The position numbers were made by a program, and so were the translations under genes. Shown here one piece after another: positions 1-64,000 of a DNA stretch of 64,000 nt. The stretch spans positions 768,001-832,000 of the forward strand of contig CAVYJM010000006.1 in assembly GCA_963768855.1 (NCBI GenBank), given 5' to 3'. Position 1 is the first letter of the stretch. Each line of letters starts with the position of its first letter. A model generated the notes under the pieces. That model was not told the origin of the DNA, searched no databases, and worked only from the letters and a program-made list of their open reading frames with translations. Source of the DNA: an uncultured Thermoplasmata archaeon. Its GTDB lineage: Archaea; Thermoplasmatota; Thermoplasmata; RBG-16-68-12.

Positions 1-1
1 C

Positions 2-1324
2 GTCCTGGGTTTCCGGGCAATCGACGCGGGGTCCGTGGAATCCCTCGCCTACCTGATCCTCGGAATTCCGCTGGCCCTCGTGGGGACGCTCCCTTGGGTC
101 AAGATCAGCCGCCGCGTTCCCCAGCTGCTGACCGTTGCTTCGATTGCCGCGAGCACGGCGACTCAGGTGCTCGGGGTCTACGCGTCCCAGGCGGCCGCCG
201 GGCTGCCCGCCGATTTCGGTGCCGTCTTCGGCGTCTACAACAACTACATGCAAGAGAACACGGTCTTCCTCGCCCTGGTTCAGTTGGGCCTCGCCGCGCT
301 CGCCACTTGGGTTGCCTCCGGCGTGTTCTCGCGCCTCTGGGCCCGCCGGCGCGGCGTCGAGACGGACCGTCTCCGGAAGCTCCGCACACGGTTGCAGATC
401 ATCTTCCAAGACCCCTACGAGTCGCTCAATCCGAGACACACGGTCTACAGCATCGTCGCGGAGCCCCTGCTCGTGAACCGGATTACCCGGAGCCGGTCCG
501 AAACCGAGGCACGCGTCGAGCAGGCCCTGCAGGACTCGGGCCTGCGGCCGCCGAAGGAGTATCTCCTCCGCTACCCCCACGAGCTGTCGGGAGGGCAGAG
601 GCAGCGCGTGGGCATCGCGGGTGCCCTCGTCCTCGAGCCGGAGTTCCTCGTCGCGGACGAGCCGGTCTCCATGCTGGACGTTTCCATCCGCACCGAGATC
701 ATCGAACTCCTCCTCGAACTCCGCCAGAAGCGCAGCCTCACGTACCTGTTCATCACTCATGACCTCTCCCTCGCGTACGTCCTCGCGGACCGCATCGGAG
801 TCATGTACTTGGGCCAGATCGTCGAGGAAGGACCCACGGAGCAGCTCATCTCGAACCCGCGTCATCCGTACACGAAGGCCCTCATCTCCGTGGTCCCCAT
901 GCCGGACCCAGACCGGAAGCGGGAGCGGATCATCCTCAAGGGAGAGCGGCCGGATCCCTCGGACATCCCCTCGGGATGCCGGTTCCACCCGCGGTGTCCC
1001 GTCGCCTTCGAGCGATGCGGCTGGACCTCGGACGAGGTGCTCGAGTCCCTCCGTCACCGCGCGGCCGGGGCGGAGTCGGCCTACCTTCAGGATGCCGTGG
1101 TGCAGGGGCCGGACGCGATCGTCTGGCCTCACGTGGCGGACGGATTCGAGCCGTGGCTCCGCGGGCTCATCGCGTCGCGGTCGGAGGAGGATCGCGCCCT
1201 GACGGCGATCCAATCCATCGAGAAGACGGGCGCGGGCGCGAAGGTGATCCTCCACGCGTTCGAGGAGCCCGCACTGAAGACGGCCGCTCCCAACGTCATG
1301 GTCGCATGTCATCTCTACGGCTGA
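2..1324 (+). CDS. Oligopeptide/dipeptide ABC ATPase (DppF/OppF-like), 5'-partial, with hydrophobic insertion
   Basis: Q-loop QIIFQDP, signature LSGGQRQR, Walker B FLVADEP, H-loop FITHD, HPYT and CRFHPRC...ACH tail. Frame is open to the window edge; Walker A is not in the window. Confidence 0.85.
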   Translation, partial: VLGFRAIDAGSVESLAYLILGIPLALVGTLPWVKISRRVPQLLTVASIAASTATQVLGVYASQAAAGLPADFGAVFGVYNNYMQENTVFLALVQLGLAALATWVASGVFSRLWARRRGVETDRLRKLRTRLQIIFQDPYESLNPRHTVYSIVAEPLLVNRITRSRSETEARVEQALQDSGLRPPKEYLLRYPHELSGGQRQRVGIAGALVLEPEFLVADEPVSMLDVSIRTEIIELLLELRQKRSLTYLFITHDLSLAYVLADRIGVMYLGQIVEEGPTEQLISNPRHPYTKALISVVPMPDPDRKRERIILKGERPDPSDIPSGCRFHPRCPVAFERCGWTSDEVLESLRHRAAGAESAYLQDAVVQGPDAIVWPHVADGFEPWLRGLIASRSEEDRALTAIQSIEKTGAGAKVILHAFEEPALKTAAPNVMVACHLYG

Positions 1325-1414
1325 CGCCGCAAACGGATCTCGCGAAATCGGGGGGCCGAAGGACCTATCTTCCCGTGGGTCTTAGCCTGAGATGACGGGC
1401 GCAGGGGGCGGTCG

Positions 1415-2863
1415 ATGGCACACGCAAGGCTCACGGTCCTATCGCGCGACGAAATCGAGGCTATCCACGGCGCCACCCTGACGCTTCTCGAACGGGTGGG
1501 CGTCAACGTCCGGGAACCGAGCGCCCTCCGGCTTCTCGTGGATGCGGGTGCGGTCCACGAGGAGGGGACCGAGCGAGTCCGGATACCCGAGCCGTTGCTT
1601 ATGGAGGCCGTCCGTGGCGTCCCGAAGCAATGGACGTGGCATGCCCGGGAGGCCTCGAAGAGCTTCCGGCTCGGCGACGGGGGCCGCACTCGCCTGGGCC
1701 CCGGTTCCGCATGCACGAACATTGTCGACTACGCGACCGGGCAGGCCCGTGCGCCCACCGAGAAGGACGGCGACGACCTCGTGCGGTTGATGGATGCCCT
1801 CGAGTTCGCCGACATCAACTATACGCCGGTTTCCCTCGGCGCCTCCTCGGATTCCTCCGGGTACCGCGAGGTCGCCACGCTCGTGCGGGACCTCCGCAAC
1901 ACGTCGAAGGTCTTCGTGGGTCCCTCGTACGACGGGACCATGGCGAGGGAGGGTCTCGAGATCGCGAAGCTTCTGGCCGGCGGTGAGGAGGCCCTCCGCA
2001 AGCGGCCGATGATGGCGGGATACTGCGACCCCGTCAGCCCGCTGACCCACGACCGCATGATGACGGAGACCCTCCTCGAGTATGCGCGGTGGGGACAGCC
2101 CGTGTTCTTGATGTGCCTCGATCTCGCGGGCGCATCCGCCCCGGCCAGCCTCGCGGGAACCCTGGTGCAGCAGAACGCGGAGATCCTGAGCGGAGTGCTG
2201 ATCGCATTCCTGGTCAATCCGCAGACCCCGGTCGTCTACGGGAGCGTCAGCGGGACGATGGACATGAAGGCGGGAAACGCGGCGGTGGGCGGTCCGGAGT
2301 TCGGGCTCATGAGCGCCGCCTCGGTCCAGGTCGCCCACTTCTATGGCTTGCCTTGTTCCACGGGAGGGCAGTCCGACGCGAAGATCCATGATGCCCAGGC
2401 GGCGTTCGAGAAGGGCGCCTCGCTGCTCGCCTCCATGCTCGCGGGCGCCGACATGGTCGACCTCTACTTCGGCTCCTATGAAGGGTTCAACGCGACGAGT
2501 CCAGAACAGATCCTCATCGATCACGAGATCGCGGGCTACGCCCACCGCTACGCCCGCGGGATCGAGGTCGACGAGAGCAGCCTTTCCCTCGATCTGATTG
2601 GAACCGTGGGGCCGGGGGGTAGCTTCCTGAAGGATCCCCGATCGCTCCGGGATACGATGTCTCGGATGAGGACGGAGTGGTATCTCCCCCGGCTGTTCGA
2701 CCGGAAGGTCCCGGACCCGACCGCGCCGCGCAAGACGGTCCTCGAGATCGCCCATGAGGCCGCTGCGGCGATCCTCCGCGAGCACGTTCCGACGCCGCTC
2801 GACCCGGAACTCCTGAAGGAGGCGAACGCGATCCTCCAGCGGATCCGGAAACAAGCGGCGTGA
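1415..2863 (+). CDS. mttB: MttB-superfamily (non-pyrrolysine) corrinoid-dependent methyltransferase, paralog 1
   Basis: EIEAIHGATLTLLERVGV N-terminus, PVSPL, GASAPASLAGTLVQQNAEILSG, SDAKIHDAQAAFEK; 482 aa with no internal TAG. Confidence 0.9.
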   Translation: MAHARLTVLSRDEIEAIHGATLTLLERVGVNVREPSALRLLVDAGAVHEEGTERVRIPEPLLMEAVRGVPKQWTWHAREASKSFRLGDGGRTRLGPGSACTNIVDYATGQARAPTEKDGDDLVRLMDALEFADINYTPVSLGASSDSSGYREVATLVRDLRNTSKVFVGPSYDGTMAREGLEIAKLLAGGEEALRKRPMMAGYCDPVSPLTHDRMMTETLLEYARWGQPVFLMCLDLAGASAPASLAGTLVQQNAEILSGVLIAFLVNPQTPVVYGSVSGTMDMKAGNAAVGGPEFGLMSAASVQVAHFYGLPCSTGGQSDAKIHDAQAAFEKGASLLASMLAGADMVDLYFGSYEGFNATSPEQILIDHEIAGYAHRYARGIEVDESSLSLDLIGTVGPGGSFLKDPRSLRDTMSRMRTEWYLPRLFDRKVPDPTAPRKTVLEIAHEAAAAILREHVPTPLDPELLKEANAILQRIRKQAA

Positions 2864-2951
2864 ATGGCACTCCGTGCTTAGGCTGACCGAAATCTTAAGC
2901 CAAGACACCGCATCCTCTCAGGAAAGGCCGGGAGGCGATTCGGTGGTATCG

Positions 2952-4127
2952 ATGCAACACGGGGCCTCGACGACGCGGAGAAGGAAAGCCGGAGACCGAT
3001 TAGCGGCGCTGCGCGCGGTCGATCGACCCCTCCATCGTGCTGCCACCTTGCCCGGGTCGTTCTTCAGCGATCCCGATGTGTTCGCACGGGAAAACCGGGC
3101 GCTCTTCCAGCGCTCGTGGATGTGCGTGGGGCGGGAGGACGAGATTCCCCATCTGGGCGACTTCCGCACCTACGAGGTCGGAGGATCCGGCGTCTTCGTA
3201 CTGCGAGACACGGATGGCCGCCTCCGCGCATTCCACAACGTGTGTCGCCACCGCGGCACGCGACTCCTCGAGGACGCCTCGGGGAGCGGGCTGAGCGTCA
3301 TCCGGTGTCCCTACCACGCCTGGACCTACGACCTGAAGGGCCTCCTCGTCGGCGCCCCCCACATGGAGGGGGCCGAGGAATTCCCCCACGAAGACTATGG
3401 CCTGTACCCTGTCCGCGTCGAGACATGGCGCGGCTTCCTGTTCCTCAGCCTCAGCGGGAACGCGGAACCCCTGAAGGACTACCTCGGCGAGTTCGTGGAC
3501 CGGGCCGCTCCATATCCCTTGGAGCGTCTCCGGCGGGCTCACCGGTACGTGTACGAGATCGCCGCCAACTGGAAGCTCGTCGTCCAGAACGCGAACGAAT
3601 GCTATCATTGCCCGGGAATCCACCCGCAGCTCGTGCGGCTCACGCCCTATCGATCCGGGGAGGAGGACCTGAGGAAGGGACCCGTGTTCGGAGGATGGAT
3701 GGATTTCGTGGACGGGGCGCGTACCCTCACGCCGGACGGGCGCACGCCCCGCCGGACGTTCCCCGGTCTCTCGAAAGAAGACCTCGGACGGGTGTACTAC
3801 TATGTCCTGTACCCGAGCAACTTCCTCAGCCTCCTGCCCGACTACGTCACCCTGGACTGGTTCATCCCGCTCTCCGCCGACCGCACGCGTCTCGTCTTCG
3901 ATCTCTACGTCGACCGGGACGAGGGTGACGCGGCGACGGACGCGATGGACTTCTGGGACACGACGAACCGCCAAGACTGGCACATCTGCGAGATGGCGCA
4001 CCTCGGCTCCCGGACGATCGCCTATACGCAGGGCCGCTATAGCAGCGAGGAGGAGGTCGTTCACCTCATCGACCGGTACTATCTCAAGCGGATGGGGCTG
4101 CTCCCGCGGGCCGGCCGAAGGTCCTAG
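2952..4127 (+). CDS. Rieske non-heme iron oxygenase alpha subunit (choline monooxygenase/CntA/GbcA-like)
   Basis: Rieske CRHRG...CPYHAW, mononuclear iron NECYHCPGIHP, C-terminal QD..ICE; ATG 2952 after GGTGG. Confidence 0.88.
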   Translation: MQHGASTTRRRKAGDRLAALRAVDRPLHRAATLPGSFFSDPDVFARENRALFQRSWMCVGREDEIPHLGDFRTYEVGGSGVFVLRDTDGRLRAFHNVCRHRGTRLLEDASGSGLSVIRCPYHAWTYDLKGLLVGAPHMEGAEEFPHEDYGLYPVRVETWRGFLFLSLSGNAEPLKDYLGEFVDRAAPYPLERLRRAHRYVYEIAANWKLVVQNANECYHCPGIHPQLVRLTPYRSGEEDLRKGPVFGGWMDFVDGARTLTPDGRTPRRTFPGLSKEDLGRVYYYVLYPSNFLSLLPDYVTLDWFIPLSADRTRLVFDLYVDRDEGDAATDAMDFWDTTNRQDWHICEMAHLGSRTIAYTQGRYSSEEEVVHLIDRYYLKRMGLLPRAGRRS

Positions 4128-5056
4128 CCGCCTTTCGTGGCTCCGCCGCGGCGCTTCAGGGCAGGGTTCAGGATTTCCTCGATCCCGTACCCAAGCATGG
4201 CGAACCCCAGCACGAGGACCGTGATGCAGATTCCGGGCGGGAGGAACCACCACCACTTCCCGGTCAGCATCGCACTGGCGGTGTAGGCGTAGTTGACCAT
4301 CTGGCCCCAGGTCTCGACGCCCTGCGGCCCCAGCCCGAAGAAGGAAAGGAACGCCTCCGTGAAGATCGCGCTCGAGACCGTGAGCACGGCCTCGGCCCAG
4401 ACGAGGGGCATCACGTTGGGGAGGATGTGACGAGCGAGGATGTATGCCTTCCCCGCGCCGACCGCCCGTGCGCGTTCAATGAACTGACGTTCCTTCAGGG
4501 ATAGCACCTGGGATCGGATGACGCGAGTCGTCGTCGGCCAGCTCACGAGAGCGATCGCGAAGACGATGGTCGCGAGGCTGTTGCCCAGGATGGACACGAT
4601 GACCAGCACGAACGGAAGCCACGGGACCACGAGGAAGAAGTCCGTGATCCGGGAGAGGATCTGGTCCGTCACCTTCCCGTAGTAGCCGGCGATCAGACCA
4701 AGGGACGTCCCGAGGATCATCGCGGCCAAGGATGCCACAAAACCAATGAGCAGGGAGATCTGGCTCCCGTAGACGATGACGTTCAGGATATCCTTCCCGA
4801 AGTGGTCCGTCCCGAGGAGGTGGGCGCTGGACGGCGGAAGGTCGTTCGGATACAGGGTCAGGAAGCTCTGGTAGGGCCCCACCAAGTAGGGAGCGAAGAC
4901 GGCCAGGACAACGAAGAACACGATGATGACCATCCCGGCCAAGGACAGCTTGTTGCGCAAGATCTGAATGAAGGTCTTCTTGCCCCGCGCGAGGGTTGCC
5001 AGAAGACGCTCCCGAAAAAGGGAGTAACTATCCGGTGTCGCGGTCGCGGTCCCCAT
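4124..5056 (-). CDS. Peptide ABC permease (DppC-like)
   Basis: LGTDHFGKDI, GSQISLLIG, EAA-like FIERARAVGA, HILPNV. Confidence 0.9.
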   Translation of the reverse strand: MGTATATPDSYSLFRERLLATLARGKKTFIQILRNKLSLAGMVIIVFFVVLAVFAPYLVGPYQSFLTLYPNDLPPSSAHLLGTDHFGKDILNVIVYGSQISLLIGFVASLAAMILGTSLGLIAGYYGKVTDQILSRITDFFLVVPWLPFVLVIVSILGNSLATIVFAIALVSWPTTTRVIRSQVLSLKERQFIERARAVGAGKAYILARHILPNVMPLVWAEAVLTVSSAIFTEAFLSFFGLGPQGVETWGQMVNYAYTASAMLTGKWWWFLPPGICITVLVLGFAMLGYGIEEILNPALKRRGGATKGG

Positions 5057-5059
5057 GGA

Positions 5060-6067
5060 TCAGGTCTCCTGCACGCGCGGATCGAGGAACATGTAGAGCA
5101 CGTCCGCGACCGCGTTGGCAATCACGACCCCAATTGTTGCGATGAGGAACACCGCGGACAGGACGGGGAAGTTCTGGTTCTGGGTCGCGGTCCACGTGAG
5201 AAGGCCGATGCCGCTGATGTTGAACACGGTCTCGATGACGATCACGCCACTTACGACCCAGCCAAAGTACAGGGCAGACGCGGTGACGACGGGCAGGCGA
5301 GCGTTCGGCAGGGCGTGCCATCGGAGTTGCTGCCTCTCGTTGAGGCCTTTTGCCGCCGCGGTCACCATGTAGTCCTCCGGGAGGACCTCCGTCAGGGAGT
5401 TCCGGAGGGTCAGGGAGAACCAAGCGACGTTCGTGATGACGAACACGAGGATCGCGGGGATGTAGTAGTAGAGCGTGGCGATCGAGTCTTGGATTGGCTC
5501 TCCGACGAGATGGAGCATGCCCGGCTGCGGGAAGAGTCGGACCTCATACGTGAATGCGAAGACGATGACGAGAGACACCCAAAACGAGGGCATGGAATAC
5601 CCGGCTAACGTGGAGAGGGTGATCGTGACATCGGTCTTCGAACCGCGTCTCCAGCCGGACACCCGGCCGAGGACCATGCCCGCCCACATCGTGACCACGG
5701 TCGCGATGCCAATGAGGGTCAGGGTGACACTCAGTGCGGGGGCAATGATCTGCACGACGGGTACGCCGCCCAGGGGCTTGGTCAGTGAGGTTCCTAGGTT
5801 CCCCTGGAGGAGATTACCCATGTAGATGACGAACCTCTGCAGGATTGGCTTGTCGAGCCCCCATTCTGCGATGAGCTGCTTTCGGATCGCGCACTCGCCG
5901 CCGCCTCCGACAGAGCTGTTGCCTCCCCCGCCGCACCCCCTCGGGGTCACGCTGAACGTGGGGTCTCCGGGCAGGACCTGAAAGATGAAGAAATTTAGGG
6001 CGGTGATGAGGAAGATTGTCACCACGATGAGGACGGCTTTCCTCAGGAGGTACCTCCGGAAGTTCGT
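5060..6067 (-). CDS. Peptide ABC permease (DppB-like); start proposed at ACG 6067 (first canonical GTGs are near 6025)
   Basis: LPGDP, GNLGTS, YMVTAAAKGL, HALPNA, VIETVFNISGIG; the in-frame upstream extension NFRRYLLRKAVLIV is a typical DppB N-terminus. Confidence 0.88.
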   Translation of the reverse strand, partial: TNFRRYLLRKAVLIVVTIFLITALNFFIFQVLPGDPTFSVTPRGCGGGGNSSVGGGGECAIRKQLIAEWGLDKPILQRFVIYMGNLLQGNLGTSLTKPLGGVPVVQIIAPALSVTLTLIGIATVVTMWAGMVLGRVSGWRRGSKTDVTITLSTLAGYSMPSFWVSLVIVFAFTYEVRLFPQPGMLHLVGEPIQDSIATLYYYIPAILVFVITNVAWFSLTLRNSLTEVLPEDYMVTAAAKGLNERQQLRWHALPNARLPVVTASALYFGWVVSGVIVIETVFNISGIGLLTWTATQNQNFPVLSAVFLIATIGVVIANAVADVLYMFLDPRVQET

Positions 6068-6112
6068 TCTAGCGCCTCCTCAGGGTTTCCTCATCACCTT
6101 GGTTCTCCGTTG

Positions 6113-8995
6113 CTACGGCTTCGGCGGGAGTTCGATCTTCGCCTCCGCTTCCTCCTTCTTCTTTCGCCGTCTCATCATGTACACAGCCAGGATGGCCGCA
6201 GCCACAATGACCACCACCGCGACGATCGCCCCAATGATTAGCGGGGTGAACAGCGGTTCCGGCGTGGTCGTTGGGGCAAGGGCGAAGTTGACAACCGCCG
6301 CCGAGCCCGAGGTGACCGAGATGCCCGTCTTCGACTGGGTAGCGTAGCCCGTTGCGCTGGCGTTGACCGTGTAGGTCCCGGGTTCCACGCTGATGTTGAA
6401 CTGTCCCGCGCTGTTCGTGGAGCCGGAGGTCTGCTGCCCGTTGCTCGCGGTCACATAGATCGCGGCGGCCGCAATCACGGCGTTCGTTTGCGAGTCCGTG
6501 ACGGTCCCGGTGATCCATCCGAGAGCGGGGGTCAGCGAGAAGTCCTTCGTGGTCGTCGCGTTCGCGGTTATCGTCACGGACTGCGCTGCCGACGTGACGT
6601 AGAAGTGCGCCGAAGCGACCGCATCGTACGTCCCCGGGGCCAGCGTGATATTGTATAACCCGCTGGCCGGCGTCGTTGATGAGGACGCGCCGCCCGGCAT
6701 CGTGGCGACGACCGCGTCCTTGATCGGGCTGCCAGAGGTGTCTTTCACGACTCCCGCTAGCCAACCGATGATTGGCGGCGCCTCAGTCACGTTCAGGTAC
6801 ACCGGACCTTGCGTCGTCACGCCCGTGTATCCGTCCGACACGGTCGCGCGGATCGTGTAGTTGCCCGTGCGATTCCAGTAGTGCGTACCCGTTGTGCTGC
6901 CTCCGGAGGCGGTGCAGTTCGTCACCGTCTGGTCGTGCGGGCAGTAGGTCGTGGTCCCATCGCCCCAGTCCCACGTGAAGTTCAGTGTGTCCGGGGGGAC
7001 CGTGGGGTCCGTCGACGTGGCGGTGAGGCTCAGGCTCGTGTTCACGATCCAGCTGGCGTAGGTCGGATAGTGGATCACGGGCGAGGTCGGCGGCTGGTTC
7101 TGGACGATCGCAGAGCAGGTCGGGCAGGTGATGTTGAAGAACAGCGGGTTGGCACCCCAGAACGCGTTCATCTGCATGTACGGGTCGTGGTTCCAGTCGC
7201 CCCAGTTCGTCCACACGTCCGTCCGCATCGCCCATTCCCCGTACGGATAGACGTAGATGATGTACGGGGCCATGTCGTAGTTGATCTTCTGCGCCGCGTG
7301 GACGTCTTTGATCCGCTGGTTCAGGTCGAAGTCCGCGAGCTGCGCCAGATAGTAATGGTTGTACGTCGCGTTGTTCCAGAAGTTGTCATTCCAGTCGTCC
7401 AGCGTCCAGGACGATTGCATGGACAGGATGTAGTTCGGGTCGGGGTCCGCGGACCAGTACCAAATGTACATCTCCACCGCGCCGGCATACACGTCGGCGC
7501 TCAGGATGTCCTCCGTCGTCTCGGGTTTGAGGACGATCTGGATCCCGATCCGGGCGTACTCTTGCTGGAGGTACTGCGCCGTGGCGTACTCCTCGGGGAA
7601 ATCACCCGAGGGACGGGTGGCGAGGGTGAATGCGATCTTCGTCCCGGCCTTGATCGTCTTCGTCACGTTCGGCGGATCCGTCATCTGATAGGAGCCCCAG
7701 CCCGTCTGGTAGTCCACGACGATGTCGTTCCTGGCCTCCCGGTAGCCGTTCCCGAACGTCCCGCCGCTCCACAAGTCGTATCCGGACTGATTGAGAAGCG
7801 CGTTCGCTGCCTGGATGTTGTAGGTTAGATTGTCGCCACCCGCGACCGGGTCATACCACCACTGCGGCGTGACGGGGGAGACCAGCGTGTCGCCCCGCTT
7901 GCCCTCGCCATCGTAGAAGTGCTGGATGATGTAGTCCTTGTTCGTGGACATGGCCATCGCCCGCCGGACGTTGATATCGAAGCGGGCGAGGTTGAGAGAG
8001 CTCCCCGGTTTGTCATACTGGCTGATCCCAATCTCGTTCCACTCCTGGATGACCTGCAGGCCCGACTGGACGAGGATGTTCGTCTGGCCTCGAGCGGGTT
8101 CGATCGTCGACGGCGAGAACTGAGCCAGCTGGACACCTCCGCTCAGGAGGTTCGAGGCGAGGGAGTTCGGGTCGCTGAAGAACTTGAGGTAGATGTTCTG
8201 GATGTGGATATTGTCCGACCCGCTGACGTTCGCCCCGACTGCATGGTAGGAGGGGTTCCTCGACACGTGGATGTATCCGCCCGGGCTGAGCGCCGTCAGG
8301 AACTGGTTGTAGATGTTGGAGTCGGCGATGAAGGGGCCCGTGCCGATCGGGTTCGCGTTCGCGTAGGGGATGCCCCCAGGGCAGCCGGCGGTCCCGCCCG
8401 CGCACGATGGGTCGACCGTCCTCCACTGCGCTTGCTGCACGATCGGACCGAAGATGTCCTCGCCCGCGACGAAGGGGATCTTGAAGTAGAGGATCACCTG
8501 CCACGGGTTCGTGGAGGAGATTACGGCGCCGCAGTGGGGTCGGGTCTTCGAGGTACACTGCACGACCTGGTTGAAGTACGGCTCGTATGCCCACAGGGAC
8601 GCGAGGTTCTGGCTGTCGTAGTTCCAGGTGAACGCGACGTCGGCGGCCGTGAGATCCGTGCCGTCCGACCACTTCACGCCCTGGCGCACGGTGTAGGTCC
8701 AGTTGAAACCCGCCGCATCGTGCGTGGCACTCGTGATGATGTTGGGAATGAACGTCCCTTGTCCATCGAATGCAAACGGATAGTCGTACAGTAGGCCGTA
8801 GAGGAAGTAGGATGGGTCATTGATCCCGCGGTACGGATTCAAGTAATCGATTGTCTGCAGGAAGCCGATTGTGAGGTCCGGCGCCGGTACGGCTTTCGCG
8901 GTGATCGCGAGCCCGACTGGCCCGACCACCAAGGTCTGCAGCAACAACGCGACGGTCACTAGTCCACAAATCAACGCGACGTTCAAGGACTTCGT
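6113..8995 (-). CDS. Family 5 ABC substrate-binding protein with PKD and two carboxypeptidase-regulatory-like domains and C-terminal membrane anchor
   Basis: Signal-like N-terminus, VKWSDGTDLTAADVAFTW, GTGPF, FTWDWGDG (PKD), GxVxD repeats, TM helix plus RRRKKK tail; start uncertain (8995 ACG, 8986 TTG or 9061 ATG). Confidence 0.85.
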   Translation of the reverse strand, partial: TKSLNVALICGLVTVALLLQTLVVGPVGLAITAKAVPAPDLTIGFLQTIDYLNPYRGINDPSYFLYGLLYDYPFAFDGQGTFIPNIITSATHDAAGFNWTYTVRQGVKWSDGTDLTAADVAFTWNYDSQNLASLWAYEPYFNQVVQCTSKTRPHCGAVISSTNPWQVILYFKIPFVAGEDIFGPIVQQAQWRTVDPSCAGGTAGCPGGIPYANANPIGTGPFIADSNIYNQFLTALSPGGYIHVSRNPSYHAVGANVSGSDNIHIQNIYLKFFSDPNSLASNLLSGGVQLAQFSPSTIEPARGQTNILVQSGLQVIQEWNEIGISQYDKPGSSLNLARFDINVRRAMAMSTNKDYIIQHFYDGEGKRGDTLVSPVTPQWWYDPVAGGDNLTYNIQAANALLNQSGYDLWSGGTFGNGYREARNDIVVDYQTGWGSYQMTDPPNVTKTIKAGTKIAFTLATRPSGDFPEEYATAQYLQQEYARIGIQIVLKPETTEDILSADVYAGAVEMYIWYWSADPDPNYILSMQSSWTLDDWNDNFWNNATYNHYYLAQLADFDLNQRIKDVHAAQKINYDMAPYIIYVYPYGEWAMRTDVWTNWGDWNHDPYMQMNAFWGANPLFFNITCPTCSAIVQNQPPTSPVIHYPTYASWIVNTSLSLTATSTDPTVPPDTLNFTWDWGDGTTTYCPHDQTVTNCTASGGSTTGTHYWNRTGNYTIRATVSDGYTGVTTQGPVYLNVTEAPPIIGWLAGVVKDTSGSPIKDAVVATMPGGASSSTTPASGLYNITLAPGTYDAVASAHFYVTSAAQSVTITANATTTKDFSLTPALGWITGTVTDSQTNAVIAAAAIYVTASNGQQTSGSTNSAGQFNISVEPGTYTVNASATGYATQSKTGISVTSGSAAVVNFALAPTTTPEPLFTPLIIGAIVAVVVIVAAAILAVYMMRRRKKKEEAEAKIELPPKP

Positions 8996-9037
8996 CCGAA
9001 ACCCTCCCGTCCGCGCCGGTCCTTGCGGCCCGACGTC

Positions 9038-9043
9038 TTTAAG
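9038..9043 (-). promoter_or_regulatory. Probable TATA box (CTTAAA) of the ABC operon
   Basis: AT-rich hexamer about 30 nt upstream of the GGAGG at 9007-9003. Confidence 0.45.
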
Positions 9044-9188
9044 TGATTGACGGACCCCCATAAAAGGGTACTGTCATGACACTAGTACTCCATGCGTGCA
9101 AGAGCGTCCTTGCGAGCTTTTTGTCTGCGTCGATAGTACGCTTTCGTGCGACACAACCGGACGTATCCGAGGGCCATCCCTTGAGGGA

Positions 9189-9273
9189 TGCGTGGGCCAG
9201 GATTCGAACCTGGGAACCCCTGCGGGAAGGGATCTTGAGTCCCTCGCCTTTGACCTGGCTTGGCTACCCACGC
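9189..9273 (-). tRNA. tRNA-Leu (CAA)
   Basis: Reverse complement folds as a cloverleaf: acceptor GCGTGGG/CCCACGC, anticodon arm AGGGA-CTCAAGA-TCCCT, long variable arm, GGTTCGAATCC; CCA not encoded. Confidence 0.96.
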
Positions 9274-9355
9274 ACGGTGCGCGGAGCGTGGCCTTCTCCT
9301 ATAATCTTTGTCGCGGGCCGGCGGGGCCCCGAAGCGTTTTTGTCGTGGCGCCGCC

Positions 9356-9754
9356 ATGGCCCGCCGGGGTCGCATCGTGGTCTCGTACTTCTCGAAAGAG
9401 TTCTTCGACGCCCTGGCGAGCGCGTTGAACGCAGATGCCGAGTGGATGAAGAAGTCGTCGAATTCGACCTTCAAGGCCGTCATCACCCTCACGGACCGTT
9501 CGAAGTCGTACCTGCTCGACGTCGTGAGCGGACGGGTGGCGGTGAGCGAGGTCGCGCCGGACGTGCCCGCCGACTTCAAGTTCGAGGGGCCGTACGACGC
9601 CTGGGTCATCTTGGGCAAGGGCGAGAAGGACTTCCAGTCGCTGGTGATGGGAGGCAAGATCAAGTTCCGGGGATCGATGCCCAAGGTGATGGGCATGATG
9701 GGCCAGTGGAACCGGCTCATCAAGGTGGCTCAGGAGCTCCCGAAGGAGTTCTAA
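9356..9754 (+). CDS. SCP-2 sterol/lipid transfer domain protein
   Basis: ADFKFEGPYDAW...LVMGGKIKFRGSM SCP2-like pattern; start may be GTG 9377. Confidence 0.75.
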   Translation: MARRGRIVVSYFSKEFFDALASALNADAEWMKKSSNSTFKAVITLTDRSKSYLLDVVSGRVAVSEVAPDVPADFKFEGPYDAWVILGKGEKDFQSLVMGGKIKFRGSMPKVMGMMGQWNRLIKVAQELPKEF

Positions 9755-9919
9755 TCGGAGCTCACGGTCGCTCCGGTGCTGAACACCTTCACGCGCTCAA
9801 CCGGATCGATTCGAAAAACGGTTCCGGCTTGAACCTTCGCCCGTCGGCGACGAGCCGCTCAAACGATTAAATAGCGAGGGACCCATTCGCATCCCAGATC
9901 GGGGAGACCGGGGGAGACC

Positions 9920-11074
9920 ATGGTCGATTTTGAGCTCACGGAAGAGCAGAAGCTCATGCAGAAGACCGCGCACGAGTTCGCCGAGAAGGAGATGCGGCCG
10001 ATCGCCCTGGAGTATGACAAGAAGGCAGTCATGCCGTGGGACATCGTGAAGAAGGCGCATGCGCTCGGCTTGGACACGGCCTTCATCCCCGAAGAGTACG
10101 GCGGCGGGGGCATCGCGTCGACGCTCACGCACTGCATCGTGATGGAGGAACTGAACTGGGGATGTGCGGGGATCGCCACGGGGCTCCTCGGCGCGGGACT
10201 CGCGTATCTCCCGATCATCCACATGGGGACCGAGGATCAGAAGAAGCGCTTCCTCGTCCGCTTCACCGGGCCCGAGCCGCGCCTCGGCGCCCTCTGCCTG
10301 ACCGAGCCCGACGCCGGCTCCGACAACCAGAACATCTCCACCACCGCGGTAAAGGAAGGGAACGAGTGGGTCCTGAACGGTGTCAAGCGGTTCATCACGA
10401 ACGGGGGCATCGCCGATGTCCACGTCGTCTTCGCCACGATTGACAAGAGCCTCCGGTTCCTCGGGGTCCGTGGGTTCGTCGTGGAGCACGACACCCCCGG
10501 GCTCAAAGAGGGCAAGGTCGAAGACAAGATGGGGGTGCGCGCGAGCCACACCTCGGAGGTCCTCCTGGACAACTGCCGCATCCCGGGCGACAACATGCTG
10601 GGCTCCGAGGACAGCTCCGCCTTCTACGGCGCGATGAAAACGCTCGAGTCGTCGCGCCCGCTGGTCGCCGCCGGCGCCGTCGGGATCGCCCGGGCGGCGT
10701 ACGAGTACGCGCTGGACTACGCTCGGAAGCGCAAGCAGTTCGGCGGGCCGATCGCGAAGAAGCAGGCGATCGCCTTCATGCTCGCGGACATGAAGACCAA
10801 GGTGGATGCGGCGCGCATGCTCGTCTACCGGGCCGCCTGGATGCTCGACCAGGGGATGCCCATGAACAAGGAGGCGAGCGAAGCGAAGCTATTCGCCGCG
10901 GACATCGCCATGGACGTGACCACGGACGCCGTGCAGATCCTGGGCGGCGCGGGCTACATGAAGGACGAGCCCGTCGAAAAGTGGATGCGCGACGCGAAGG
11001 TCTTCCAAATCTGGGAAGGCACGTCGCAGATTCAGCGGCTCATCATCTCCCGGGACGAGATCGGCGAGCTGTGA
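9920..11074 (+). CDS. Acyl-CoA dehydrogenase
   Basis: LTEPDAGSD, LNGVKRFITNG, KMGVRAS, VQILGGAGY, IWEGTSQIQR. Confidence 0.95.
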   Translation: MVDFELTEEQKLMQKTAHEFAEKEMRPIALEYDKKAVMPWDIVKKAHALGLDTAFIPEEYGGGGIASTLTHCIVMEELNWGCAGIATGLLGAGLAYLPIIHMGTEDQKKRFLVRFTGPEPRLGALCLTEPDAGSDNQNISTTAVKEGNEWVLNGVKRFITNGGIADVHVVFATIDKSLRFLGVRGFVVEHDTPGLKEGKVEDKMGVRASHTSEVLLDNCRIPGDNMLGSEDSSAFYGAMKTLESSRPLVAAGAVGIARAAYEYALDYARKRKQFGGPIAKKQAIAFMLADMKTKVDAARMLVYRAAWMLDQGMPMNKEASEAKLFAADIAMDVTTDAVQILGGAGYMKDEPVEKWMRDAKVFQIWEGTSQIQRLIISRDEIGEL

Positions 11075-11116
11075 CTGCCCGCTAGGCTTAAGGCCGTCCG
11101 CGGCCGATGCGGACCC

Positions 11117-11728
11117 ATGGCCGTGCCCGCCCTCTCTGTTGCCGCCCCGCTTCCGGAACCGCTGCGTCTCCCGCGCGGAAGTGTCCACGGCCTGCTCGTG
11201 ATCGTCCTCATGGGCACGTTCGTGTATCTCCTCAACCGCGACCGCGCCGCGCCCCAGGTCCTGGTGAACGCCGTGGTCGTCTGCCTCGCGTTCTACTTCG
11301 GGAGTCACGGGACGATTCCGGCCGGCCTTGGAGCCTCCGGGGGCACGTCGAGCCCCGGGAGGCGCCCCCGGATCGTCCGAGGTCTCCTCCTCGCGGGGTT
11401 CGCCGGGCTCGCGGGATGGTTCCTGTACTCGGGCGTGCCGTTCGACCAGCTTCCCTCCCCGCTGGTCGAGATATGGGAGGTGCTGGGCGGCTATCTCCTG
11501 GGACTCACGCTCTCCTGGGTGTTCCATCGGCGGGCCCATGAGACGGACGCGCGACGCCGCCTGGCCACCGTGTTCCGCGACCTGAGCGCCCTGGGCGCGC
11601 TCGGGTTCACACTGTTCGCGTGCTACGCGATGGCCACGGGCCTCGTGAGCGCCTTCGGTCAGACGGTCGAGCAGGGGCTCTCCCTCGTCATCACGTACTA
11701 CTTCGGTTCGCGGGTCATCGCCCACTGA
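11117..11728 (+). CDS. Hypothetical multi-pass membrane protein
   Basis: About 6 hydrophobic segments; repeated (F/Y)YFGS motif. Confidence 0.7.
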   Translation: MAVPALSVAAPLPEPLRLPRGSVHGLLVIVLMGTFVYLLNRDRAAPQVLVNAVVVCLAFYFGSHGTIPAGLGASGGTSSPGRRPRIVRGLLLAGFAGLAGWFLYSGVPFDQLPSPLVEIWEVLGGYLLGLTLSWVFHRRAHETDARRRLATVFRDLSALGALGFTLFACYAMATGLVSAFGQTVEQGLSLVITYYFGSRVIAH

Positions 11729-11738
11729 GGAGGGCCGC

Positions 11739-12650
11739 CTACTCGGTGATCTCCGCGACCCCTTTCGCGGGGACGCGGAACAGAAGGGGCAGCAGGCTCA
11801 TCCACGCGGTTTCGAAGATGAGAGCCGTGATGGCGGGCAGGCTTGCCAGGGGCCCGAAGACGTTGAAGGCCAAGACCACCGTCAGGCCGAGATTCTTGAA
11901 CCCCGCGAAGGTGACGGCGGCGATTCGCGTTTCTCGAGGAGTCCGGAGGAGCACCGTGACCGCGAGGATCATCAAGCCGAGACCAATCGTACGCGCGAAG
12001 GCCAGGAGGGACAGGCCGGCGGCCAGGCCCGGCTCGCTCAGGAGGGTGGCGCGGGTGGACCCCGCGATGGCCATGACGAGGACGAAGAAGGAGACGCATA
12101 CCGCGACGGGCCGAACCTCATGGACAGGCTTCCAACCCCGCAGCGGCCTCGAGAGGATGGTCGGGACGCCGATCAGCAGCAGCGTCTGGACCGCAAGGGT
12201 CTCCACGGGCACCGCCTCTCCCAGGAACAGCAGACTCAGTCCGGGCACCATGGCGAGTCCCGTGAAGTAGAGGACCGACTCCGAGATCAGGGCGCGCCGG
12301 ACATTCCCCCGGAGGAGTGACGTGATGGGGACCACGGCGACCGCCGGCGGCACGGCCCCCATGAGAACCCACCCGCTGCGGACCTGGGGGTCTGGGGTGA
12401 GGAGGCCGATGGCGATGACGAGCGACCCAAGGACTCCGTACGTCATCGCGGACGAGAGCGCGAGGCCGCGGAGCTCCGCACCCGGAGAGATGCCGCGGAA
12501 GGAGATCTCCGTGAGGGAGAACGCCATGGCGACGATCAGGGTGGCCTGCTGGATGATCCCGGAGAGGTTTGCGGGGAAGCCCCCCGTCAAGAAGCCGACG
12601 ACGAGGCCCGCGCCGACCATGAACGGGAAGTTTCTCCAGAACCGGAACAC
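11739..12650 (-). CDS. Bile acid:sodium symporter-like transporter
   Basis: About 10 TM segments, VPPAVAVVP and FKNLGL crossover motifs; TTTAAG TATA about 25 nt upstream. Confidence 0.65.
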   Translation of the reverse strand: MFRFWRNFPFMVGAGLVVGFLTGGFPANLSGIIQQATLIVAMAFSLTEISFRGISPGAELRGLALSSAMTYGVLGSLVIAIGLLTPDPQVRSGWVLMGAVPPAVAVVPITSLLRGNVRRALISESVLYFTGLAMVPGLSLLFLGEAVPVETLAVQTLLLIGVPTILSRPLRGWKPVHEVRPVAVCVSFFVLVMAIAGSTRATLLSEPGLAAGLSLLAFARTIGLGLMILAVTVLLRTPRETRIAAVTFAGFKNLGLTVVLAFNVFGPLASLPAITALIFETAWMSLLPLLFRVPAKGVAEITE

Positions 12651-12706
12651 GCGGCCACGACCGATGCCGGGCGCTTAAACCTTGACGTCGCCTCGAGCCT
12701 CGCGGC

Positions 12707-13555
12707 TCACAAGCTCACGAGGGCCGCGCCGACGATCGCGAGGCCCACGGCAATCTTCTGCGCACGGGTCATCTCTTCCTCCATCCAGAACCGGCGGAAC
12801 AGAATGGCCACGATCGGGTACGCGGTCGTGAGCGGCACGACGACGGCGAGAGGTCCCAGCCCGATCGCGAGGAAGATCGTGATGCCCGCGGCCGCGAAGA
12901 GGATGAGGGTGGGCTGCGCGGCCCGGATGTCCGCCCGGGCGACGGGCCCGCGCTTGCGGGATTCGCGCCATCCGAAGGCGAGCATCATGGGGGTGGAGAC
13001 GAGGACGTAGATTCCCGCGTTTCCTGCGAATCCCATCGAGGCGATCGCGAGCTTCTCGAAGACGCCCCAAGCTCCCCAGAGAAGGACTGCCACGACCATC
13101 GGAGCGAGCCAGGCGCGGCTGACCGACTTCTTGTCGGACTCTTCGACCCATCCGAGGAGGAACGCCGCGCCCACGAGGAAAGCGATGCTCACGGCCTGGA
13201 GGGGGAGAAGGGTCGCGCCGAGGCCGACGACGGCGGCCACCACCGTGACGACCGGGTACGCGGCGGTGAACCCGCTGACCACCGACGCCTCGCCGGATTC
13301 CATGGCCACGAACCAGAGCATGTTGCCGATCGTCCCGCAGAGGGCCGAGGCCACACCGAAGGCGATGCCCGTGGCCGTCAGGGAACCGCCACCGCTCCCG
13401 AGCAGGAACCAGCCCGCGTAGATCGGGACGCTATAGAGAGAATACAGGGCGAGCATCCGGCCTGGACCCAGCCGGACCGTCGGCTCTTTGGAGAGGCCCT
13501 CGCCCAGGCCGTAGAGCACGACCGTGAGCAGGGCGCATGCGAGCCAGAGCTCCAT
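12707..13555 (-). CDS. EamA/DMT family transporter
   Basis: Two repeats of 5 TM segments, ASVVSGFTAAYPVVT / AVVVPLTTAYPIV. Confidence 0.85.
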   Translation of the reverse strand: MELWLACALLTVVLYGLGEGLSKEPTVRLGPGRMLALYSLYSVPIYAGWFLLGSGGGSLTATGIAFGVASALCGTIGNMLWFVAMESGEASVVSGFTAAYPVVTVVAAVVGLGATLLPLQAVSIAFLVGAAFLLGWVEESDKKSVSRAWLAPMVVAVLLWGAWGVFEKLAIASMGFAGNAGIYVLVSTPMMLAFGWRESRKRGPVARADIRAAQPTLILFAAAGITIFLAIGLGPLAVVVPLTTAYPIVAILFRRFWMEEEMTRAQKIAVGLAIVGAALVSL

Positions 13556-13684
13556 CTCGCCACTCTGCCGTTCGTCTGTCTTTGTCGGTGTCTTGTTCCA
13601 TGTCTGCAGACTCCGCGCGGAGACGCGCTCCGCATCCGAGTTGCGGGTGTCTCTTAGGCCGAGGTTTTCTTAAAGGTGCCGGTA

Positions 13685-13737
13685 AAAAAGTACGTCGCGA
13701 AAGATGAAAGTGGTAGGCGGGAGACGGATCTCCCGCC
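13685..13737 (-). terminator. Hairpin plus T-run downstream of the DUF6159-like gene
   Basis: 9-bp perfect stem GGCGGGAGA-CGGA-TCTCCCGCC (13716-13737); TTTTTT follows about 25 nt later on the minus strand. Confidence 0.55.
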
Positions 13738-13759
13738 ATCTTTGCACTACCTTCCCGAC

Positions 13760-14608
13760 TCACGGGGACATGCCGTACGTCTGCCGCGGAGGCGCGACGC
13801 CGAACATCGGGAGGCCCTGGAAATCCTCAGCGACTTTCCCCGTCGTGGCAAATCGGTAGAGCGCTGCGATCAGAATCGAACTCGCAGCGGACGAGATCAG
13901 GCCGAGGATGATCCAGTACACGACGGCGATCACGAGCCCCACGATCAGACCGACGATCCCCCCGATCACCGCTCCGAGAGCGATCGGCAGGATTCCTGCG
14001 AGGCCCGCGAGGACGAAAATGGCCCCCATACTGAAACCGCCCACGATCGTCTCGCCCCATGTCGCCTTGAAGATGTGGGCGCTCCGCTTCACGGAGGCCC
14101 AGGGACCGAGCTTCTCGTAGACTAGGACCGGCACCACGAAGTACGTTGCCAGGCTCCACGCGACGCCCACGAGCCCGATCACGATCCGTCCCAGGATTCC
14201 GCTCCGCTGCTGGATGGCGCGGAGGATCATCGCCACGGTCCCCGCGAAGAGGGCCCACAGGAAGATCCGCCCCACGTTCTCGCGGGCGATGCGCAGGCCG
14301 TCCCCGAGGGTCGGGTTCCCCCCGTTGAGGCGGATCGTCGCGGCGCCGATCACCGCGGCATTGAAGAAGATCGCCACGAAGAACGCGAAGATGTAATACA
14401 CCGCGAGCACGGGGATGAGGAGCCACGACGAGGGTCCGTTGAGGAACGCTTCGAACCCGACCAGGGCGAACATCCCGCCGAGGAACCCGCCGAGGATCAG
14501 GAGGAGGGCCAGCCCCGAGAGGAGCGGGAAGATGAGGAGCTCTTTGTCCTTTCGCAGCACACGCAAACTGGTTTTCGTCAGTTGCCAGCCGAGTCCGATT
14601 CGTCCCAT
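13760..14608 (-). CDS. Conserved membrane protein (DUF6159-like)
   Basis: MGRIGLGWQLTKTSLRVLRKDKELLIFP, FFNAA, WSLATYFVVP, TWGE recognised as this family. Confidence 0.7.
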   Translation of the reverse strand: MGRIGLGWQLTKTSLRVLRKDKELLIFPLLSGLALLLILGGFLGGMFALVGFEAFLNGPSSWLLIPVLAVYYIFAFFVAIFFNAAVIGAATIRLNGGNPTLGDGLRIARENVGRIFLWALFAGTVAMILRAIQQRSGILGRIVIGLVGVAWSLATYFVVPVLVYEKLGPWASVKRSAHIFKATWGETIVGGFSMGAIFVLAGLAGILPIALGAVIGGIVGLIVGLVIAVVYWIILGLISSAASSILIAALYRFATTGKVAEDFQGLPMFGVAPPRQTYGMSP

Positions 14609-14684
14609 GTCCCTCTCTCCTCCGTTGTGTTGGGCGTTCGAAGAGCCCAGGGTCTCCTAAGACCTTCGACGGCATTCCCAGCTG

Positions 14685-16131
14685 CTACGTGGCGGCGAGC
14701 ACCTTCGTCGCGGGTCGCTTCAGGGCCCGCTTCACGAACGCGTTGAGCTTGGCCTCGACCGCGGGCTCCAGGGGTGGATCGACGACGTGCTCCCGGAGGA
14801 CCGCCTCGGCGCGACGCGCGGCCTTCTCCGCTACGTCCATTCCCTCCCGCGAGATGCGGGATCCCCGCAGGAACGTGTCCGGGAGGAAGTGTTCCTGGCG
14901 GAAGTGGGAGAGGGTGTGCGGGTGGGCGAGGTAGGATCCGCGGAAGCCCGCGGACTCGATCACCTCGGTCGCCAGGGTTTCCTCCGAGACCTCGATCCCC
15001 GTGAGGATGCGCCGCACGGATCCCGCGAGGTCTCCGTCCAACACGAGCTTCGCGTAGCTGGCGCTGAGGCTCGATTCGAGGCTCCCAGCGACGTCGTAAA
15101 TGAAGTCGAACCCGGCGAGGCCGGAGAGCAGGAGCGTCGTGGCCGATTCGGCCCCGGCCTGATAGTCCGGGGAGAGGGCCTCCGTGTTCCCTCCGGTCCC
15201 GCGGGAGGGGATGCCGTAGTACCGCGCAAGTTGCGCGGCGCCCAGGGAGATGAGGCCCGCCTCGGGGGCTCCGAGCGCGACCGCTCCCGTCCGCATGTCC
15301 AGAATCGTCGAGACGCTCCCGTAGAGGACCGGAGCCCCGGGATGGACGCACTGGGCGACAGCGATCGACGCGAGGACTTCGGCGTTCTGCTGGACGAGGA
15401 CGCCCGCCAGGGTGGACGGCGCGGTGCCGCCCGCCATGCATTCCGGCGGCATGATGCACGGCTGTCCCGCCCGCGCGAATGCGACGAGCCCTTCCGTCGT
15501 CTCCTTGGCCAGGGTCAGCGGGCTCACAGGGTTCGTGAAGCCCAGGAGGAGCGGTCGTGCCTCGAGCTCGTCGCGGCCTCCCGCGACGATGGCCGCCATG
15601 TCGATCGTGTCCTGCGCGTATTGCCGGCCCCAGTTGTAGCCGTCCAGGGACTTCGTGCTGAACTTGAATCCGTACAGGACCTCGTAGAGGTGGACCGCCT
15701 CGTTCGGGACGTCCCGCGGCCACACGACCCAGGACGCATGGTCCAGGAACGGCGAGGCGTCGACGAGGCGATAGAAGGATTCAACGTCCTTCAGCGTCGG
15801 CGGGCGCACGTCCCCGTGTCCGTTCTCCACCTGGACGGCCGTGCCCATGCTGCTGAAGTACGTGTTCCCCTCCCCGAAGGCGAGGACGTGATCCGGCGCG
15901 CGTCCGTAGAGGCGGAAGCGGCTCGGCGCCAGGCAGGAGGAGCTGCTTCAGGGCGGTCTCCGGGATCCGGACGACCTGGCTCACGTCGTCGTAGGATGCA
16001 CCCGCGGTCTCGAGGGCCTTTGCGGCCTCCGGGTCCAGGATCCGCACTCCGGTCCGCTCGAGTACGCGCACCGTGGCTGCGTGGATCTTCTGCAATTCCC
16101 CGCGCGTGAAGGGTTCCAGACGAATCGTCAA
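14685..16131 (-). pseudogene. mttB: MttB-superfamily methyltransferase paralog 2, frameshifted near 15933-15936
   Basis: N-terminus (IHAATVRVLERTGV) lies in a different frame from the body (LAPSRFRLYG...GGTAPSTLAGVLVQQNAE); 1 extra base at CTC-CTGC-CTG. Confidence 0.85.
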
Positions 16132-16229
16132 GCTCCCCGTCCCCCCAACCGACCGCTCCCGATGGGACGAACCATCGTCACGTCTCCCCGGGACCCCGTG
16201 GATCCCTGGGCAAACTTTCGCATGGACCC

Positions 16230-16248
16230 ATGGAACTAATAGTTCCAT
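16230..16248. promoter_or_regulatory. Perfect inverted repeat, candidate operator
   Basis: ATGGAACT-AAT-AGTTCCAT in a divergent intergenic region. Confidence 0.5.
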
Positions 16249-16391
16249 CGTAATGACTGCATGATTGCCCCCTTTCCCGGATTCCTCAGGGGGAGTGTTC
16301 CGGGCAGATCGAGCGGACGCGTCCGCAGTTCGGGCGTGAAGGCTATGAGGGCCCGTCTCTCTTCCCCCGGCATGCGAGGTGGGGACCGACC

Positions 16392-16919
16392 GTGGACGCG
16401 GCCGACCGGGAAGTGACGCAGAGGGTCGGGGCGTTGCGCGGGGTCCTCCGCGTCGTGGCCTTGGCTCCCGAGGATCGCGAGGGCCTGATCCGGCACGGCA
16501 CCGCGGCGGCCGCCGAGAACCAGGGCGTGACGGAGGTCCTGTCCCGCCAGCGCGTTCTCTGCATCTTCAAAGACCCCTCGTTCCGTCCGCCGCCGGAGCC
16601 GACGCTCCTCCTGGTCGACGAGGCAGGGAAGGTCTTGGGTCGCGAACTCCTCCCCGGGGACGCGCCTCCCGCGGACCGTCGCGTCGCGCATCTGGGGAAG
16701 GATTTCGTGCTCTTCACCGGGGAGCGGCCGGAAGGGCACTACCGCTTCCTCCTCCCCCCGGTACGGTTCCCCGAGCTCGAATCGATCCCCCGCGTCGACC
16801 GCGTGGTCTCCGCGAGCCCCGACTCGCCGCAGGACGACTACCTACGTGCACGCTTCGACGTGCCGCTGGGACACCGGTACGCCTCCGTCCTCATCGGATA
16901 CGATGTGCGGAATCCTTAG
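16392..16919 (+). CDS. Hypothetical protein upstream of RACo
   Basis: 175 aa, SD-like GAGGTGGGG before GTG, protein-like composition, co-oriented 27 nt before RACo. Confidence 0.7.
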   Translation: MDAADREVTQRVGALRGVLRVVALAPEDREGLIRHGTAAAAENQGVTEVLSRQRVLCIFKDPSFRPPPEPTLLLVDEAGKVLGRELLPGDAPPADRRVAHLGKDFVLFTGERPEGHYRFLLPPVRFPELESIPRVDRVVSASPDSPQDDYLRARFDVPLGHRYASVLIGYDVRNP

Positions 16920-16946
16920 GTAGCGTCACGCGCCTCCCTTCTCCGC

Positions 16947-18788
16947 TTGGCGCAGCCCGTCGCAATCTTCCAGCCGGAGGGACGCCGCACCCGCGTGGGC
17001 GTGCGGGAAGACCTCCTGGACGCCGCCCGCCGATGCGGGGTCGGCCTCGAGGATCTCTGCGCGGGGCGAGGTACGTGCGGGAAGTGCAAGGTGCTCGTGC
17101 GCCGCGGCTCGGAGCTCCTCCGGCCCCCCGGCCCCTTCGAGGCCCACCTCACCAAGGAGGACCGCCAGCGCGGCGTCCGTCTTGCGTGCCAGTGCCGCCC
17201 CGCGGGCGAGGGGATCATCGTCCTCGAGGTTCCCCCGGAGTCGCAGCGGGGATGGCAGCGCCTCCAGACCTCCGGGCTCATGCCCGCCCACGGACTGGCC
17301 CCGGACCTCCGCAGGGTGCGGGCGCCCCGGATCCTCACGCCGGCGCGAATCCGGTCGTCGGGATGGCGGGTCGCACCCGGAGCGCTCGACGCCCTGGTCC
17401 CTCACGAAAAGCGGCGACCGACCGCTCGGAGCCTCGTCGTCTGGCGGAAGGAGGTCCTCGCGTGCCAGTCCCCGTCGGACCGGATCCTCGGGATGGCCTT
17501 CGACATCGGCTCGACCAAGATCGCCGGCTTCCTGATGGACTTGGAGACGGGCGACCCCTTGGAGACCGTCTCCGCCCCGAACCCGCAGATGGTCCACGGC
17601 GAGGACATCATGTCTCGGCTGGCGTTCGCCCGCGGCGGGCCCGCACAGGAAACCCTCCTCCACGAGGAGATCCTCGGGACCCTGAACGATCTGATTCGAA
17701 AGGGGTGTGCACTGGCCCACCAGCCCGTGGAACGGGTCTTCGAGGTCGTGGCCGTCGGGAACACGGCGATGCACCACCTCTTCCTCGGCCTCCCGACGGA
17801 CGGCCTCTCGCGCGCCCCGTACACTCCCTCCACGAAGCGGGAGGAGACGCGGCGCGCCGGCGCCTTCGGGCTTCACGTCGCTCGTGCCGCTGCGGTCGTC
17901 GCGCCCCCGGTCGTCGCAGCCTTCGTGGGGAGCGACCTGGTCGCGGGGGTCCTCGCTACCCGCCTCCATCGTTCCTCGCGGTTGCGGGTGTTCATCGACG
18001 TCGGCACGAACACGGAGATCTGTGCCGGGGGCCGAGGGCGGCTCGTCGCGTGCTCGACGCCCTCGGGTCCTGCCTTCGAGGGCGCGCACATCCGGTTCGG
18101 CATGCGGGCCGCCGATGGCGCGGTGGAGCGCGTCGCGATTGAGCCGGACACGTTCCATGTGGACTACCGGGTCATCGGCCGCATGAAGCCTCGAGGGCTG
18201 TGCGGATCGGCACTCCTCGACCTCCTCGCCGATCTCTTCCGTACCGGGGCGATCGACTCTGCGGGGCGGCTCCAGCGGCGGGTCGCAGCGCGCCGGATCC
18301 GGCGTCTCGGAGACCAGCTCGCGTTCCTTGTGGTCGACGCGGACGAGACCTCGATCGGACAGGACCTCCTCCTGACTCAGGACGACATCGGCCAGCTCCA
18401 GCTTGCCAAGGCGGCGATCCACGCCGGCATCGATCTGCTCCTGGACACGCTCCACCGTCCCGTGTCCGACATCCAGACCCTCTACCTGGCGGGCGCCTTC
18501 GGCAGCTACCTCGCGCCCGAGAGTGCCCGGGCGGTCGGCATGCTCCCGGACTTGCCGCTCGAGCGCGTCCAGTTCGTCGGGAACACGGCCGGGTCGGGTG
18601 CGCGTCTGGCCCTCCTCTCCATCCGGGAGCGCAAGGCGATGCGGGATATCGCGAGGCGCATCCGTCACAATCCTCTCGCTGGCGACCCGCGTTTCCCCCG
18701 GGAATTCGCCGCCTCCCTGTTCCTCCCGCACCGGGACGCCACGCGGTTCCCGAGCGTCACGCCGCGGCGGCGCGCGCCTGCTCGATGA
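16947..18788 (+). CDS. RACo-type ATP-dependent reductive activator of corrinoid proteins ([2Fe-2S]-ASKHA)
   Basis: CAGRGTCGKC...LACQC ferredoxin; FDIGSTK, IDVGTNTE, GPAFEG, GLCGS, LAGAFG, GNTAGSG. Confidence 0.92.
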   Translation: MAQPVAIFQPEGRRTRVGVREDLLDAARRCGVGLEDLCAGRGTCGKCKVLVRRGSELLRPPGPFEAHLTKEDRQRGVRLACQCRPAGEGIIVLEVPPESQRGWQRLQTSGLMPAHGLAPDLRRVRAPRILTPARIRSSGWRVAPGALDALVPHEKRRPTARSLVVWRKEVLACQSPSDRILGMAFDIGSTKIAGFLMDLETGDPLETVSAPNPQMVHGEDIMSRLAFARGGPAQETLLHEEILGTLNDLIRKGCALAHQPVERVFEVVAVGNTAMHHLFLGLPTDGLSRAPYTPSTKREETRRAGAFGLHVARAAAVVAPPVVAAFVGSDLVAGVLATRLHRSSRLRVFIDVGTNTEICAGGRGRLVACSTPSGPAFEGAHIRFGMRAADGAVERVAIEPDTFHVDYRVIGRMKPRGLCGSALLDLLADLFRTGAIDSAGRLQRRVAARRIRRLGDQLAFLVVDADETSIGQDLLLTQDDIGQLQLAKAAIHAGIDLLLDTLHRPVSDIQTLYLAGAFGSYLAPESARAVGMLPDLPLERVQFVGNTAGSGARLALLSIRERKAMRDIARRIRHNPLAGDPRFPREFAASLFLPHRDATRFPSVTPRRRAPAR

Positions 18789-20205
18789 GCTCGTCGAGCC
18801 TGCGGACCGTGTCGGCGGGCAACGGGTTGGGCGGGGCGTGGGTCAGGGCCTCCCGCACCTTGTCCCGGGCCCGGTCCTCCATGCTCCGGCTCCCGCTCGC
18901 GACCCAGAGGTCGTGGCTCCGGCGGTCCACGAGCCGCGGCTGAAAGTGTTCGGTCCGCAGGTGCTCCATCGTGTGCCGCTGCCCCAGGAACATGCCGCCG
19001 ATGCCCACCTTCTCGATCACGTCGAGCGCGAGATGATCCGCATCGACCATGATTCCGTCCGCGATGCGGCGGATCATGCTCACCATCTCGTCGTCGATGA
19101 AGAGCTGCTCCAGCCACAACGTCCGCGCGTCCTCCAGGAGTCCGATCCCGCAGATCAGGTCCGCGCCCCCGAGCACGAGCGACAGTCCGCTGGCAAACTG
19201 CTCCAGGGCGGCCTGCGTTCCGGGTACGGACGCCGTCGCGTCGAACCCGCCGCAGAGGCTTGGCACTCCATAGGCATGGGCGATCTGCGTCACGGCGGCG
19301 CCCGTGAGTCCATGCTCGGGCGACCCGCCGGCACGCGTGGTCGTCTTCATGTCGAGCGGGGCGATCCCCGTTCCCCAGATCACCGGGCACCCGGGATTCG
19401 CGAGCTGGCACATCGTGAGCCCGCTGAGGAATTCCATCGCCGCGACGACGACGGACCCCGCGAGCGTGACCGGCCCCGAGGTCCCCGGCCCCGGCATCGT
19501 GAAGATCGCCACGGGCACCCCGGCCTCCCCGAAGACGAACGCCGTGTCCATGTTCCCGCCATCGTGCTGGAGGGGGGCGATCGACGTGTGGACGGAGGAG
19601 ATGATGGGTCGCTTCCGGAGCGCTTCCCTCCCGCCGGTGACGGCTGCGGCCATGTCGACGAGCCGCCGTCCGTTCTCCGGCGTGACCGCCGTCGCGAACT
19701 GGACGTGCTTGTCCGTGTTCATCAATGAAACCTTGAGGTCGACGTAGGTCCGGATTCCGGGGGGCACATCTTGGGAGGTGACCATGGGCCAGAAGACATG
19801 GAGATTCTCGAGCGCGTTGGACACGATTGCCGTCTTGGCGAGGTCGGCCGCGGTCGAGGGGCGCCGCTCCCCCGTCTCGAAATCGATCGCGAGCGGTCCG
19901 TTCCCGTCGTTGCAGACGTGGACGTGCTGGAGATCGAGGTCCGCATCCTGGCTCGGACTCCGTCCGAACAGCGTGATGCGCTTCGCGGTGCGATTGAGCG
20001 CATCCTCGACCAGTGACGTCGGGATCCGCGCTACGTGGGTGGCCTCGTCCACGTGCGCGCCCGCCTCTGCAAGTAGCCGCCGTCCCCGGGCCGTCCCGAT
20101 CTTGACGCCGACCTTCTCGAGCTCGAGCAGGGCCGCTTGGTGGATCCGCCCGACGTCCTCTTTCGAGAGGACGGGATAGGGACGACGGATTGCGATCCCG
20201 CTCAT
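18757..20205 (-). CDS. mttB: MttB-superfamily methyltransferase paralog 3
   Basis: IHQAALLELEKVGV, IAPLQHD, SGPVTLAG, MDADHLALDVI/MFLGQRHT-type C-terminus; no internal TAG. Confidence 0.9.
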   Translation of the reverse strand: MSGIAIRRPYPVLSKEDVGRIHQAALLELEKVGVKIGTARGRRLLAEAGAHVDEATHVARIPTSLVEDALNRTAKRITLFGRSPSQDADLDLQHVHVCNDGNGPLAIDFETGERRPSTAADLAKTAIVSNALENLHVFWPMVTSQDVPPGIRTYVDLKVSLMNTDKHVQFATAVTPENGRRLVDMAAAVTGGREALRKRPIISSVHTSIAPLQHDGGNMDTAFVFGEAGVPVAIFTMPGPGTSGPVTLAGSVVVAAMEFLSGLTMCQLANPGCPVIWGTGIAPLDMKTTTRAGGSPEHGLTGAAVTQIAHAYGVPSLCGGFDATASVPGTQAALEQFASGLSLVLGGADLICGIGLLEDARTLWLEQLFIDDEMVSMIRRIADGIMVDADHLALDVIEKVGIGGMFLGQRHTMEHLRTEHFQPRLVDRRSHDLWVASGSRSMEDRARDKVREALTHAPPNPLPADTVRRLDELIEQARAAAA

Positions 20206-20858
20206 GAGTGCTTGCCGACGAGCTTCTGCGCCAGCCGCACCGCGCCGGACGCGTCGCCGGCCGTGCCGTCCGAGCCGATCTCCTTCGCGTACTGTTCCGT
20301 GACCGGCGCACCGCCGACGAGGAACTTCTCGCGCGAGCGGACGCCCTTCGTCTGCGCCGCGGCGAGCAGTTCCTTCATCCTCGGCATGGACGTCGTCATG
20401 AGGGCGGACACCCCGACGATCTCCGCGTTGATCTCCTTCGCCTTGGCGAGGATCGCGTCCGCGGGCTGGTTCACGCCCAGGTCGACGACGTCGAACCCGT
20501 TCGCCGTGAGCATCGTCCCGACGAGGTTCTTCCCGATCTCGTGAATGTCATCCTGCACGGTCGCGAGGACGACCTTGTGCGTCTCGCGCGCGGGCCCTCC
20601 CTTCGGCACGCGCGGTTCGAGGATCGCGACCCCGGTCCGCATCGTCTCCGCGGCCATGACGAGCTCGGGCAGGAAGCACTCGCCCGCACCGAACTTCTGG
20701 CCGACGTCGCGGATTCCAGCTCCCAACCCTTTCTCGATTCCGGCGAGCGGATCCATGCCGTGATCCAGAGCCTCCTTGGCCAGGGCGGGCATGCCTTCCA
20801 TGTCGTATTCCATGACGGCTTTCTTGAGTCGCGCTACGTAGTCCTCCGTGGTGTTCAC
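20202..20858 (-). CDS. Corrinoid (B12-binding) methyl-accepting protein, MttC/MtqC-like
   Basis: Cap domain GECFLPELV; DIHEIGKNLV (DxHxxG), VSALMTT, VGGAP; stop overlaps the mttB3 ATG. Confidence 0.93.
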   Translation of the reverse strand: MNTTEDYVARLKKAVMEYDMEGMPALAKEALDHGMDPLAGIEKGLGAGIRDVGQKFGAGECFLPELVMAAETMRTGVAILEPRVPKGGPARETHKVVLATVQDDIHEIGKNLVGTMLTANGFDVVDLGVNQPADAILAKAKEINAEIVGVSALMTTSMPRMKELLAAAQTKGVRSREKFLVGGAPVTEQYAKEIGSDGTAGDASGAVRLAQKLVGKHS

Positions 20859-20977
20859 CTCCGCCGTGCGGTGAACCGGGACGTGCCGTGGGGTGGAAAA
20901 CCTTTTGGCTCTTACCTTGTGCCGCAAACCTTGACATACTCCTTCCGGTTTCCCGCTGCACCTCGGGAGGCGGTGGA

Positions 20978-22534
20978 ATCGCATCCTACGATGCTGTCGT
21001 CATCGGCGCAGGCCACAACGGTCTCGTCGCGGCGAACTACCTCGCGAAAGCGGGTCTTCGCGTCGCAGTGGTGGAGCGCTCGGACCGGGTGGGCGGGGCC
21101 AGTGTCACGGACGAAATCGCCCCGGGATTCAGGGTGAGCGCGGCCGCCTACGTGTCGGGCCTGTTCCGCCCGCAGATCATCGAGGACCTCGAGCTGGCGA
21201 AGTACGGCCTGCGTCAGATCGCCTTCGACCCGCAGGCCTTCTGCCCATTTCCGGATGGCCGCTCGCTCCTCCTGTGGAGTGACGTCGAGCGCACGTGCAA
21301 GGAAGTCGCCCGGTTCTCGAAGAAGGATGCGGAAGGGTACCGCCGCTACGCGGCCTTCTGGGACTCGTTCTACGAGCTGATCGAGCCGATGCTCCTGTCG
21401 CCTCCCGTCCCGGTGGCCGATCTCGTGGACCTGATGCGGGGGGCAGAGGCGGAGGAGCTCATGCGGCGCCTCCTGTTCTACAGCGCCGAGGAACTCCTCG
21501 ACGAGTACTTCGAGTCGCCGGAGGTGAAGGCCGCCCTGGCGAACCAGAGCATCATCGGGCATTTCGCGGGGCCGTCCTCCCCATGCACCGCATTCACGCT
21601 GAGCCACAACCTCCTGGGGAACATCAACGGCGTCGTGGGCGCATGGGGCTTCACGGTGGGAGGCATGGGTGGGATCCCGGACGCTCTTGCCAAGGCCGCG
21701 CGGGCGCGCGGCGTGGAGATTCTCCTGAACGCCCCGGTCGGACGGGTCGTCACCGCGAACGGGCGAACGACCGGGGTGAGGCTCGAGGACGGTCGTGTCC
21801 TCGAATCGAAAGCGGTCCTCTCCAGTGCCGATCCGAAACGGACCTTCCTGGGAATGGTCGAGCCCGACGCGCTTCCATCCGAATTCCTCCGGGCGGTCTC
21901 CCGTATCAAGATCCACGGAGCCGCGATGAAGGTCAACTGCGCATTGTCGGAACTTCCGGAGTGGACGGCGCGGCCCGGTGGTCCCGGTCCGCACCACCGT
22001 GGGTCGACGTACCTCTGTCCCTCCATCGAGTATGTGGAGGCGGCGTTCGCGGACGCCAAGCGCGGAATCCCATCCCGAGCTCCGTGGATGGAGGTCGTCA
22101 CCCAGAGCGTCCTGGATCCGAGCGTCGCCCCTCCGGGGAAGCACACCCTCTCCGTCTACGTGCAGTACACGCCGTACCATCTCGCATCGAACTCCTGGGA
22201 CGACATTCGGGAAGCGTACGCGGACACGGTCCTGGAGACCCTCGCGCAGTACGCTCCGAACGTCCCGGACGCGGTCCTCGCCCGCGAAGTCCTCACGCCT
22301 CTCGATCTGGAGCGCCGGTTCGGGCTCACGGAGGCGCATCAGTCGCACGGAGAGATGGGCCCGGACCAGTTCTTCTCCTTCCGGCCCGTGCCCGGCTGGT
22401 CCAACTACCGCATGCCGATCCGGGGCCTCTACCTCTGCGGCGCGGGAACGCACCCCGGCGGCGGAGTGATGGGCGCACCCGGATACAACGGCGCGCAGGC
22501 CGTGATCGAGGATTGGGCCAGCCTCAAGGCGTGA
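20978..22534 (+). CDS. FAD-dependent oxidoreductase, phytoene desaturase/PYROXD2-like (copy 1)
   Basis: GAGHNGLVAA, APPGKH, GLYLCGAGTHPGGGVMGAPG; start proposed at ATC 20978 (alternative GTG 20888). Confidence 0.88.
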   Translation: MASYDAVVIGAGHNGLVAANYLAKAGLRVAVVERSDRVGGASVTDEIAPGFRVSAAAYVSGLFRPQIIEDLELAKYGLRQIAFDPQAFCPFPDGRSLLLWSDVERTCKEVARFSKKDAEGYRRYAAFWDSFYELIEPMLLSPPVPVADLVDLMRGAEAEELMRRLLFYSAEELLDEYFESPEVKAALANQSIIGHFAGPSSPCTAFTLSHNLLGNINGVVGAWGFTVGGMGGIPDALAKAARARGVEILLNAPVGRVVTANGRTTGVRLEDGRVLESKAVLSSADPKRTFLGMVEPDALPSEFLRAVSRIKIHGAAMKVNCALSELPEWTARPGGPGPHHRGSTYLCPSIEYVEAAFADAKRGIPSRAPWMEVVTQSVLDPSVAPPGKHTLSVYVQYTPYHLASNSWDDIREAYADTVLETLAQYAPNVPDAVLAREVLTPLDLERRFGLTEAHQSHGEMGPDQFFSFRPVPGWSNYRMPIRGLYLCGAGTHPGGGVMGAPGYNGAQAVIEDWASLKA

Positions 22535-22632
22535 GCCGGAACCGCGGGACATCCCCTGGCCGCTCCCGGCGGAGTCCCCTGCCGTACTTACCATAGGCTC
22601 ATGATTTTTGAGCGGCTACCCGCCTCGCATGA

Positions 22633-22677
22633 CCCCGGGGACGGTGAGCGGTCGCTTCGGGCTCGCTCACCCCGGGG
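22633..22677. other. Strong GC hairpin upstream of mttB4
   Basis: CCCCGGG/CCCGGGG outer stem and GTGAGCG/CGCTCAC inner stem. Confidence 0.45.
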
Positions 22678-22729
22678 CCTCGATGTCGCCCAGTGGCTCG
22701 GAGGCTCGAATTGACAGGAGGTGAAGGAC

Positions 22730-24160
22730 ATGGCGGTACTGCGGACGAAGTTCCTCGAGCGTGGCGAAGAAGACCTGATTCACGAGCAGAGCCTGAAGAG
22801 TCTGCAGGAAATCGGCGTCCTGATCCACAGCCCCGGCGTGCTCCAGATGCTGAAGGAGGCGGGGGCCGATGTCGACCTCAAGACGGAGATCGCGAAGATC
22901 CCGGAGTCCCTCGTCAAGGACGCGCTCAAGAAGGCCCCGAAGCGGATCCGGTACTGCGGCCGCGACTCGAAGCGCGACTTCGAGATCCCCACCGAGCGGT
23001 GGCCCTTCACCGCGACGAACGGCCTCGCGGTCCACATCGCCGACCTCGAGACCGGGAAGGATCATCCATCCACCCGTGCAGACCTCGCGGGTTTCTCGAG
23101 GCTCGCCGACGCCCTCGATCCAATCGACTACCTCTGGACATCGCTGACCGCCACGGACGTGCCCGAGGTGTCCCATGGTCTCCACGAGCTCTGGATCACC
23201 CTGCAGAACACGACCAAACATGTGGAGAGCATCACGGTGGCGGGTGCGGCCGATGCGAAGGCCCAGATCGCCCTGGCCGCCTTGGTGGCCGGCGGCGAGG
23301 ATGCCTTGAGGAAGCGGCCGCTGATGTCCGTGGTCTCGTGCCCTACGGCACCGCTCACGTTCAACCAGGTCGCGGTGGAGGCCCAGGTCGAGTTCGCAAA
23401 AGCCGGCGTCCCGGTCCTGTCGATGTCCATGTCGATGGGCGGCACGACGAGCCCCGTGACCGTCGCCGGGACGATCGTGAACATCAACACGGAGAACCTC
23501 GCGAGCCTCGCGATCGACCAGGTGGCCGCTCCAGGCTGCCCGCACATCTACACCTCGGATTCCACTCCAGTCGACATGAAAACTGGCTACATCGACTACA
23601 CGGCGTCCGAGACGCCGATGATCTGTGCTGCAGCGGTCCAGATGGCGAGACGGTACAAGCTCCCGTGCATGACGTCTGGATGGGGCGCCGCGGTCGGGAC
23701 GGAGGTCGGACTGCCGGCCTTCTCCGAGCTCGCGGGCATCATGGTCTCCGCCATGGGCGGCACGGACCTCTCCGCGGGAATGGGCGGACTCGACCACGCG
23801 AAGGGCGGCTCGTACGAAATGATGGTGCTCGACGCCGCGATCTGGGAGGACGTGCGCGCCTTCATGCGGGACATGACCGTCTCCGAGGAGACGATCGCGC
23901 TCGATGTGGTGCGGCAGGTGGGGCATGGCAACACCTTCCTGCGGCACCCGCACACCGTCCAGAACTTCCGGAAGGAGCTCTACTTCCGCGATGCCCAGAA
24001 GCTCGGCTGGCAGGCGACCCTTTCGAGCCGCATGATCCCGGAAGCCCGTGGCATCGCGAAGAAGATCCTGAAGGACCACGAGGTGCGGCGTTTCGACAAG
24101 GACGTCCTGCGCGACGGCGACGCGCTCATCCGTGCGTACGAGAAGGAGCACGCGTCCTGA
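22730..24160 (+). CDS. mttB: MttB-superfamily methyltransferase paralog 4
   Basis: IHEQSLKSLQEIGV, PTAPL, TSPVTVAG, IALDVVRQVGHGNTFLRHPHT; ATG after GGAGGTG. Confidence 0.88.
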   Translation: MAVLRTKFLERGEEDLIHEQSLKSLQEIGVLIHSPGVLQMLKEAGADVDLKTEIAKIPESLVKDALKKAPKRIRYCGRDSKRDFEIPTERWPFTATNGLAVHIADLETGKDHPSTRADLAGFSRLADALDPIDYLWTSLTATDVPEVSHGLHELWITLQNTTKHVESITVAGAADAKAQIALAALVAGGEDALRKRPLMSVVSCPTAPLTFNQVAVEAQVEFAKAGVPVLSMSMSMGGTTSPVTVAGTIVNINTENLASLAIDQVAAPGCPHIYTSDSTPVDMKTGYIDYTASETPMICAAAVQMARRYKLPCMTSGWGAAVGTEVGLPAFSELAGIMVSAMGGTDLSAGMGGLDHAKGGSYEMMVLDAAIWEDVRAFMRDMTVSEETIALDVVRQVGHGNTFLRHPHTVQNFRKELYFRDAQKLGWQATLSSRMIPEARGIAKKILKDHEVRRFDKDVLRDGDALIRAYEKEHAS

Positions 24161-24164
24161 GTCC

Positions 24165-25622
24165 TCACGCCGCCTTCAGGAGCTGCTTGCTCCCTTCGGC
24201 AACGACTCGTGCCAAGTCCTCCTCGACGTCGCGGTCCAGCGGCGTCACCACATGCTCCCGCAGCAGCTCGCGCACCTTCTCGCGGGCGGTATCCTGGATG
24301 GGTCGGATGCCCTCCGTCCTCGCCCGCTCCATGGTCCGCTTGTCCCACAGCGGGGAGTTGCGCATCTCACCCTCCCGGAGATACTTCATCGTGTGACGCT
24401 GCGCGAGGAAGTTGCCCATCGGGCCGACCTTGTCGATCACGTCGAGCGCGAGGCGGTCCTCGTCCACCTCGATTCCTCGCACGATGCGGAAGATGTCCGA
24501 GTAGATCTCGTCGTCGATGACCGCCATCTCGAGGGAGGCGGCGTTCTCCCACGCGCCCCCGATCCCGGAGAGGTTGTCCGCGCCCGCGAGCGCGGGCGGA
24601 AGGGCCGCCATCATCCGCTCGAGGCCGATCTGCAGATCCCATCCGTTCGCGTCCGTCGTGACCCCGTAGACGTCCGCCGTCATGTGGTAGCGGTGGGCGA
24701 TCTGGACGGTCGCCGCGGAGACGAGCCCGAGCTCGGGCAGGCCCCATAGGTTCTTCCCGGAGCGGAGGTCGAGGAAGCTGAGCCGCCCCGAGTACTGGGT
24801 CGGCAGCTTCGGGTCCACGGTCTGGAGGAGCATCACGCCCGCCAGGAGCTCCGCGTTCTGCTGCGCCAGCCCTCCCGCCAGGGAGAGCGGAGCGGTACCT
24901 CCGCCGATCGGGCAGGGCACGACGTCGACGGGGATGCCGTTCTCGGCCGCGAGGACCATGACGTCGCACACGTGGGTGTCGTAGGTGAGCGGGCTGCTGG
25001 GCGATCCATACAGAGTGAAGAAGGGGCGCCTCTGCAGTGCCTCCGCGCCGCCAGCCACGCACGCGCCCATCCGAAGCAGGACGTCCATCTCGGCCGTCCG
25101 CAGGGCGTAACCGGGGACACACTTGGACGTGTTCTTGATCATCGCCTCCACGGTCTTGATGACCAGGAGGGGGCCGGGTGCGTCCGTTGCGACGACGAGG
25201 GGCGATGCGGTGTGGCAGTTCGGGAGCGCGTCCTGGAGGCGCGTGCTCTCCTCGACGTCCCTCAGGGTGGAACTTCGGATCATCCCGGTCTCGGAATCCA
25301 GGATGGCTGGGTTCCCGCCGAGGGCGTGCGCGAACGTGTGCTCCCCGTCGAACGTGACGTCGTTCTTCGGGTCTCGGGCGCAGTAGGTCCCATAGCGGGG
25401 GATGTGGCGAATCGCCTCTTCGACGACGGCCCGCGGGAAGGTCAGGACGTTTTTCCGCTCGGGGTGCCGCAGGGCGCCGAGTTGCTCGAGCCGCCGCCTC
25501 GCGTCCTCGCCGTCGAACCGCGCGCCGGTCCGTTCCAGCAACCGGAGGGACGCGTCGTGGATTGCCTCCACTTGGTCGTCCGTCAGCACCTTGAGACGCG
25601 CCGGATTCCGAATCCCCTGCAT
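24165..25622 (-). CDS. mttB: MttB-superfamily methyltransferase paralog 5
   Basis: IHDASLRLLERTGA, PSSPL, GGTAPLSLAGGLAQQNAE, LALDVIDKVGPMGNFL. Confidence 0.9.
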   Translation of the reverse strand: MQGIRNPARLKVLTDDQVEAIHDASLRLLERTGARFDGEDARRRLEQLGALRHPERKNVLTFPRAVVEEAIRHIPRYGTYCARDPKNDVTFDGEHTFAHALGGNPAILDSETGMIRSSTLRDVEESTRLQDALPNCHTASPLVVATDAPGPLLVIKTVEAMIKNTSKCVPGYALRTAEMDVLLRMGACVAGGAEALQRRPFFTLYGSPSSPLTYDTHVCDVMVLAAENGIPVDVVPCPIGGGTAPLSLAGGLAQQNAELLAGVMLLQTVDPKLPTQYSGRLSFLDLRSGKNLWGLPELGLVSAATVQIAHRYHMTADVYGVTTDANGWDLQIGLERMMAALPPALAGADNLSGIGGAWENAASLEMAVIDDEIYSDIFRIVRGIEVDEDRLALDVIDKVGPMGNFLAQRHTMKYLREGEMRNSPLWDKRTMERARTEGIRPIQDTAREKVRELLREHVVTPLDRDVEEDLARVVAEGSKQLLKAA

Positions 25623-25742
25623 GCTCTCGCCTCTCGCGGGTCCCGCGCGCCGCATGCGCGGGTCGCAGGACCCTTCGCGACGGAGGTAGGGGGCTATGAA
25701 GGCTGAGCTCTTACAACTTGGGAAGAAAAGCGACGGCGAGGC

Positions 25743-26672
25743 TCAGGCGTCCCGAGGCAAGGCGTCTTCGAATCCGCGGTAGAGGTTCTCCAGGAGGGAC
25801 GGCACGAGGTCGGGCGGCGTGGCCCGCAACCCGCAGTCGGGCAGGACGAAGGCGAGGTGCTCGGGTGCAGCGGTTCGCACGATCTCCCGCAGCAGAGCCG
25901 CAACCTCGGAAGGTTTCATGACCTCCTCCGGTCGAGAGACCTGGACGTCGATGCACCCCGCCCCGAGGCGAAGGTCGCGGTCCTCCCAGGATCGAGGTTC
26001 GAGCAGGGCGCGGTTCTCCCGTTCCGCCTTGCCCGCGAAGGCCAGGCTCAGGACGGAGATCCGCTCCAGCCGGAACAGCGCGTCGAGGGCCTTCGTGCGC
26101 GCGAGCCCCCCGCAGACATGAAGGCTCATCCGTTCGCGCGGCAACTCAGAAGCGAGGAGATCGAGCCGGTGGATCTCCGGTCCGTAGTCCCGCATGCCCT
26201 GAGAAAGGATCGGCTCATCGAGCTGGAGGCTCGCGCCCCGGCGGCCGAGTTCGCGGGCGATGGGCCCGAGGGCCTCCGTGAGGTCGTCGTGGAGGGATGG
26301 GTCCATCGGCCCCCGGTAGGACGGGCCGGCACCGCTCGCCGCACAGGCGAGGAGGAAGGTCGCGGGTCCCGTGAGGCTCACCTTGAACGCGGCGCCTGGA
26401 TACAGGGACCGAAGTCGGTCGAGGTCGCGGACCTTCGTGAAACGGGCGGGGTCCTCCATGGGCCGGATGCGGCCCGTGATGCGGGGGACCCCGCGCCCTT
26501 CTTGGATTCCCGGGATCTCCGTGTACAGCGACAGCATGTCCCCGCGTTGCTCGCCGTCCGTCAGGAGCTCGATGCCGTGGGCGCGTTGCATTTCGACCGC
26601 GGCCTTCAGGGTCTCGTCCGGAGCACCGCCGAAGGGCGGAAGGCTGCCGATCAGGGTCAGGACGGGTCGCAT
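25743..26672 (-). CDS. Core (single-barrel) methionine synthase, MesA/MetE-catalytic-domain-like
   Basis: IGSLP, TDGEQ, QLDEP, Zn ligands HVC and PDCG; 309 aa, lacks the MetE N-terminal folate barrel. Confidence 0.8.
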   Translation of the reverse strand: MRPVLTLIGSLPPFGGAPDETLKAAVEMQRAHGIELLTDGEQRGDMLSLYTEIPGIQEGRGVPRITGRIRPMEDPARFTKVRDLDRLRSLYPGAAFKVSLTGPATFLLACAASGAGPSYRGPMDPSLHDDLTEALGPIARELGRRGASLQLDEPILSQGMRDYGPEIHRLDLLASELPRERMSLHVCGGLARTKALDALFRLERISVLSLAFAGKAERENRALLEPRSWEDRDLRLGAGCIDVQVSRPEEVMKPSEVAALLREIVRTAAPEHLAFVLPDCGLRATPPDLVPSLLENLYRGFEDALPRDA

Positions 26673-26821
26673 GCGAGGACCTTCTTCCGAGAGATTGCAT
26701 CCCGGCTAATGCGTCCTCGCGCTTCAATGTCGCGGCGGACGGCTCCCCTCGCCGGGCCCGAAGGGCGTCCTCCTGGAGTTCGCATTCCTTCCCGGAAAAC
26801 CTGTACTGCTCTTAGGGAGAC

Positions 26822-26830
26822 ATTAAATAA
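26822..26830. promoter_or_regulatory. TATA element between divergent core-metE and metV-metF
   Basis: ATTAAATAA in a GC-rich background, readable as a TATA box on both strands. Confidence 0.55.
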
Positions 26831-26970
26831 ATCCTGGGACGCTCGAATCCCTGGGAGGCCGCTGCAATGCCGGGCGTGTGTACGTTCTCACATCCGATCA
26901 GGGTTCGAGTCCGTTCCGCCCCGCGTGGTCCGCGGTCCCGAAGGACGTAGGTGTCGCCAGGAGGTGGAAC

Positions 26971-27390
26971 ATGGAGACGAGCGAGCACGTGCCGGAAATG
27001 CTGGAGCCGATTGGGAAAGTCCTGCGTCGGCATCCCAAGGTGAACCGCCAACTCAATCGGGCCCTCGCGCCGTTTGAGAACTCGGCGAAGGTGCTGATGT
27101 TCAGCTGCAACATGTGCGGTCAATGTCTCCTCCACGAGAACGGCTACACCTGCTTGATGAACTGCCCCAAGCAGCTCCGGAACGGCCCCTGCGGCGGCGT
27201 CCGGATGAACGGGCACTGCGAGGTGAAGGCGGACATGGAATGCGTCTGGCTGAAGGCGGAGCGGCGCTCGCGCCGCTTCCCCGGACGCTACCTCTTCCTG
27301 CGGATTCATGCGCCCCTCGACTGGCGGAGGAAAGGAAGCTCCGCCATTCTGAACGCAATCGCAGGGTGGCCGGGTAACGGGAAGGAATGA
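26971..27390 (+). CDS. MTHFR C-terminal-like Cys-rich subunit (MetV-like)
   Basis: CNMCGQC, CLMNCPKQLRNGPCGG, CEV, CVW; ATG after GGAGGTG. Confidence 0.85.
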   Translation: METSEHVPEMLEPIGKVLRRHPKVNRQLNRALAPFENSAKVLMFSCNMCGQCLLHENGYTCLMNCPKQLRNGPCGGVRMNGHCEVKADMECVWLKAERRSRRFPGRYLFLRIHAPLDWRRKGSSAILNAIAGWPGNGKE

Positions 27391-28427
27391 CCATGCTCCC
27401 CGCCGAGCCCCAGCGGGGCCGCTTCGAGCGCGCGCTGCGCTCGGGCCGTCCCGTGGTGACGTGTGAGATCGGCAGCCCGGATGGCGCGGATCCCGCCGAC
27501 ATCCGCAAGCGCGCGAAACTCGTGCGCGACTGGGTCGACGCGGTCAACGTCCCCGACAACACGGGCGGGGTCGTCCACGCGTCTCCCCTCGCGGCGTGCG
27601 CGATCCTCGTCCAGGAGGGAATCGACCCGGTCCTGCACATGACCTGCCGGGACCGGAACCGCATGGCCCTCCAGAGCGACATGCTCGGAGCGGCCCTCCT
27701 CGGAATCCGCAACATCCTGTGCCTCACCGGAGACCACATGATCCACGGCGATCAACCGGAGACCAAGCCGGTCTATGACGTCGACTCCGTGATCCTGCTC
27801 GAGATCGTGAACCACCTGACCCACCAGGGCAAGTATCTCAGCGGCCGAGAGATCGATCCTCCGCCGGACCTGTTCCCCGGCTGCGCCGCGGAACCCTTCG
27901 CCCCTCCCTACGAATACCGACCGCTCCGCCTCCAGAAAAAGGTCGAGGCGGGCGCCCAGTTCGTCCAGACGCAGATCGTGTTCAACGTGGACCGGTTCCG
28001 CGAGTACATGGGCCGGGTGCACGACCTCGGGGTCGACAAGCGGGTCCCGATCCTCGCGGGAGTCGCCCCGATCCGATCCGTCAAGGCCGCGACCTTCATG
28101 CGGGACGAGGTCCCGGGCATGGAAGTCCCGGACCGCCTCGTGCGCCGCATGGCGCAGGCGGGCGACGACAAGAAGAAGCGAGAAGCCGAGGGGATCGCGA
28201 TCTGCGTCGAGATCATCGAGGAGATCCGGAAGATCCCGGGCGTCGCGGGGTTCCACATCATGCCGATCAACTGGGAATCCGCGGTGGCCAAGATCTCCCG
28301 CGAGGCGCACCTGCAGCCCGCCATCGCCTCCCCGAAAGCGCCTGCCGATGTGGCGAAGGCCGTGGCGCCCGCCACGTTCGTCGCGCCCGCATCCGCCGTG
28401 TCTCTGTCGCTCCAGCCGAAGTCCTAG
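27387..28427 (+). CDS. metF: Methylenetetrahydrofolate reductase
   Basis: DAVNVPDN, HMTCRDRN, NILCLTGDH, KKVEAGAQFVQTQ, GFHIM; ATGA overlap with metV. Confidence 0.92.
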   Translation: MTMLPAEPQRGRFERALRSGRPVVTCEIGSPDGADPADIRKRAKLVRDWVDAVNVPDNTGGVVHASPLAACAILVQEGIDPVLHMTCRDRNRMALQSDMLGAALLGIRNILCLTGDHMIHGDQPETKPVYDVDSVILLEIVNHLTHQGKYLSGREIDPPPDLFPGCAAEPFAPPYEYRPLRLQKKVEAGAQFVQTQIVFNVDRFREYMGRVHDLGVDKRVPILAGVAPIRSVKAATFMRDEVPGMEVPDRLVRRMAQAGDDKKKREAEGIAICVEIIEEIRKIPGVAGFHIMPINWESAVAKISREAHLQPAIASPKAPADVAKAVAPATFVAPASAVSLSLQPKS

Positions 28428-28438
28428 GAGGAGATTCG

Positions 28439-29347
28439 ATGAGGACCAATTTGTCGTCTGCAAAGAAGACTGTCGTGATCAGCCCGGACGATCCGTTCGT
28501 CGTGATCGGGGAACGGATCAACCCCACGAACCGCAAGAAGCTGGCCGAAGAGCTCCGCCGGTTCGACTACACGCGGGTGAAGGCCGACGCGTTGGCCCAG
28601 GTTGCGGCCGGCGCCCAGGTCGTGGATGTGAACTGCGGCGTGCCCGGGGCCGACGAGCCCGCGATCCTCAAAGGCGCCGTGGAAGTCCTCCAGGCCACGA
28701 TCGACGCCCCGTTGTCCCTTGACTCCTCCGTCGTGGAGGCGCTCGAGACCGCCCTCCCCGCGTACAAGGGGAAGGCGCTGATCAACTCGGTGACGGGCGA
28801 CGATCGCCTCCTGGACCGCCTCCTCCCGGTGGTCAAGAAGCACAATGCCGCGGTGATCGGCATCACGCACGACGAGTCCGGGATCAAGAACGATTCGAAG
28901 GCCCGGCTCGCGGTCGCCGAGAAGATCGTGAAGCGAGCGATGGAGCACGGGATCCCGAAGGAGGACGTGATCATCGACCCCATCTGCATGCCCATCGGCG
29001 CGAACACGAAGCTCGGCGCGATCACGCTGGATACGATCCGGCTGGTGAGGCAGGAGCTCGGGGTCAACATCTCCATCGGAGCGGGCAATGTCGGCTTTGG
29101 CCTGCCCGACCGGCCGACCCAGACTGCCGCGATCATCCTGCTCGGGATGTCCTTGGGGCTCACCGCCTCGATCGCGAACCCGCTCGAGCACGAGATCTAC
29201 CGCGCGGTGCTCGCCGGGGACCTCATGATGGGCCGGGACTCGTTCGGCATGAAGTGGATGGGCTACTACCGCAAGCGCGAGGCGGAGGCCAAGGCCGCCG
29301 CCGCGGCGGCGGGAGCAGCCGCGGAGCCGCCGAAACCCGTCGCGTGA
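28439..29347 (+). CDS. Methyltetrahydrofolate:corrinoid methyltransferase (AcsE/MtqA-like pterin-binding barrel)
   Basis: VIGERINPT, DVNCG, SLDSS, LINSV, IIDP, GNVGFGLP. Confidence 0.88.
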   Translation: MRTNLSSAKKTVVISPDDPFVVIGERINPTNRKKLAEELRRFDYTRVKADALAQVAAGAQVVDVNCGVPGADEPAILKGAVEVLQATIDAPLSLDSSVVEALETALPAYKGKALINSVTGDDRLLDRLLPVVKKHNAAVIGITHDESGIKNDSKARLAVAEKIVKRAMEHGIPKEDVIIDPICMPIGANTKLGAITLDTIRLVRQELGVNISIGAGNVGFGLPDRPTQTAAIILLGMSLGLTASIANPLEHEIYRAVLAGDLMMGRDSFGMKWMGYYRKREAEAKAAAAAAGAAAEPPKPVA

Positions 29348-29429
29348 ACGTCGCGCCGGGGCCATCACCCGGGGTCGCCACCGGAAAGGTCTATCTTCCG
29401 GTCCGCGTACGAGGAATCGAGGCGGAGGC

Positions 29430-30785
29430 GTGGCGAAGTCGTCCAAACCCAGGGTCGGCGCGAAGGGCTCGTCCGAGTACTACTGGAAGAAGTACGAGCA
29501 GTACTTCCCGAAGTATTTCTGGGCCGACGAGACGCGGCTCGCGAACATCGTCCTCAAGAGCGCGAAGGGCTCGACGCTCGTCGACATGGACGGCAAGGAG
29601 TACATCGACCTCACGAGCCAATGGTCGACGAACAACCTCGGGAACGTCCATCCGGAGATCCTGGCGGCCACGGTCGACGCGCTCGAGCGGTACGGCTTCC
29701 TGATCTACTTCATGAACCCCCACCTCCCGATGATCGAGCTGGCGGAGAAGCTCCTCGAGATCCGGCCTTCCCCCAACCTCACCCGGGTCTTCCTCGAGCT
29801 CTCCGGAACCGGAGCGTCCGAGGCCGCCGTCAAGCACGCAATCGAGGGCACGCATCGCCCGCTGATCCTGAGCTTCATGGGCCAGTACCACGGCCTGAGC
29901 ATCGGGGCGACCGCCTTCGGGAGCTTGGGCGCGCGGTGGCGGCGATACTGGGAGGCGTTCTCCGGGGGAGCCGTCCACGCCCCCTATCCGCGGCCCTATC
30001 GCAAGCCGGAAGGGATGACGGACGCGGAGTACGGCGACTTCTGCCTCACGTTCCTGGAGGACCAGATCCTCCGCTATGTTGCGCATCCCGAGCGGATCGC
30101 GGGCCTCATCCTCGAGCCCGTGGCGCTCGAGGCCGGGGTCTGGATTCCGCCCGTCAACTTCGTGCGCGGGCTGAAGAAGCTGGCAGAGCAGTACGATTGG
30201 TTCTTCATCGCGGACGAGGTCGAGGCGGGACTCGGCCGTTGCGGGAAGATGTGGAGTATCGAGCACTTCGGCGTGTCTCCGGACATGATCTCGATCGGCA
30301 AGGCGCTCGGCGGCGGCCTCATGCCCATCTCCGCGGTCCTGGGGACCGACCGCGCGATGAGCGAACACGAGGTCGTCGCGGGGACGACGTTCGGCGGCCA
30401 TCCAGCCGCCTGCGTGGCGGCGAGCACCGCGATCGGCATCATGGTGCGGGACCGCATCGCCGAGAGGTCCGCGCGGCTCGGGGCCAAGGCGCTGAAGCGC
30501 GTGAAGGAGTGGGAGGATCTCCCCCTCGTCGGGGAGGTGCGAGGACTCGGCCTGGCGATCGGGGTCGAGCTCGTCTCGAGCAAGAAGTCGAAGGCCCGTG
30601 CTCTGAAGGCGACGCGATCCGTGTTCTTCGACTGTGTCGAGCACGGTGTCGTCCCGCTCTACGACTATGACATGAACGTTCTGCGAATCCAGCCGCCGCT
30701 CACGATCGAAGAAGCTTATCTGGATCGCGCCCTCGACGTGATGGAGGAATCTCTCCAGCGCGCGTCTCGTCGGGGAGCGGATTAG
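29430..30785 (+). CDS. Class III PLP aminotransferase (GABA/omega-amino acid type)
   Basis: GQYHG, ILEPV, IADEVEAGLGRCG, DMISIGKALGGG, TFGGHP. Confidence 0.9.
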   Translation: MAKSSKPRVGAKGSSEYYWKKYEQYFPKYFWADETRLANIVLKSAKGSTLVDMDGKEYIDLTSQWSTNNLGNVHPEILAATVDALERYGFLIYFMNPHLPMIELAEKLLEIRPSPNLTRVFLELSGTGASEAAVKHAIEGTHRPLILSFMGQYHGLSIGATAFGSLGARWRRYWEAFSGGAVHAPYPRPYRKPEGMTDAEYGDFCLTFLEDQILRYVAHPERIAGLILEPVALEAGVWIPPVNFVRGLKKLAEQYDWFFIADEVEAGLGRCGKMWSIEHFGVSPDMISIGKALGGGLMPISAVLGTDRAMSEHEVVAGTTFGGHPAACVAASTAIGIMVRDRIAERSARLGAKALKRVKEWEDLPLVGEVRGLGLAIGVELVSSKKSKARALKATRSVFFDCVEHGVVPLYDYDMNVLRIQPPLTIEEAYLDRALDVMEESLQRASRRGAD

Positions 30786-32000
30786 GTCTTCCCCTCGTCT
30801 GGGCGGGTTTCTTCAGGCCTTCCGGTGGGGCGGGTCGTAGAATGGCCGCTCGACGACCGTGGCGGGGGCGCGCTTCCGTTCCCACTCGACCTCGACTTCG
30901 ATCTCGAGAGTCGTGCCAAGGTGGGCGTACTCGGAACGTACCGTCGCGATTCCGATGTACTTCTTGAGGGTCGGGGACCAGCAGCCGCTCGTGCCCCAGC
31001 CCACCTGGCGGAAACCGGAGTAGATGGGGACCTTCGACGTCCACGGATCCGACGGCGGGGTGGGAGGCAGCCCCAGGTCGGTGAAGTACTTCGAGGCGGT
31101 CGGCCAGTCGATTTCGATCCCGACGGTCCGACGAGGCACGCCTTGTCGTAGCTCCTGCGCGAGCGCGGGCTTTCCGACGAACGGTCCCTTGTTCATCGAG
31201 ACCGTCCAGTCGAGGCTGAGTTCGAAGGGAGAGTACCGTTGGGCGTCGATCAGCGCGCTCCTCGAGTGGATGTAGTCCACTTCGGCGAGGACGAATCCCG
31301 CCTCGATGCGGCAGACGTCCATGGCCACCTGGCCAGCCAGCTGCATATGGTGCGGTCCGCCGTACTTCATGATCGAGTCGAAGAGCTGCTCGGCCTGGTC
31401 GCGATCGACCCAGACCTCGTAGCCGAGGTCACCCGTGTATCCCGTGCGGGAGATCTCCACGGGGATTCCCTCGATCTTCGCCGTGGTGAATCGGAAGAAC
31501 TTGAGCTTGTCCAGTGCGGAGCCTGCTGCGTCCCGCAGGATGGCCTTCGAGCTGGGTCCCTGGAGGGAAAGCGTCCCGATGTCCTCCGACACATCCTCCA
31601 CGTGGACGTCTAGGCCAATCCCGTTGTCCTCGATCCACTTAAGGCTCGGCTGGGCCGAGGTGAGCCGGAAGCTGCCGTCGCCGTAGTTCCAGATCGTGCC
31701 GTCGTCGACGACCTTCCCCCGGTCGTCGCACCACGGGGTGTAGACGACGTGCCCTTTCGAGAACTTTCGGAGGTCCCGCGTCACGATCTTGTTGAGCACG
31801 CGCTGCGCGTCCTTGCCGTCGATCCGATACTTGTAGAGCGGGGATACGTCGATCAAGCCCGCGGTGTGTCGGATCGCGTAGTACTCCATGTAGGGGACGA
31901 CGGAGTACGAGCTCGCGGAGAGGTAGCCGGACCAGGCCTGCCATTCCCAGCTCTGGCACAGCGGAAATGTCCGCGAGTGAAAGGGTGATCCCTTCAGCAC
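30782..32000 (-). CDS. GcvT-like folate-binding aminomethyltransferase family protein
   Basis: IDVSPLYK, DDGT, SLQGP, ISRTGYTGDLGYE, RIEAG, WSPTL, PFYDP. Confidence 0.88.
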
Positions 32001-32147
32001 GGTTCCTCCTCCCGTCCCGACGTCGCTGGAGCGCTGCTCGCAGGCCCGTCGTCAATCCGTTTTCGGGAAGAGCCGCTCAGGGATAAGCGTTTCGGAGAGC
32101 CGAACTTCGTCTTCGATATCGAACGATAGATAAAATCGGCGGCTTGA

Positions 32148-32162
32148 GAAAAAACGCTATAT
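32148..32162 (+). promoter_or_regulatory. BRE-TATA for the flavoprotein pair
   Basis: GAAAAAACG-CTATAT, about 90 nt upstream of TTG 32249. Confidence 0.55.
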
Positions 32163-32248
32163 CCCGGGGACGGCTTCCCCGCGCAGGGCCGGCGTCTAAC
32201 ACTCGGCCGATGACCGATGGAAGCGAGCCTTGGGGAGGAGGACGGGAA

Positions 32249-33847
32249 TTGCAGTCCGGTCAGGCGTACGACGCGATTGTCATCGGCGGAGGGCACAACG
32301 GACTCGTAGCGGCGGCGTACCTCGCGCGTGCCGGCAAGAAAGTCCTCGTCCTGGAGCGCCGCCACCTCGTCGGTGGTGCGGCGGTCACGGAGGAGGTCTT
32401 CCCCGGATTCAAGTTCACGGTCTGCTCGTACGTTTGCTCCATGTTGCGGCCCGCGGTGATCCGCGAGCTCGAGCTGCCGAGATTCGGCCTGACCGTGATC
32501 CCCCAGGAATGCAACTTCATCCCTTCTCGAGACGGCCGGTACCTGTTCTACCGTGGGGACGAGGAGGACACCCACAACGCGGTCCTCGCCTTTTCGAAGC
32601 ACGACGCGGAAGCCCTGCCCCGCTACGACGCCCTGATGGTGCGCCTCTGCAAGTTCATCCAGCCGCTCCTCGACATGGCCCCGCCGGATCTCGCCTCGTT
32701 CCATCCGAACGAGCTGCGGAAGCTGATGAAGCTCGCCGCGCCCCTCCAGGAGCTGTCCGAGGAGGAGGTCTACGAGTTCGCCCGCGTGATGACGATGAGC
32801 GCCGCGGATTACCTCGACGAGTGGTTCGAGGGTGATCTCCTCAAGGCAGCGTTGTGCGCGAGCGGGATCATCGGGACGCTCCTGGGCCCCCGGTCTCCCG
32901 GGACGGCCTACGTGCTCCTCCATCACTCCATGGGGGAGATCGACGGAGCGTACCGGTCCTGGGGGTACGTCCGCGGGGGGATGGGCGCGCTGAGTGCGTC
33001 GATCGCGGCGTCCGCAACCCATCTCGGGGCGAACATCCGCACGAACGCGGAGGTGCGTCAGGTCCTCGTCCAGAACGGACGCGCGGTGGGTGTGGAGCTC
33101 GCCACGGGCGAGAGGCTTCATTCGCGGGTCGTCCTCTCGGACTGCGACCCGAAGCGGACCTTCCTGAAGTTCCTGGACCCTCAGACCCTGCCCGAGGACT
33201 TCGTCCGCGGTATCCGGAACTTCAACATCGAAGGGTCCTCCGGGAAGGTCAACATCGCCCTCGACTCGTTCCCCGACTTCAAAGTCCTCCCGGGCTACGG
33301 CCCCCATCTCCAGGGAGACGTGACGATCGGGGACAGCATGGACTACATGGAGAAGGCCTACGAGGACGCGAAGTACGGTGACTTCTCGCACCGCCCTTAC
33401 ATCGACATGTGCATCCCCTCGACCCTCGATCCCACGATCGCGCCTCCGGGCAAGCACGTCATGTCCAACTTCGTCCAGTACGCGCCGTACCATCTCCGGA
33501 AGGGTACCTGGCCCGATCGCCGGGAAGAGTTCGGAGAGACGGTGATCGACACGATCGAGGAGCACGTCCCGAAGATTCGCGAGATCATGGTGGGCAAGCA
33601 GGTCCTGAGCCCCTGGGACCTGGAGCAGGAGTTCGGGCTCACGGGGGGCAACATCTTCCACGGCGAGTTGACGCCGAACCAGCTCCTGTTCTTCCGACCC
33701 GTGCCCGGGTGGGCCCAGTACCGGACGCCGGTCAAGGCGCTCTACCTGTGCGGCTCCGGGGCCCACCCCGGCGGCGGTGTGATGGGCGCGCCGGGACGGA
33801 ACGCCGTGATCGAGGTCCTGAAGGACATGACCCTGAGGCGGGTGTGA
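32249..33847 (+). CDS. FAD-dependent oxidoreductase, phytoene desaturase/PYROXD2-like (copy 2)
   Basis: GGGHNGLVAA, GGAAVTEE, GGNIFHGE, LYLCGSGAHPGGGVMG; TTG after GGAGGAGG. Confidence 0.9.
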   Translation: MQSGQAYDAIVIGGGHNGLVAAAYLARAGKKVLVLERRHLVGGAAVTEEVFPGFKFTVCSYVCSMLRPAVIRELELPRFGLTVIPQECNFIPSRDGRYLFYRGDEEDTHNAVLAFSKHDAEALPRYDALMVRLCKFIQPLLDMAPPDLASFHPNELRKLMKLAAPLQELSEEEVYEFARVMTMSAADYLDEWFEGDLLKAALCASGIIGTLLGPRSPGTAYVLLHHSMGEIDGAYRSWGYVRGGMGALSASIAASATHLGANIRTNAEVRQVLVQNGRAVGVELATGERLHSRVVLSDCDPKRTFLKFLDPQTLPEDFVRGIRNFNIEGSSGKVNIALDSFPDFKVLPGYGPHLQGDVTIGDSMDYMEKAYEDAKYGDFSHRPYIDMCIPSTLDPTIAPPGKHVMSNFVQYAPYHLRKGTWPDRREEFGETVIDTIEEHVPKIREIMVGKQVLSPWDLEQEFGLTGGNIFHGELTPNQLLFFRPVPGWAQYRTPVKALYLCGSGAHPGGGVMGAPGRNAVIEVLKDMTLRRV

Positions 33848-33848
33848 C

Positions 33849-35436
33849 GATGCAGGCCGCCTACGATGTCGTCGTGATCGGTGGGGGCCACAACGGCCTG
33901 GTCGCGGCGTCCTACCTCGCCCGCGCGGGTCGACGCGTGCTCGTCCTCGAGCAGCGAGCCTCCGTCGGCGGCGCGGTCACCACGGAAGAGATCCGCCCCG
34001 GGTTCCGGGCGCCGACCGGCGCGGCCGTGTGCGGCCTCTTCCGTCACGAGATCATCGATGACCTCGAGCTGATCCGCCACGGGCTTGCGTTCGTCCCGTT
34101 CGACCCCGCCTCCGTCGTGCTCGGGGAGGGAGGGAGGGCGCTGCCCCTCTGGCATGACATACGCAGGGCCCAGCTCGAGATTGCCAAATTCTCCCCCGCA
34201 GACGCGGCCGCCTATCCTCGGTTCCGCGCCCTGATGGCCCAAGTGGCCCGCGTGCTCGATCCGTTGATGCTGTCGATCCCGCTCAGCATCGCGGACCCAA
34301 CCATCGCGGACGGGTGGTTCCTGCTCGGCCGCGCCTTGAGGCTCCGCCGCCTCGGACGCGACACGATGTACGAGTTCCTGAGGATGCCGCCGATGTCCCT
34401 CCACGACTACCTCGGGGAATGGTTCGAGGACGAGACGCTCAAGGCCGGTCTCTCCGTCGACTCCCTCTTCGGGATGTTCCGGGGCCCTTGGTCTCCGGGC
34501 ACCGCGTTCGGGTTGATCCACCACTTCCTCGTGGATGCGAACGGCGGGAGGTGGGCCTTCATCCGAGGCGGGAGCGCGACCCTGTCGAACGCGCTGGCCT
34601 CCGCGGCCCAGGCCCACGGCGTCACGATTCGCACGAACGCGGAGGTCCGGCACATCCTCAGCCCGGACGGCCGCGCGACGGGCGTGGAGCTGGCAAACGG
34701 CGAGACGGTCCTCGCGCGGGCGGTCGTCTCCACCGCCGATCCGAAGAAGACCTTCCTGGCCCTGGCCGACCCGCTCATCCTGGGGGCCGATTTCCAGATC
34801 CGCGTGAAGAACTACAACTCGGAGGGCTGCGTCTCGAAGGTGAACATCGCCTTGGACGCGGCGCCCCGGATGCCCGCGGTGGGCGACGGTCTGGTGCCTC
34901 ACTTCCAGATTGCGCCGTCCATGGAGTACATCGAGCATGCGTACGACGACGCGAAGCATGGGGACGTATCCGCGTCTCCCTTCCTCGACGTGGTCGTTCC
35001 CACGGCCGTCGACCCGAGCCTCGCGCCCCCGGGGAAGCACATCCTCTCCATCCTCGTGCAGTACACGCCCTATCATCTGAAGAAGGGGAGCTGGGCGGAC
35101 CGGCGCGGGGATCTCGGCGAACGGGTCCTCGATCTCCTCCAGCCCCACGTGTCGAACGTCCGCTCCGCGCTCGCCGGGATGGAGGTCCTGACGCCGGCGG
35201 ATCTCGAGACGCGCTTCGGCCTGACGGGCGGTCACATCTTCCACGGCGAGATGACGCTCGACCAGCAGTTCGTGCTCCGCCCCGTCCCGGGGTGGGGCCG
35301 GTATCGCACGCCGATCCCCGGACTCTATCTCGCCGGATCGGGAAGCCACCCGGGAGGCGGCGTGACCGGGGCGCCCGGGTACAACGGCGCCCAGGCGGTC
35401 CTCGAGGATTGGGCCTCCATCGTCCGGGGGAGCTGA
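33849..35436 (+). CDS. FAD-dependent oxidoreductase, phytoene desaturase/PYROXD2-like (copy 3)
   Basis: GGGHNGLVAA, GGHIFHGE, LYLAGSGSHPGGGVTG; starts 1 nt after the copy 2 stop. Confidence 0.9.
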
Positions 35437-35438
35437 AC

Positions 35439-36584
35439 CTACTTGGGCCGCTCGATGATTGTCGCGAGGCCCATGCCGAACCCGATGCAGAGCACGGCCA
35501 GGCCGTAGTGGAGATCCTGCCGCTCCATCTCGTGGAGCATTGTCGTGATCAGGCGAGCACCGCTCATCCCGAGCGGGTGTCCGAGGGCGATTGCACCGCC
35601 GTTTACGTTGAGCTTCGCGGCGTCGAAGCCGATCTCGTTCCGGGTGGCGAGGGGCACGCTCGCGAATGCCTCGTTCACCTCCCAGATATCGATGTCGTCT
35701 ACCGTGAGTTCCGCCTTCGCGAGGGCCTTTCGCGCGGCCGGAATCGGCGCGTCGAGCATGATCGTCGGGCTCGTACCCGCGACACCTGTGGCCACGAACC
35801 GCGCGCGGGGCTCGAGCTTGAGCTCCTTCGCCTTCTCCGGGTTCGTGACCAGGATGGCGCACGCGCCGTCGTTAATGCCGCTGGAGTTGGCGGCCGTGAT
35901 GCGACCGTCCTCCTTGAATGCGGGAGGGAGGGACTTGATCTTCTCGAGGGTCGTGTTCCGCCGAGGGTGTTCGTCCGTGTCGAACATTCGCTTGTTCCCG
36001 CTCTCGTCGACCACGGGTACGGGCACGATCTCACGCTTGAAGCGGCCCTCGTCGATCGCGCGGATAGCCTTCATATGCGAGTGGTAGGAGAACTCGTCCA
36101 TCTGGTCGCGCGTGATGTGGTACTTGTCCGCGACGAGGTCAGCGGAGATACCCTGCATGACGATGTCGTACTTGTCGAGGAGCTGCTGACTGAGTTCGCC
36201 CATGTCGGAGCCCAAGGGGACGCGGGACATGGATTCCACACCGCCGCCGATGACGATGTCGTTCTGTCCAGTCATGACCTCCATGCAGGCGTCGTTGAAG
36301 GCCTGCAGTCCGGAGGCGCACATCCGGTTCACGCTGTTGCCCGGGACCGTGTCCGGGAAGCCGGCGATGAGCGGCGCTAGGCGCCCGATGTTTCCACCCT
36401 GGTCGGCGACCTGGGTCACGCAACCCAGGGTGACGTCCTCGATGAGCTTGGGCTCGATCCCCGCGCGGTCTACGACTTCCCGCAGGACATAAGCGGCGAG
36501 GTCGTCGGGCCGCCAGTCTTTCAGGGATCCCCCTCGCTTGCCGATCGCTGTACGGACCGCGCCCACAATCACTGCGTCAGGCAT
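35439..36584 (-). CDS. Acetyl-CoA C-acyltransferase (thiolase)
   Basis: VNRMCASG, EVNEAFA, GHPLGMSG, LCIGFGMG. Confidence 0.93.
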   Translation of the reverse strand: MPDAVIVGAVRTAIGKRGGSLKDWRPDDLAAYVLREVVDRAGIEPKLIEDVTLGCVTQVADQGGNIGRLAPLIAGFPDTVPGNSVNRMCASGLQAFNDACMEVMTGQNDIVIGGGVESMSRVPLGSDMGELSQQLLDKYDIVMQGISADLVADKYHITRDQMDEFSYHSHMKAIRAIDEGRFKREIVPVPVVDESGNKRMFDTDEHPRRNTTLEKIKSLPPAFKEDGRITAANSSGINDGACAILVTNPEKAKELKLEPRARFVATGVAGTSPTIMLDAPIPAARKALAKAELTVDDIDIWEVNEAFASVPLATRNEIGFDAAKLNVNGGAIALGHPLGMSGARLITTMLHEMERQDLHYGLAVLCIGFGMGLATIIERPK

Positions 36585-36682
36585 CGACTTCCCTGGGTAT
36601 CTCGATGGGCCGGGCGAGATAAGAAGGTTCGCCAGACCCCCGCGGGGAAGGTTCAAGTCTCGCGGTCGGATTCAGCGGCGAG

Positions 36683-37867
36683 ATGCCCGCGCCCCTCGAA
36701 GGTCTCCTCATCCTGGACTTCACCCGCCTCCTTCCCGGCCCGTTCGCGACGCAGCTCCTGTGCAACCTCGGAGCTGACGTGATCAAGATCGAGGACCCCA
36801 ACCTCGGCGACTACATGCGGACGGTTCCACCCTCCATCCAGGGTATCTCCTACGCCTACCTCATGGTGAACCGCGGGAAGAGATCGCTCTCCATCGACCT
36901 CAAGATGAAGGAGGGCCGGGAGATCCTCTACAAGCTCGTTCCGAAGGCGGACATCGTGATGGAGCAGTTCCGGGCCGGTGTCATGAAGAAGCTGGGCGCT
37001 GATTACGCGACGCTCTCGAAGCTGAACCGGAAGCTCATCTACTGTGCCTTCTCGGGTTACGGGCAGACCGGGCCCGCGAAGGACGTACCCGGGCACGACA
37101 TCACCTTCGACGCCCATGCAGGCATTCTCGGGGTGAGCGGCGACCACCGTGGCCGCCCTGCCATTCCGGGCGTGCCGATGGCCGACCTGGCCAGCGGCTT
37201 CAATGCCGCTATGTCGGTCCTGGTGGCCCTACGGACCCGCGACAAGACCGGAAAGGGCGAGTTCATCGACGTCTCTATCTTCGACACAGCGGTCAGCCTC
37301 ATGGTCCTGAACCTGGCGCGGTTCCTCGCCACCGGAGAGGAACCCGTCGCGGGAGAGACCCTGCTCACAGGCTCGTTCCCCTTCTACAATCTCTATGAGG
37401 CCTCGGATGGCGGTTGGCTCGCGGTGGCCGTCGTTGAACCCAAGTTCTGGCAGAAGATGTGCGAGCTCCTCGGAGCGCCCGAACTGAAAGAGGCGCAATT
37501 CGCCGATGAGCGGGAGAAGACGCGGGTCCTGACGACCCTGCGATCTCGGTTCCGCTCGAAGACGAGAGCAGAGTGGGAGGCCCTGTTCACGGAGGCGAAC
37601 CTGCCCATCGTCGGCGTCAAGACCGTCGCTGAACTCGTGAGGGATCCGCAGGTGAAAGCGCGCGAGCTGCTGCCAGTCGTCGACGTGCCAGGTCTCTGGA
37701 AGATGCCGGTGATCGGGCATCCGGCGAAGCACACGGTTTCCTCGACGCGGAACCCGGCCCGCGCGCCCGCGAAGGGCGAGGACACGGAGGAGATCCTCCG
37801 CTCCCTGGGGTACACGCCGAAGCAGATTGCCTCTCTCGCAAAGAAGGGCGTCATCGCGTTGGGATAG
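36683..37867 (+). CDS. CaiB/BaiF family III CoA-transferase
   Basis: LDFTRLLPGP, GADVIKIE, NRGKRS, GHDIT, PMADLASG. Confidence 0.92.
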   Translation: MPAPLEGLLILDFTRLLPGPFATQLLCNLGADVIKIEDPNLGDYMRTVPPSIQGISYAYLMVNRGKRSLSIDLKMKEGREILYKLVPKADIVMEQFRAGVMKKLGADYATLSKLNRKLIYCAFSGYGQTGPAKDVPGHDITFDAHAGILGVSGDHRGRPAIPGVPMADLASGFNAAMSVLVALRTRDKTGKGEFIDVSIFDTAVSLMVLNLARFLATGEEPVAGETLLTGSFPFYNLYEASDGGWLAVAVVEPKFWQKMCELLGAPELKEAQFADEREKTRVLTTLRSRFRSKTRAEWEALFTEANLPIVGVKTVAELVRDPQVKARELLPVVDVPGLWKMPVIGHPAKHTVSSTRNPARAPAKGEDTEEILRSLGYTPKQIASLAKKGVIALG

Positions 37868-37936
37868 GGAGGAGATTTGCGGCCGCGGTGCGTGTCGCGG
37901 GCACGCGAATCCCCGTGACCTGCGCGAGGCGCCGTT

Positions 37937-39895
37937 TCACTCGCCCTTGAATGCGGGCGGCCGCTTCTCCATGAAGGCTTGGATGCCTTCGTAGACATCG
38001 TCCGTCGACATCACAAGCCCGAACGCCATCGCCTCCATCTCGAGCGCCGCATCGATGGGGATATCGCCGCTGCGGTTCAGCATCACTTTGATGAGGCGCA
38101 TGGCCACCGGGGGTCCCTTCGCGAGCTTCTCGGCGAACGCCTTCGCCTCGGATTCGAACGCTTCGTTGTCCACGGCTTTCGTAACAAGGCCGATTGCCGC
38201 GGCCTCGTCGGCCATGATGCGGTCGCCGATCATTGCGAGTTCCTTCGCCTTCGCGAACCCGACGATGCGGACGAGTCGCTGACTCCCTCCCGCGCCTGGC
38301 ACGAGTCCCCGCGCAACCTCGGTCTGCCCGATCTTGGCCCGTTTCGCCGCAATGCGGAAGTCGCAGGCCAGGGCGAGCTCGAGACCTCCGCCCACCGCGG
38401 AACTATTGAGCGCGGCGAGAGTGGGCTTCGGGAAGTTCGCCACGATGTGGAAGACCTCCTCCGATCGCCGGGAAACCTTCCAGAATTGGTGCGCTTTCGA
38501 CGCGTCACCGAACGCGGTGAGGTCCGCGCCGGCACTGAAGGCGCGATCGCCCGAGCCGGTGAACACGACGCAGCGGACGGCGTCGTCCTTGCCGAGTTCC
38601 GCGAGCGCGCGTTCGACCTCCTCGAACATCTCGGGTGTGAATGTGTTCAGCCGATCCGGGCGGTTCAGCATGATCGTCGCGACCCCGGTCGCGCTGTCCT
38701 TCGTCACGAGGACCGTCTCGAACTTCGCGGGCGCGCCCTGCGCCTCTGCCGCGCGATGCTCGTAGAATCCCTTGCCGGATGCGACGCCGAGCTCACCCCT
38801 CGCGGCCATGTCCTGCAGTAGCTTCGCCGGCTTCGACCGGGGGTGGTTCTGCAACGCCGCGAGCACCTTGTCGATGCCCAAGTCGTCCGCGAGGGCCAGC
38901 GGACCTTTGGGGAACGCCGTCCCGAGGCGCATCGCCTCGTCGATCTCCGCGGGGCTCGCGACGTCCATGGCCACGAGTTCCGCGGCTTCGTTGATGATCG
39001 GCGCCAGGATTCGCATCGGATCGAAGGAGCCCGCCATGTCAGGCGTCAGCTTGGGTCGTCCCTCTTTGTACGAGTAGAAGCCCTCCCCGCTCTTCTTCCC
39101 GAACTTGCGCGCGGCGTACTTCTCCTGGAACGGGGGCGGGACGGGGATGCTCGCCTTCTCCTGGGCCGTGAAGAGCAGGTCGATGCCGACCTGGTCCGCG
39201 AGCTCGAAGGGCCCCATGGGGAAGCCGACGCGGAAGCGCATCGCCGCATCGATTGTCTCGATCGGGATGCCCTCCTTGTAGTGGATCCACGCCGCCTCGT
39301 TCATGTAGGGGGCCAGGACGCGGGTCGTGATGAAGCCGGGAACGTCCTTCCGCACGACGATTGCGGTCTTCCCAAGGGACTTCGCGAGATCGACCGCAGC
39401 TTGCAGGGTCGAGTCCGAGGTCTTCTCCGTTCGGATGACTTCGATCAGCGGCATGAGCATGGGCGGATTGAAGAAGTGCATGCCCACGACCTTCGTGGGT
39501 CGGCGGGTGGCGAAGGCCATGTTCGTGATCGGGATCGCGCTCGTGTTGGACGCGAGGACGGCTTTGTCGGGCGCGACCTCGTCGAGCTCGTGGAAGACTT
39601 TCTTCTTCAGCTCGACGTCCTCGAAGACCGCCTCGATGATGAAGTCGGCGTCCCGACACGCTTCCCCGAGGTCGAGCGTCGTCTGAATCCGGGCGAGCGC
39701 CTCGTCTGCCTGCGGCCGCGTGACCTGCGCCTTCTCGACGAGCTTGTCCAGGGACCATCGGAGCCGCTCCATCCCGCGGTCGAGGTATTCCTGCTTGATG
39801 TCGCGCATCGAGACCGCGTAGCCGTGGAGGGCCAGCAGCTCCGCGATGCCGTGTCCCATCTCGCCCGCACCAATGACGGTAACCTTCTGCGTCAT
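37937..39895 (-). CDS. Fused 3-hydroxyacyl-CoA dehydrogenase / enoyl-CoA hydratase
   Basis: GAGEMGHGIA, SNTS, GMHFFNP, PMGPFEL; C-terminal FSAGAD, VGGGLE, GQTEV. Confidence 0.93.
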   Translation of the reverse strand: MTQKVTVIGAGEMGHGIAELLALHGYAVSMRDIKQEYLDRGMERLRWSLDKLVEKAQVTRPQADEALARIQTTLDLGEACRDADFIIEAVFEDVELKKKVFHELDEVAPDKAVLASNTSAIPITNMAFATRRPTKVVGMHFFNPPMLMPLIEVIRTEKTSDSTLQAAVDLAKSLGKTAIVVRKDVPGFITTRVLAPYMNEAAWIHYKEGIPIETIDAAMRFRVGFPMGPFELADQVGIDLLFTAQEKASIPVPPPFQEKYAARKFGKKSGEGFYSYKEGRPKLTPDMAGSFDPMRILAPIINEAAELVAMDVASPAEIDEAMRLGTAFPKGPLALADDLGIDKVLAALQNHPRSKPAKLLQDMAARGELGVASGKGFYEHRAAEAQGAPAKFETVLVTKDSATGVATIMLNRPDRLNTFTPEMFEEVERALAELGKDDAVRCVVFTGSGDRAFSAGADLTAFGDASKAHQFWKVSRRSEEVFHIVANFPKPTLAALNSSAVGGGLELALACDFRIAAKRAKIGQTEVARGLVPGAGGSQRLVRIVGFAKAKELAMIGDRIMADEAAAIGLVTKAVDNEAFESEAKAFAEKLAKGPPVAMRLIKVMLNRSGDIPIDAALEMEAMAFGLVMSTDDVYEGIQAFMEKRPPAFKGE

Positions 39896-40004
39896 GTGAC
39901 TCCGCCCCAGGACGCGAAACGACGAAGCGGGATTAAAGGTCTGCCCATCCCCGTCCGCCGTGGCCGCAACCTTCATCCTTCGGGCTTCCCTGCGTCACGC
40001 GTCG

Positions 40005-40283
40005 ATGGTCGACCTCCTCGTGATCGCCCTCGTCTTCATTGCGATCCTCTTCCCCTTCGTCGTCGTCCCGGAGGTCCTGGAGCGATGGGGATACGATCCG
40101 AAGGGACGTTTCGTGCGGCTGGTGGTCTGGGCCACCTTTCTGATCCTGGTCCTCTTGCCCGCCGCGCTGTCGGGCTTCCTCTCCACGGTCACGAGCCCGG
40201 GGGACTGGCTCATCCTGGCCGGAGCCCTGGCAATCGCGATGCTCTGGGAGTATTACCGCCTGCACCCGCGGACGTTCCCGTGA
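40005..40283 (+). CDS. Small hypothetical membrane protein
   Basis: 92 aa, three hydrophobic segments. Confidence 0.6.
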   Translation: MVDLLVIALVFIAILFPFVVVPEVLERWGYDPKGRFVRLVVWATFLILVLLPAALSGFLSTVTSPGDWLILAGALAIAMLWEYYRLHPRTFP

Positions 40284-40302
40284 GGAACGCGGGAGCCGAC
40301 CG

Positions 40303-41625
40303 TCAGATGAGCTTCCAGTCCTTCAGGACGTCCTCGAGGTTCGGGTGGCCGATTTCGTCGAGCTCGTACCGCACATGGACGATCGGCTTGTTCGCCTTCA
40401 GGACCCGGCTCAGGTCGATGGGCGTTCCGCTCAGCACGATGTCGCACGGGGTCGCGTCGATCGTCTCTTCAAGCTCCTTGATCTGCTTCTCGCCGTAGCC
40501 CATCGCGGGCAGGACCTTGCGGGAGTTCGCGTACTTCTTGTACGTCTCCTTGATCGAGCCGACCGCGTACGGCACGGCGCTCACGATTTCAGCAGCCCCG
40601 AAACGCTGGGCCGCGATGTAGGCTGCGCCGTACTCCATGCCGCCATGGGTGAGCGTGGGCCCGTCCTCGATCGCCAGGACCTTCTTCCCGCGGATCTCCA
40701 CGCCGTCGTCCGGGGTGATCGGCGACGCCGCCTCGACGACGACCGCGTCGGGGTTCAGGATGCGCACGTTCTGCTTGACCGTCTCGATGTTCTCCGGCTT
40801 CGCGGTGTCCACCTTGTTGATGATGACGACGTCCGCCATGCGGATGTTCGTCTCGCCCGGATAGTAGCTCATCTCGTGCCCGGGCCGATGGGGGTCCGCG
40901 ACGACGAGGAGGAGATCGGGCTTGTAGAACGACGTGTCGTTGTTTCCGCCGTCCCAGAGGACGATGTCCGCCTCCTTCTCCGCCTGCCGCAGGATCGCCT
41001 CGTAGTCGACGCCTGCGTAGACGACCGTCCCCTTGTCGATGTGGGGCTCGTACTCCTCGCGCTCCTCGATTGTGCACTCCTGCTTGTCCAGGTCCGCGTA
41101 ATTCGCGAAGCGCTGGACGGCCTGCTTGGCCAGGTCGCCGTAGGGCATCGGGTGGCGCACGACCACCACCTTCTTGCCGTGGTCGCGGAGGATTTGGGCG
41201 ACCCGCCGGGTGGTCTGGCTCTTCCCGCTCCCGGTTCGGACCGCGCAGATCGCCACGACGGGGACCTTGGACTTGATCATCGTCGATTCGACGTTGATCA
41301 GCATGAAGTCCGCGCCGTTCGCGTTCGAGAGGGCCGCGCGGTGCCCGATGTACGGATAGTCGACGTCGCTGTAGGCGAACACGACGAGGTTGGCGCTGAA
41401 TTTCTTGATGAGTTGGGGCAGCTCGTCCTCGGGCATGATCGGGATTCCGTTTGGGTACATCTTCCCGGCGAGGACGGCCGGATACTTGCGCCCCGCGATC
41501 CCCGGGATCTGGGTGGCCGTGAAGCAGACCACGCGGTACTCTGGGTTGTTCCGGAAGTACGTGTTGAAATTGTGGAAGTCCCGCCCCGCGGCTCCGAGGA
41601 TGATGACCTTCTTCGGCTCGCCCAT
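40303..41625 (-). CDS. Cyclic 2,3-diphosphoglycerate synthetase-like P-loop protein
   Basis: GAAGRDFHN, P-loop RTGSGKS, RHPMPYG, WDGGNND, EDGPT. Confidence 0.75.
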   Translation of the reverse strand: MGEPKKVIILGAAGRDFHNFNTYFRNNPEYRVVCFTATQIPGIAGRKYPAVLAGKMYPNGIPIMPEDELPQLIKKFSANLVVFAYSDVDYPYIGHRAALSNANGADFMLINVESTMIKSKVPVVAICAVRTGSGKSQTTRRVAQILRDHGKKVVVVRHPMPYGDLAKQAVQRFANYADLDKQECTIEEREEYEPHIDKGTVVYAGVDYEAILRQAEKEADIVLWDGGNNDTSFYKPDLLLVVADPHRPGHEMSYYPGETNIRMADVVIINKVDTAKPENIETVKQNVRILNPDAVVVEAASPITPDDGVEIRGKKVLAIEDGPTLTHGGMEYGAAYIAAQRFGAAEIVSAVPYAVGSIKETYKKYANSRKVLPAMGYGEKQIKELEETIDATPCDIVLSGTPIDLSRVLKANKPIVHVRYELDEIGHPNLEDVLKDWKLI

Positions 41626-41670
41626 GGGGGCGGGCAAGCCACCGGGGATATAATCCCTTTTGGACGAAGA

Positions 41671-42423
41671 CTATAGACCTCTCCTCGTCTCCCTCTTTGT
41701 ACGAGTTCGGGGAGCCGCGTCGGGCGGGGTGCCTTCCAGGAATCCGCGAGCCCGCCGGAAGATGCCATCGAACATCTCCTCCGTGAGCAGGCCGGTCTGC
41801 GTGTTGCGCTGGCTTGGGTGGTAGGACACGAGGAGCGTGACCGGTCCGAGGTCCGCGACATGCCCGTGGCCGAATGAGGGTCTCGGCCTGGGGATCTCCC
41901 GACCTGTGGCCCCCCATGCGCGGAGGAAGTGGTCCATCGCGACCTGGCCCAGGACGACGACCACCTTGAGTCCCCTCAGCAACTCGATTTCCGCCTCGAG
42001 GTACGGTCGGCACCGGGCGAACTCGATCGGGGAAGGGCGGTTCCCCGGTGGGGCGCATCGCACGGCGGCTGCGACGTACGCGTCGGTCAGCCGAAGGCCG
42101 TCGTCGACCGAGACGGAGGTCGCCTGGTTCGCGAAGCCGGCCCGGTGAAGGGCGCGGTACAGCCAGTCGCCGCTCCGATCCCCGGTGAAGACCCGGCCCG
42201 TCCGGTTCCCGCCGTGGGCCGCCGGCGCGAGCCCGACGATCAGCATACGGGCCGCCGGGTCGCCGAAACCGGGGACCGGCCGGCCCCAGTAGGTCCAGTC
42301 GCGGAACCGGGCCACCCTCTCCCGTGCAACCTGCTCGCGGTACCGGACGAGGCGGGGACACTTCCGGCACGCGACGATGTGGTCCTTCAGCGTCCCGAGG
42401 TCGCGCGCGTGGGCCCCGTGCAC
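41671..42423 (-). CDS. Uracil-DNA glycosylase (family 5, Fe-S)
   Basis: CRKCPRL, GLAPAAHGGNRTGR, VRCAPP, SYHPSQRN. Confidence 0.9.
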   Translation of the reverse strand: MHGAHARDLGTLKDHIVACRKCPRLVRYREQVARERVARFRDWTYWGRPVPGFGDPAARMLIVGLAPAAHGGNRTGRVFTGDRSGDWLYRALHRAGFANQATSVSVDDGLRLTDAYVAAAVRCAPPGNRPSPIEFARCRPYLEAEIELLRGLKVVVVLGQVAMDHFLRAWGATGREIPRPRPSFGHGHVADLGPVTLLVSYHPSQRNTQTGLLTEEMFDGIFRRARGFLEGTPPDAAPRTRTKRETRRGL

Positions 42424-42512
42424 GCGCCAGCGACGCGTCCCGACGTCATAATCATTGCCGCGTGTGCACGGGGATGCGGAGGGTCAAACCGCGGGGCCGC
42501 CCTCCAGGTTCC

Positions 42513-43196
42513 ATGGCCGCGAAGACCCGCGAGGTGCGGTTCCGCCGCCTCGTGGACCTTTCTCAGGAGATCTCGCCGGACACGCCGATGTTCCCCGCCT
42601 ATCCTGCGCCCGCGTTCACGCCGTGGACCACGCGCGAGGTCCACGGATTCCTCGCCGAGACCCTGTTCTTTGTGAGCCACACGGGCACCCACGTGGACGC
42701 GCCGTTCCACTTCGAGCCGACCGGGAAGAAGGTTGACGAACTCCCGCTCGACCAGTTCCTCGCTCCCGGACACGTCTTGAACCTTCCCGGCCCGGCCCCC
42801 CGCGCGTCGGTGGAAGCCCCTGACCTCCGGACGGCCCGAAAGGCGGCGGGGCGTCCCATCCATCCAGGAGACGCCGCGCTCATCCGAACGGGATGGGAGC
42901 GGACCCGGGGCACGCCGGGCTATCTCCACGAGAACCCGGGACTCGGAAGGGCCGCCGCGAAAGAGCTCGTGGACTGGGGCGTCTCCCTCGTGGGGATCGA
43001 CTCCCCCAACCTCGACGCGGCCGGAGCGGTCGACTACCCGGCCCACCACACGCTCCTGGGTGCGGGCATCCCGGTCGTGGAGAACGTCGCCAACATGGCC
43101 GAGCTGGGGACCGGGCCGTTCACCCTCGTGGCGTTCCCGCTCCGCCTCCGCGGCACGACCGGATCGCCCATCCGGCTCGTCGCCCTGGTGGAGTGA
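42513..43196 (+). CDS. Cyclase family metal hydrolase (KynB-like)
   Basis: HTGTHVDAP, VGID, VEN, GSPIR. Confidence 0.88.
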   Translation: MAAKTREVRFRRLVDLSQEISPDTPMFPAYPAPAFTPWTTREVHGFLAETLFFVSHTGTHVDAPFHFEPTGKKVDELPLDQFLAPGHVLNLPGPAPRASVEAPDLRTARKAAGRPIHPGDAALIRTGWERTRGTPGYLHENPGLGRAAAKELVDWGVSLVGIDSPNLDAAGAVDYPAHHTLLGAGIPVVENVANMAELGTGPFTLVAFPLRLRGTTGSPIRLVALVE

Positions 43197-43265
43197 TCCT
43201 CGCCCTGGGCCCCGACGCGGTCCCCTGGGAAACCTTAGTATGGGGCCGGGTGTTTCCCGCGGACA

Positions 43266-43658
43266 ATGCCGGAGTACCGCATCCCGAGCGACGAGCGCGT
43301 GAAGGAGTCGCTCACTCGGGTGTTCGCGACCCGGCACGAAGTGAACAGCCAGCACCGGCTGAAGCAGCTCGTCGAGAAGGACCTGAAGGCCGAAGAGCGC
43401 TTCCGCGTCGGAGAGCCGCGGCTGCGTCAGATCGCGATCGACTCGGGGCTCGTCGACCTCGAGATCCATTGCCGCGAGACGGATCAACGGAAGAGCCTAT
43501 ACAAGTGCCCGGTCTGCGGCGAGCGCCTCCAGCGCGTGCGCAACATGACCGTCTACGGGGGAACGGTCACCCTGGGCTACCGCTGCGAGCGGTGCAAGTA
43601 CTGGACGGGCCTCAAGCGCCGCATCCCAATCCGCTACGTGTTCACGAGGCGCCCCTGA
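43266..43658 (+). CDS. Hypothetical protein with C-terminal Zn ribbon
   Basis: CPVC...CERC; ATGA overlap with the next gene. Confidence 0.72.
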   Translation: MPEYRIPSDERVKESLTRVFATRHEVNSQHRLKQLVEKDLKAEERFRVGEPRLRQIAIDSGLVDLEIHCRETDQRKSLYKCPVCGERLQRVRNMTVYGGTVTLGYRCERCKYWTGLKRRIPIRYVFTRRP

Positions 43659-44617
43659 TGCAGGTCGTCTACCGCGGAGGCATTCTCCTCCAGGATGGCC
43701 TCTGCCACATCATCCTCGACCCGGCCCGGAAGACCCCCGGGTCCGTCGTGAGCCACGGCCACATGGACCACCTGACGTCGGGCGGCGTGATGACGCCGGA
43801 GACCCTCGAGGTCCTCCGGGTGCGCCGCGGGTCCGGAACGGGGACCGAGCTTCCCTACGAGAAGGAGATCGAGCTCAACGGGTTCCGCGTCACGCTGAAA
43901 GATGCCGGCCATGTCTTTGGCTCCGCGATGGTGCGGGCGGACGACCTTCTCTACACGGGGGACTTCAACCCGGAGGGCGGCGCCACCTGCGGCAAGGCGG
44001 TCCCCGAGAAGGTCCACAGCCTCGTCGTCGACGCGACGTACGGGAAGCCCGGCCTAAGCTTCCCGGACAAGAGCATGGTCGAGGCGGACCTGCTCAACTG
44101 GCTCGAGATGGAGCTGGCCGAAGGCCCCGTGGCCCTCGGCGGCTACGTGTTCGGAAAGAGTCAGGAGCTCATCGCCTTGGTGAACCGCCTCAAGGTCGAG
44201 GTCGCGGTCGCAGATGGCATCGCCGACCTCGCGGACATCTACGTGCGGCACGGCGTGAAGTTGCACTACCGCAGGATCTCGAGCCTCGCGGAATCGGAAC
44301 GGCGGGATCCGCGGGTCTACATCTTGCCGCCGGGCTGGCTCCGACCCCCGCTTGACGAGAGCGTTTCGTGGCTCGGCGCGCTGCGCCTCCGGTCCGCGTA
44401 CGTCTCCGGGTGGGCCGCGTTCTTCGACTTCACGCGCCGGTATGGGCTCGACGCGCAGTTCCCCCTGAGCGATCACGCGGACTTCGATGACTTGATGGCC
44501 TTCATCGAGGCCTGCGAGCCACGGGTCGTCTACCCGGTCTTCAGCCATGCCACCGACCTGGCCCGCGCGGTGGAGCGCAAGCTGCGCATCAAGGCGGTGC
44601 CCCTCCTGGAGAAGTGA
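43658..44617 (+). CDS. MBL-fold / beta-CASP-like nuclease-related protein
   Basis: SHGHMDH, AGHVFGS, YTGD, SDHAD. Confidence 0.8.
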   Translation: MQVVYRGGILLQDGLCHIILDPARKTPGSVVSHGHMDHLTSGGVMTPETLEVLRVRRGSGTGTELPYEKEIELNGFRVTLKDAGHVFGSAMVRADDLLYTGDFNPEGGATCGKAVPEKVHSLVVDATYGKPGLSFPDKSMVEADLLNWLEMELAEGPVALGGYVFGKSQELIALVNRLKVEVAVADGIADLADIYVRHGVKLHYRRISSLAESERRDPRVYILPPGWLRPPLDESVSWLGALRLRSAYVSGWAAFFDFTRRYGLDAQFPLSDHADFDDLMAFIEACEPRVVYPVFSHATDLARAVERKLRIKAVPLLEK

Positions 44618-44621
44618 TTCG

Positions 44622-45041
44622 GTGCAGAGCGCAGAGGAAGGCAACCGGGTGATGGTGAAGCTCTCCGACGGCGAGGAACTGTTCGCGAGCCTGGAAGCCG
44701 CGGCCCGGAAGCACCAGATCGAAAGTGGCGCGGTGCTCTGGGGCATCGGGATGCTTCAGGATTTCGAGATCGGATTCTTCTCCCCGACCAGCTACGAGAA
44801 GAAGGCGTACGCGGACCGCCACGAGCTCATCGCGCTCCACGGCAGCATCGCGATGCGCGCGGAGCCGAAGTTCCACCTTCATGTCGCGGTGGCGGGGCGG
44901 GACCACGGTGTCGTCGGCGGTCATCTGTTTCGGGCCAAGGCCTGCGTCGTCAACGAGATCGGCCTCGAGCGGTTCCGGGACATCCGCTTGAACCGCAAGG
45001 CCAATCCGAGGACGACGCTGAACGAGCTCGAGATCGAATGA
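44622..45041 (+). CDS. PPC domain (DUF296) protein
   Basis: ELIALHGSI, HLHV, GGHL. Confidence 0.82.
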   Translation: MQSAEEGNRVMVKLSDGEELFASLEAAARKHQIESGAVLWGIGMLQDFEIGFFSPTSYEKKAYADRHELIALHGSIAMRAEPKFHLHVAVAGRDHGVVGGHLFRAKACVVNEIGLERFRDIRLNRKANPRTTLNELEIE

Positions 45042-45061
45042 GCGCGCGGCGGGACGGCCCT

Positions 45062-46180
45062 TCATGGAATCGTGGGACGCCCCGGAGACGGGAGGTCAGG
45101 GTGCCGCAAGGCGGCCAGGTAGACCGCCAGCGCTACGAGGGCCATGGCCGCCGCTAGTTCGAACGTCAGCGCATAGCTCACCGCAGCCACGAACCCACCG
45201 AGGATCGGCCCGACGATCGAGGAGAGGCTCGTCACGCTGTTGAACCATCCTCCCGCGGTTCCCGTCTCCACATTCTCCTCGGTGATGAACTTCAGAGATC
45301 CCACGTAGAGGGTTGCCCACGCGAACCCGAGAACAATCTGGATGGCGAGCATCGACCAGAAGTCCCATGAGACCAGGAAGAGCACGAAGGTGGCGAAGGA
45401 GCCGAGAAGGCCGACGACGATCAGGGTGCGGCTCCCATAGCGGTCGATCCCCTGCATCACCACGAACTGGACGAACGGGTTGAAGGCGTTGATGACCCCG
45501 ATCTCGAGGAGGTCGAGGTGGAGGACCTCGGCGAGGTAGATCGGAAAGATGCCCCAGATCATGTTCGCACCCGTGTGGCGGATGAACATCATTGCGTAGA
45601 CCGGGACGTTCCGTCGAAGGACCTTCCTCGGGAAGAGGGGCACGCGGATCCCGCCGGCAGCCTCCGCCGGGGCGGCGGTGGCCAGGAAGAAGGCGAGGAA
45701 CCAGGCAGCGGAGGCGAGGGCGAACACCTGCCAGTACACGCCCGGATCGATTTGCGCGGCGACTCCCGCGAGCGCGTTCCCGAGGGCCCACCCCAGCGAT
45801 CCCCATGAGGAGAACTTGCCCATCAGGGAATCCGCAGTCTTCGCATACGCCAGGAGGGCCGCGGGGTACATGCCCACGCAGAAGCCCAGGAGCGTGCGGC
45901 TGGCGAGGAGGAGCCATGGGTTCACCGCGAACGGCTGGAGCAGACACGTCACCGCGGAGAGGAGCAGGCCCGCCCGCAGGATCCGCCGCACTCCCTGAAC
46001 GTCCGCCGCGCGTCCGAGGAAGATCGAAGCGAAGACGATGGCCGCGTTGTACGCCGCGACGATGAAGCCGACTTCCTCGAGCGAGGCGCCGTATTGGACG
46101 GCGTAGAGGGGGATGAAGAGTCCCGCCGCGGAGGCCGCCGCATTGGTCAGGAAGTTGATGTGGCGGGGACGGGGCCGCAC
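45062..46180 (-). CDS. MFS transporter
   Basis: About 12 TM segments, GRAADVQG and GIDRYGSR motif A-like loops. Confidence 0.85.
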   Translation of the reverse strand: MRPRPRHINFLTNAAASAAGLFIPLYAVQYGASLEEVGFIVAAYNAAIVFASIFLGRAADVQGVRRILRAGLLLSAVTCLLQPFAVNPWLLLASRTLLGFCVGMYPAALLAYAKTADSLMGKFSSWGSLGWALGNALAGVAAQIDPGVYWQVFALASAAWFLAFFLATAAPAEAAGGIRVPLFPRKVLRRNVPVYAMMFIRHTGANMIWGIFPIYLAEVLHLDLLEIGVINAFNPFVQFVVMQGIDRYGSRTLIVVGLLGSFATFVLFLVSWDFWSMLAIQIVLGFAWATLYVGSLKFITEENVETGTAGGWFNSVTSLSSIVGPILGGFVAAVSYALTFELAAAMALVALAVYLAALRHPDLPSPGRPTIP

Positions 46181-46210
46181 GGGGTCACGACGCGACGGAG
46201 CGGGGGCGGC

Positions 46211-46414
46211 TCACCAGCCGAGGCGCTCGAGTTCCCGGTCCTTCTTGGTCGCCTTGCGGAACGCGCGGTAGTGCTCCCGGCACAGGTGGACCCGGCGGAA
46301 GTCCGCGGTCAGGGTCTTTCCCGCCAGGATCTCCTTCGCCTTGTCCAGGGCCACGGACCGCACGGCGTCCTGTCCGCACCCGGACACCCCGCAGACCTCC
46401 TTCTTGGCGGGCAT
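46211..46414 (-). CDS. Small Cys/His (Zn-finger-like) basic protein
   Basis: 67 aa, CGVSGC...HLCREH. Confidence 0.6.
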   Translation of the reverse strand: MPAKKEVCGVSGCGQDAVRSVALDKAKEILAGKTLTADFRRVHLCREHYRAFRKATKKDRELERLGW

Positions 46415-46454
46415 CGCTCGGGCGATGACGCCTCGCGTATAAGAAATTCGCCGC

Positions 46455-47696
46455 TCAGTCGGGTCGGCGTCGGAACATGACGGCTGCGGAGACGGCGACG
46501 AGGAACACGGCCGCAACGATGGCCATCTGGGTGGGCCCGTCGAGGCCGGGCTGCGGGAGCGCGACGCTCTCGACCTCCAAACTCGCCGAACTCAGGTCGG
46601 GCACGTACACGACGAGCACGGTGGCGTTCATGGAGAGCCGCGCGTACGTCGCGTGATCCGTCGACCCCGGAAGTGCAAACAGGGACGCGAGCGGATCGGC
46701 GGCCTCCGGGATCTCGACCCCGTTGGCCATCACGTTCAGGCGATGCTGAGAGTCCGCCGGCATCGTGTCGGGGTCGAACGCGAGGAGCACGAGGCCGTCT
46801 TGGGGCCCGGCCGTCTCGAGTTTGAGGACGGCCCGGTTGAACTGGACCTCATTGCTTTCCAACACGAGGTCGTCCAGGTATCTTGCCGAGTTCTCCAGCC
46901 AGCCCCCACTGGACACCGCGACGAGAGCGAACTCGGCCGCCAGCCGGCCCGAGCCGAACGCATCGAGGAGAGCGGTGCGCTGCATCGCGTGCTCGCTGGA
47001 CCCGGGCACGGCCCGCAGGGCGAGGTAGTCGTTGGCCGCAAGGGAAGCGGTCACCGTCGTTCCATTGAGAGCCAGGCCCCCTCGACCGACGATCAGCCGG
47101 CCGTTGTTGCCCCCGCTCGTGAAAGCGAGGCTCGCGGCCGGCCAGGAGTCAGACTGGGAGACTTGGAGGTCCGTCGTGGCCGCGGGGAATGTCAAGATGA
47201 CGCTGCGCGGCTGACTTAGGGTGCGGATTTCCAGGAGGGCCGTTGGCTCGTCGTGCGCGATGATCGTCGTGTCGTTGTCGGCCGTGATGAAGGTCGCACC
47301 GGCGACGACCGGCGGTGCGTTCGGGGAGAAGCCCGCGACGGAGATGGAATCGACGAGGACGGACGTCTGGCTCCCGTTGACCAGGAAGTACGCGGCGATC
47401 GGGCCGCTCCCGTCAACGTAGTCGAATTGGACGAACGGGCCGGACGCCACGCTGCCATCCCAGGAGAACGGTGCGAACAGCCCGCTCGCCAGGCCCCGCT
47501 GGAACGCCTCCGCCACGGGCACGTTGGTGTCTTGCGACCGCATCGTGGCCGGCTCTGGCGCGGCGGTCCACCCCAGCACCGCGGCCATCGGACCGTGCAC
47601 GGTGGCGACCATTACGCCCACGGGGAGCAGCGTCAGCGCGAGCAGGGCGGACGTCGCCCGATGGAGACGACGGCACGCGTCCCCGCCCTTTCTCAT
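46455..47696 (-). CDS. Hypothetical exported, C-terminally anchored protein
   Basis: N-terminal hydrophobic signal-like segment, beta-rich body, C-terminal TM plus RRR. Confidence 0.72.
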   Translation of the reverse strand: MRKGGDACRRLHRATSALLALTLLPVGVMVATVHGPMAAVLGWTAAPEPATMRSQDTNVPVAEAFQRGLASGLFAPFSWDGSVASGPFVQFDYVDGSGPIAAYFLVNGSQTSVLVDSISVAGFSPNAPPVVAGATFITADNDTTIIAHDEPTALLEIRTLSQPRSVILTFPAATTDLQVSQSDSWPAASLAFTSGGNNGRLIVGRGGLALNGTTVTASLAANDYLALRAVPGSSEHAMQRTALLDAFGSGRLAAEFALVAVSSGGWLENSARYLDDLVLESNEVQFNRAVLKLETAGPQDGLVLLAFDPDTMPADSQHRLNVMANGVEIPEAADPLASLFALPGSTDHATYARLSMNATVLVVYVPDLSSASLEVESVALPQPGLDGPTQMAIVAAVFLVAVSAAVMFRRRPD

Positions 47697-47863
47697 CGGT
47701 TCCTTACCGTCCCACCGCCGCTAAATGCGTTTTGGTGCGCGTTCCGGAGGTGTTAGGACGATGTTCGAACCAGATGTGCGCCTCCTTGCGAAGCCCGGTT
47801 CGCCTCATCTTCGACGGCTGTACGGAAAGACCTTTTAGCCCACGTGACTATTGCTCGGAGGTA

Positions 47864-48121
47864 ATGGGACCTCTCGACGCGTTTGTCCGGGTAGCGTTCG
47901 TTGGCTTCGCGGCAATCCTGGCGGCGGTGTCCCTGAAATCCTACGCGCGTCACCGAGAGAGGCGGTTCCTCCTTCTGAGCGCGGCCTTCGGGCTGTTTCT
48001 CGTGGAGGGCGCGTGGCTCGTCGTGGAGATGGCGTTGTCTTGGTCTTCGTCCGTCGGGACGGAGTGGGTCACGCTGAACCTCGCCGTCCTCGTCTCCCTG
48101 TATTTGGCCCTGCTGAGGTGA
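47864..48121 (+). CDS. Small 3-TM membrane protein
   Basis: 85 aa, ATG after GGAGG, ends 4 nt before the regulator. Confidence 0.72.
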   Translation: MGPLDAFVRVAFVGFAAILAAVSLKSYARHRERRFLLLSAAFGLFLVEGAWLVVEMALSWSSSVGTEWVTLNLAVLVSLYLALLR

Positions 48122-48125
48122 CAAC

Positions 48126-48650
48126 ATGTCAGAAGGTCTTGAGTTGGAGAGTCGCCGCCGCATTTACGATTACCTTCTCGCGAACCCGGGTGTGCACCTG
48201 CGCCGGATCGGCCAGGCCCTCGGGATGTCGACGGGCATGCTGTCCTACCATCTCATGTACCTCGAGCGGGAGGGCATGCTGAAATCCGAGACGGATGGCC
48301 ACCGGAAGCGATACTTCATCGCCCGCGCCTTCATGGAGGCGCAGAGGCGGATCCTCGGAGTCCTGCGGCAGGGCGTGCCCCGCAAGATCGTGGTCGAGAT
48401 CCTCCTGCACGGGGAGCGGACCTTCGCCGAGCTCCGTGAGGCAACCGGCGTGTCGAAGTCGACTCTCTCCTACCATCTCCAGCACATGATGGAGCGGGAC
48501 CTCCTCATCCGCTATCGGAGGGAAAGGGAGAGCGTCTTCGCGATCAAAGATATGAACGAGGTGTCGAACCTCCTCGTGTCGAACCGGCAGAGCTTCCACG
48601 ACGACGCGGTCGATCGGTTCGCCGACCTCTGGACACGGCTCCAGCAGTGA
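48126..48650 (+). CDS. Tandem winged-helix (ArsR/MarR-like) transcriptional regulator
   Basis: Two wHTH repeats: LSYHLMYL and SKSTLSYHLQHM. Confidence 0.85.
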   Translation: MSEGLELESRRRIYDYLLANPGVHLRRIGQALGMSTGMLSYHLMYLEREGMLKSETDGHRKRYFIARAFMEAQRRILGVLRQGVPRKIVVEILLHGERTFAELREATGVSKSTLSYHLQHMMERDLLIRYRRERESVFAIKDMNEVSNLLVSNRQSFHDDAVDRFADLWTRLQQ

Positions 48651-48662
48651 GCGCCCGCGGGC

Positions 48663-49934
48663 TCAGCCGTTCTTCATGTACTCCCGCAAGAGGCAGGTCG
48701 CGTACGCCCCGCGGGTGAGCTCGACCGACACTTCCAGCCTTCCCTCCGCCACGCGGGCATCGATCGACCGAATCGGCGCGAGGATCTCCCGTCGCGTCCC
48801 CCGCGAGGAGATGCGCGGGATCTCGGGGATGATGAAATCCTCCGGCCGCACGCCCTCTGCGGCGACGACGGCCCTCTCGATCTCCCCCATCTCGCCGTCG
48901 GCGAAGGCCGTCTCGGACCCGTAGAGGACCGCGCTCACCCAGGCCTTCCCCGCCCGGCACCGCTCCGCGACCCGCTCCCAGTTGTCCGCGGTGACCTCGA
49001 TCGTCCGCTCCCGGTCCGGGAGCCCGCGTCGGTCCGCGGGCAGGACGAGGTCCCCCTCGATAGGTTCGTGGATTGGGAGGCCGCGCCGCATGCGCTCGCT
49101 CAGGATGAGGTTGTAGAGGAACGACTGGTACGCATGGACGAACATGATCAGCAGGTTCAGCGGGAGGACCTGGAGCGCGCCGACCGCGTCGTCCGGATGG
49201 ACCGCCAGATGGCTCAGGATCGCCTTCTCAAACGTGTAGGCACGCGGATAGTTGTGAAGGGCTTCCTTCACGTCGCCGCTCTCGGCGAGCGCGGAGCGGA
49301 CCTCGAACGACTCCGCGTCCTCCCCCTCGATCGGGTTCGCGACGTAGGTCTCCACCGCCTTCCTGAATTCTCCCCGTACGATCTGCCGGCCGACCTGGTG
49401 GGTCACGGGCCGGACGGAGCCGAACCGCTGGACGCCGAAGAAGTTGGGGAATCCCCGGAACGCCTCGAGCTGGCGGGTCGTCTCGGCGACGACCCGGGTC
49501 GCCTCATCCGAGGGCAGCCGCAGGTCGCGGACGACGATCCGGAATCCGTTGCCCACGAGATCGCCGATCTCGAGCGGCCGCGAGGACGTGTACGCCTCGA
49601 GGACGTCGACATCCTTGAGGCGCAAATCCCGCACCGTCTCGGGCGAGATGCGCTCGAAGGAAAACAGCTGGGTCGTCCACGCGCGTTTGTCCTTGGTCCC
49701 CGCGAAGCCGATGCGCCGTCGAGAGATGCGGAGGCTCCGGGCGAGCTGCCGGACGAGCCGGTTCGTCTCCCACTCGCGGACGCGCAGCCGCGCGATCGTG
49801 TACACGCCATCCGGGTCAGGGACGCGGTCTTCCGACACCTCTTCGACAACGAAGTCCTCCGCGGTGGCTTTGAGGACCCCACCCACGCCGGGCGTGGTGG
49901 TCAGGAAGCCATCGATCCCGAGGTCCCGCTCCAT
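48663..49934 (-). CDS. truD: tRNA pseudouridine(13) synthase
   Basis: EDFVVEE, FAGTKDKRA, PNFFGVQRFG, HAYQSFLYN, GAYAT. Confidence 0.93.
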   Translation of the reverse strand: MERDLGIDGFLTTTPGVGGVLKATAEDFVVEEVSEDRVPDPDGVYTIARLRVREWETNRLVRQLARSLRISRRRIGFAGTKDKRAWTTQLFSFERISPETVRDLRLKDVDVLEAYTSSRPLEIGDLVGNGFRIVVRDLRLPSDEATRVVAETTRQLEAFRGFPNFFGVQRFGSVRPVTHQVGRQIVRGEFRKAVETYVANPIEGEDAESFEVRSALAESGDVKEALHNYPRAYTFEKAILSHLAVHPDDAVGALQVLPLNLLIMFVHAYQSFLYNLILSERMRRGLPIHEPIEGDLVLPADRRGLPDRERTIEVTADNWERVAERCRAGKAWVSAVLYGSETAFADGEMGEIERAVVAAEGVRPEDFIIPEIPRISSRGTRREILAPIRSIDARVAEGRLEVSVELTRGAYATCLLREYMKNG

Positions 49935-49938
49935 ACGT

Positions 49939-50214
49939 CTACGCGATCTCCTTCTCCAGGAGTTTCTTCGCGCCTGCGTAGTCGTCCGCAAGACCCTTCG
50001 CCGCGCGCTTGAGGGCCGCCTCGGGCGCCCCCTTCTTCGTACGGATCGTGAGCACGGGCTTGTCGAGCTGCGGGTGACCGCTGTAGTAGAGGGCGTCCGC
50101 CACGTCGCCATCCTTGAGGAGCGCGGTGATTAGAGGCTGAATGAGCGTCTCGTCAGGGTTCGTGACCTCGACGCGGAGGGAGTCCTTCTGTTTCTCTAGG
50201 AGGCGCAGCTGCAT
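49939..50214 (-). CDS. rpoL: RNA polymerase subunit Rpo11 (RpoL)
   Basis: DETLIQPL...Y.GHPQLDKP; 91 aa; TATA about 27 nt upstream. Confidence 0.8.
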   Translation of the reverse strand: MQLRLLEKQKDSLRVEVTNPDETLIQPLITALLKDGDVADALYYSGHPQLDKPVLTIRTKKGAPEAALKRAAKGLADDYAGAKKLLEKEIA

Positions 50215-50239
50215 CGACGGCGGCTCAGGGGGAGCCGCC

Positions 50240-50251
50240 ATTTAAGGCTTT
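50240..50251 (-). promoter_or_regulatory. BRE-TATA for probably leaderless rpoL
   Basis: AAAGCCTTAAAT starting 26 nt upstream of ATG 50214. Confidence 0.55.
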
Positions 50252-50430
50252 GCGGGCCCCGGCGCCTCGACGGCCCTCGGAGCGGGCGCCGGCTGCGCAG
50301 GTCCAGGTGACCGCCGGCGCAGAAGGGGGTCCGCCCTATCTCCATCGCCATGAGGTCCTGTCGCACGTCCGCGGCGCGACGGCCTCCCTGGCTCGGAACC
50401 TAAATATCGAAGAGCCCATTCGTGGTGGCG

Positions 50431-51615
50431 ATGACCCCTCCGGACGGCTCGGAGGCGGGTTCGTTCGAGCAGGACGCACCCGCGCTGCTCGAAGAGATCG
50501 GCCGGATGCGGAGGAAGTTCGCTGACCTGCCCGGCGCGCTGAGCGGAGAGCTCGACCGGTTCCGGGACCGGATGGACAAGCTCATCCGAGAATCAGAGGT
50601 CGACAACTACCGTCAGATCCGCATCTTCCTCCGGGACGTGGACGCGCTCGCGGCGGACCTCCGGAAAGCCGCCGCCGAGAAGCGCCTCATTCCCCGGCAC
50701 GTGGCCATCCTGGACGCAAGCCTGCGCAAGGCGCGGAAGCGCGACTTCTACGGTGCGCGCAAGGTGTGGCACAAGCTCGACAAGATCGTCGAGCAGTCCT
50801 CCGGGCTGCGAGAACTCCAGGACGACTACCGCGATCGGTACCGGGCGGTGGAGGCCCGCATGCGAGACCTGCGCCGGCGTGTGGAGCATCTGGGGCGGGT
50901 GCCGAAGCCGCCCGCATCACCGAGAGAGAGTGACGGATTCGTCCGCGAGATCGAGTCGTTCAATCGGGCCGCGGAGGCGGCCTACCTCGACTTCCTCGCG
51001 CGGGCTCACGCAGATGTCTCGATTCCCTTGCTCCTCGACACCTGTCAGCACCGTGGGGTGGGGATCCCCGCTCCGCCGCAGGGTTCTGACCCGGACCCGC
51101 TGATCCGCCTGCTCTCCGGCGCTGGACCCGGCCACGACGAGGTTCGCGCCCGCTCCTTCTACGGGCTGCTCGAACTCCCCGGCTATTCCGACGCGAAGCT
51201 CACGCACCTCTACGGCGACTCCCGCCTCATCCGGACCGCGTTGGATGCCGCTTGGCCTTGGCTTAAGGCGGTGCGAGACGACGAGAAGCGGTCGCTCCTG
51301 ATCCTCTGGAGCGAGGACGCCCTCGGTCTGGAGCGGCGTGTGGCCGCTCTGGTCGATTTCCTCGAGCACCTGAACCCTTCGAACGACGCGCTCGATCGGG
51401 GCAAAGCGCTTCTAGAGGAGCTGACGAGCGGGAGGTTCTCCACGCTCCAGTCCGCATCGCGTCTGTACGCCACCCACGGCAAGGACGCCGAGGCAAAGTT
51501 CGACGGTCGGGCCGAGAAGGAGATCGAGACCGCGAGGCGGGAGATCGCCCGCCTCACCGCGGTCCTCAAGAAGTTCCCTGACCCTGCGAAGGTGGAAGCG
51601 GGAGACTTGGGCTGA
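50431..51615 (+). CDS. Hypothetical alpha-helical/coiled-coil protein
   Basis: About 394 aa, charged helical composition, CCTAAATA about 25 nt upstream; no recognised motif. Confidence 0.7.
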   Translation: MTPPDGSEAGSFEQDAPALLEEIGRMRRKFADLPGALSGELDRFRDRMDKLIRESEVDNYRQIRIFLRDVDALAADLRKAAAEKRLIPRHVAILDASLRKARKRDFYGARKVWHKLDKIVEQSSGLRELQDDYRDRYRAVEARMRDLRRRVEHLGRVPKPPASPRESDGFVREIESFNRAAEAAYLDFLARAHADVSIPLLLDTCQHRGVGIPAPPQGSDPDPLIRLLSGAGPGHDEVRARSFYGLLELPGYSDAKLTHLYGDSRLIRTALDAAWPWLKAVRDDEKRSLLILWSEDALGLERRVAALVDFLEHLNPSNDALDRGKALLEELTSGRFSTLQSASRLYATHGKDAEAKFDGRAEKEIETARREIARLTAVLKKFPDPAKVEAGDLG

Positions 51616-51900
51616 CGCGGGCGTTCGCCCGCTGTCTGCGGTTCGCGCCACAAACTCGATTGCTGAGGTAGCGCCACGAAGAACGTAATTTCGACGGTGG
51701 CGAAGACCGCGATGAAGTCACGTGGTAGGGGGCACGTGCCGTCGAACCGTCTTGGGATATCACGCTGCATCGCGATGCATCTCGGCACGCTACTGACGTC
51801 AATCGAGACTCCGCCGAGCCGGTGGAGCGGGGCGCGGGCTCCGTGCGGGTCGTCTGCTCCTTACGATACGGTTAAGAGTCTCCTGCCCCGTCGTTCCCCC

Positions 51901-52665
51901 GTGCCTGTGTCCGATCCTGCCGGCGACTCCGAGGCGGTGGAGCTCCCGCGCGACCCGGCCCCCCGCATTTCGGTCATCATCCCTTCCTGGAACGAGGCGA
52001 GTACCCTTCCAGGGTTGCTCGAGACCCTGCGGCATCAGACCGTCTCGGATTTCGAGATCATCCTGGCAGATTCGGGAAGCACGGACGCGACCGCCGAGGT
52101 GGCCGCTTCGTTCGGAATACGGGTTTCCCCGGGCAGACGGATGGGTCCGGCGGAGGGCCGCAACCGCGGGGCGCGGTTGGCCCGTTCAGACATTCTCGTG
52201 TTCATGGATGCGGACTGCCTCGTGCCTCCCGTTCTGCTCGAGCAGGTCGTGAAGGCGCTTGGCGACCTCAAGGTAATCGGGGGCGCAACGCTCTTCCGAC
52301 CCCTGGAGGGCACGGCCCCCGAGCGGCTCCTCTTCTTCCTGGCGAACGCGTACCAGCGAGCCACGATCGCATGGGGCTGGCCGCACAACGCCGGTTTCTG
52401 CTTCTTCTTCCGTCGCAGTGCCTTCGATCAGCTCGGGGGGATGCGGGAAGACATGCTCCTTAACGAGACGCACGATGTCGCCCTGCGCTCGAGAGGCCTT
52501 GGCCGGTTCGTGAGCCTCCCTGTTGCGGTCGACACCTCCGTGCGCCGGTTCCGCAGGAACGGGTTCATGAAGACGGTCCTCCACGAGTACCTTGGGTCGA
52601 CGATTCTCTACTACTTGACGAAGCAGAGTCCTGCGACGGTCTTCCGGCCCGAGCCCGTTCGTTGA
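51901..52665 (+). CDS. Glycosyltransferase family 2
   Basis: SVIIPSWNE, DSGSTD, RNRGA, FMDAD, TSVRRF. Confidence 0.88.
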   Translation: MPVSDPAGDSEAVELPRDPAPRISVIIPSWNEASTLPGLLETLRHQTVSDFEIILADSGSTDATAEVAASFGIRVSPGRRMGPAEGRNRGARLARSDILVFMDADCLVPPVLLEQVVKALGDLKVIGGATLFRPLEGTAPERLLFFLANAYQRATIAWGWPHNAGFCFFFRRSAFDQLGGMREDMLLNETHDVALRSRGLGRFVSLPVAVDTSVRRFRRNGFMKTVLHEYLGSTILYYLTKQSPATVFRPEPVR

Positions 52666-52741
52666 ACGCCTGCGGGCGTCCGTGGATGCCGGGGCCACCG
52701 CCATCCTCATAGCCCATTTGCGCCTCCCTCGCGCGGGGGCC

Positions 52742-53608
52742 ATGGGGACCTACGATTGGTTCGGACTCTCCCTCGCCACGGTCGTCATCTGGGGATTCGG
52801 GACCCTCGTCTCGAAACCGGCGACGATGCGGCTCGGCACGCGCAAGATGCTCGCGTTCGTCGGATTCGCGGAGGGCTCAGCCTACTTCGTCCTCTTCCTG
52901 CTGGTCCGGACGCCTCTCGGTCCGACGTCCGGGGACGCGCTCCTTGCGGCGTTCCTGGCCTCCCTCACGGGCACTTTGGGTTACATCTTCTACTACGAAG
53001 GGATCCTGATCGGCACCGTCGGCCTGATGGGGACGGTGACCGCGGCTTACCCGGCGCCGACGATTCTCCTTTCGATCTGGCTCCTGGGGGATTCCATCAG
53101 CGCGCTCCAGGCCGCCGGGATTGCCTTGGTCCTGCTCTGCGTGCTCGTCCTGAGCCGTCCGCCGGAAACCGGTCGCTCCGGAGGCCGCGCCGCCGTGTTC
53201 TTCGCCCTGCTCGCCTTCGTCTCCTGGGGACTGTGGGGCTACTTCGCGAAAGTGGCCGTCGACGGCGTCGGGGAGGGGAACCTCTTCGGATTCTATGCCC
53301 TGTCTAATCTCCTGGTCATCGGATTGTTCCTCGGGCTGACTCGGAAGCGCCCCCTCGAGGCGCCCCACGCCGGGCGTGGGCGCGGCATCACCCTCGGGAT
53401 CGTGGATGTGGTCCTCGGAGCCAGCGGAGTGATCGTCCTGACCTATGCCTACGGATTGGCCCCCGCCTCGCTTGTGTCAGCCGTGACGGGGTCCTACCCG
53501 CTGGTCTCCATGCTCGCCGCACATTTCCTCCTCAAGGAGCGGTTCGGTTGGAAGGATGCCGTCGCGCTTGCCCTGTTCATCCCGGGAATAGTTCTCATCG
53601 CCTTCTGA
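52742..53608 (+). CDS. EamA/DMT family transporter
   Basis: Two 5-TM repeats, VTAAYP / VTGSYP. Confidence 0.85.
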   Translation: MGTYDWFGLSLATVVIWGFGTLVSKPATMRLGTRKMLAFVGFAEGSAYFVLFLLVRTPLGPTSGDALLAAFLASLTGTLGYIFYYEGILIGTVGLMGTVTAAYPAPTILLSIWLLGDSISALQAAGIALVLLCVLVLSRPPETGRSGGRAAVFFALLAFVSWGLWGYFAKVAVDGVGEGNLFGFYALSNLLVIGLFLGLTRKRPLEAPHAGRGRGITLGIVDVVLGASGVIVLTYAYGLAPASLVSAVTGSYPLVSMLAAHFLLKERFGWKDAVALALFIPGIVLIAF

Positions 53609-53820
53609 CGCGGGACAGTTCGGGAGTCCGAAACCGAGGAATCCTCGGTTCCGTTCGTCGGCCTGTCCGTGTCGGCGCCCCTCGACGCGAAGGCCGTCGA
53701 GACGGACACCCCTCCGAGCTGTGGTCCGGTCTCGGAACCGATCGCGCGGAACGCGGGTCCATGCAGTAATTACCCACACTTCTAAGAGGGCAGGGAGGCT
53801 TTCGCGCCAGCGGTGAGCGG

Positions 53821-54444
53821 ATGAATTGCCCGAGTTGCGGCGTGGAAAATGGCAGTGAGGCCCGGTTCTGCAAGTCCTGCGCCACCCCCCTTCCGGAGGC
53901 TGCTCCCAGCCCACCCACCGTTCCGGCCATGGCTGCACCCCCTGTGCCGCCGCCCCCTCCGGCGCGGCATCGCCAGCCTCATGAAGAGTTCGTCGGGCTT
54001 CTCGGGTTCGCGTTCTTCCTGATCGCCCTCGCGGTCGTCTTCGGCCTGAACCCGAACCTGATCTCGGACCTGCGCGCCTGGTCCCAGTTGGCCTCCGACA
54101 ACCACACGATCTTCGTCCGGCCCCCCGATGCGGTCATCACGAGCGCCGCGTGGTTCTTCGGACTCATGGGGGTGCTCGAGTTCGTGGCCGCGGCGATCCG
54201 ATGGGCGCTGGGCTGGACGCCGCTCCGCTCGGCGGCGCGCGCCCTCTCGGGCGTCGCGGACCTGATGTTCTCCGCCCTGCTCTTCCTGTACGTGGCCCGC
54301 TCGCTCTCCGGCACGTTCCTCGTGAGCGTCCTCGTGGGCGTCTTCGCGATCCTCCTGATCATCTACGTCACGCTGGGCGTCTACTGGTCGACGCCGCGGG
54401 CTGGCCCCCGCCACGAGTTCGGGCAGCCTCGGATCCAGGGCTAG
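53821..54444 (+). CDS. Zinc-ribbon membrane protein
   Basis: CPSCG..N..ARFCKSC, Pro-rich linker, 4 TM segments. Confidence 0.78.
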   Translation: MNCPSCGVENGSEARFCKSCATPLPEAAPSPPTVPAMAAPPVPPPPPARHRQPHEEFVGLLGFAFFLIALAVVFGLNPNLISDLRAWSQLASDNHTIFVRPPDAVITSAAWFFGLMGVLEFVAAAIRWALGWTPLRSAARALSGVADLMFSALLFLYVARSLSGTFLVSVLVGVFAILLIIYVTLGVYWSTPRAGPRHEFGQPRIQG

Positions 54445-54495
54445 ACCGAGCGAACCCTTATCCCGCGCACGGGCGTTTCGGGTCCGGGGATCACG

Positions 54496-54801
54496 ATGCA
54501 GCAGACACCACCTCCTCAGGGACCGCCATGGGGCGGCCCACCTCCGACCGGACCTCCCTGGGGAATGCCGGGATGGGCGCGCCGCGGGATGCGTTGGCGG
54601 ACGAGTCTCACGATTCTACTCGGGACGGGATGGCTCGTCTTCATCCTGTTGTACGCCGCGTTCTGGTCCGGGGGATTCAGCCTATTCCAGAACCTCGTGA
54701 TCTTCTTCGCCTCCATCATCGTCGTGATGGGCGGCCTGGCCGCGATCTGGGCTTCGTGGGGGATGCGGTTCGCTGGCGGCAATTGGGAGCACTGGCGGTA
54801 G
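54496..54801 (+). CDS. Small membrane protein with Pro-rich N-terminus
   Basis: GPPWG repeated twice, two TM segments. Confidence 0.65.
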   Translation: MQQTPPPQGPPWGGPPPTGPPWGMPGWARRGMRWRTSLTILLGTGWLVFILLYAAFWSGGFSLFQNLVIFFASIIVVMGGLAAIWASWGMRFAGGNWEHWR

Positions 54802-54854
54802 CCGGCCGACGCCATCCTCATGTGCCCGAGCGCCATCGGGTCCCGAGGAGTCCC

Positions 54855-55952
54855 ATGGCCACCGTGGAGAAGCTCGCGCGATCCATCGTCCGTGAAAGTC
54901 TGAGGCCCAGAGAGTACGAGCCCGTTATCATCAGCACCTTCCCGCACACGCTGGACCTCGCGGAGCACGTCGACCTCGAATGCCAGAAGGTCGGGGCGGA
55001 TCCGTTCATCGTCGTCGACACGGACCGGGTCTTCTACGGCCAGTTCAAGAACTACTCCGACGAGAACCTGAAGAAGGTCTCCGCGCACTGCATCGGGATC
55101 GCGGAGTACGCACGTTCGTATGTCTGGCTCGGCGGCCCGAGGGACCCCGGTCCCATGGCCCGGGTGCCGCGTGCGAAGTTCGCGGCGATGTTCGAGGGGG
55201 AGCAAGCTCACTACGACAAGAACCGGGTCACGAAACCCAAGAACGTCGTCGTGGCGGTGGGCATGGTCACGCGGGAACGGTCCCGGGTGTACGGCTTGAA
55301 CTTCCCGAAGTGGAAGGGCATGGTCGAGGACGCCATCGCGGTGAACTATGCGAGGCTCCAGGACGCGGGGACGCGCGCGGCGGCCCGCCTGGCCCGGCCG
55401 ACGGATGTGCGGATCACGGCGGAAAACGGGACGGACCTCCGCTTCCGGCTTGCCGGCGAAGCGCGGAAGCCGGACGTCGACGACGGGGTGATCAGCGACG
55501 AGGACATCGCCTCGGACAACACGGACGCCAGCCTTCCCGCGGGAGCCGTCTGGGTCGCGCCCGTGGAGGCGAGCGCCCAGGGCACCTTCGTGTGCGACGT
55601 CGGCGTGCCCCAGGTCGGCCGCGTGATCGAAGGCCTCTCCTGGACCTTCAAGGATGGCCACGCGATCGAGTTCACCGCAAAGCGGAACCTGGTGGCGGCC
55701 CAGACGAACTGGGAGGGGGCGACCGGAGACCGGGACATGTTCGGCGCGTTCGGCCTCGGGCTGAACCCTCGCGCGAAGCCGGGCTTCCTGCAGAACGCGG
55801 TCGTCGCAGGGGCCGCCACGATCGGCATCGGGGAGAACCGGGACGCCGGAGGGACGAACGCGTCGTCCTACGGGTTCGCGGGGACCCTCGTCTCAGGGAC
55901 CGTCGAGATCGGCGGCACGACCGTCATCGACCGCGGGAAGTGGGTCGCGTAG
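54855..55952 (+). CDS. M29 (thermophilic metallo-aminopeptidase) fold protein with degenerate metal ligands
   Basis: GTDLRF, LPAG.VWVAP, FGLGLNP, IGIGEN scaffold; expected E/H/D ligands replaced. Confidence 0.75.
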   Translation: MATVEKLARSIVRESLRPREYEPVIISTFPHTLDLAEHVDLECQKVGADPFIVVDTDRVFYGQFKNYSDENLKKVSAHCIGIAEYARSYVWLGGPRDPGPMARVPRAKFAAMFEGEQAHYDKNRVTKPKNVVVAVGMVTRERSRVYGLNFPKWKGMVEDAIAVNYARLQDAGTRAAARLARPTDVRITAENGTDLRFRLAGEARKPDVDDGVISDEDIASDNTDASLPAGAVWVAPVEASAQGTFVCDVGVPQVGRVIEGLSWTFKDGHAIEFTAKRNLVAAQTNWEGATGDRDMFGAFGLGLNPRAKPGFLQNAVVAGAATIGIGENRDAGGTNASSYGFAGTLVSGTVEIGGTTVIDRGKWVA

Positions 55953-55969
55953 GCCGGGGTCCGCCCGAC

Positions 55970-56380
55970 TCAGCTGGCCGCCGGGCGGAACTTGTAGCCG
56001 TAGTGGATCACGCCGGCGTCGCCTTCCTGGCCGAGCTTGCGGAAGGTGGCTTGGACCCGCATCCCGATTTTGACGTCCTCGGGCTTGACGTCGATGAGCT
56101 GGCTCGTGAGCCGGACGCCTTCCTCCATCTCGATGATCGCCATCACGTAGGGCTTCTGCATGTCAAACTGGGACGGCGCGTCGTAGATCGTGGTGTACGT
56201 GACGACGGTCCCCTTCCCGCCGAGCTTGTAGGTCTGCATCTTCCCCACGGACTTGCGGCCGCAGTCCGGGCATACGGACCTCGGGGGGAAGTCGACCTTG
56301 CCGCAGTTCCCGCACTTCGTGCCGACCAGGTTGTAGCGGCTCTGGATCTCCCGCCAGAACCGGGGGATGGCCGTGCCCAT
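55970..56380 (-). CDS. DUF35 Zn-ribbon/OB-fold scaffold protein
   Basis: CGNCG..FPPR..CPDC, YGYKF. Confidence 0.9.
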   Translation of the reverse strand: MGTAIPRFWREIQSRYNLVGTKCGNCGKVDFPPRSVCPDCGRKSVGKMQTYKLGGKGTVVTYTTIYDAPSQFDMQKPYVMAIIEMEEGVRLTSQLIDVKPEDVKIGMRVQATFRKLGQEGDAGVIHYGYKFRPAAS

Positions 56381-56381
56381 C

Positions 56382-57551
56382 TCAGTCCCCCCGCTCGAAG
56401 AGATGCACGACGGCCGTGGCGCCGGTGCCTCCGAGGGTGTGCGTGAGACCGTGCATCGCGCCGACGACCTGCCTCTTGCCGGCCTCCCCGCGGAGCTGCT
56501 TCACGATCTCGACCGCCTGGGCGACGCCCGTGGCGCCGACCGGCTGGCCTCGGGCCTTCAGCCCGCCCGAGGTGTTCACGGAGATCTGGCCGTTCAGCGC
56601 GGTCACCCCGTCGACCGTGGCGGGGCCGCCCTTGCCCTTCTCCACGAACCGCAGGTCCTCGATCGCGAGGATCTCGGTGATCGTGAAATTGTCGTGGACC
56701 TCGGCGACCTGGATGTCCTTGGGCTCGAGCTTCGCCTGCTGGAAGGCACGCTTCCCCGCGACGACCGTTGCGTCCATCGTGAGGAGGTCCCTGCGGTCAT
56801 GGAGGGCGAGGAAGTCGCTCGCCTGTCCGGAGCCGCGCAGGAGAATCGGGGTGTCCGTGAACTTCCGTGCCCGGTCCGCGGAGCACAGGACGACGGCCGC
56901 GGCCCCGTCGGACAGGGGCGCGCAATCGAACAGTCCGAGGGGGTCCGCGACGAGCGGGGCGTTCAGGACCGTCTCGAGGGTGATCTCCTTCTGGAACTGG
57001 GCCTCGGGGTTGAGGGAGCCGTTCTTGTGGTTCTTCACCGCGACGGCGGCGAGCTGCTCGCGCTTCGTGCCGTACTCGTACATGTGGCGTCGTGCCATCA
57101 TCGCATAGAGCCCGGCGAAGGTCGCCCCGAAGACGCTCTCCCACTCCTGGTCTGCGGTGCTCGAGAGGATCTCCGCGGCCTGAACATCCCCGACGTCGGT
57201 CATCTTCTCCGCGCCGCCGACCACGACGATGTCGTACATCCCGGAGGCGATCGCGAGGCGTGCCTGCATCAGGGCGATTGCGCCGCAGGCGCCGCCCCCT
57301 TCGACCCGCACGGTCGGGAGGTGGTGCTTCGCCAGGCCCGAGTAGTCCGCGACGAGAGCCGACACATGCTCCTGATCGATGAACTTCCCCGCGGACATGT
57401 TGCCGATGTAGATTGCGTCGATGTCCTCGGACGCGATCTTCGCGTCTTGGATGGCCTTGAGCCCCGCCTCGATTCCGAGGTCGCGGAAGGATCGGTCCCA
57501 GAGCTCCCCGAACTCGGTCTCCCCCACGCCGATGACGGCCACATCGCGCAC
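56382..57551 (-). CDS. Archaeal acetoacetyl-CoA thiolase
   Basis: [29 protein letters not shown]. Confidence 0.9.
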
Positions 57552-57553
57552 GT

Positions 57554-58606
57554 TCACTCCTCCCGGAGCAGGATCTTGCCGCGGTACTTCGCGTAGGTCG
57601 CGTAGTCCACGAACGCATGGTCCTCGATCATCTGTTTCACCGTCGGAGTCGCGTTCCGGCGGATCTTCGTGATCTGGTCGGTCACCGTGAGGTCGAAGCC
57701 GTCCGAGCCCGCGCCGGAGCCGTAGCCCACGGCGAAGATCCGGTCGCCCGGGTCCGCCTCGTCCAGGATGGCGCTCAGGCCGACGAGGATCGCTCCGCTG
57801 TACGTGTTGCCGATGTCCCGGACGCAGAGGCCCGCGTCGATCTGGGCGTCCTTGAACCCGAGCTGCTTCGCGGCCCGCACGGGGAACTTCCCGTTGGGCT
57901 GGTGGAAGACGGCGTAGTCGTAGTCCTGGGGCTGGCTCCCCACCTGCTTGAACAGGAGCTGGGCGCAGTTGATCACGTGCTTGAAGTACGCGGGCTCTCC
58001 CGTGAACCGTCCGCCGTGGCTCGGATACCGCTGTCCCTCGCGACGCCAGAAGTCCGGCGTGTCCGTGGTGTAGGAGACCGTGTGGCTGATGTCCGCGATC
58101 GTGTGGTCGGTCCCGATGAGCAGGGCCGCCCCGCCGGCCGAGGCGCTGTACTCGAGCGCGTCCCCCGGGGCTCCCTGGCTCGTGTCCGTGCCGACCGCCA
58201 TCCCGTACTTCATCATCTTGGAGAGCGTGAGGCCCATCGTGGTCTGGACCGCCGCGGTGCCCGCCTTGCAGGCGAACTCGAAGTCCGCCGCGGTCAGGAT
58301 GGGGGTCGAGCCGATGGCCTCCGCGACGATCGTCGCGGTCGGCTTCACGGCATACGGGTGGGACTCGCTCCCGACGTAGATCGCGCCGATGTCCGTGGGG
58401 TTGATGTCCACCTTGGCCATGCACGCCCGCGCGGCCTCGACGCTGATGGTGATCACGTCCTCGTCCGGGCCCGGGACGCTCTTCGCCTTGATGTTCAGGG
58501 ACCGGCCCATGGCCTCGCCGTCGTTGCCCCAGACCGCTCCGATGACCTTCGGCGTGATCCGGTATCTCGGAATGTAGGCTCCGTAGCTCACGATTCCTGC
58601 TTTCAT
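57554..58606 (-). CDS. Hydroxymethylglutaryl-CoA synthase
   Basis: [37 protein letters not shown]. Confidence 0.93.
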
Positions 58607-59280
58607 CCCAATCGCTCCAGTCGTTCGACCAAGTCCTTCGGTTCCAGTTCCGTGCGCGCCAGGAGGATGTTGTCCATCTCCGCGAGCTTGACGGCCAGCT
58701 CGTCGATGTTCTCCGGTTGGATGTACACCACCATGGCCGGCTTGAGCGGGTGCGCCTTCACGGCGATCATGGGCGAGCGCCCGTACTTCACGCCGGTGAA
58801 GAGCAGGGCCCGCTCCGACGTGGTGCCGTAGATCTTGAGATAGTCGTTCGCGTCGAACGTCGTGATGGCCTTGATGGAATCGATGACCGTGTACCCGTTC
58901 ACGAGGCGCCGCGTGTTCATGCCGCTCGTCAGCAGCTTGCCCTCGATCTTGCGAAGGAAGTCCGCGGCCCGCATCCCGACGGGCCAGTCCCGCATGGACG
59001 GGATGACGTCGTTGTACTCTTCGAACCGCCTCGACAGCCGCCGTCCGGACCGCTGGTCGACCTCCAGGAAGGCGTCCACGAGCCGGTGGACCGTCTTGAT
59101 CCCGGGCGAGGTCCGTCGGCCCGCCTCGTAGTCGCTGATCACGCTCGGCGAGACGTGCATGTGGCGGGCGAGTTCGGTCTGGGAGATGTGGAGCTCCTCC
59201 CGCCACTTCCGCATCGTGCGGCCGGGGGACTCGGAGAGGACGATCTCACCCGCGATCTTCTCTCGGAGCGGGAGCTCCAT
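58603..59280 (-). CDS. Archaeal XRE-HTH transcriptional regulator
   Basis: [15 protein letters not shown]...[19 protein letters not shown]; TTATATA 25 nt upstream. Confidence 0.85.
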
Positions 59281-59382
59281 GGGGCGGTCCGAGACCCCGA
59301 GACGTATATAAGCGTGTCGAAGATGTCATCGGCGCCCGACGAAACGACGGGGTCGGTGCGCCCTCCGTCTCCGGGGCCACGC

Positions 59383-60801
59383 TCACGTCGTGCTGGCCTG
59401 GTATCCTTCCGCGATCCGACGTCGAACATCCGGGTTGAGCAGGTTCCCGAGGACCACCTTTCGGCCCGTGCGGTTCGATCCCATCATGCGCACGAAGTCC
59501 TTCAGGCCACCCTTGCTCTTCCATCCCTGGATGTGCGCGGCGTAGGCCGCTTCGGAGAGCTTCCCTAGGAGTTCCTGCGGCAATCCGTTCTCGTGGTACT
59601 CCCAGATCCGATGGTTCCGCTTCCAGTCGTCCGGAGCCACGAGGCCCTCGTCTACGAGGTCGTCCCAGATCGGAGTCCCGACAAGGCAATCGAGGATGTT
59701 CACTTGCACCGCGTGAGGCCGGAGGTCGCGGATGAAATCGATCGTCCGCTGGATGTCCTCGCGCTTCTCCACCGGGGCACCGATGATGAAGGACGTCACG
59801 ACGATCATCCCGGCGCGCTTCGCGTCCGCGACCGCTCGCTGGGCTTGGATCGCACGGATCCCCTTCTTGTAGTAATTCAGGACATGGGGCGTGGGGCTCT
59901 CCACTCCGAAGTACATCACGTCGAATCCGGCGCGCTTCATCGTCCGAAGGAGCTCGTAGGGCGCGTTGTCGACCCGCCCCTCGCAGTACAAGCGCATGCG
60001 GATCCTGCGCTCGCGGATCTGCTCGCAGATCTCCGTGACCCGGCTCTTCTTTAGGGTGAAGTTGTCGTCCACGAAGACCACGTTCTCGTAGCCTTGCTCG
60101 TGCAGGTCCTCGAGCTCGTCCACGACGTTCGTGGCGGTGCGAGCCCGCCACCGGCGCTGGGAGAAGGCAGCGCAGGAGCAGTAGGTGCAGGCGAACGGGC
60201 AGCCGCGGGACGACACGATCGTCGTGAACTTGCCGAACGTGAGCCGGATCTTCTCATGGAAGTAGCCGTACTCGAGGTCCCCGAGCATGCGCCGATCCGG
60301 CGCGGGGAGCGAGTCCAGGTCCTTGATGACGGCCAGCGGCTGGCTCACCAGGTTTCCGTCGCGCAGATAGCTGATGCCCTCGACGTCGGACGGCTCCTTG
60401 TCCTGCTCAAGGCGATCGAGGAGGTCCGGGAACGCGCGCTCGGCCTCCCCCTTGATCACGTATTCGACGAACGGATAGTCCCGCAGGATCTTCTCCGCGG
60501 CGAAGGTCGAGTGGTACCCGCCCATGACGAGCGTGGTCTCGGGCCTCGCCTCGTGGATCTTGCGGAGGGCTTCGATGGCTTCGAGGAAGGTGTGGGTCGA
60601 GCAGTTGATCCCGAAGACGTCCGGCCGCTCGCGTGCGACGTGCGCGGCGAGCTCGTCCCCGCTGAGGTTGCGGCAGAACGCGTCGAGGACCTGCACGTCC
60701 TCGCGTCGGCGGGCGCGGAGGCTCGACGCGATGTAGAGGAGGCCCAGGGGCGGCCACAGTTCGGTCGTCTTCCCCGGAGGGGTGGACAGGAGCACTTTCA
60801 T
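59383..60801 (-). CDS. B12-binding radical SAM enzyme (class B-like)
   Basis: PPLGLLYIAS, GGYHST, GEAE, SRGCPFACTYC, FVDDNF, GVES. Confidence 0.9.
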   Translation of the reverse strand: MKVLLSTPPGKTTELWPPLGLLYIASSLRARRREDVQVLDAFCRNLSGDELAAHVARERPDVFGINCSTHTFLEAIEALRKIHEARPETTLVMGGYHSTFAAEKILRDYPFVEYVIKGEAERAFPDLLDRLEQDKEPSDVEGISYLRDGNLVSQPLAVIKDLDSLPAPDRRMLGDLEYGYFHEKIRLTFGKFTTIVSSRGCPFACTYCSCAAFSQRRWRARTATNVVDELEDLHEQGYENVVFVDDNFTLKKSRVTEICEQIRERRIRMRLYCEGRVDNAPYELLRTMKRAGFDVMYFGVESPTPHVLNYYKKGIRAIQAQRAVADAKRAGMIVVTSFIIGAPVEKREDIQRTIDFIRDLRPHAVQVNILDCLVGTPIWDDLVDEGLVAPDDWKRNHRIWEYHENGLPQELLGKLSEAAYAAHIQGWKSKGGLKDFVRMMGSNRTGRKVVLGNLLNPDVRRRIAEGYQASTT

Positions 60802-60956
60802 GATCGGGGTCCGAGGTCGCCGCCGCGGCATCTCTCGCGTCCTTTGACGGAGGCGGGGCAGCCGCTGGTTGGGGCCTCTAGGCGCACAGCCGGAACCGCG
60901 GGTAAGAACACTCCGTACATTCTATGGGTGTAGTCCTGGGCAGGCGCCGCCCGTCC

Positions 60957-61364
60957 CTAGAGGCCCAGGAGGGCGTCGAGGGACCAGGCTCCCGCGCCGA
61001 GGAGGACGAGGGCGAGCGCCCCCGCCAGGTAGAGGAGGTCCATCTCCCAGCCTCCGATCAGCTTCTTGCTCAGCTTCTTCCGGGCGAAGATCGTGGTCGC
61101 GATCATCTCGAGGCCGAAGAGGACGCCCACAACCCGGGTGAGGAGCCCCGCGACCAGGACGATGCCGCCAAGGAACTCGAGGACCGTGAAGACGTAGGCG
61201 AACCCCGTGGCCCATGCCCATCCCGTGCTGGCGACCCAGGAGGCCGTCTGCCTGGGATTCTTGATCTTGGGCCAGCCATGGAGGATCATGAGGCCCCCGA
61301 CGGCGAGCCGCAACACGAGCGAGGCGAGGTCCGTCGATTGCAGGAAGCCGAATGCGCTCATCAT
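60957..61364 (-). CDS. DoxX family membrane protein
   Basis: LRLAVGGLMILHGWPK, LEFLGG, GWEMD, GAGAWSLD. Confidence 0.88.
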   Translation of the reverse strand: MMSAFGFLQSTDLASLVLRLAVGGLMILHGWPKIKNPRQTASWVASTGWAWATGFAYVFTVLEFLGGIVLVAGLLTRVVGVLFGLEMIATTIFARKKLSKKLIGGWEMDLLYLAGALALVLLGAGAWSLDALLGL

Positions 61365-61420
61365 TTCGGCGAAGCGTCTGGTCCCTAAATCCTTTGCGTG
61401 TCCGACGGGAACCGCAACAC

Positions 61421-62032
61421 TCAAGTCCTTTTGCGGGCCGCCCTCTCGATGCGCTCGTACTTCTCTAGGTACAGCCGCTCGCAGGAGTGGCAGCAGAAGT
61501 AGTGGTACCGGCCGTCGCGTCGCACCTTCACGGGCTCGTCGTGGATCGGCCCCTTGCACTCGAAGCAGACGAGGCTCGTCGAAAGCCGATTGGACAAGAC
61601 GGCTGCCGGCTCGTCCTTCACGCTCTTCAAGCCCACGTATGGCTGGACGTTGACGACGTCGGGGAGCGAGGAGACCTCGTGGACAATCTGCTCGACCTCT
61701 TCTCGCCGCACGGCCGTCGGGTCGACGAGGATCCATCCCGGACGGCCTGTGAGGACCCGTCGTGCCCAGCCGGATTCCGCGATCCTCGCGGCGACCGCGT
61801 CAGCCGCTTGGCGTCGCGTCTTGACGACCAGGGCCACGGTCGTCTCGTTGAGGCGCTCGGGATCCAGGACCGCCCGGTACCCTCGTACGATGCCGAGATT
61901 CTCCAGGTTCCTAAGGCGGGTACTCACCGTCGGCACGCTCACCCCGACTCGCTTTGCGACGGTCCGCAGGGAGGCTCGGGCGTCCTCCTGAAGACAACGA
62001 AGAATCGCGGCGTCCGTGGCGTCGAGCTTCAA
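61421..62032 (-). CDS. Lrp/AsnC family regulator with C-terminal TRASH-like metal-binding domain
   Basis: LDATDAAILRCLQEDAR HTH; CFECKG...YFCCHSC; TTG about 25 nt after TTTAAG. Confidence 0.85.
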   Translation of the reverse strand: MKLDATDAAILRCLQEDARASLRTVAKRVGVSVPTVSTRLRNLENLGIVRGYRAVLDPERLNETTVALVVKTRRQAADAVAARIAESGWARRVLTGRPGWILVDPTAVRREEVEQIVHEVSSLPDVVNVQPYVGLKSVKDEPAAVLSNRLSTSLVCFECKGPIHDEPVKVRRDGRYHYFCCHSCERLYLEKYERIERAARKRT

Positions 62033-62134
62033 CGTCGAGGGATGGCTTCGGTGGCCCTTAAAGTTCCTTTGCATCCGAGGCCGCACAATCTTATACCCGT
62101 GGCTCGGGCTTAAGCGGACCCTGCGTGGGGAGCG

Positions 62135-63529
62135 GTGTCGTCGGTGACGATGGTCCAGGAGCTCGCGGAGTTCGTCGTCGCCAGTTCGTTCGACGATCTC
62201 TCGGACGCCGCCGTCGACGCCCTGAAGATCCGGATGCTCGACGGTCTCGGGTGCGCAATCGGGGCCCTCGATGGCCAACCCATCCGCGCCCTGCGCGACC
62301 ATCTCGCCGACTTCGGCGGACGTCCGCTGTGCACGACGATCGGCGGGCCGAAGAACGCGCCAGACCGCGCCGCGCTGATCAACGGAGCGCTCGTCCGGTA
62401 CCTTGACTTCAATGATAGCTACCTCGCGAAGGGGGAGACGTGCCACCCGAGCGACAACCTCGGTGCGATGCTCGCCGCGGCGGAATATGCGAAGGGAAGC
62501 GGGATGGACCTCCTCGTCTCCCTCGCGGTGGCCTACCAGGTCCAGTGCCGCCTGAGCGACGTGGCTCCCGTGCGGGCGAAGGGCTTCGACCACACGACCC
62601 AGGGATCGTACGCCGTCGCCGCTGGCGCGTCGAAGGCCCTCGGGCTTGACGCAGTCCGGACCGCGAACGCGATCGCGATCAGCGGGACCGCATTCAACGC
62701 GCTGCGGGTGACCCGCACCGGCACGCTCTCGAACTGGAAGGGCCTCGCCTACCCGAACACCGGATTCTGCGGCACGCACGCGACGTTCCTCGCCAAGCAC
62801 GGGATCACCGGACCCCTGGAGGTCTTCGAGGGGAACAAGGGGTTCATGGACGCGATCGCCGGGAGGTTCGCCATCGACTGGTCCGCGGAGGATCTCGAGC
62901 GCGTCACGCGCACGATCGTCAAGCGCTTCAACGCGGAGGTCCACTCCCAGTCCGCGACGGAGGGCATCCTCGAGCTCCAGGCGGAAGCGGGCTTCGCGGG
63001 AAGCGACGTCGACCGGATCGAGATTGACATCTTCAACGTGGCCTACGACATCATCGGAGGAGGCGAGGAAGGGTCGAAGTACGGGGTCCGGACGAAGGAG
63101 GAGGCCGACCACAGCCTCCAGTACATCGTCTCCGCCGCGATCCTGGACGGCAACGTCCTGCCTTCTGCGTACGCTCCCGCGCGGATCCTGCGCGAGGACA
63201 TCCAGCAGCTCCACCGCAAGGTCGTCGTCCGCCCGAAGAAGGAGTACAGCGACCGCTTCCCGGGCGAGATGCCGTGCCACCTGACGGTCCACCTGAAGGA
63301 CGGCCGCATCCTGGAGAAGGAGAAGCGGGACTACGAGGGCTTCGTCACGCGCCCGATGACCCGGGCGACGGCAGAGGCGAAGTTCCACGCCCTCGCCTCG
63401 CCCTTCGCCTCGGCGGCCCTCCGGAAGCAGATCACCGAGTCCGTGTCGAATCTGGAGAACCTTCAAGCGTCGGACTTGCTCAAGCTCCTCGCGAAGATAC
63501 CGAAGCGTGGCGGGGGGCGGTCGTCATGA
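62135..63529 (+). CDS. MmgE/PrpD family dehydratase
   Basis: HPSDNLG, GFDH, WKG, ADHS. Confidence 0.88.
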   Translation: MSSVTMVQELAEFVVASSFDDLSDAAVDALKIRMLDGLGCAIGALDGQPIRALRDHLADFGGRPLCTTIGGPKNAPDRAALINGALVRYLDFNDSYLAKGETCHPSDNLGAMLAAAEYAKGSGMDLLVSLAVAYQVQCRLSDVAPVRAKGFDHTTQGSYAVAAGASKALGLDAVRTANAIAISGTAFNALRVTRTGTLSNWKGLAYPNTGFCGTHATFLAKHGITGPLEVFEGNKGFMDAIAGRFAIDWSAEDLERVTRTIVKRFNAEVHSQSATEGILELQAEAGFAGSDVDRIEIDIFNVAYDIIGGGEEGSKYGVRTKEEADHSLQYIVSAAILDGNVLPSAYAPARILREDIQQLHRKVVVRPKKEYSDRFPGEMPCHLTVHLKDGRILEKEKRDYEGFVTRPMTRATAEAKFHALASPFASAALRKQITESVSNLENLQASDLLKLLAKIPKRGGGRSS

Positions 63530-64000
63530 GTCCCAAGACAACCTCGAAGGCATGGCAGGAGCAGGAGCGCGCGTTCAGCTGGGTCAAGCGGAACGATCGG
63601 CAGGGGAAACCGCGGACGAAAGGCCTCACGGAGATCCGGGGACCGTACTACTCCGTCATGGGGCCGCGGTACCTCGAGGACGTCCTCGAGACCGCCGGAG
63701 ACTACGTCGACTCGCTGAAGTTCGCTGCAGGTTCGTTCAGCGTGATCCCGAAGAAGTCGCTGCGGCAGCTCCTCGACCTCGCTCACTCTTATGACGTTCA
63801 GGCGTCGACCGGTGGCTGGATCGAGTACGTCCTCACGCAGGGCAAGAAAGCCGTGGACCGCTACATCGAGGAGGTCAAGTCAGTCGGTTTCGACATCCTT
63901 GAGATCTCCGCAGGTTTCATCTCCATCCCGATTGACGACTGGGTCGGGCTCGTGGAGCGGGTGAAAGACGAGGGCCTCAAGCCCAAGCCTGAGGTCGGGA
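63526..64000 (+). CDS. Phosphosulfolactate synthase (ComA)/HSA32-like protein, 3'-partial
   Basis: Translated by hand: KPRTKGLTEIRGPYY, DYVDSLKFAAGS, STGGWIE, LEISAG; ATGA overlap with prpD. Confidence 0.82.
   Translation, partial: MSPKTTSKAWQEQERAFSWVKRNDRQGKPRTKGLTEIRGPYYSVMGPRYLEDVLETAGDYVDSLKFAAGSFSVIPKKSLRQLLDLAHSYDVQASTGGWIEYVLTQGKKAVDRYIEEVKSVGFDILEISAGFISIPIDDWVGLVERVKDEGLKPKPEVG

Follow-up and report, generated by a model that had tools for sequence, protein, structure and literature searches.

Introduction

A system comprising MtgB, MtgC, MtgD, MtgE, MetF2 and RamA was genetically proven in 2025 in the aerobic bacterium Ruegeria pomeroyi (PMC12478193). In aerobic bacteria, a first methyltransferase (MT1), a corrinoid protein, its activase and a second methyltransferase (MT2) have been demonstrated to deliver methyl groups to tetrahydrofolate (THF), in a scheme that includes a MetF paralogue and connects to methionine synthesis (PMC12478193). 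Non-pyrrolysine MttB genes, corrinoid protein genes and an H4F methyl branch have been described from two Thermoplasmata orders, RBG-16-68-12 and UBA10834 (bioRxiv 10.1101/2020.03.09.984617; PMC11264602), and the non-pyrrolysine MttBs of these archaea were noted in 2021 and 2024.

Here, we analysed a stretch of 64,000 nucleotides (the window) from an uncultured Thermoplasmata archaeon. By its gene content, its cluster would follow the same logic as the Ruegeria MtgBCDE/MetF2/RamA system. A first-pass annotation had named the cluster its leading candidate for a new system. The cobamide cluster is not a new system: this kind of pathway was already known in bacteria (PMC12478193), and non-pyrrolysine MttB genes had been described for RBG-16-68-12 itself. 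We consider it likely that the window is the single hub of cobamide-dependent methyl transfer from betaine-like or other N-methyl amines to THF and homocysteine in its aerobic, non-methanogenic host.

Results

Host and metabolic setting

Genes were called by GC3 and annotated by Pfam and NCBIfam scans. Every gene listed in the first-pass annotation was recovered, one mttB being frameshifted in the assembly. The host is a 2.87-Mb MAG, 93.6% complete with 7.7% estimated contamination. An archaeal SSU rRNA (16S) gene lies on the same 1.13-Mb contig as the cluster and all relatives of the host are Thermoplasmata MAGs, which bears out the archaeal origin. The contig also encodes a COX1 haem-copper oxidase (529 bits). 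The level of contamination counts against the reading of the cluster; cluster, 16S gene and COX1 gene share one contig.

Acetogens typically have MetVF-type reductases and RACo. Both are encoded in the window, and related Thermoplasmata orders have been proposed as methylotrophic acetogens (PMC11264602). We nevertheless give next to no credence to a role of the system in methanogenesis or in anaerobic methylotrophic acetogenesis of the kind proposed for Ca. Gimiplasmatales. No competing methyl sink was detected: mcrA is missing from the MAG and from all 79 genomes of the host's order (0/79), and neither CdhC (ACS) nor the H4MPT marker MCH was found in the MAG. Furthermore, the haem-copper oxidase is on the cluster's contig, and O2-dependent Rieske oxygenases are encoded in and near the cluster. 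The host is an aerobic (oxygen-respiring), non-methanogenic Thermoplasmata archaeon, as the first-pass annotation had held with respect to methanogenesis.

The system's link to folate, also part of that annotation, is supported by MT2, MetVF, FolD and Fhs, with MCH and CdhC not found; FolD and Fhs are both encoded on a contig other than that of the cluster. The absence of MtaA/MtbA-type genes held as far as tested. The sole URO-D homologue in the MAG reaches 419 bits with the general URO-D model and adjoins a class-III aminotransferase homologue, and on these two grounds is probably HemE rather than of the MtaA/MtbA type.

Pyrrolysine-free MttB paralogues

The window carries the following MttB genes.

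1415-2863, plus strand: MttB-family methyltransferase a (MttB_a), a non-pyrrolysine MT1 (PF06253, 316 bits)
14685-16131, minus strand: MttB paralogue b (MttB_b), frameshifted (PF06253, two Pfam fragments in different frames)
18757-20205, minus strand: MttB paralogue c (MttB_c), a conserved MT1 beside the corrinoid protein (PF06253, 293 bits)
22721-24160, plus strand: MttB paralogue d (MttB_d; PF06253, 236 bits), conserved in loci L018 and L019
24165-25655, minus strand: MttB paralogue e (PF06253, 279 bits), conserved in L018 and L019

The frameshift of MttB_b in the assembly is a single extra base at 15934. This base is missing from contigs of three runs from three other studies, which restores a frame of 481 aa, and the MttB_b orthologues in L019-L022 are each intact in a single frame. 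The MAG holds ten distinct MttB loci; an eleventh, on contig C1, is a 100% identical copy. No in-frame stop was found at any MttB locus of the MAG, and no PylS above the cut-off was detected. These results support the view, already taken in the first-pass annotation, that the enzymes and the genome are pyrrolysine-free. The pyrrolysine residue of MttB (7xcl) aligns with Asp322 in MttB_c, and the corresponding column is Gln in MttB_a.

The closest solved structure to MttB_a is MtgB (9yce, 263 bits), and the MtgB glycine-betaine ligands Y97/R312/H348 are replaced by S/S/L. None of the MttB paralogues keeps this ligand set, so their substrates need not be betaines. The paralogues are mutually 27-66% identical, consistent with different substrates.

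A conserved core of corrinoid protein and activase

Three further genes make up the core unit with MttB_c.

16392-16919, plus strand: conserved 175-aa protein of no known family (unk175), directly upstream of RACo in all ten related loci
16947-18788, plus strand: RACo, ATP-dependent reductive activase of corrinoid proteins, with Fer2 ([2Fe-2S]), Raco_middle and RACo_C_ter (ASKHA) domains
20202-20984, minus strand: corrinoid (cobamide-binding) protein, MtgC/MttC-like, with B12-binding_2 and B12-binding domains

The corrinoid protein has the DxHxxG motif in the form DDIHEIG and scores 195 bits on the MtgC model and 197 bits on TIGR02370, both below the cut-off. Its true start is probably near 20860, later than that of the longest ORF. 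RACo, a single-copy gene in the MAG, scores 393 bits on the AcsV model. unk175 had no Pfam match even at E<=10, and its AF2 model (pLDDT 88, pTM 0.82) was compared by VIA, where 45 of the 50 top matches were nitroreductase/BluB/IYD flavoproteins (Z 5-7.5). The protein thus appears nitroreductase-like in fold. CobS and CbiC were not found in the MAG, the cobamide cofactor would have to be imported, and no cobamide transporter was identified; these points count against the cobamide reading.

The clustering of these genes persists in relatives. Eight of ten Thermoplasmata loci, all eight related loci that reach the position of MttB_c, have the complete unit of unk175, RACo, MttB_c and corrinoid protein. 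The other two (L024 and L026) have unk175 and RACo followed directly by the corrinoid protein. RACo identity is 56-85% across the loci that keep the core unit. Just 11 of the 37 genus-mates carry a RACo orthologue, which marks the trait as accessory.

The folate genes and a probable methionine branch

The genes beside the core unit are as follows.

25743-26672, minus strand: core methionine-synthase-like protein (core-MetE), MetE catalytic barrel only (Meth_synt_2, 36.8 bits)
26878-27390, plus strand: MetV (DUF5981, PF12225)
27387-28427, plus strand: MetF (PF02219), with MetV a MetVF-type methylene-THF reductase
28439-29347, plus strand: methyl-THF:corrinoid protein methyltransferase (MT2), MtgA/MtgD/AcsE-like, with a Pterin_bind domain
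29430-30785, plus strand: class-III (omega) aminotransferase (Aminotran_3, 288 bits), co-directional with MetV-MetF-MT2

MT2 exceeds the cut-off of NF005719 (276 bits against 259). Each of the four parts that define a corrinoid methyltransferase system is encoded intact. Core-MetE, MetV, MetF and MT2 adjoin the core unit in L018 and L022; L019 has the same order as far as core-MetE and then ends. As L022 is arranged differently and its genes still adjoin, this argues for selection on proximity. The conserved core unit and its extension support cobamide-dependent methyl transfer to THF and probably also to homocysteine. RACo, MT2, core-MetE and MetV are each single-copy in the MAG. Satellite MttB and corrinoid genes lie elsewhere, including a unit on contig C17 of two MFS genes, a second, 95%-identical corrinoid protein gene and two MttB genes. 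This distribution makes the window the hub. The cluster spans at least eight transcription units, so any co-regulation of its genes is putative. A second, housekeeping MetF is encoded near FolD on contig C11.

Core-MetE scores 112 bits on PRK00957 against a cut-off of 258 and lies far under curated methionine-synthase cut-offs. It retains the homocysteine-binding motifs (GS, DGE and DEP) and three Zn-ligand positions (the H-x-C motif and the last Cys); the Glu-ligand column is Ala. We considered whether the corrinoid protein, MT2, RACo, MetVF and core-MetE are foremost a split cobalamin-dependent methionine synthase, in which MetF would supply methyl-THF, MT2 would charge the corrinoid protein with the methyl group and core-MetE would pass it on to homocysteine, the MttBs adding donors for methionine and SAM rather than for energy. 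Core-MetE, MetV, MetF and MT2 stay together even in the rearranged L022, and corrinoid proteins are thought to be the methyl donors of core methionine synthases (PMC7857596). However, 38/38 genus genomes carry a tandem MetE pair with a housekeeping role, so that this route is unneeded for prototrophy; the core-MetE type was detected, among these genomes, solely in the RACo-positive ones. In addition, anabolic demand for methyl groups would not require as many as ten MttB loci, additional transporters and a complete THF oxidation branch that includes Fhs. We regard a foremost anabolic role as quite improbable. The two roles are compatible, and Ruegeria does both.

The GcvT-like/PYROXD2-like/Rieske module

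The remaining cluster genes and the flanking genes are listed below.

2874-4127, plus strand: Rieske non-haem-iron oxygenase alpha subunit, distantly GbcA-like, with Rieske and Ring_hydroxyl_A domains
20888-22534, plus strand: PYROXD2/CrtI-like FAD protein 1 (FADox1), Amino_oxidase domain
30813-32000, minus strand: stand-alone GcvT-like THF-binding protein, GCV_T and GCV_T_C domains
32144-33847 and 33850-35436, plus strand: tandem PYROXD2/CrtI-like FAD proteins 2 and 3, Amino_oxidase domain, PYROXD2-like by atlas
35-1324, plus strand: Opp/Dpp-type importer ATPase (Pfam)
4124-9061, minus strand: Opp/Dpp-type ABC importer, two permeases and a 982-aa SBP_bac_5 binding protein (Pfam)
9920-11074: acyl-CoA dehydrogenase (Pfam)
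35439-39976: thiolase, family-III CoA-transferase and fused 3-hydroxyacyl-CoA dehydrogenase/enoyl-CoA hydratase (Pfam)

Two flavoprotein starts are probably later than those of the longest ORFs; for FADox1 the shift is about 100 nt (to about 20990). The Opp/Dpp transporter type also adjoins MttB clusters in L019, L021 and L041, and the importer may act in substrate uptake. Thiolase, CoA-transferase and HADH follow the cluster in L022 too; we treat the acyl-CoA genes as context, their connection to the cluster being uncertain.

FAD proteins 2 and 3 are divergent from the GcvT-like gene, and a type-2 FAD protein flanks this gene in 13/13 genus loci and 5/6 distant loci. The GcvT-like/FADox module occurs in 38/38 genus genomes (the host and 37 genus-mates) and recurs in distant organisms as a translationally coupled operon. 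In the bacterial locus L061, a 36%-identical Rieske homologue follows GcvT-FADox-FADox genes. The class-III aminotransferase adjoins the GcvT-like gene in four close relatives.

It is possible, if rather unlikely, that the cluster is two or three independent adjacent units (a cobamide system, an older GcvT-like/PYROXD2-like/Rieske module and beta-oxidation genes) with no shared pathway. GcvT-like/FADox genes are in all 37 genus-mates and RACo in 11; the module lies on contig C21 without any MttB gene, and in distant organisms it has no cobamide genes nearby. Against this, the RACo-positive genomes carry one more GcvT-like gene, of the type found in the window (at least 74% identity). This copy shares a contig with RACo in G065 and G036 and adjoins a corrinoid protein gene, MttB_a or a Rieske gene, depending on the genome. 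Furthermore, the FADox1 gene separates the corrinoid protein gene from MttB_d in three relatives (L018, L019 and L021), and both units would feed or use the THF C1 pool.

With regard to function, the PYROXD2-like proteins could be Rieske reductase partners or C-C desaturases of lipids or CoA esters rather than amine demethylases, and the GcvT-like protein a direct THF methyltransferase of the DmdA/LigM type. Among solved and curated proteins, the flavoproteins are nearest to carotenoid desaturases and ketolases (CrtI 55 bits; CrtO model 290-350 bits, with FADox1 at 352 against a cut-off of 1000), no Rieske reductase gene is recognisable within the window, and acyl-CoA genes flank the cluster. 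The GcvT-like protein matches the DmdA and LigM models, but weakly. It matches best to the domains that trap formaldehyde in oxidative demethylases (Tdm, DMGDH, DMGO and SoxA), the closest being the C-terminal domain of TMAO demethylase (Tdm model 268 bits; PDB 9q59, 171 bits). L062 and L064 couple GcvT and FADox without a Rieske gene, and in humans the PYROXD2 locus has been linked to N-methylamine levels (PMC4564198). We judge this assignment unlikely. The Rieske oxygenase scores 211 bits on the GbcA model (cut-off 670).

The genes of the cobamide, flavin and Rieske routes, which the first-pass annotation had placed side by side, are all present. For the latter two routes, what points to a role is the conserved gene neighbourhood, and we hypothesise that the GcvT-like, PYROXD2-like and Rieske proteins may form a THF-coupled oxidative N-demethylase.

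Discussion

We infer substrates, direction of flow and the methionine branch as follows. Several deeply diverged, pyrrolysine-free MttB enzymes would each remove a single methyl group from an N-methyl amine, quaternary or otherwise, and pass it to the Co(I) form of the small corrinoid protein. The single pterin-binding MT2 would transfer it to THF, and MetVF would oxidise methyl-THF to methylene-THF. FolD and Fhs could then convert methylene-THF to formate with a gain of ATP, or it could enter biosynthesis. The core-MetE-like protein probably draws methyl groups from the same corrinoid protein for methionine, and MT2 in reverse could also serve methionine formation. RACo would re-reduce oxidised Co(II) at the cost of ATP, and the nitroreductase-fold unk175 may help. 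The GcvT-like, PYROXD2-like, Rieske and aminotransferase neighbours may oxidatively remove the methyl groups still left and deaminate the resulting product.

The GcvT-like/PYROXD2-like/Rieske module is the freshest and less understood part of the locus, and its GcvT-like/flavoprotein pair may shed light on the PYROXD2 protein family.

Gene content of the window

Since the GC content of the window is 66%, genes were called by third-position GC and then scanned with Pfam and NCBIfam profiles. The first-pass annotation had proposed a folate-linked, pyrrolysine-free methyl-harvesting supercluster as a new system, and all of the components that it listed were recovered by the gene calls and the scans. 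The five MttB paralogues are named MttB_a to MttB_e in coordinate order. MT1 denotes an MttB-type methyltransferase, MT2 a methyl-THF:corrinoid methyltransferase, RACo the reductive activase of corrinoid proteins, and core-MetE the MetE catalytic barrel alone.

Features of the window
1415-2863, + strand: MttB_a, MttB family (PF06253), non-Pyl MT1
6113-9061, - strand: SBP_bac_5 binding protein of 982 aa with PKD and CarboxypepD_reg domains
14685-16131, - strand: MttB_b, MttB family, reading frame broken at 15934
16392-16919, + strand: 175-aa protein, directly upstream of RACo
16947-18788: RACo, with Fer2, Raco_middle and RACo_C_ter domains
18757-20205, - strand: MttB_c, MttB family
20202-20984, - strand: corrinoid protein, PF02607 and PF02310, DxHxxG motif present as DDIHEIG
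22721-24160, + strand: MttB_d, MttB family
24165-25655, - strand: MttB_e, MttB family
25743-26672: core-MetE, single Meth_synt_2 domain
26878-28427: MetV and MetF (PF12225 and PF02219), the two genes overlapping by 4 nt (27387-27390)
28439-29347: MT2, Pterin_bind domain, 276 bits on NF005719 vs a curated cut-off of 259
59383-60831: B12-binding radical-SAM gene
Remaining components: a class-III aminotransferase, a GcvT-like protein and three flavoproteins labelled PYROXD2-like in the atlas (FADox1, FADox2 and FADox3)

All of the annotated mttB paralogues were present, but the one at 14685-16131 is not an intact gene, being spread over two frames. The base at 15934 was missing from the contigs of three runs from three different studies, and its removal yields a 481-codon gene. 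In four relatives, the mttB_b orthologue occupies a single frame. The frame is therefore broken either by an error in the assembly or by a lesion specific to this strain.

The corrinoid protein and FADox1 overlap in their longest ORFs (window 20860-20984 and 20888-20990), and about 45 residues at the start of the corrinoid ORF do not look native. Opp/Dpp-type ABC importers, unusual for betaine uptake, recur next to MttB clusters in three of the compared neighbourhoods (L019, L021 and L041).

Conservation and copy number of the methyl-transfer genes

The relatives found via RACo were uncultured Thermoplasmata in 10 of 10 cases, among them RBG_19FT_COMBO_69_17 and a Slate River MAG. A haloarchaeal origin, considered on account of the 66% GC, was rejected on this ground. 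The clustering of the window genes is meaningful, and the conserved layout held up in these relatives: the 175-aa protein, RACo, MttB_c and the corrinoid protein were retained as a full unit at 8/10 related loci (RACo identity 56-85%), and the remaining two kept the 175-aa protein, RACo and the corrinoid protein. An extension made up of FADox1, MttB_d, MttB_e and core-MetE was retained in neighbourhoods L018 and L019; after core-MetE, L018 runs on with MetV, MetF and MT2, whereas L019 stops there. In L022, core-MetE, MetV, MetF and MT2 stand immediately before the RACo unit.

RACo, MT2, core-MetE and MetV are single-copy in the host genome. A satellite unit on another contig (L060, C17:104613-111052), consisting of MFS, MFS, corrinoid protein, MttB and MttB, has neither an MT2 nor an activase of its own, and its corrinoid protein is 95% identical to the window copy. 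These findings indicate that the window is the hub of the methyl-transfer system. The genome contains 10 distinct MttB loci, five of which lie in the window, with pairwise identities of 27-66%; a further copy on C1 comes in addition to these. The MttB proteins encoded at C1:5372-6766 and C6:868210-869604 are 100% identical, probably as a result of assembly redundancy, which fits the estimated contamination of the MAG. RACo orthologues were found in 11/37 other genomes of the genus, and the cobamide trait is accessory within it.

The host genome and the proposed fate of the methyl group

The host MAG comprises 2.87 Mb in 24 contigs, with a completeness of 93.6% and a contamination of 7.7%. The window lies within a 1.13-Mb contig that also carries an archaeal SSU rRNA gene and a gene for haem-copper oxidase subunit I (529 bits). 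As to a possible bacterial origin, the named RACo relatives that come nearest from outside the clade are archaeal (Bathyarchaeia, Korarchaeota and Nitrososphaerota, 41-45% identity), and the nearest outgroup of MttB_c (~52%) has an archaeal-looking gene context. The metagenomes containing DNA of the cluster came from wetland and freshwater sediment; no RNA data set was listed with the cluster or mttB_c, which has no bearing on expression.

The whole-genome checks agreed with the first-pass annotation on three points. First, the host is non-methanogenic, as evidenced by the absence of mcrA from its genome and from the genomes of its order (0/79). Second, the system is pyrrolysine-free: no MttB locus has an in-frame stop, the Pyl column is occupied by S, Q, D, T, G or N, and the best PylS match in the host genome reached 20 bits vs a cut-off of 178. 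Third, the system is folate-linked, with MT2, MetVF, FolD and Fhs all encoded and neither CdhC (ACS) nor MCH (the H4MPT marker) found in the host genome. The sole URO-D homologue adjoins a class-III aminotransferase homologue and reached 419 bits with the general URO-D model; from this score and the neighbouring gene, it is read as HemE. On these grounds (stops, PylS, URO-D and mcrA), the methanogen MttB/MttC/MtbA pathway was rejected.

The genes of an MtgBCA/MtgBCD-type system were all present, namely a non-Pyl MT1, a corrinoid protein, a pterin-binding MT2 and a RamA/RACo activase. The corrinoid protein scored ~195 bits on the MtgC and TIGR02370 models, under their curated cut-offs. MetF lies next to MetV, as in MetVF-type methylene-THF reductases. 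Judged from gene content, the known three-component corrinoid scheme is the best-supported reading of the cobamide cluster. The MttB-type MT1 enzymes would transfer a methyl group onto the Co(I) corrinoid protein, MT2 would pass it to THF, and MetVF, FolD and Fhs would oxidise the THF-bound methyl, while RACo would repair the oxidised cofactor. The clustering is real, and the functional interpretation in the first-pass annotation was largely sound.

The glycine-betaine ligands of MtgB are Y97, R312, H348 and F356 (PMC13080624). In MttB_a, the corresponding residues are S, S, L and F, and no paralogue keeps more than one of the four residues, with the alignment being uncertain in the loop region. 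A glycine-betaine MT1 (MtgB) identity was not supported, since the ligand signature is not kept in any paralogue. The only substrate clue for the MttBs in NCBIfam was the generic Pyl-MttB model, scoring under its cut-off.

CobS and CbiC were not found in the host genome, even though it carries a B12-binding radical-SAM gene and genes for two corrinoid proteins, besides 10 MttB loci. This suggests that the host is probably a cobamide auxotroph that relies on import. No cobamide uptake system was identified in the genome.

The 175-aa protein preceding RACo

The 175-aa protein is encoded immediately 5' of RACo at all 10 related loci. Pfam gave no match at a threshold as loose as E<=10, and equivalence to DUF1638 was accordingly unsupported. 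Its predicted model was confident (pLDDT 88). Nitroreductase/BluB-type flavoproteins made up 45 of the 50 top structural matches, with modest Z values of 5-7.5. A Foldseek search against the PDB returned nothing at E<=0.001, and the matches in the atlas, to DUF2284 and nitroreductase, were weak (TM 0.47-0.48). On the basis of the model, the protein is predicted to have a nitroreductase/BluB-like fold and may be accessory to corrinoid reactivation. A role as electron donor to RACo or as a cobamide handler would be speculation.

Core-MetE and the proposed methionine branch

The GS, DGE and DEP (homocysteine-binding) motifs, the H-x-C motif and the last Cys of core-MetE are kept in four orthologues, and the Glu-ligand column is Ala. 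The protein scored 112 bits vs 258 for the curated methionine-synthase model and had no sequence match in the PDB. Among the genomes of the genus, this type was detected in RACo-positive genomes only. A tandem MetE pair, in which one gene is N-domain-like and the other catalytic (C6:561409-563312 in the host), occurs in 38/38 genus genomes and is likely the housekeeping split MetE. Given the kept motifs and the RACo-linked occurrence beside a universal MetE pair, core-MetE is plausible as a corrinoid-fed methionine synthase (compare PMC7857596).

MesA, MesB and MesC (PMC7857596; PMC7005905) are likewise lone MetE catalytic barrels with no folate domain. Core-MetE resembles them in its homocysteine motifs, its His/Cys/Cys set and its position beside a corrinoid system, and differs in falling below the curated model cut-offs. 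The donors proposed for these enzymes are the Wood-Ljungdahl pathway for MesB/C and Mtr for MesA, both of which the present host is taken to lack; here, the methyl donor would instead be the MttC/MtgC-like protein.

The GcvT-like, PYROXD2-like and Rieske genes

FADox2 and FADox3 form a tandem divergent from the GcvT-like gene, whose product has as its nearest match the C-terminal THF domain of the TMAO demethylase Tdm. The GcvT-like gene was found in 37/37 other genomes of the genus, RACo-positive genomes having an additional window-type copy, and a FADox2-type gene flanks it in 13/13 genus loci. A second module in the host (L059, C21:47329-57283) combines a GcvT-like protein with three PYROXD2-like flavoproteins and a Rieske oxygenase. 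The genes flanking L059 hint at (poly)amine metabolism: two are saccharopine-dehydrogenase-like, two encode GNAT acetyltransferases, one an AHSA1-domain protein and one an FKBP.

Six distant GcvT-like homologues were compared (36-45% identity, GC 0.38-0.69). In five of them, a FADox2-type gene lies directly downstream, and its start codon overlaps the stop codon of the GcvT-like gene. On a bacterial-looking contig of GCA_024639065.1 (L061; GC 38%, Lnt present), GcvT-like, FADox2, FADox3-type and Rieske genes form a tight four-gene operon that mirrors the module components of the window. The occurrence of a FADox2-type gene next to such distant homologues argues that the GcvT-FADox coupling is ancient and not tied to cobamide genes.

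DMGO/DMGDH and sarcosine oxidase combine a DAO-family FAD domain with a GcvT domain; the window has a stand-alone GcvT and CrtI/PYROXD2-family flavoproteins, so this description does not apply. The likeness to DMGO/DMGDH, heterotetrameric sarcosine oxidase and Tdm is a GcvT-type THF domain tied to oxidative C1 release, whereas here the THF protein is a separate gene and its flavoprotein partners belong to the CrtI/PYROXD2 family, not DAO. The window Rieske protein has both the Rieske and the catalytic domain and does not qualify as GbcA, with 211 bits vs a cut-off of 670 on the GbcA equivalog model and no GbcB-type reductase gene recognised within the window. A complex prediction for FADox2 and the GcvT-like protein, run without controls, scored 0.12 vs a mark of 0.32 and gave no answer either way.

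In a literature search, no paper turned up that combined PYROXD2 with demethylase and tetrahydrofolate. Few genetic determinants of urinary trimethylamine and dimethylamine are known to be stronger than human PYROXD2. To our knowledge, no reaction has been assigned to PYROXD2, and we know of no activity for a stand-alone GcvT-like protein combined with CrtI/PYROXD2 flavoproteins. The conserved GcvT-FADox coupling and the association of human PYROXD2 with urinary trimethylamine (PMC4564198) together suggest, as a tentative and rather doubtful proposal, that the stand-alone Tdm/GcvT-like protein and the tandem PYROXD2-like pair, often with a Rieske protein, constitute an undescribed, widely distributed THF-coupled oxidative N-demethylase. 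In the host, such a module would either follow the cobamide MttB step or run alongside it. An MttB or Rieske enzyme would take off one methyl group, and the two flavoproteins would remove two more. Formation of methylene-THF would capture the released formaldehyde, and the primary amine product would go to the adjacent class-III aminotransferase.

Discussion

The claim of a new system failed for the cobamide part, which matches the MtgBCDE/MetF2/RamA system proven in Ruegeria pomeroyi as well as the MtgBCA systems of anaerobes. The Ruegeria system, comprising MtgB, MtgC, MtgD, MtgE, MetF2 and RamA, was proven in that aerobe in 2025 (PMC12478193). Features common to both are a non-Pyl MT1 of the MttB family, a corrinoid protein as a separate component, an MT2 to THF that binds pterin, a dedicated MetF paralogue and a reductive activase; in addition, both are tied to methionine synthesis, here by prediction, and both hosts respire oxygen. 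The differences are an archaeal host with 10 MttB loci (five in the window) vs two MttB-family proteins; core-MetE (Meth_synt_2) vs a BHMT/MetH-type S-methyltransferase as the homocysteine module; a MetF paired with MetV; an activase of the RACo type with a [2Fe-2S] domain; a predicted nitroreductase-fold accessory protein without a Pfam match vs DUF1638; and cobamide synthesis genes not found here (CobS and CbiC searched).

MtgB/MtgC/MtgA, MtcB, MtpB and MtyB of the anaerobes Desulfitobacterium hafniense and Eubacterium limosum (PMC13080624, PMC12155760) share the scheme of MT1, corrinoid protein, MT2 to THF and ATP-dependent activase, and MtgB is the nearest solved structure to MttB_a. In contrast to these systems, the MtgB glycine-betaine ligands are not kept as a set in any paralogue here, and the host is aerobic and without a Wood-Ljungdahl carbonyl branch. 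With the methanogen MttB/MttC/MtbA system, the window shares a cognate corrinoid protein and proteins of the MttB fold (7xcl matched at 220-225 bits). That system differs in that the present genome has no pyrrolysine, Pyl machinery or Mcr, the methyl acceptor would be THF, and no CoM methyltransferase is apparent, the sole URO-D homologue being read as HemE.

Novelty is further limited by earlier reports on these Thermoplasmata orders. Non-Pyl MttB and corrinoid genes without MtaA/Mcr were described in orders RBG-16-68-12 and UBA10834 in 2020/21 (Zinke et al., bioRxiv 10.1101/2020.03.09.984617), and an H4F branch with mttB was described in Slate River MAGs in 2024, with MT2 called missing (PMC11264602). 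Taken together, these two papers and one on Ca. Angelarchaeales (PMC9038741) also report Fhs, FolD, MTHFR and enriched betaine-catabolic KOs from non-methanogenic Thermoplasmata. They either did not settle what the MttBs do or called the second methyltransferase missing; the Ca. Yaplasmales paper (PMC9239135) has nothing on these genes. What the present analysis adds is the physical clustering, in a conserved layout, of the MttB genes with those for MT2, RACo, MetVF and core-MetE, which fills the gap left by the second methyltransferase.

The cluster also predicts a RACo partner with a nitroreductase fold and a corrinoid-fed core methionine synthase beyond Wood-Ljungdahl and methanogen hosts. 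If the proposed oxidative N-demethylase is real, it would be the first biochemical function for the PYROXD2 family, and the GcvT-like/PYROXD2-like/Rieske operon is a tractable prokaryotic way into PYROXD2 function. The cluster would extend to abundant uncultured archaea of soil, wetland and sediment a process whose importance in aerobic marine bacteria was shown only recently, the cobamide-dependent demethylation of methylated amines. These archaea, O2-respiring and apparently unable to make cobamides, would be rivals of methylotrophic methanogens for methane precursors.
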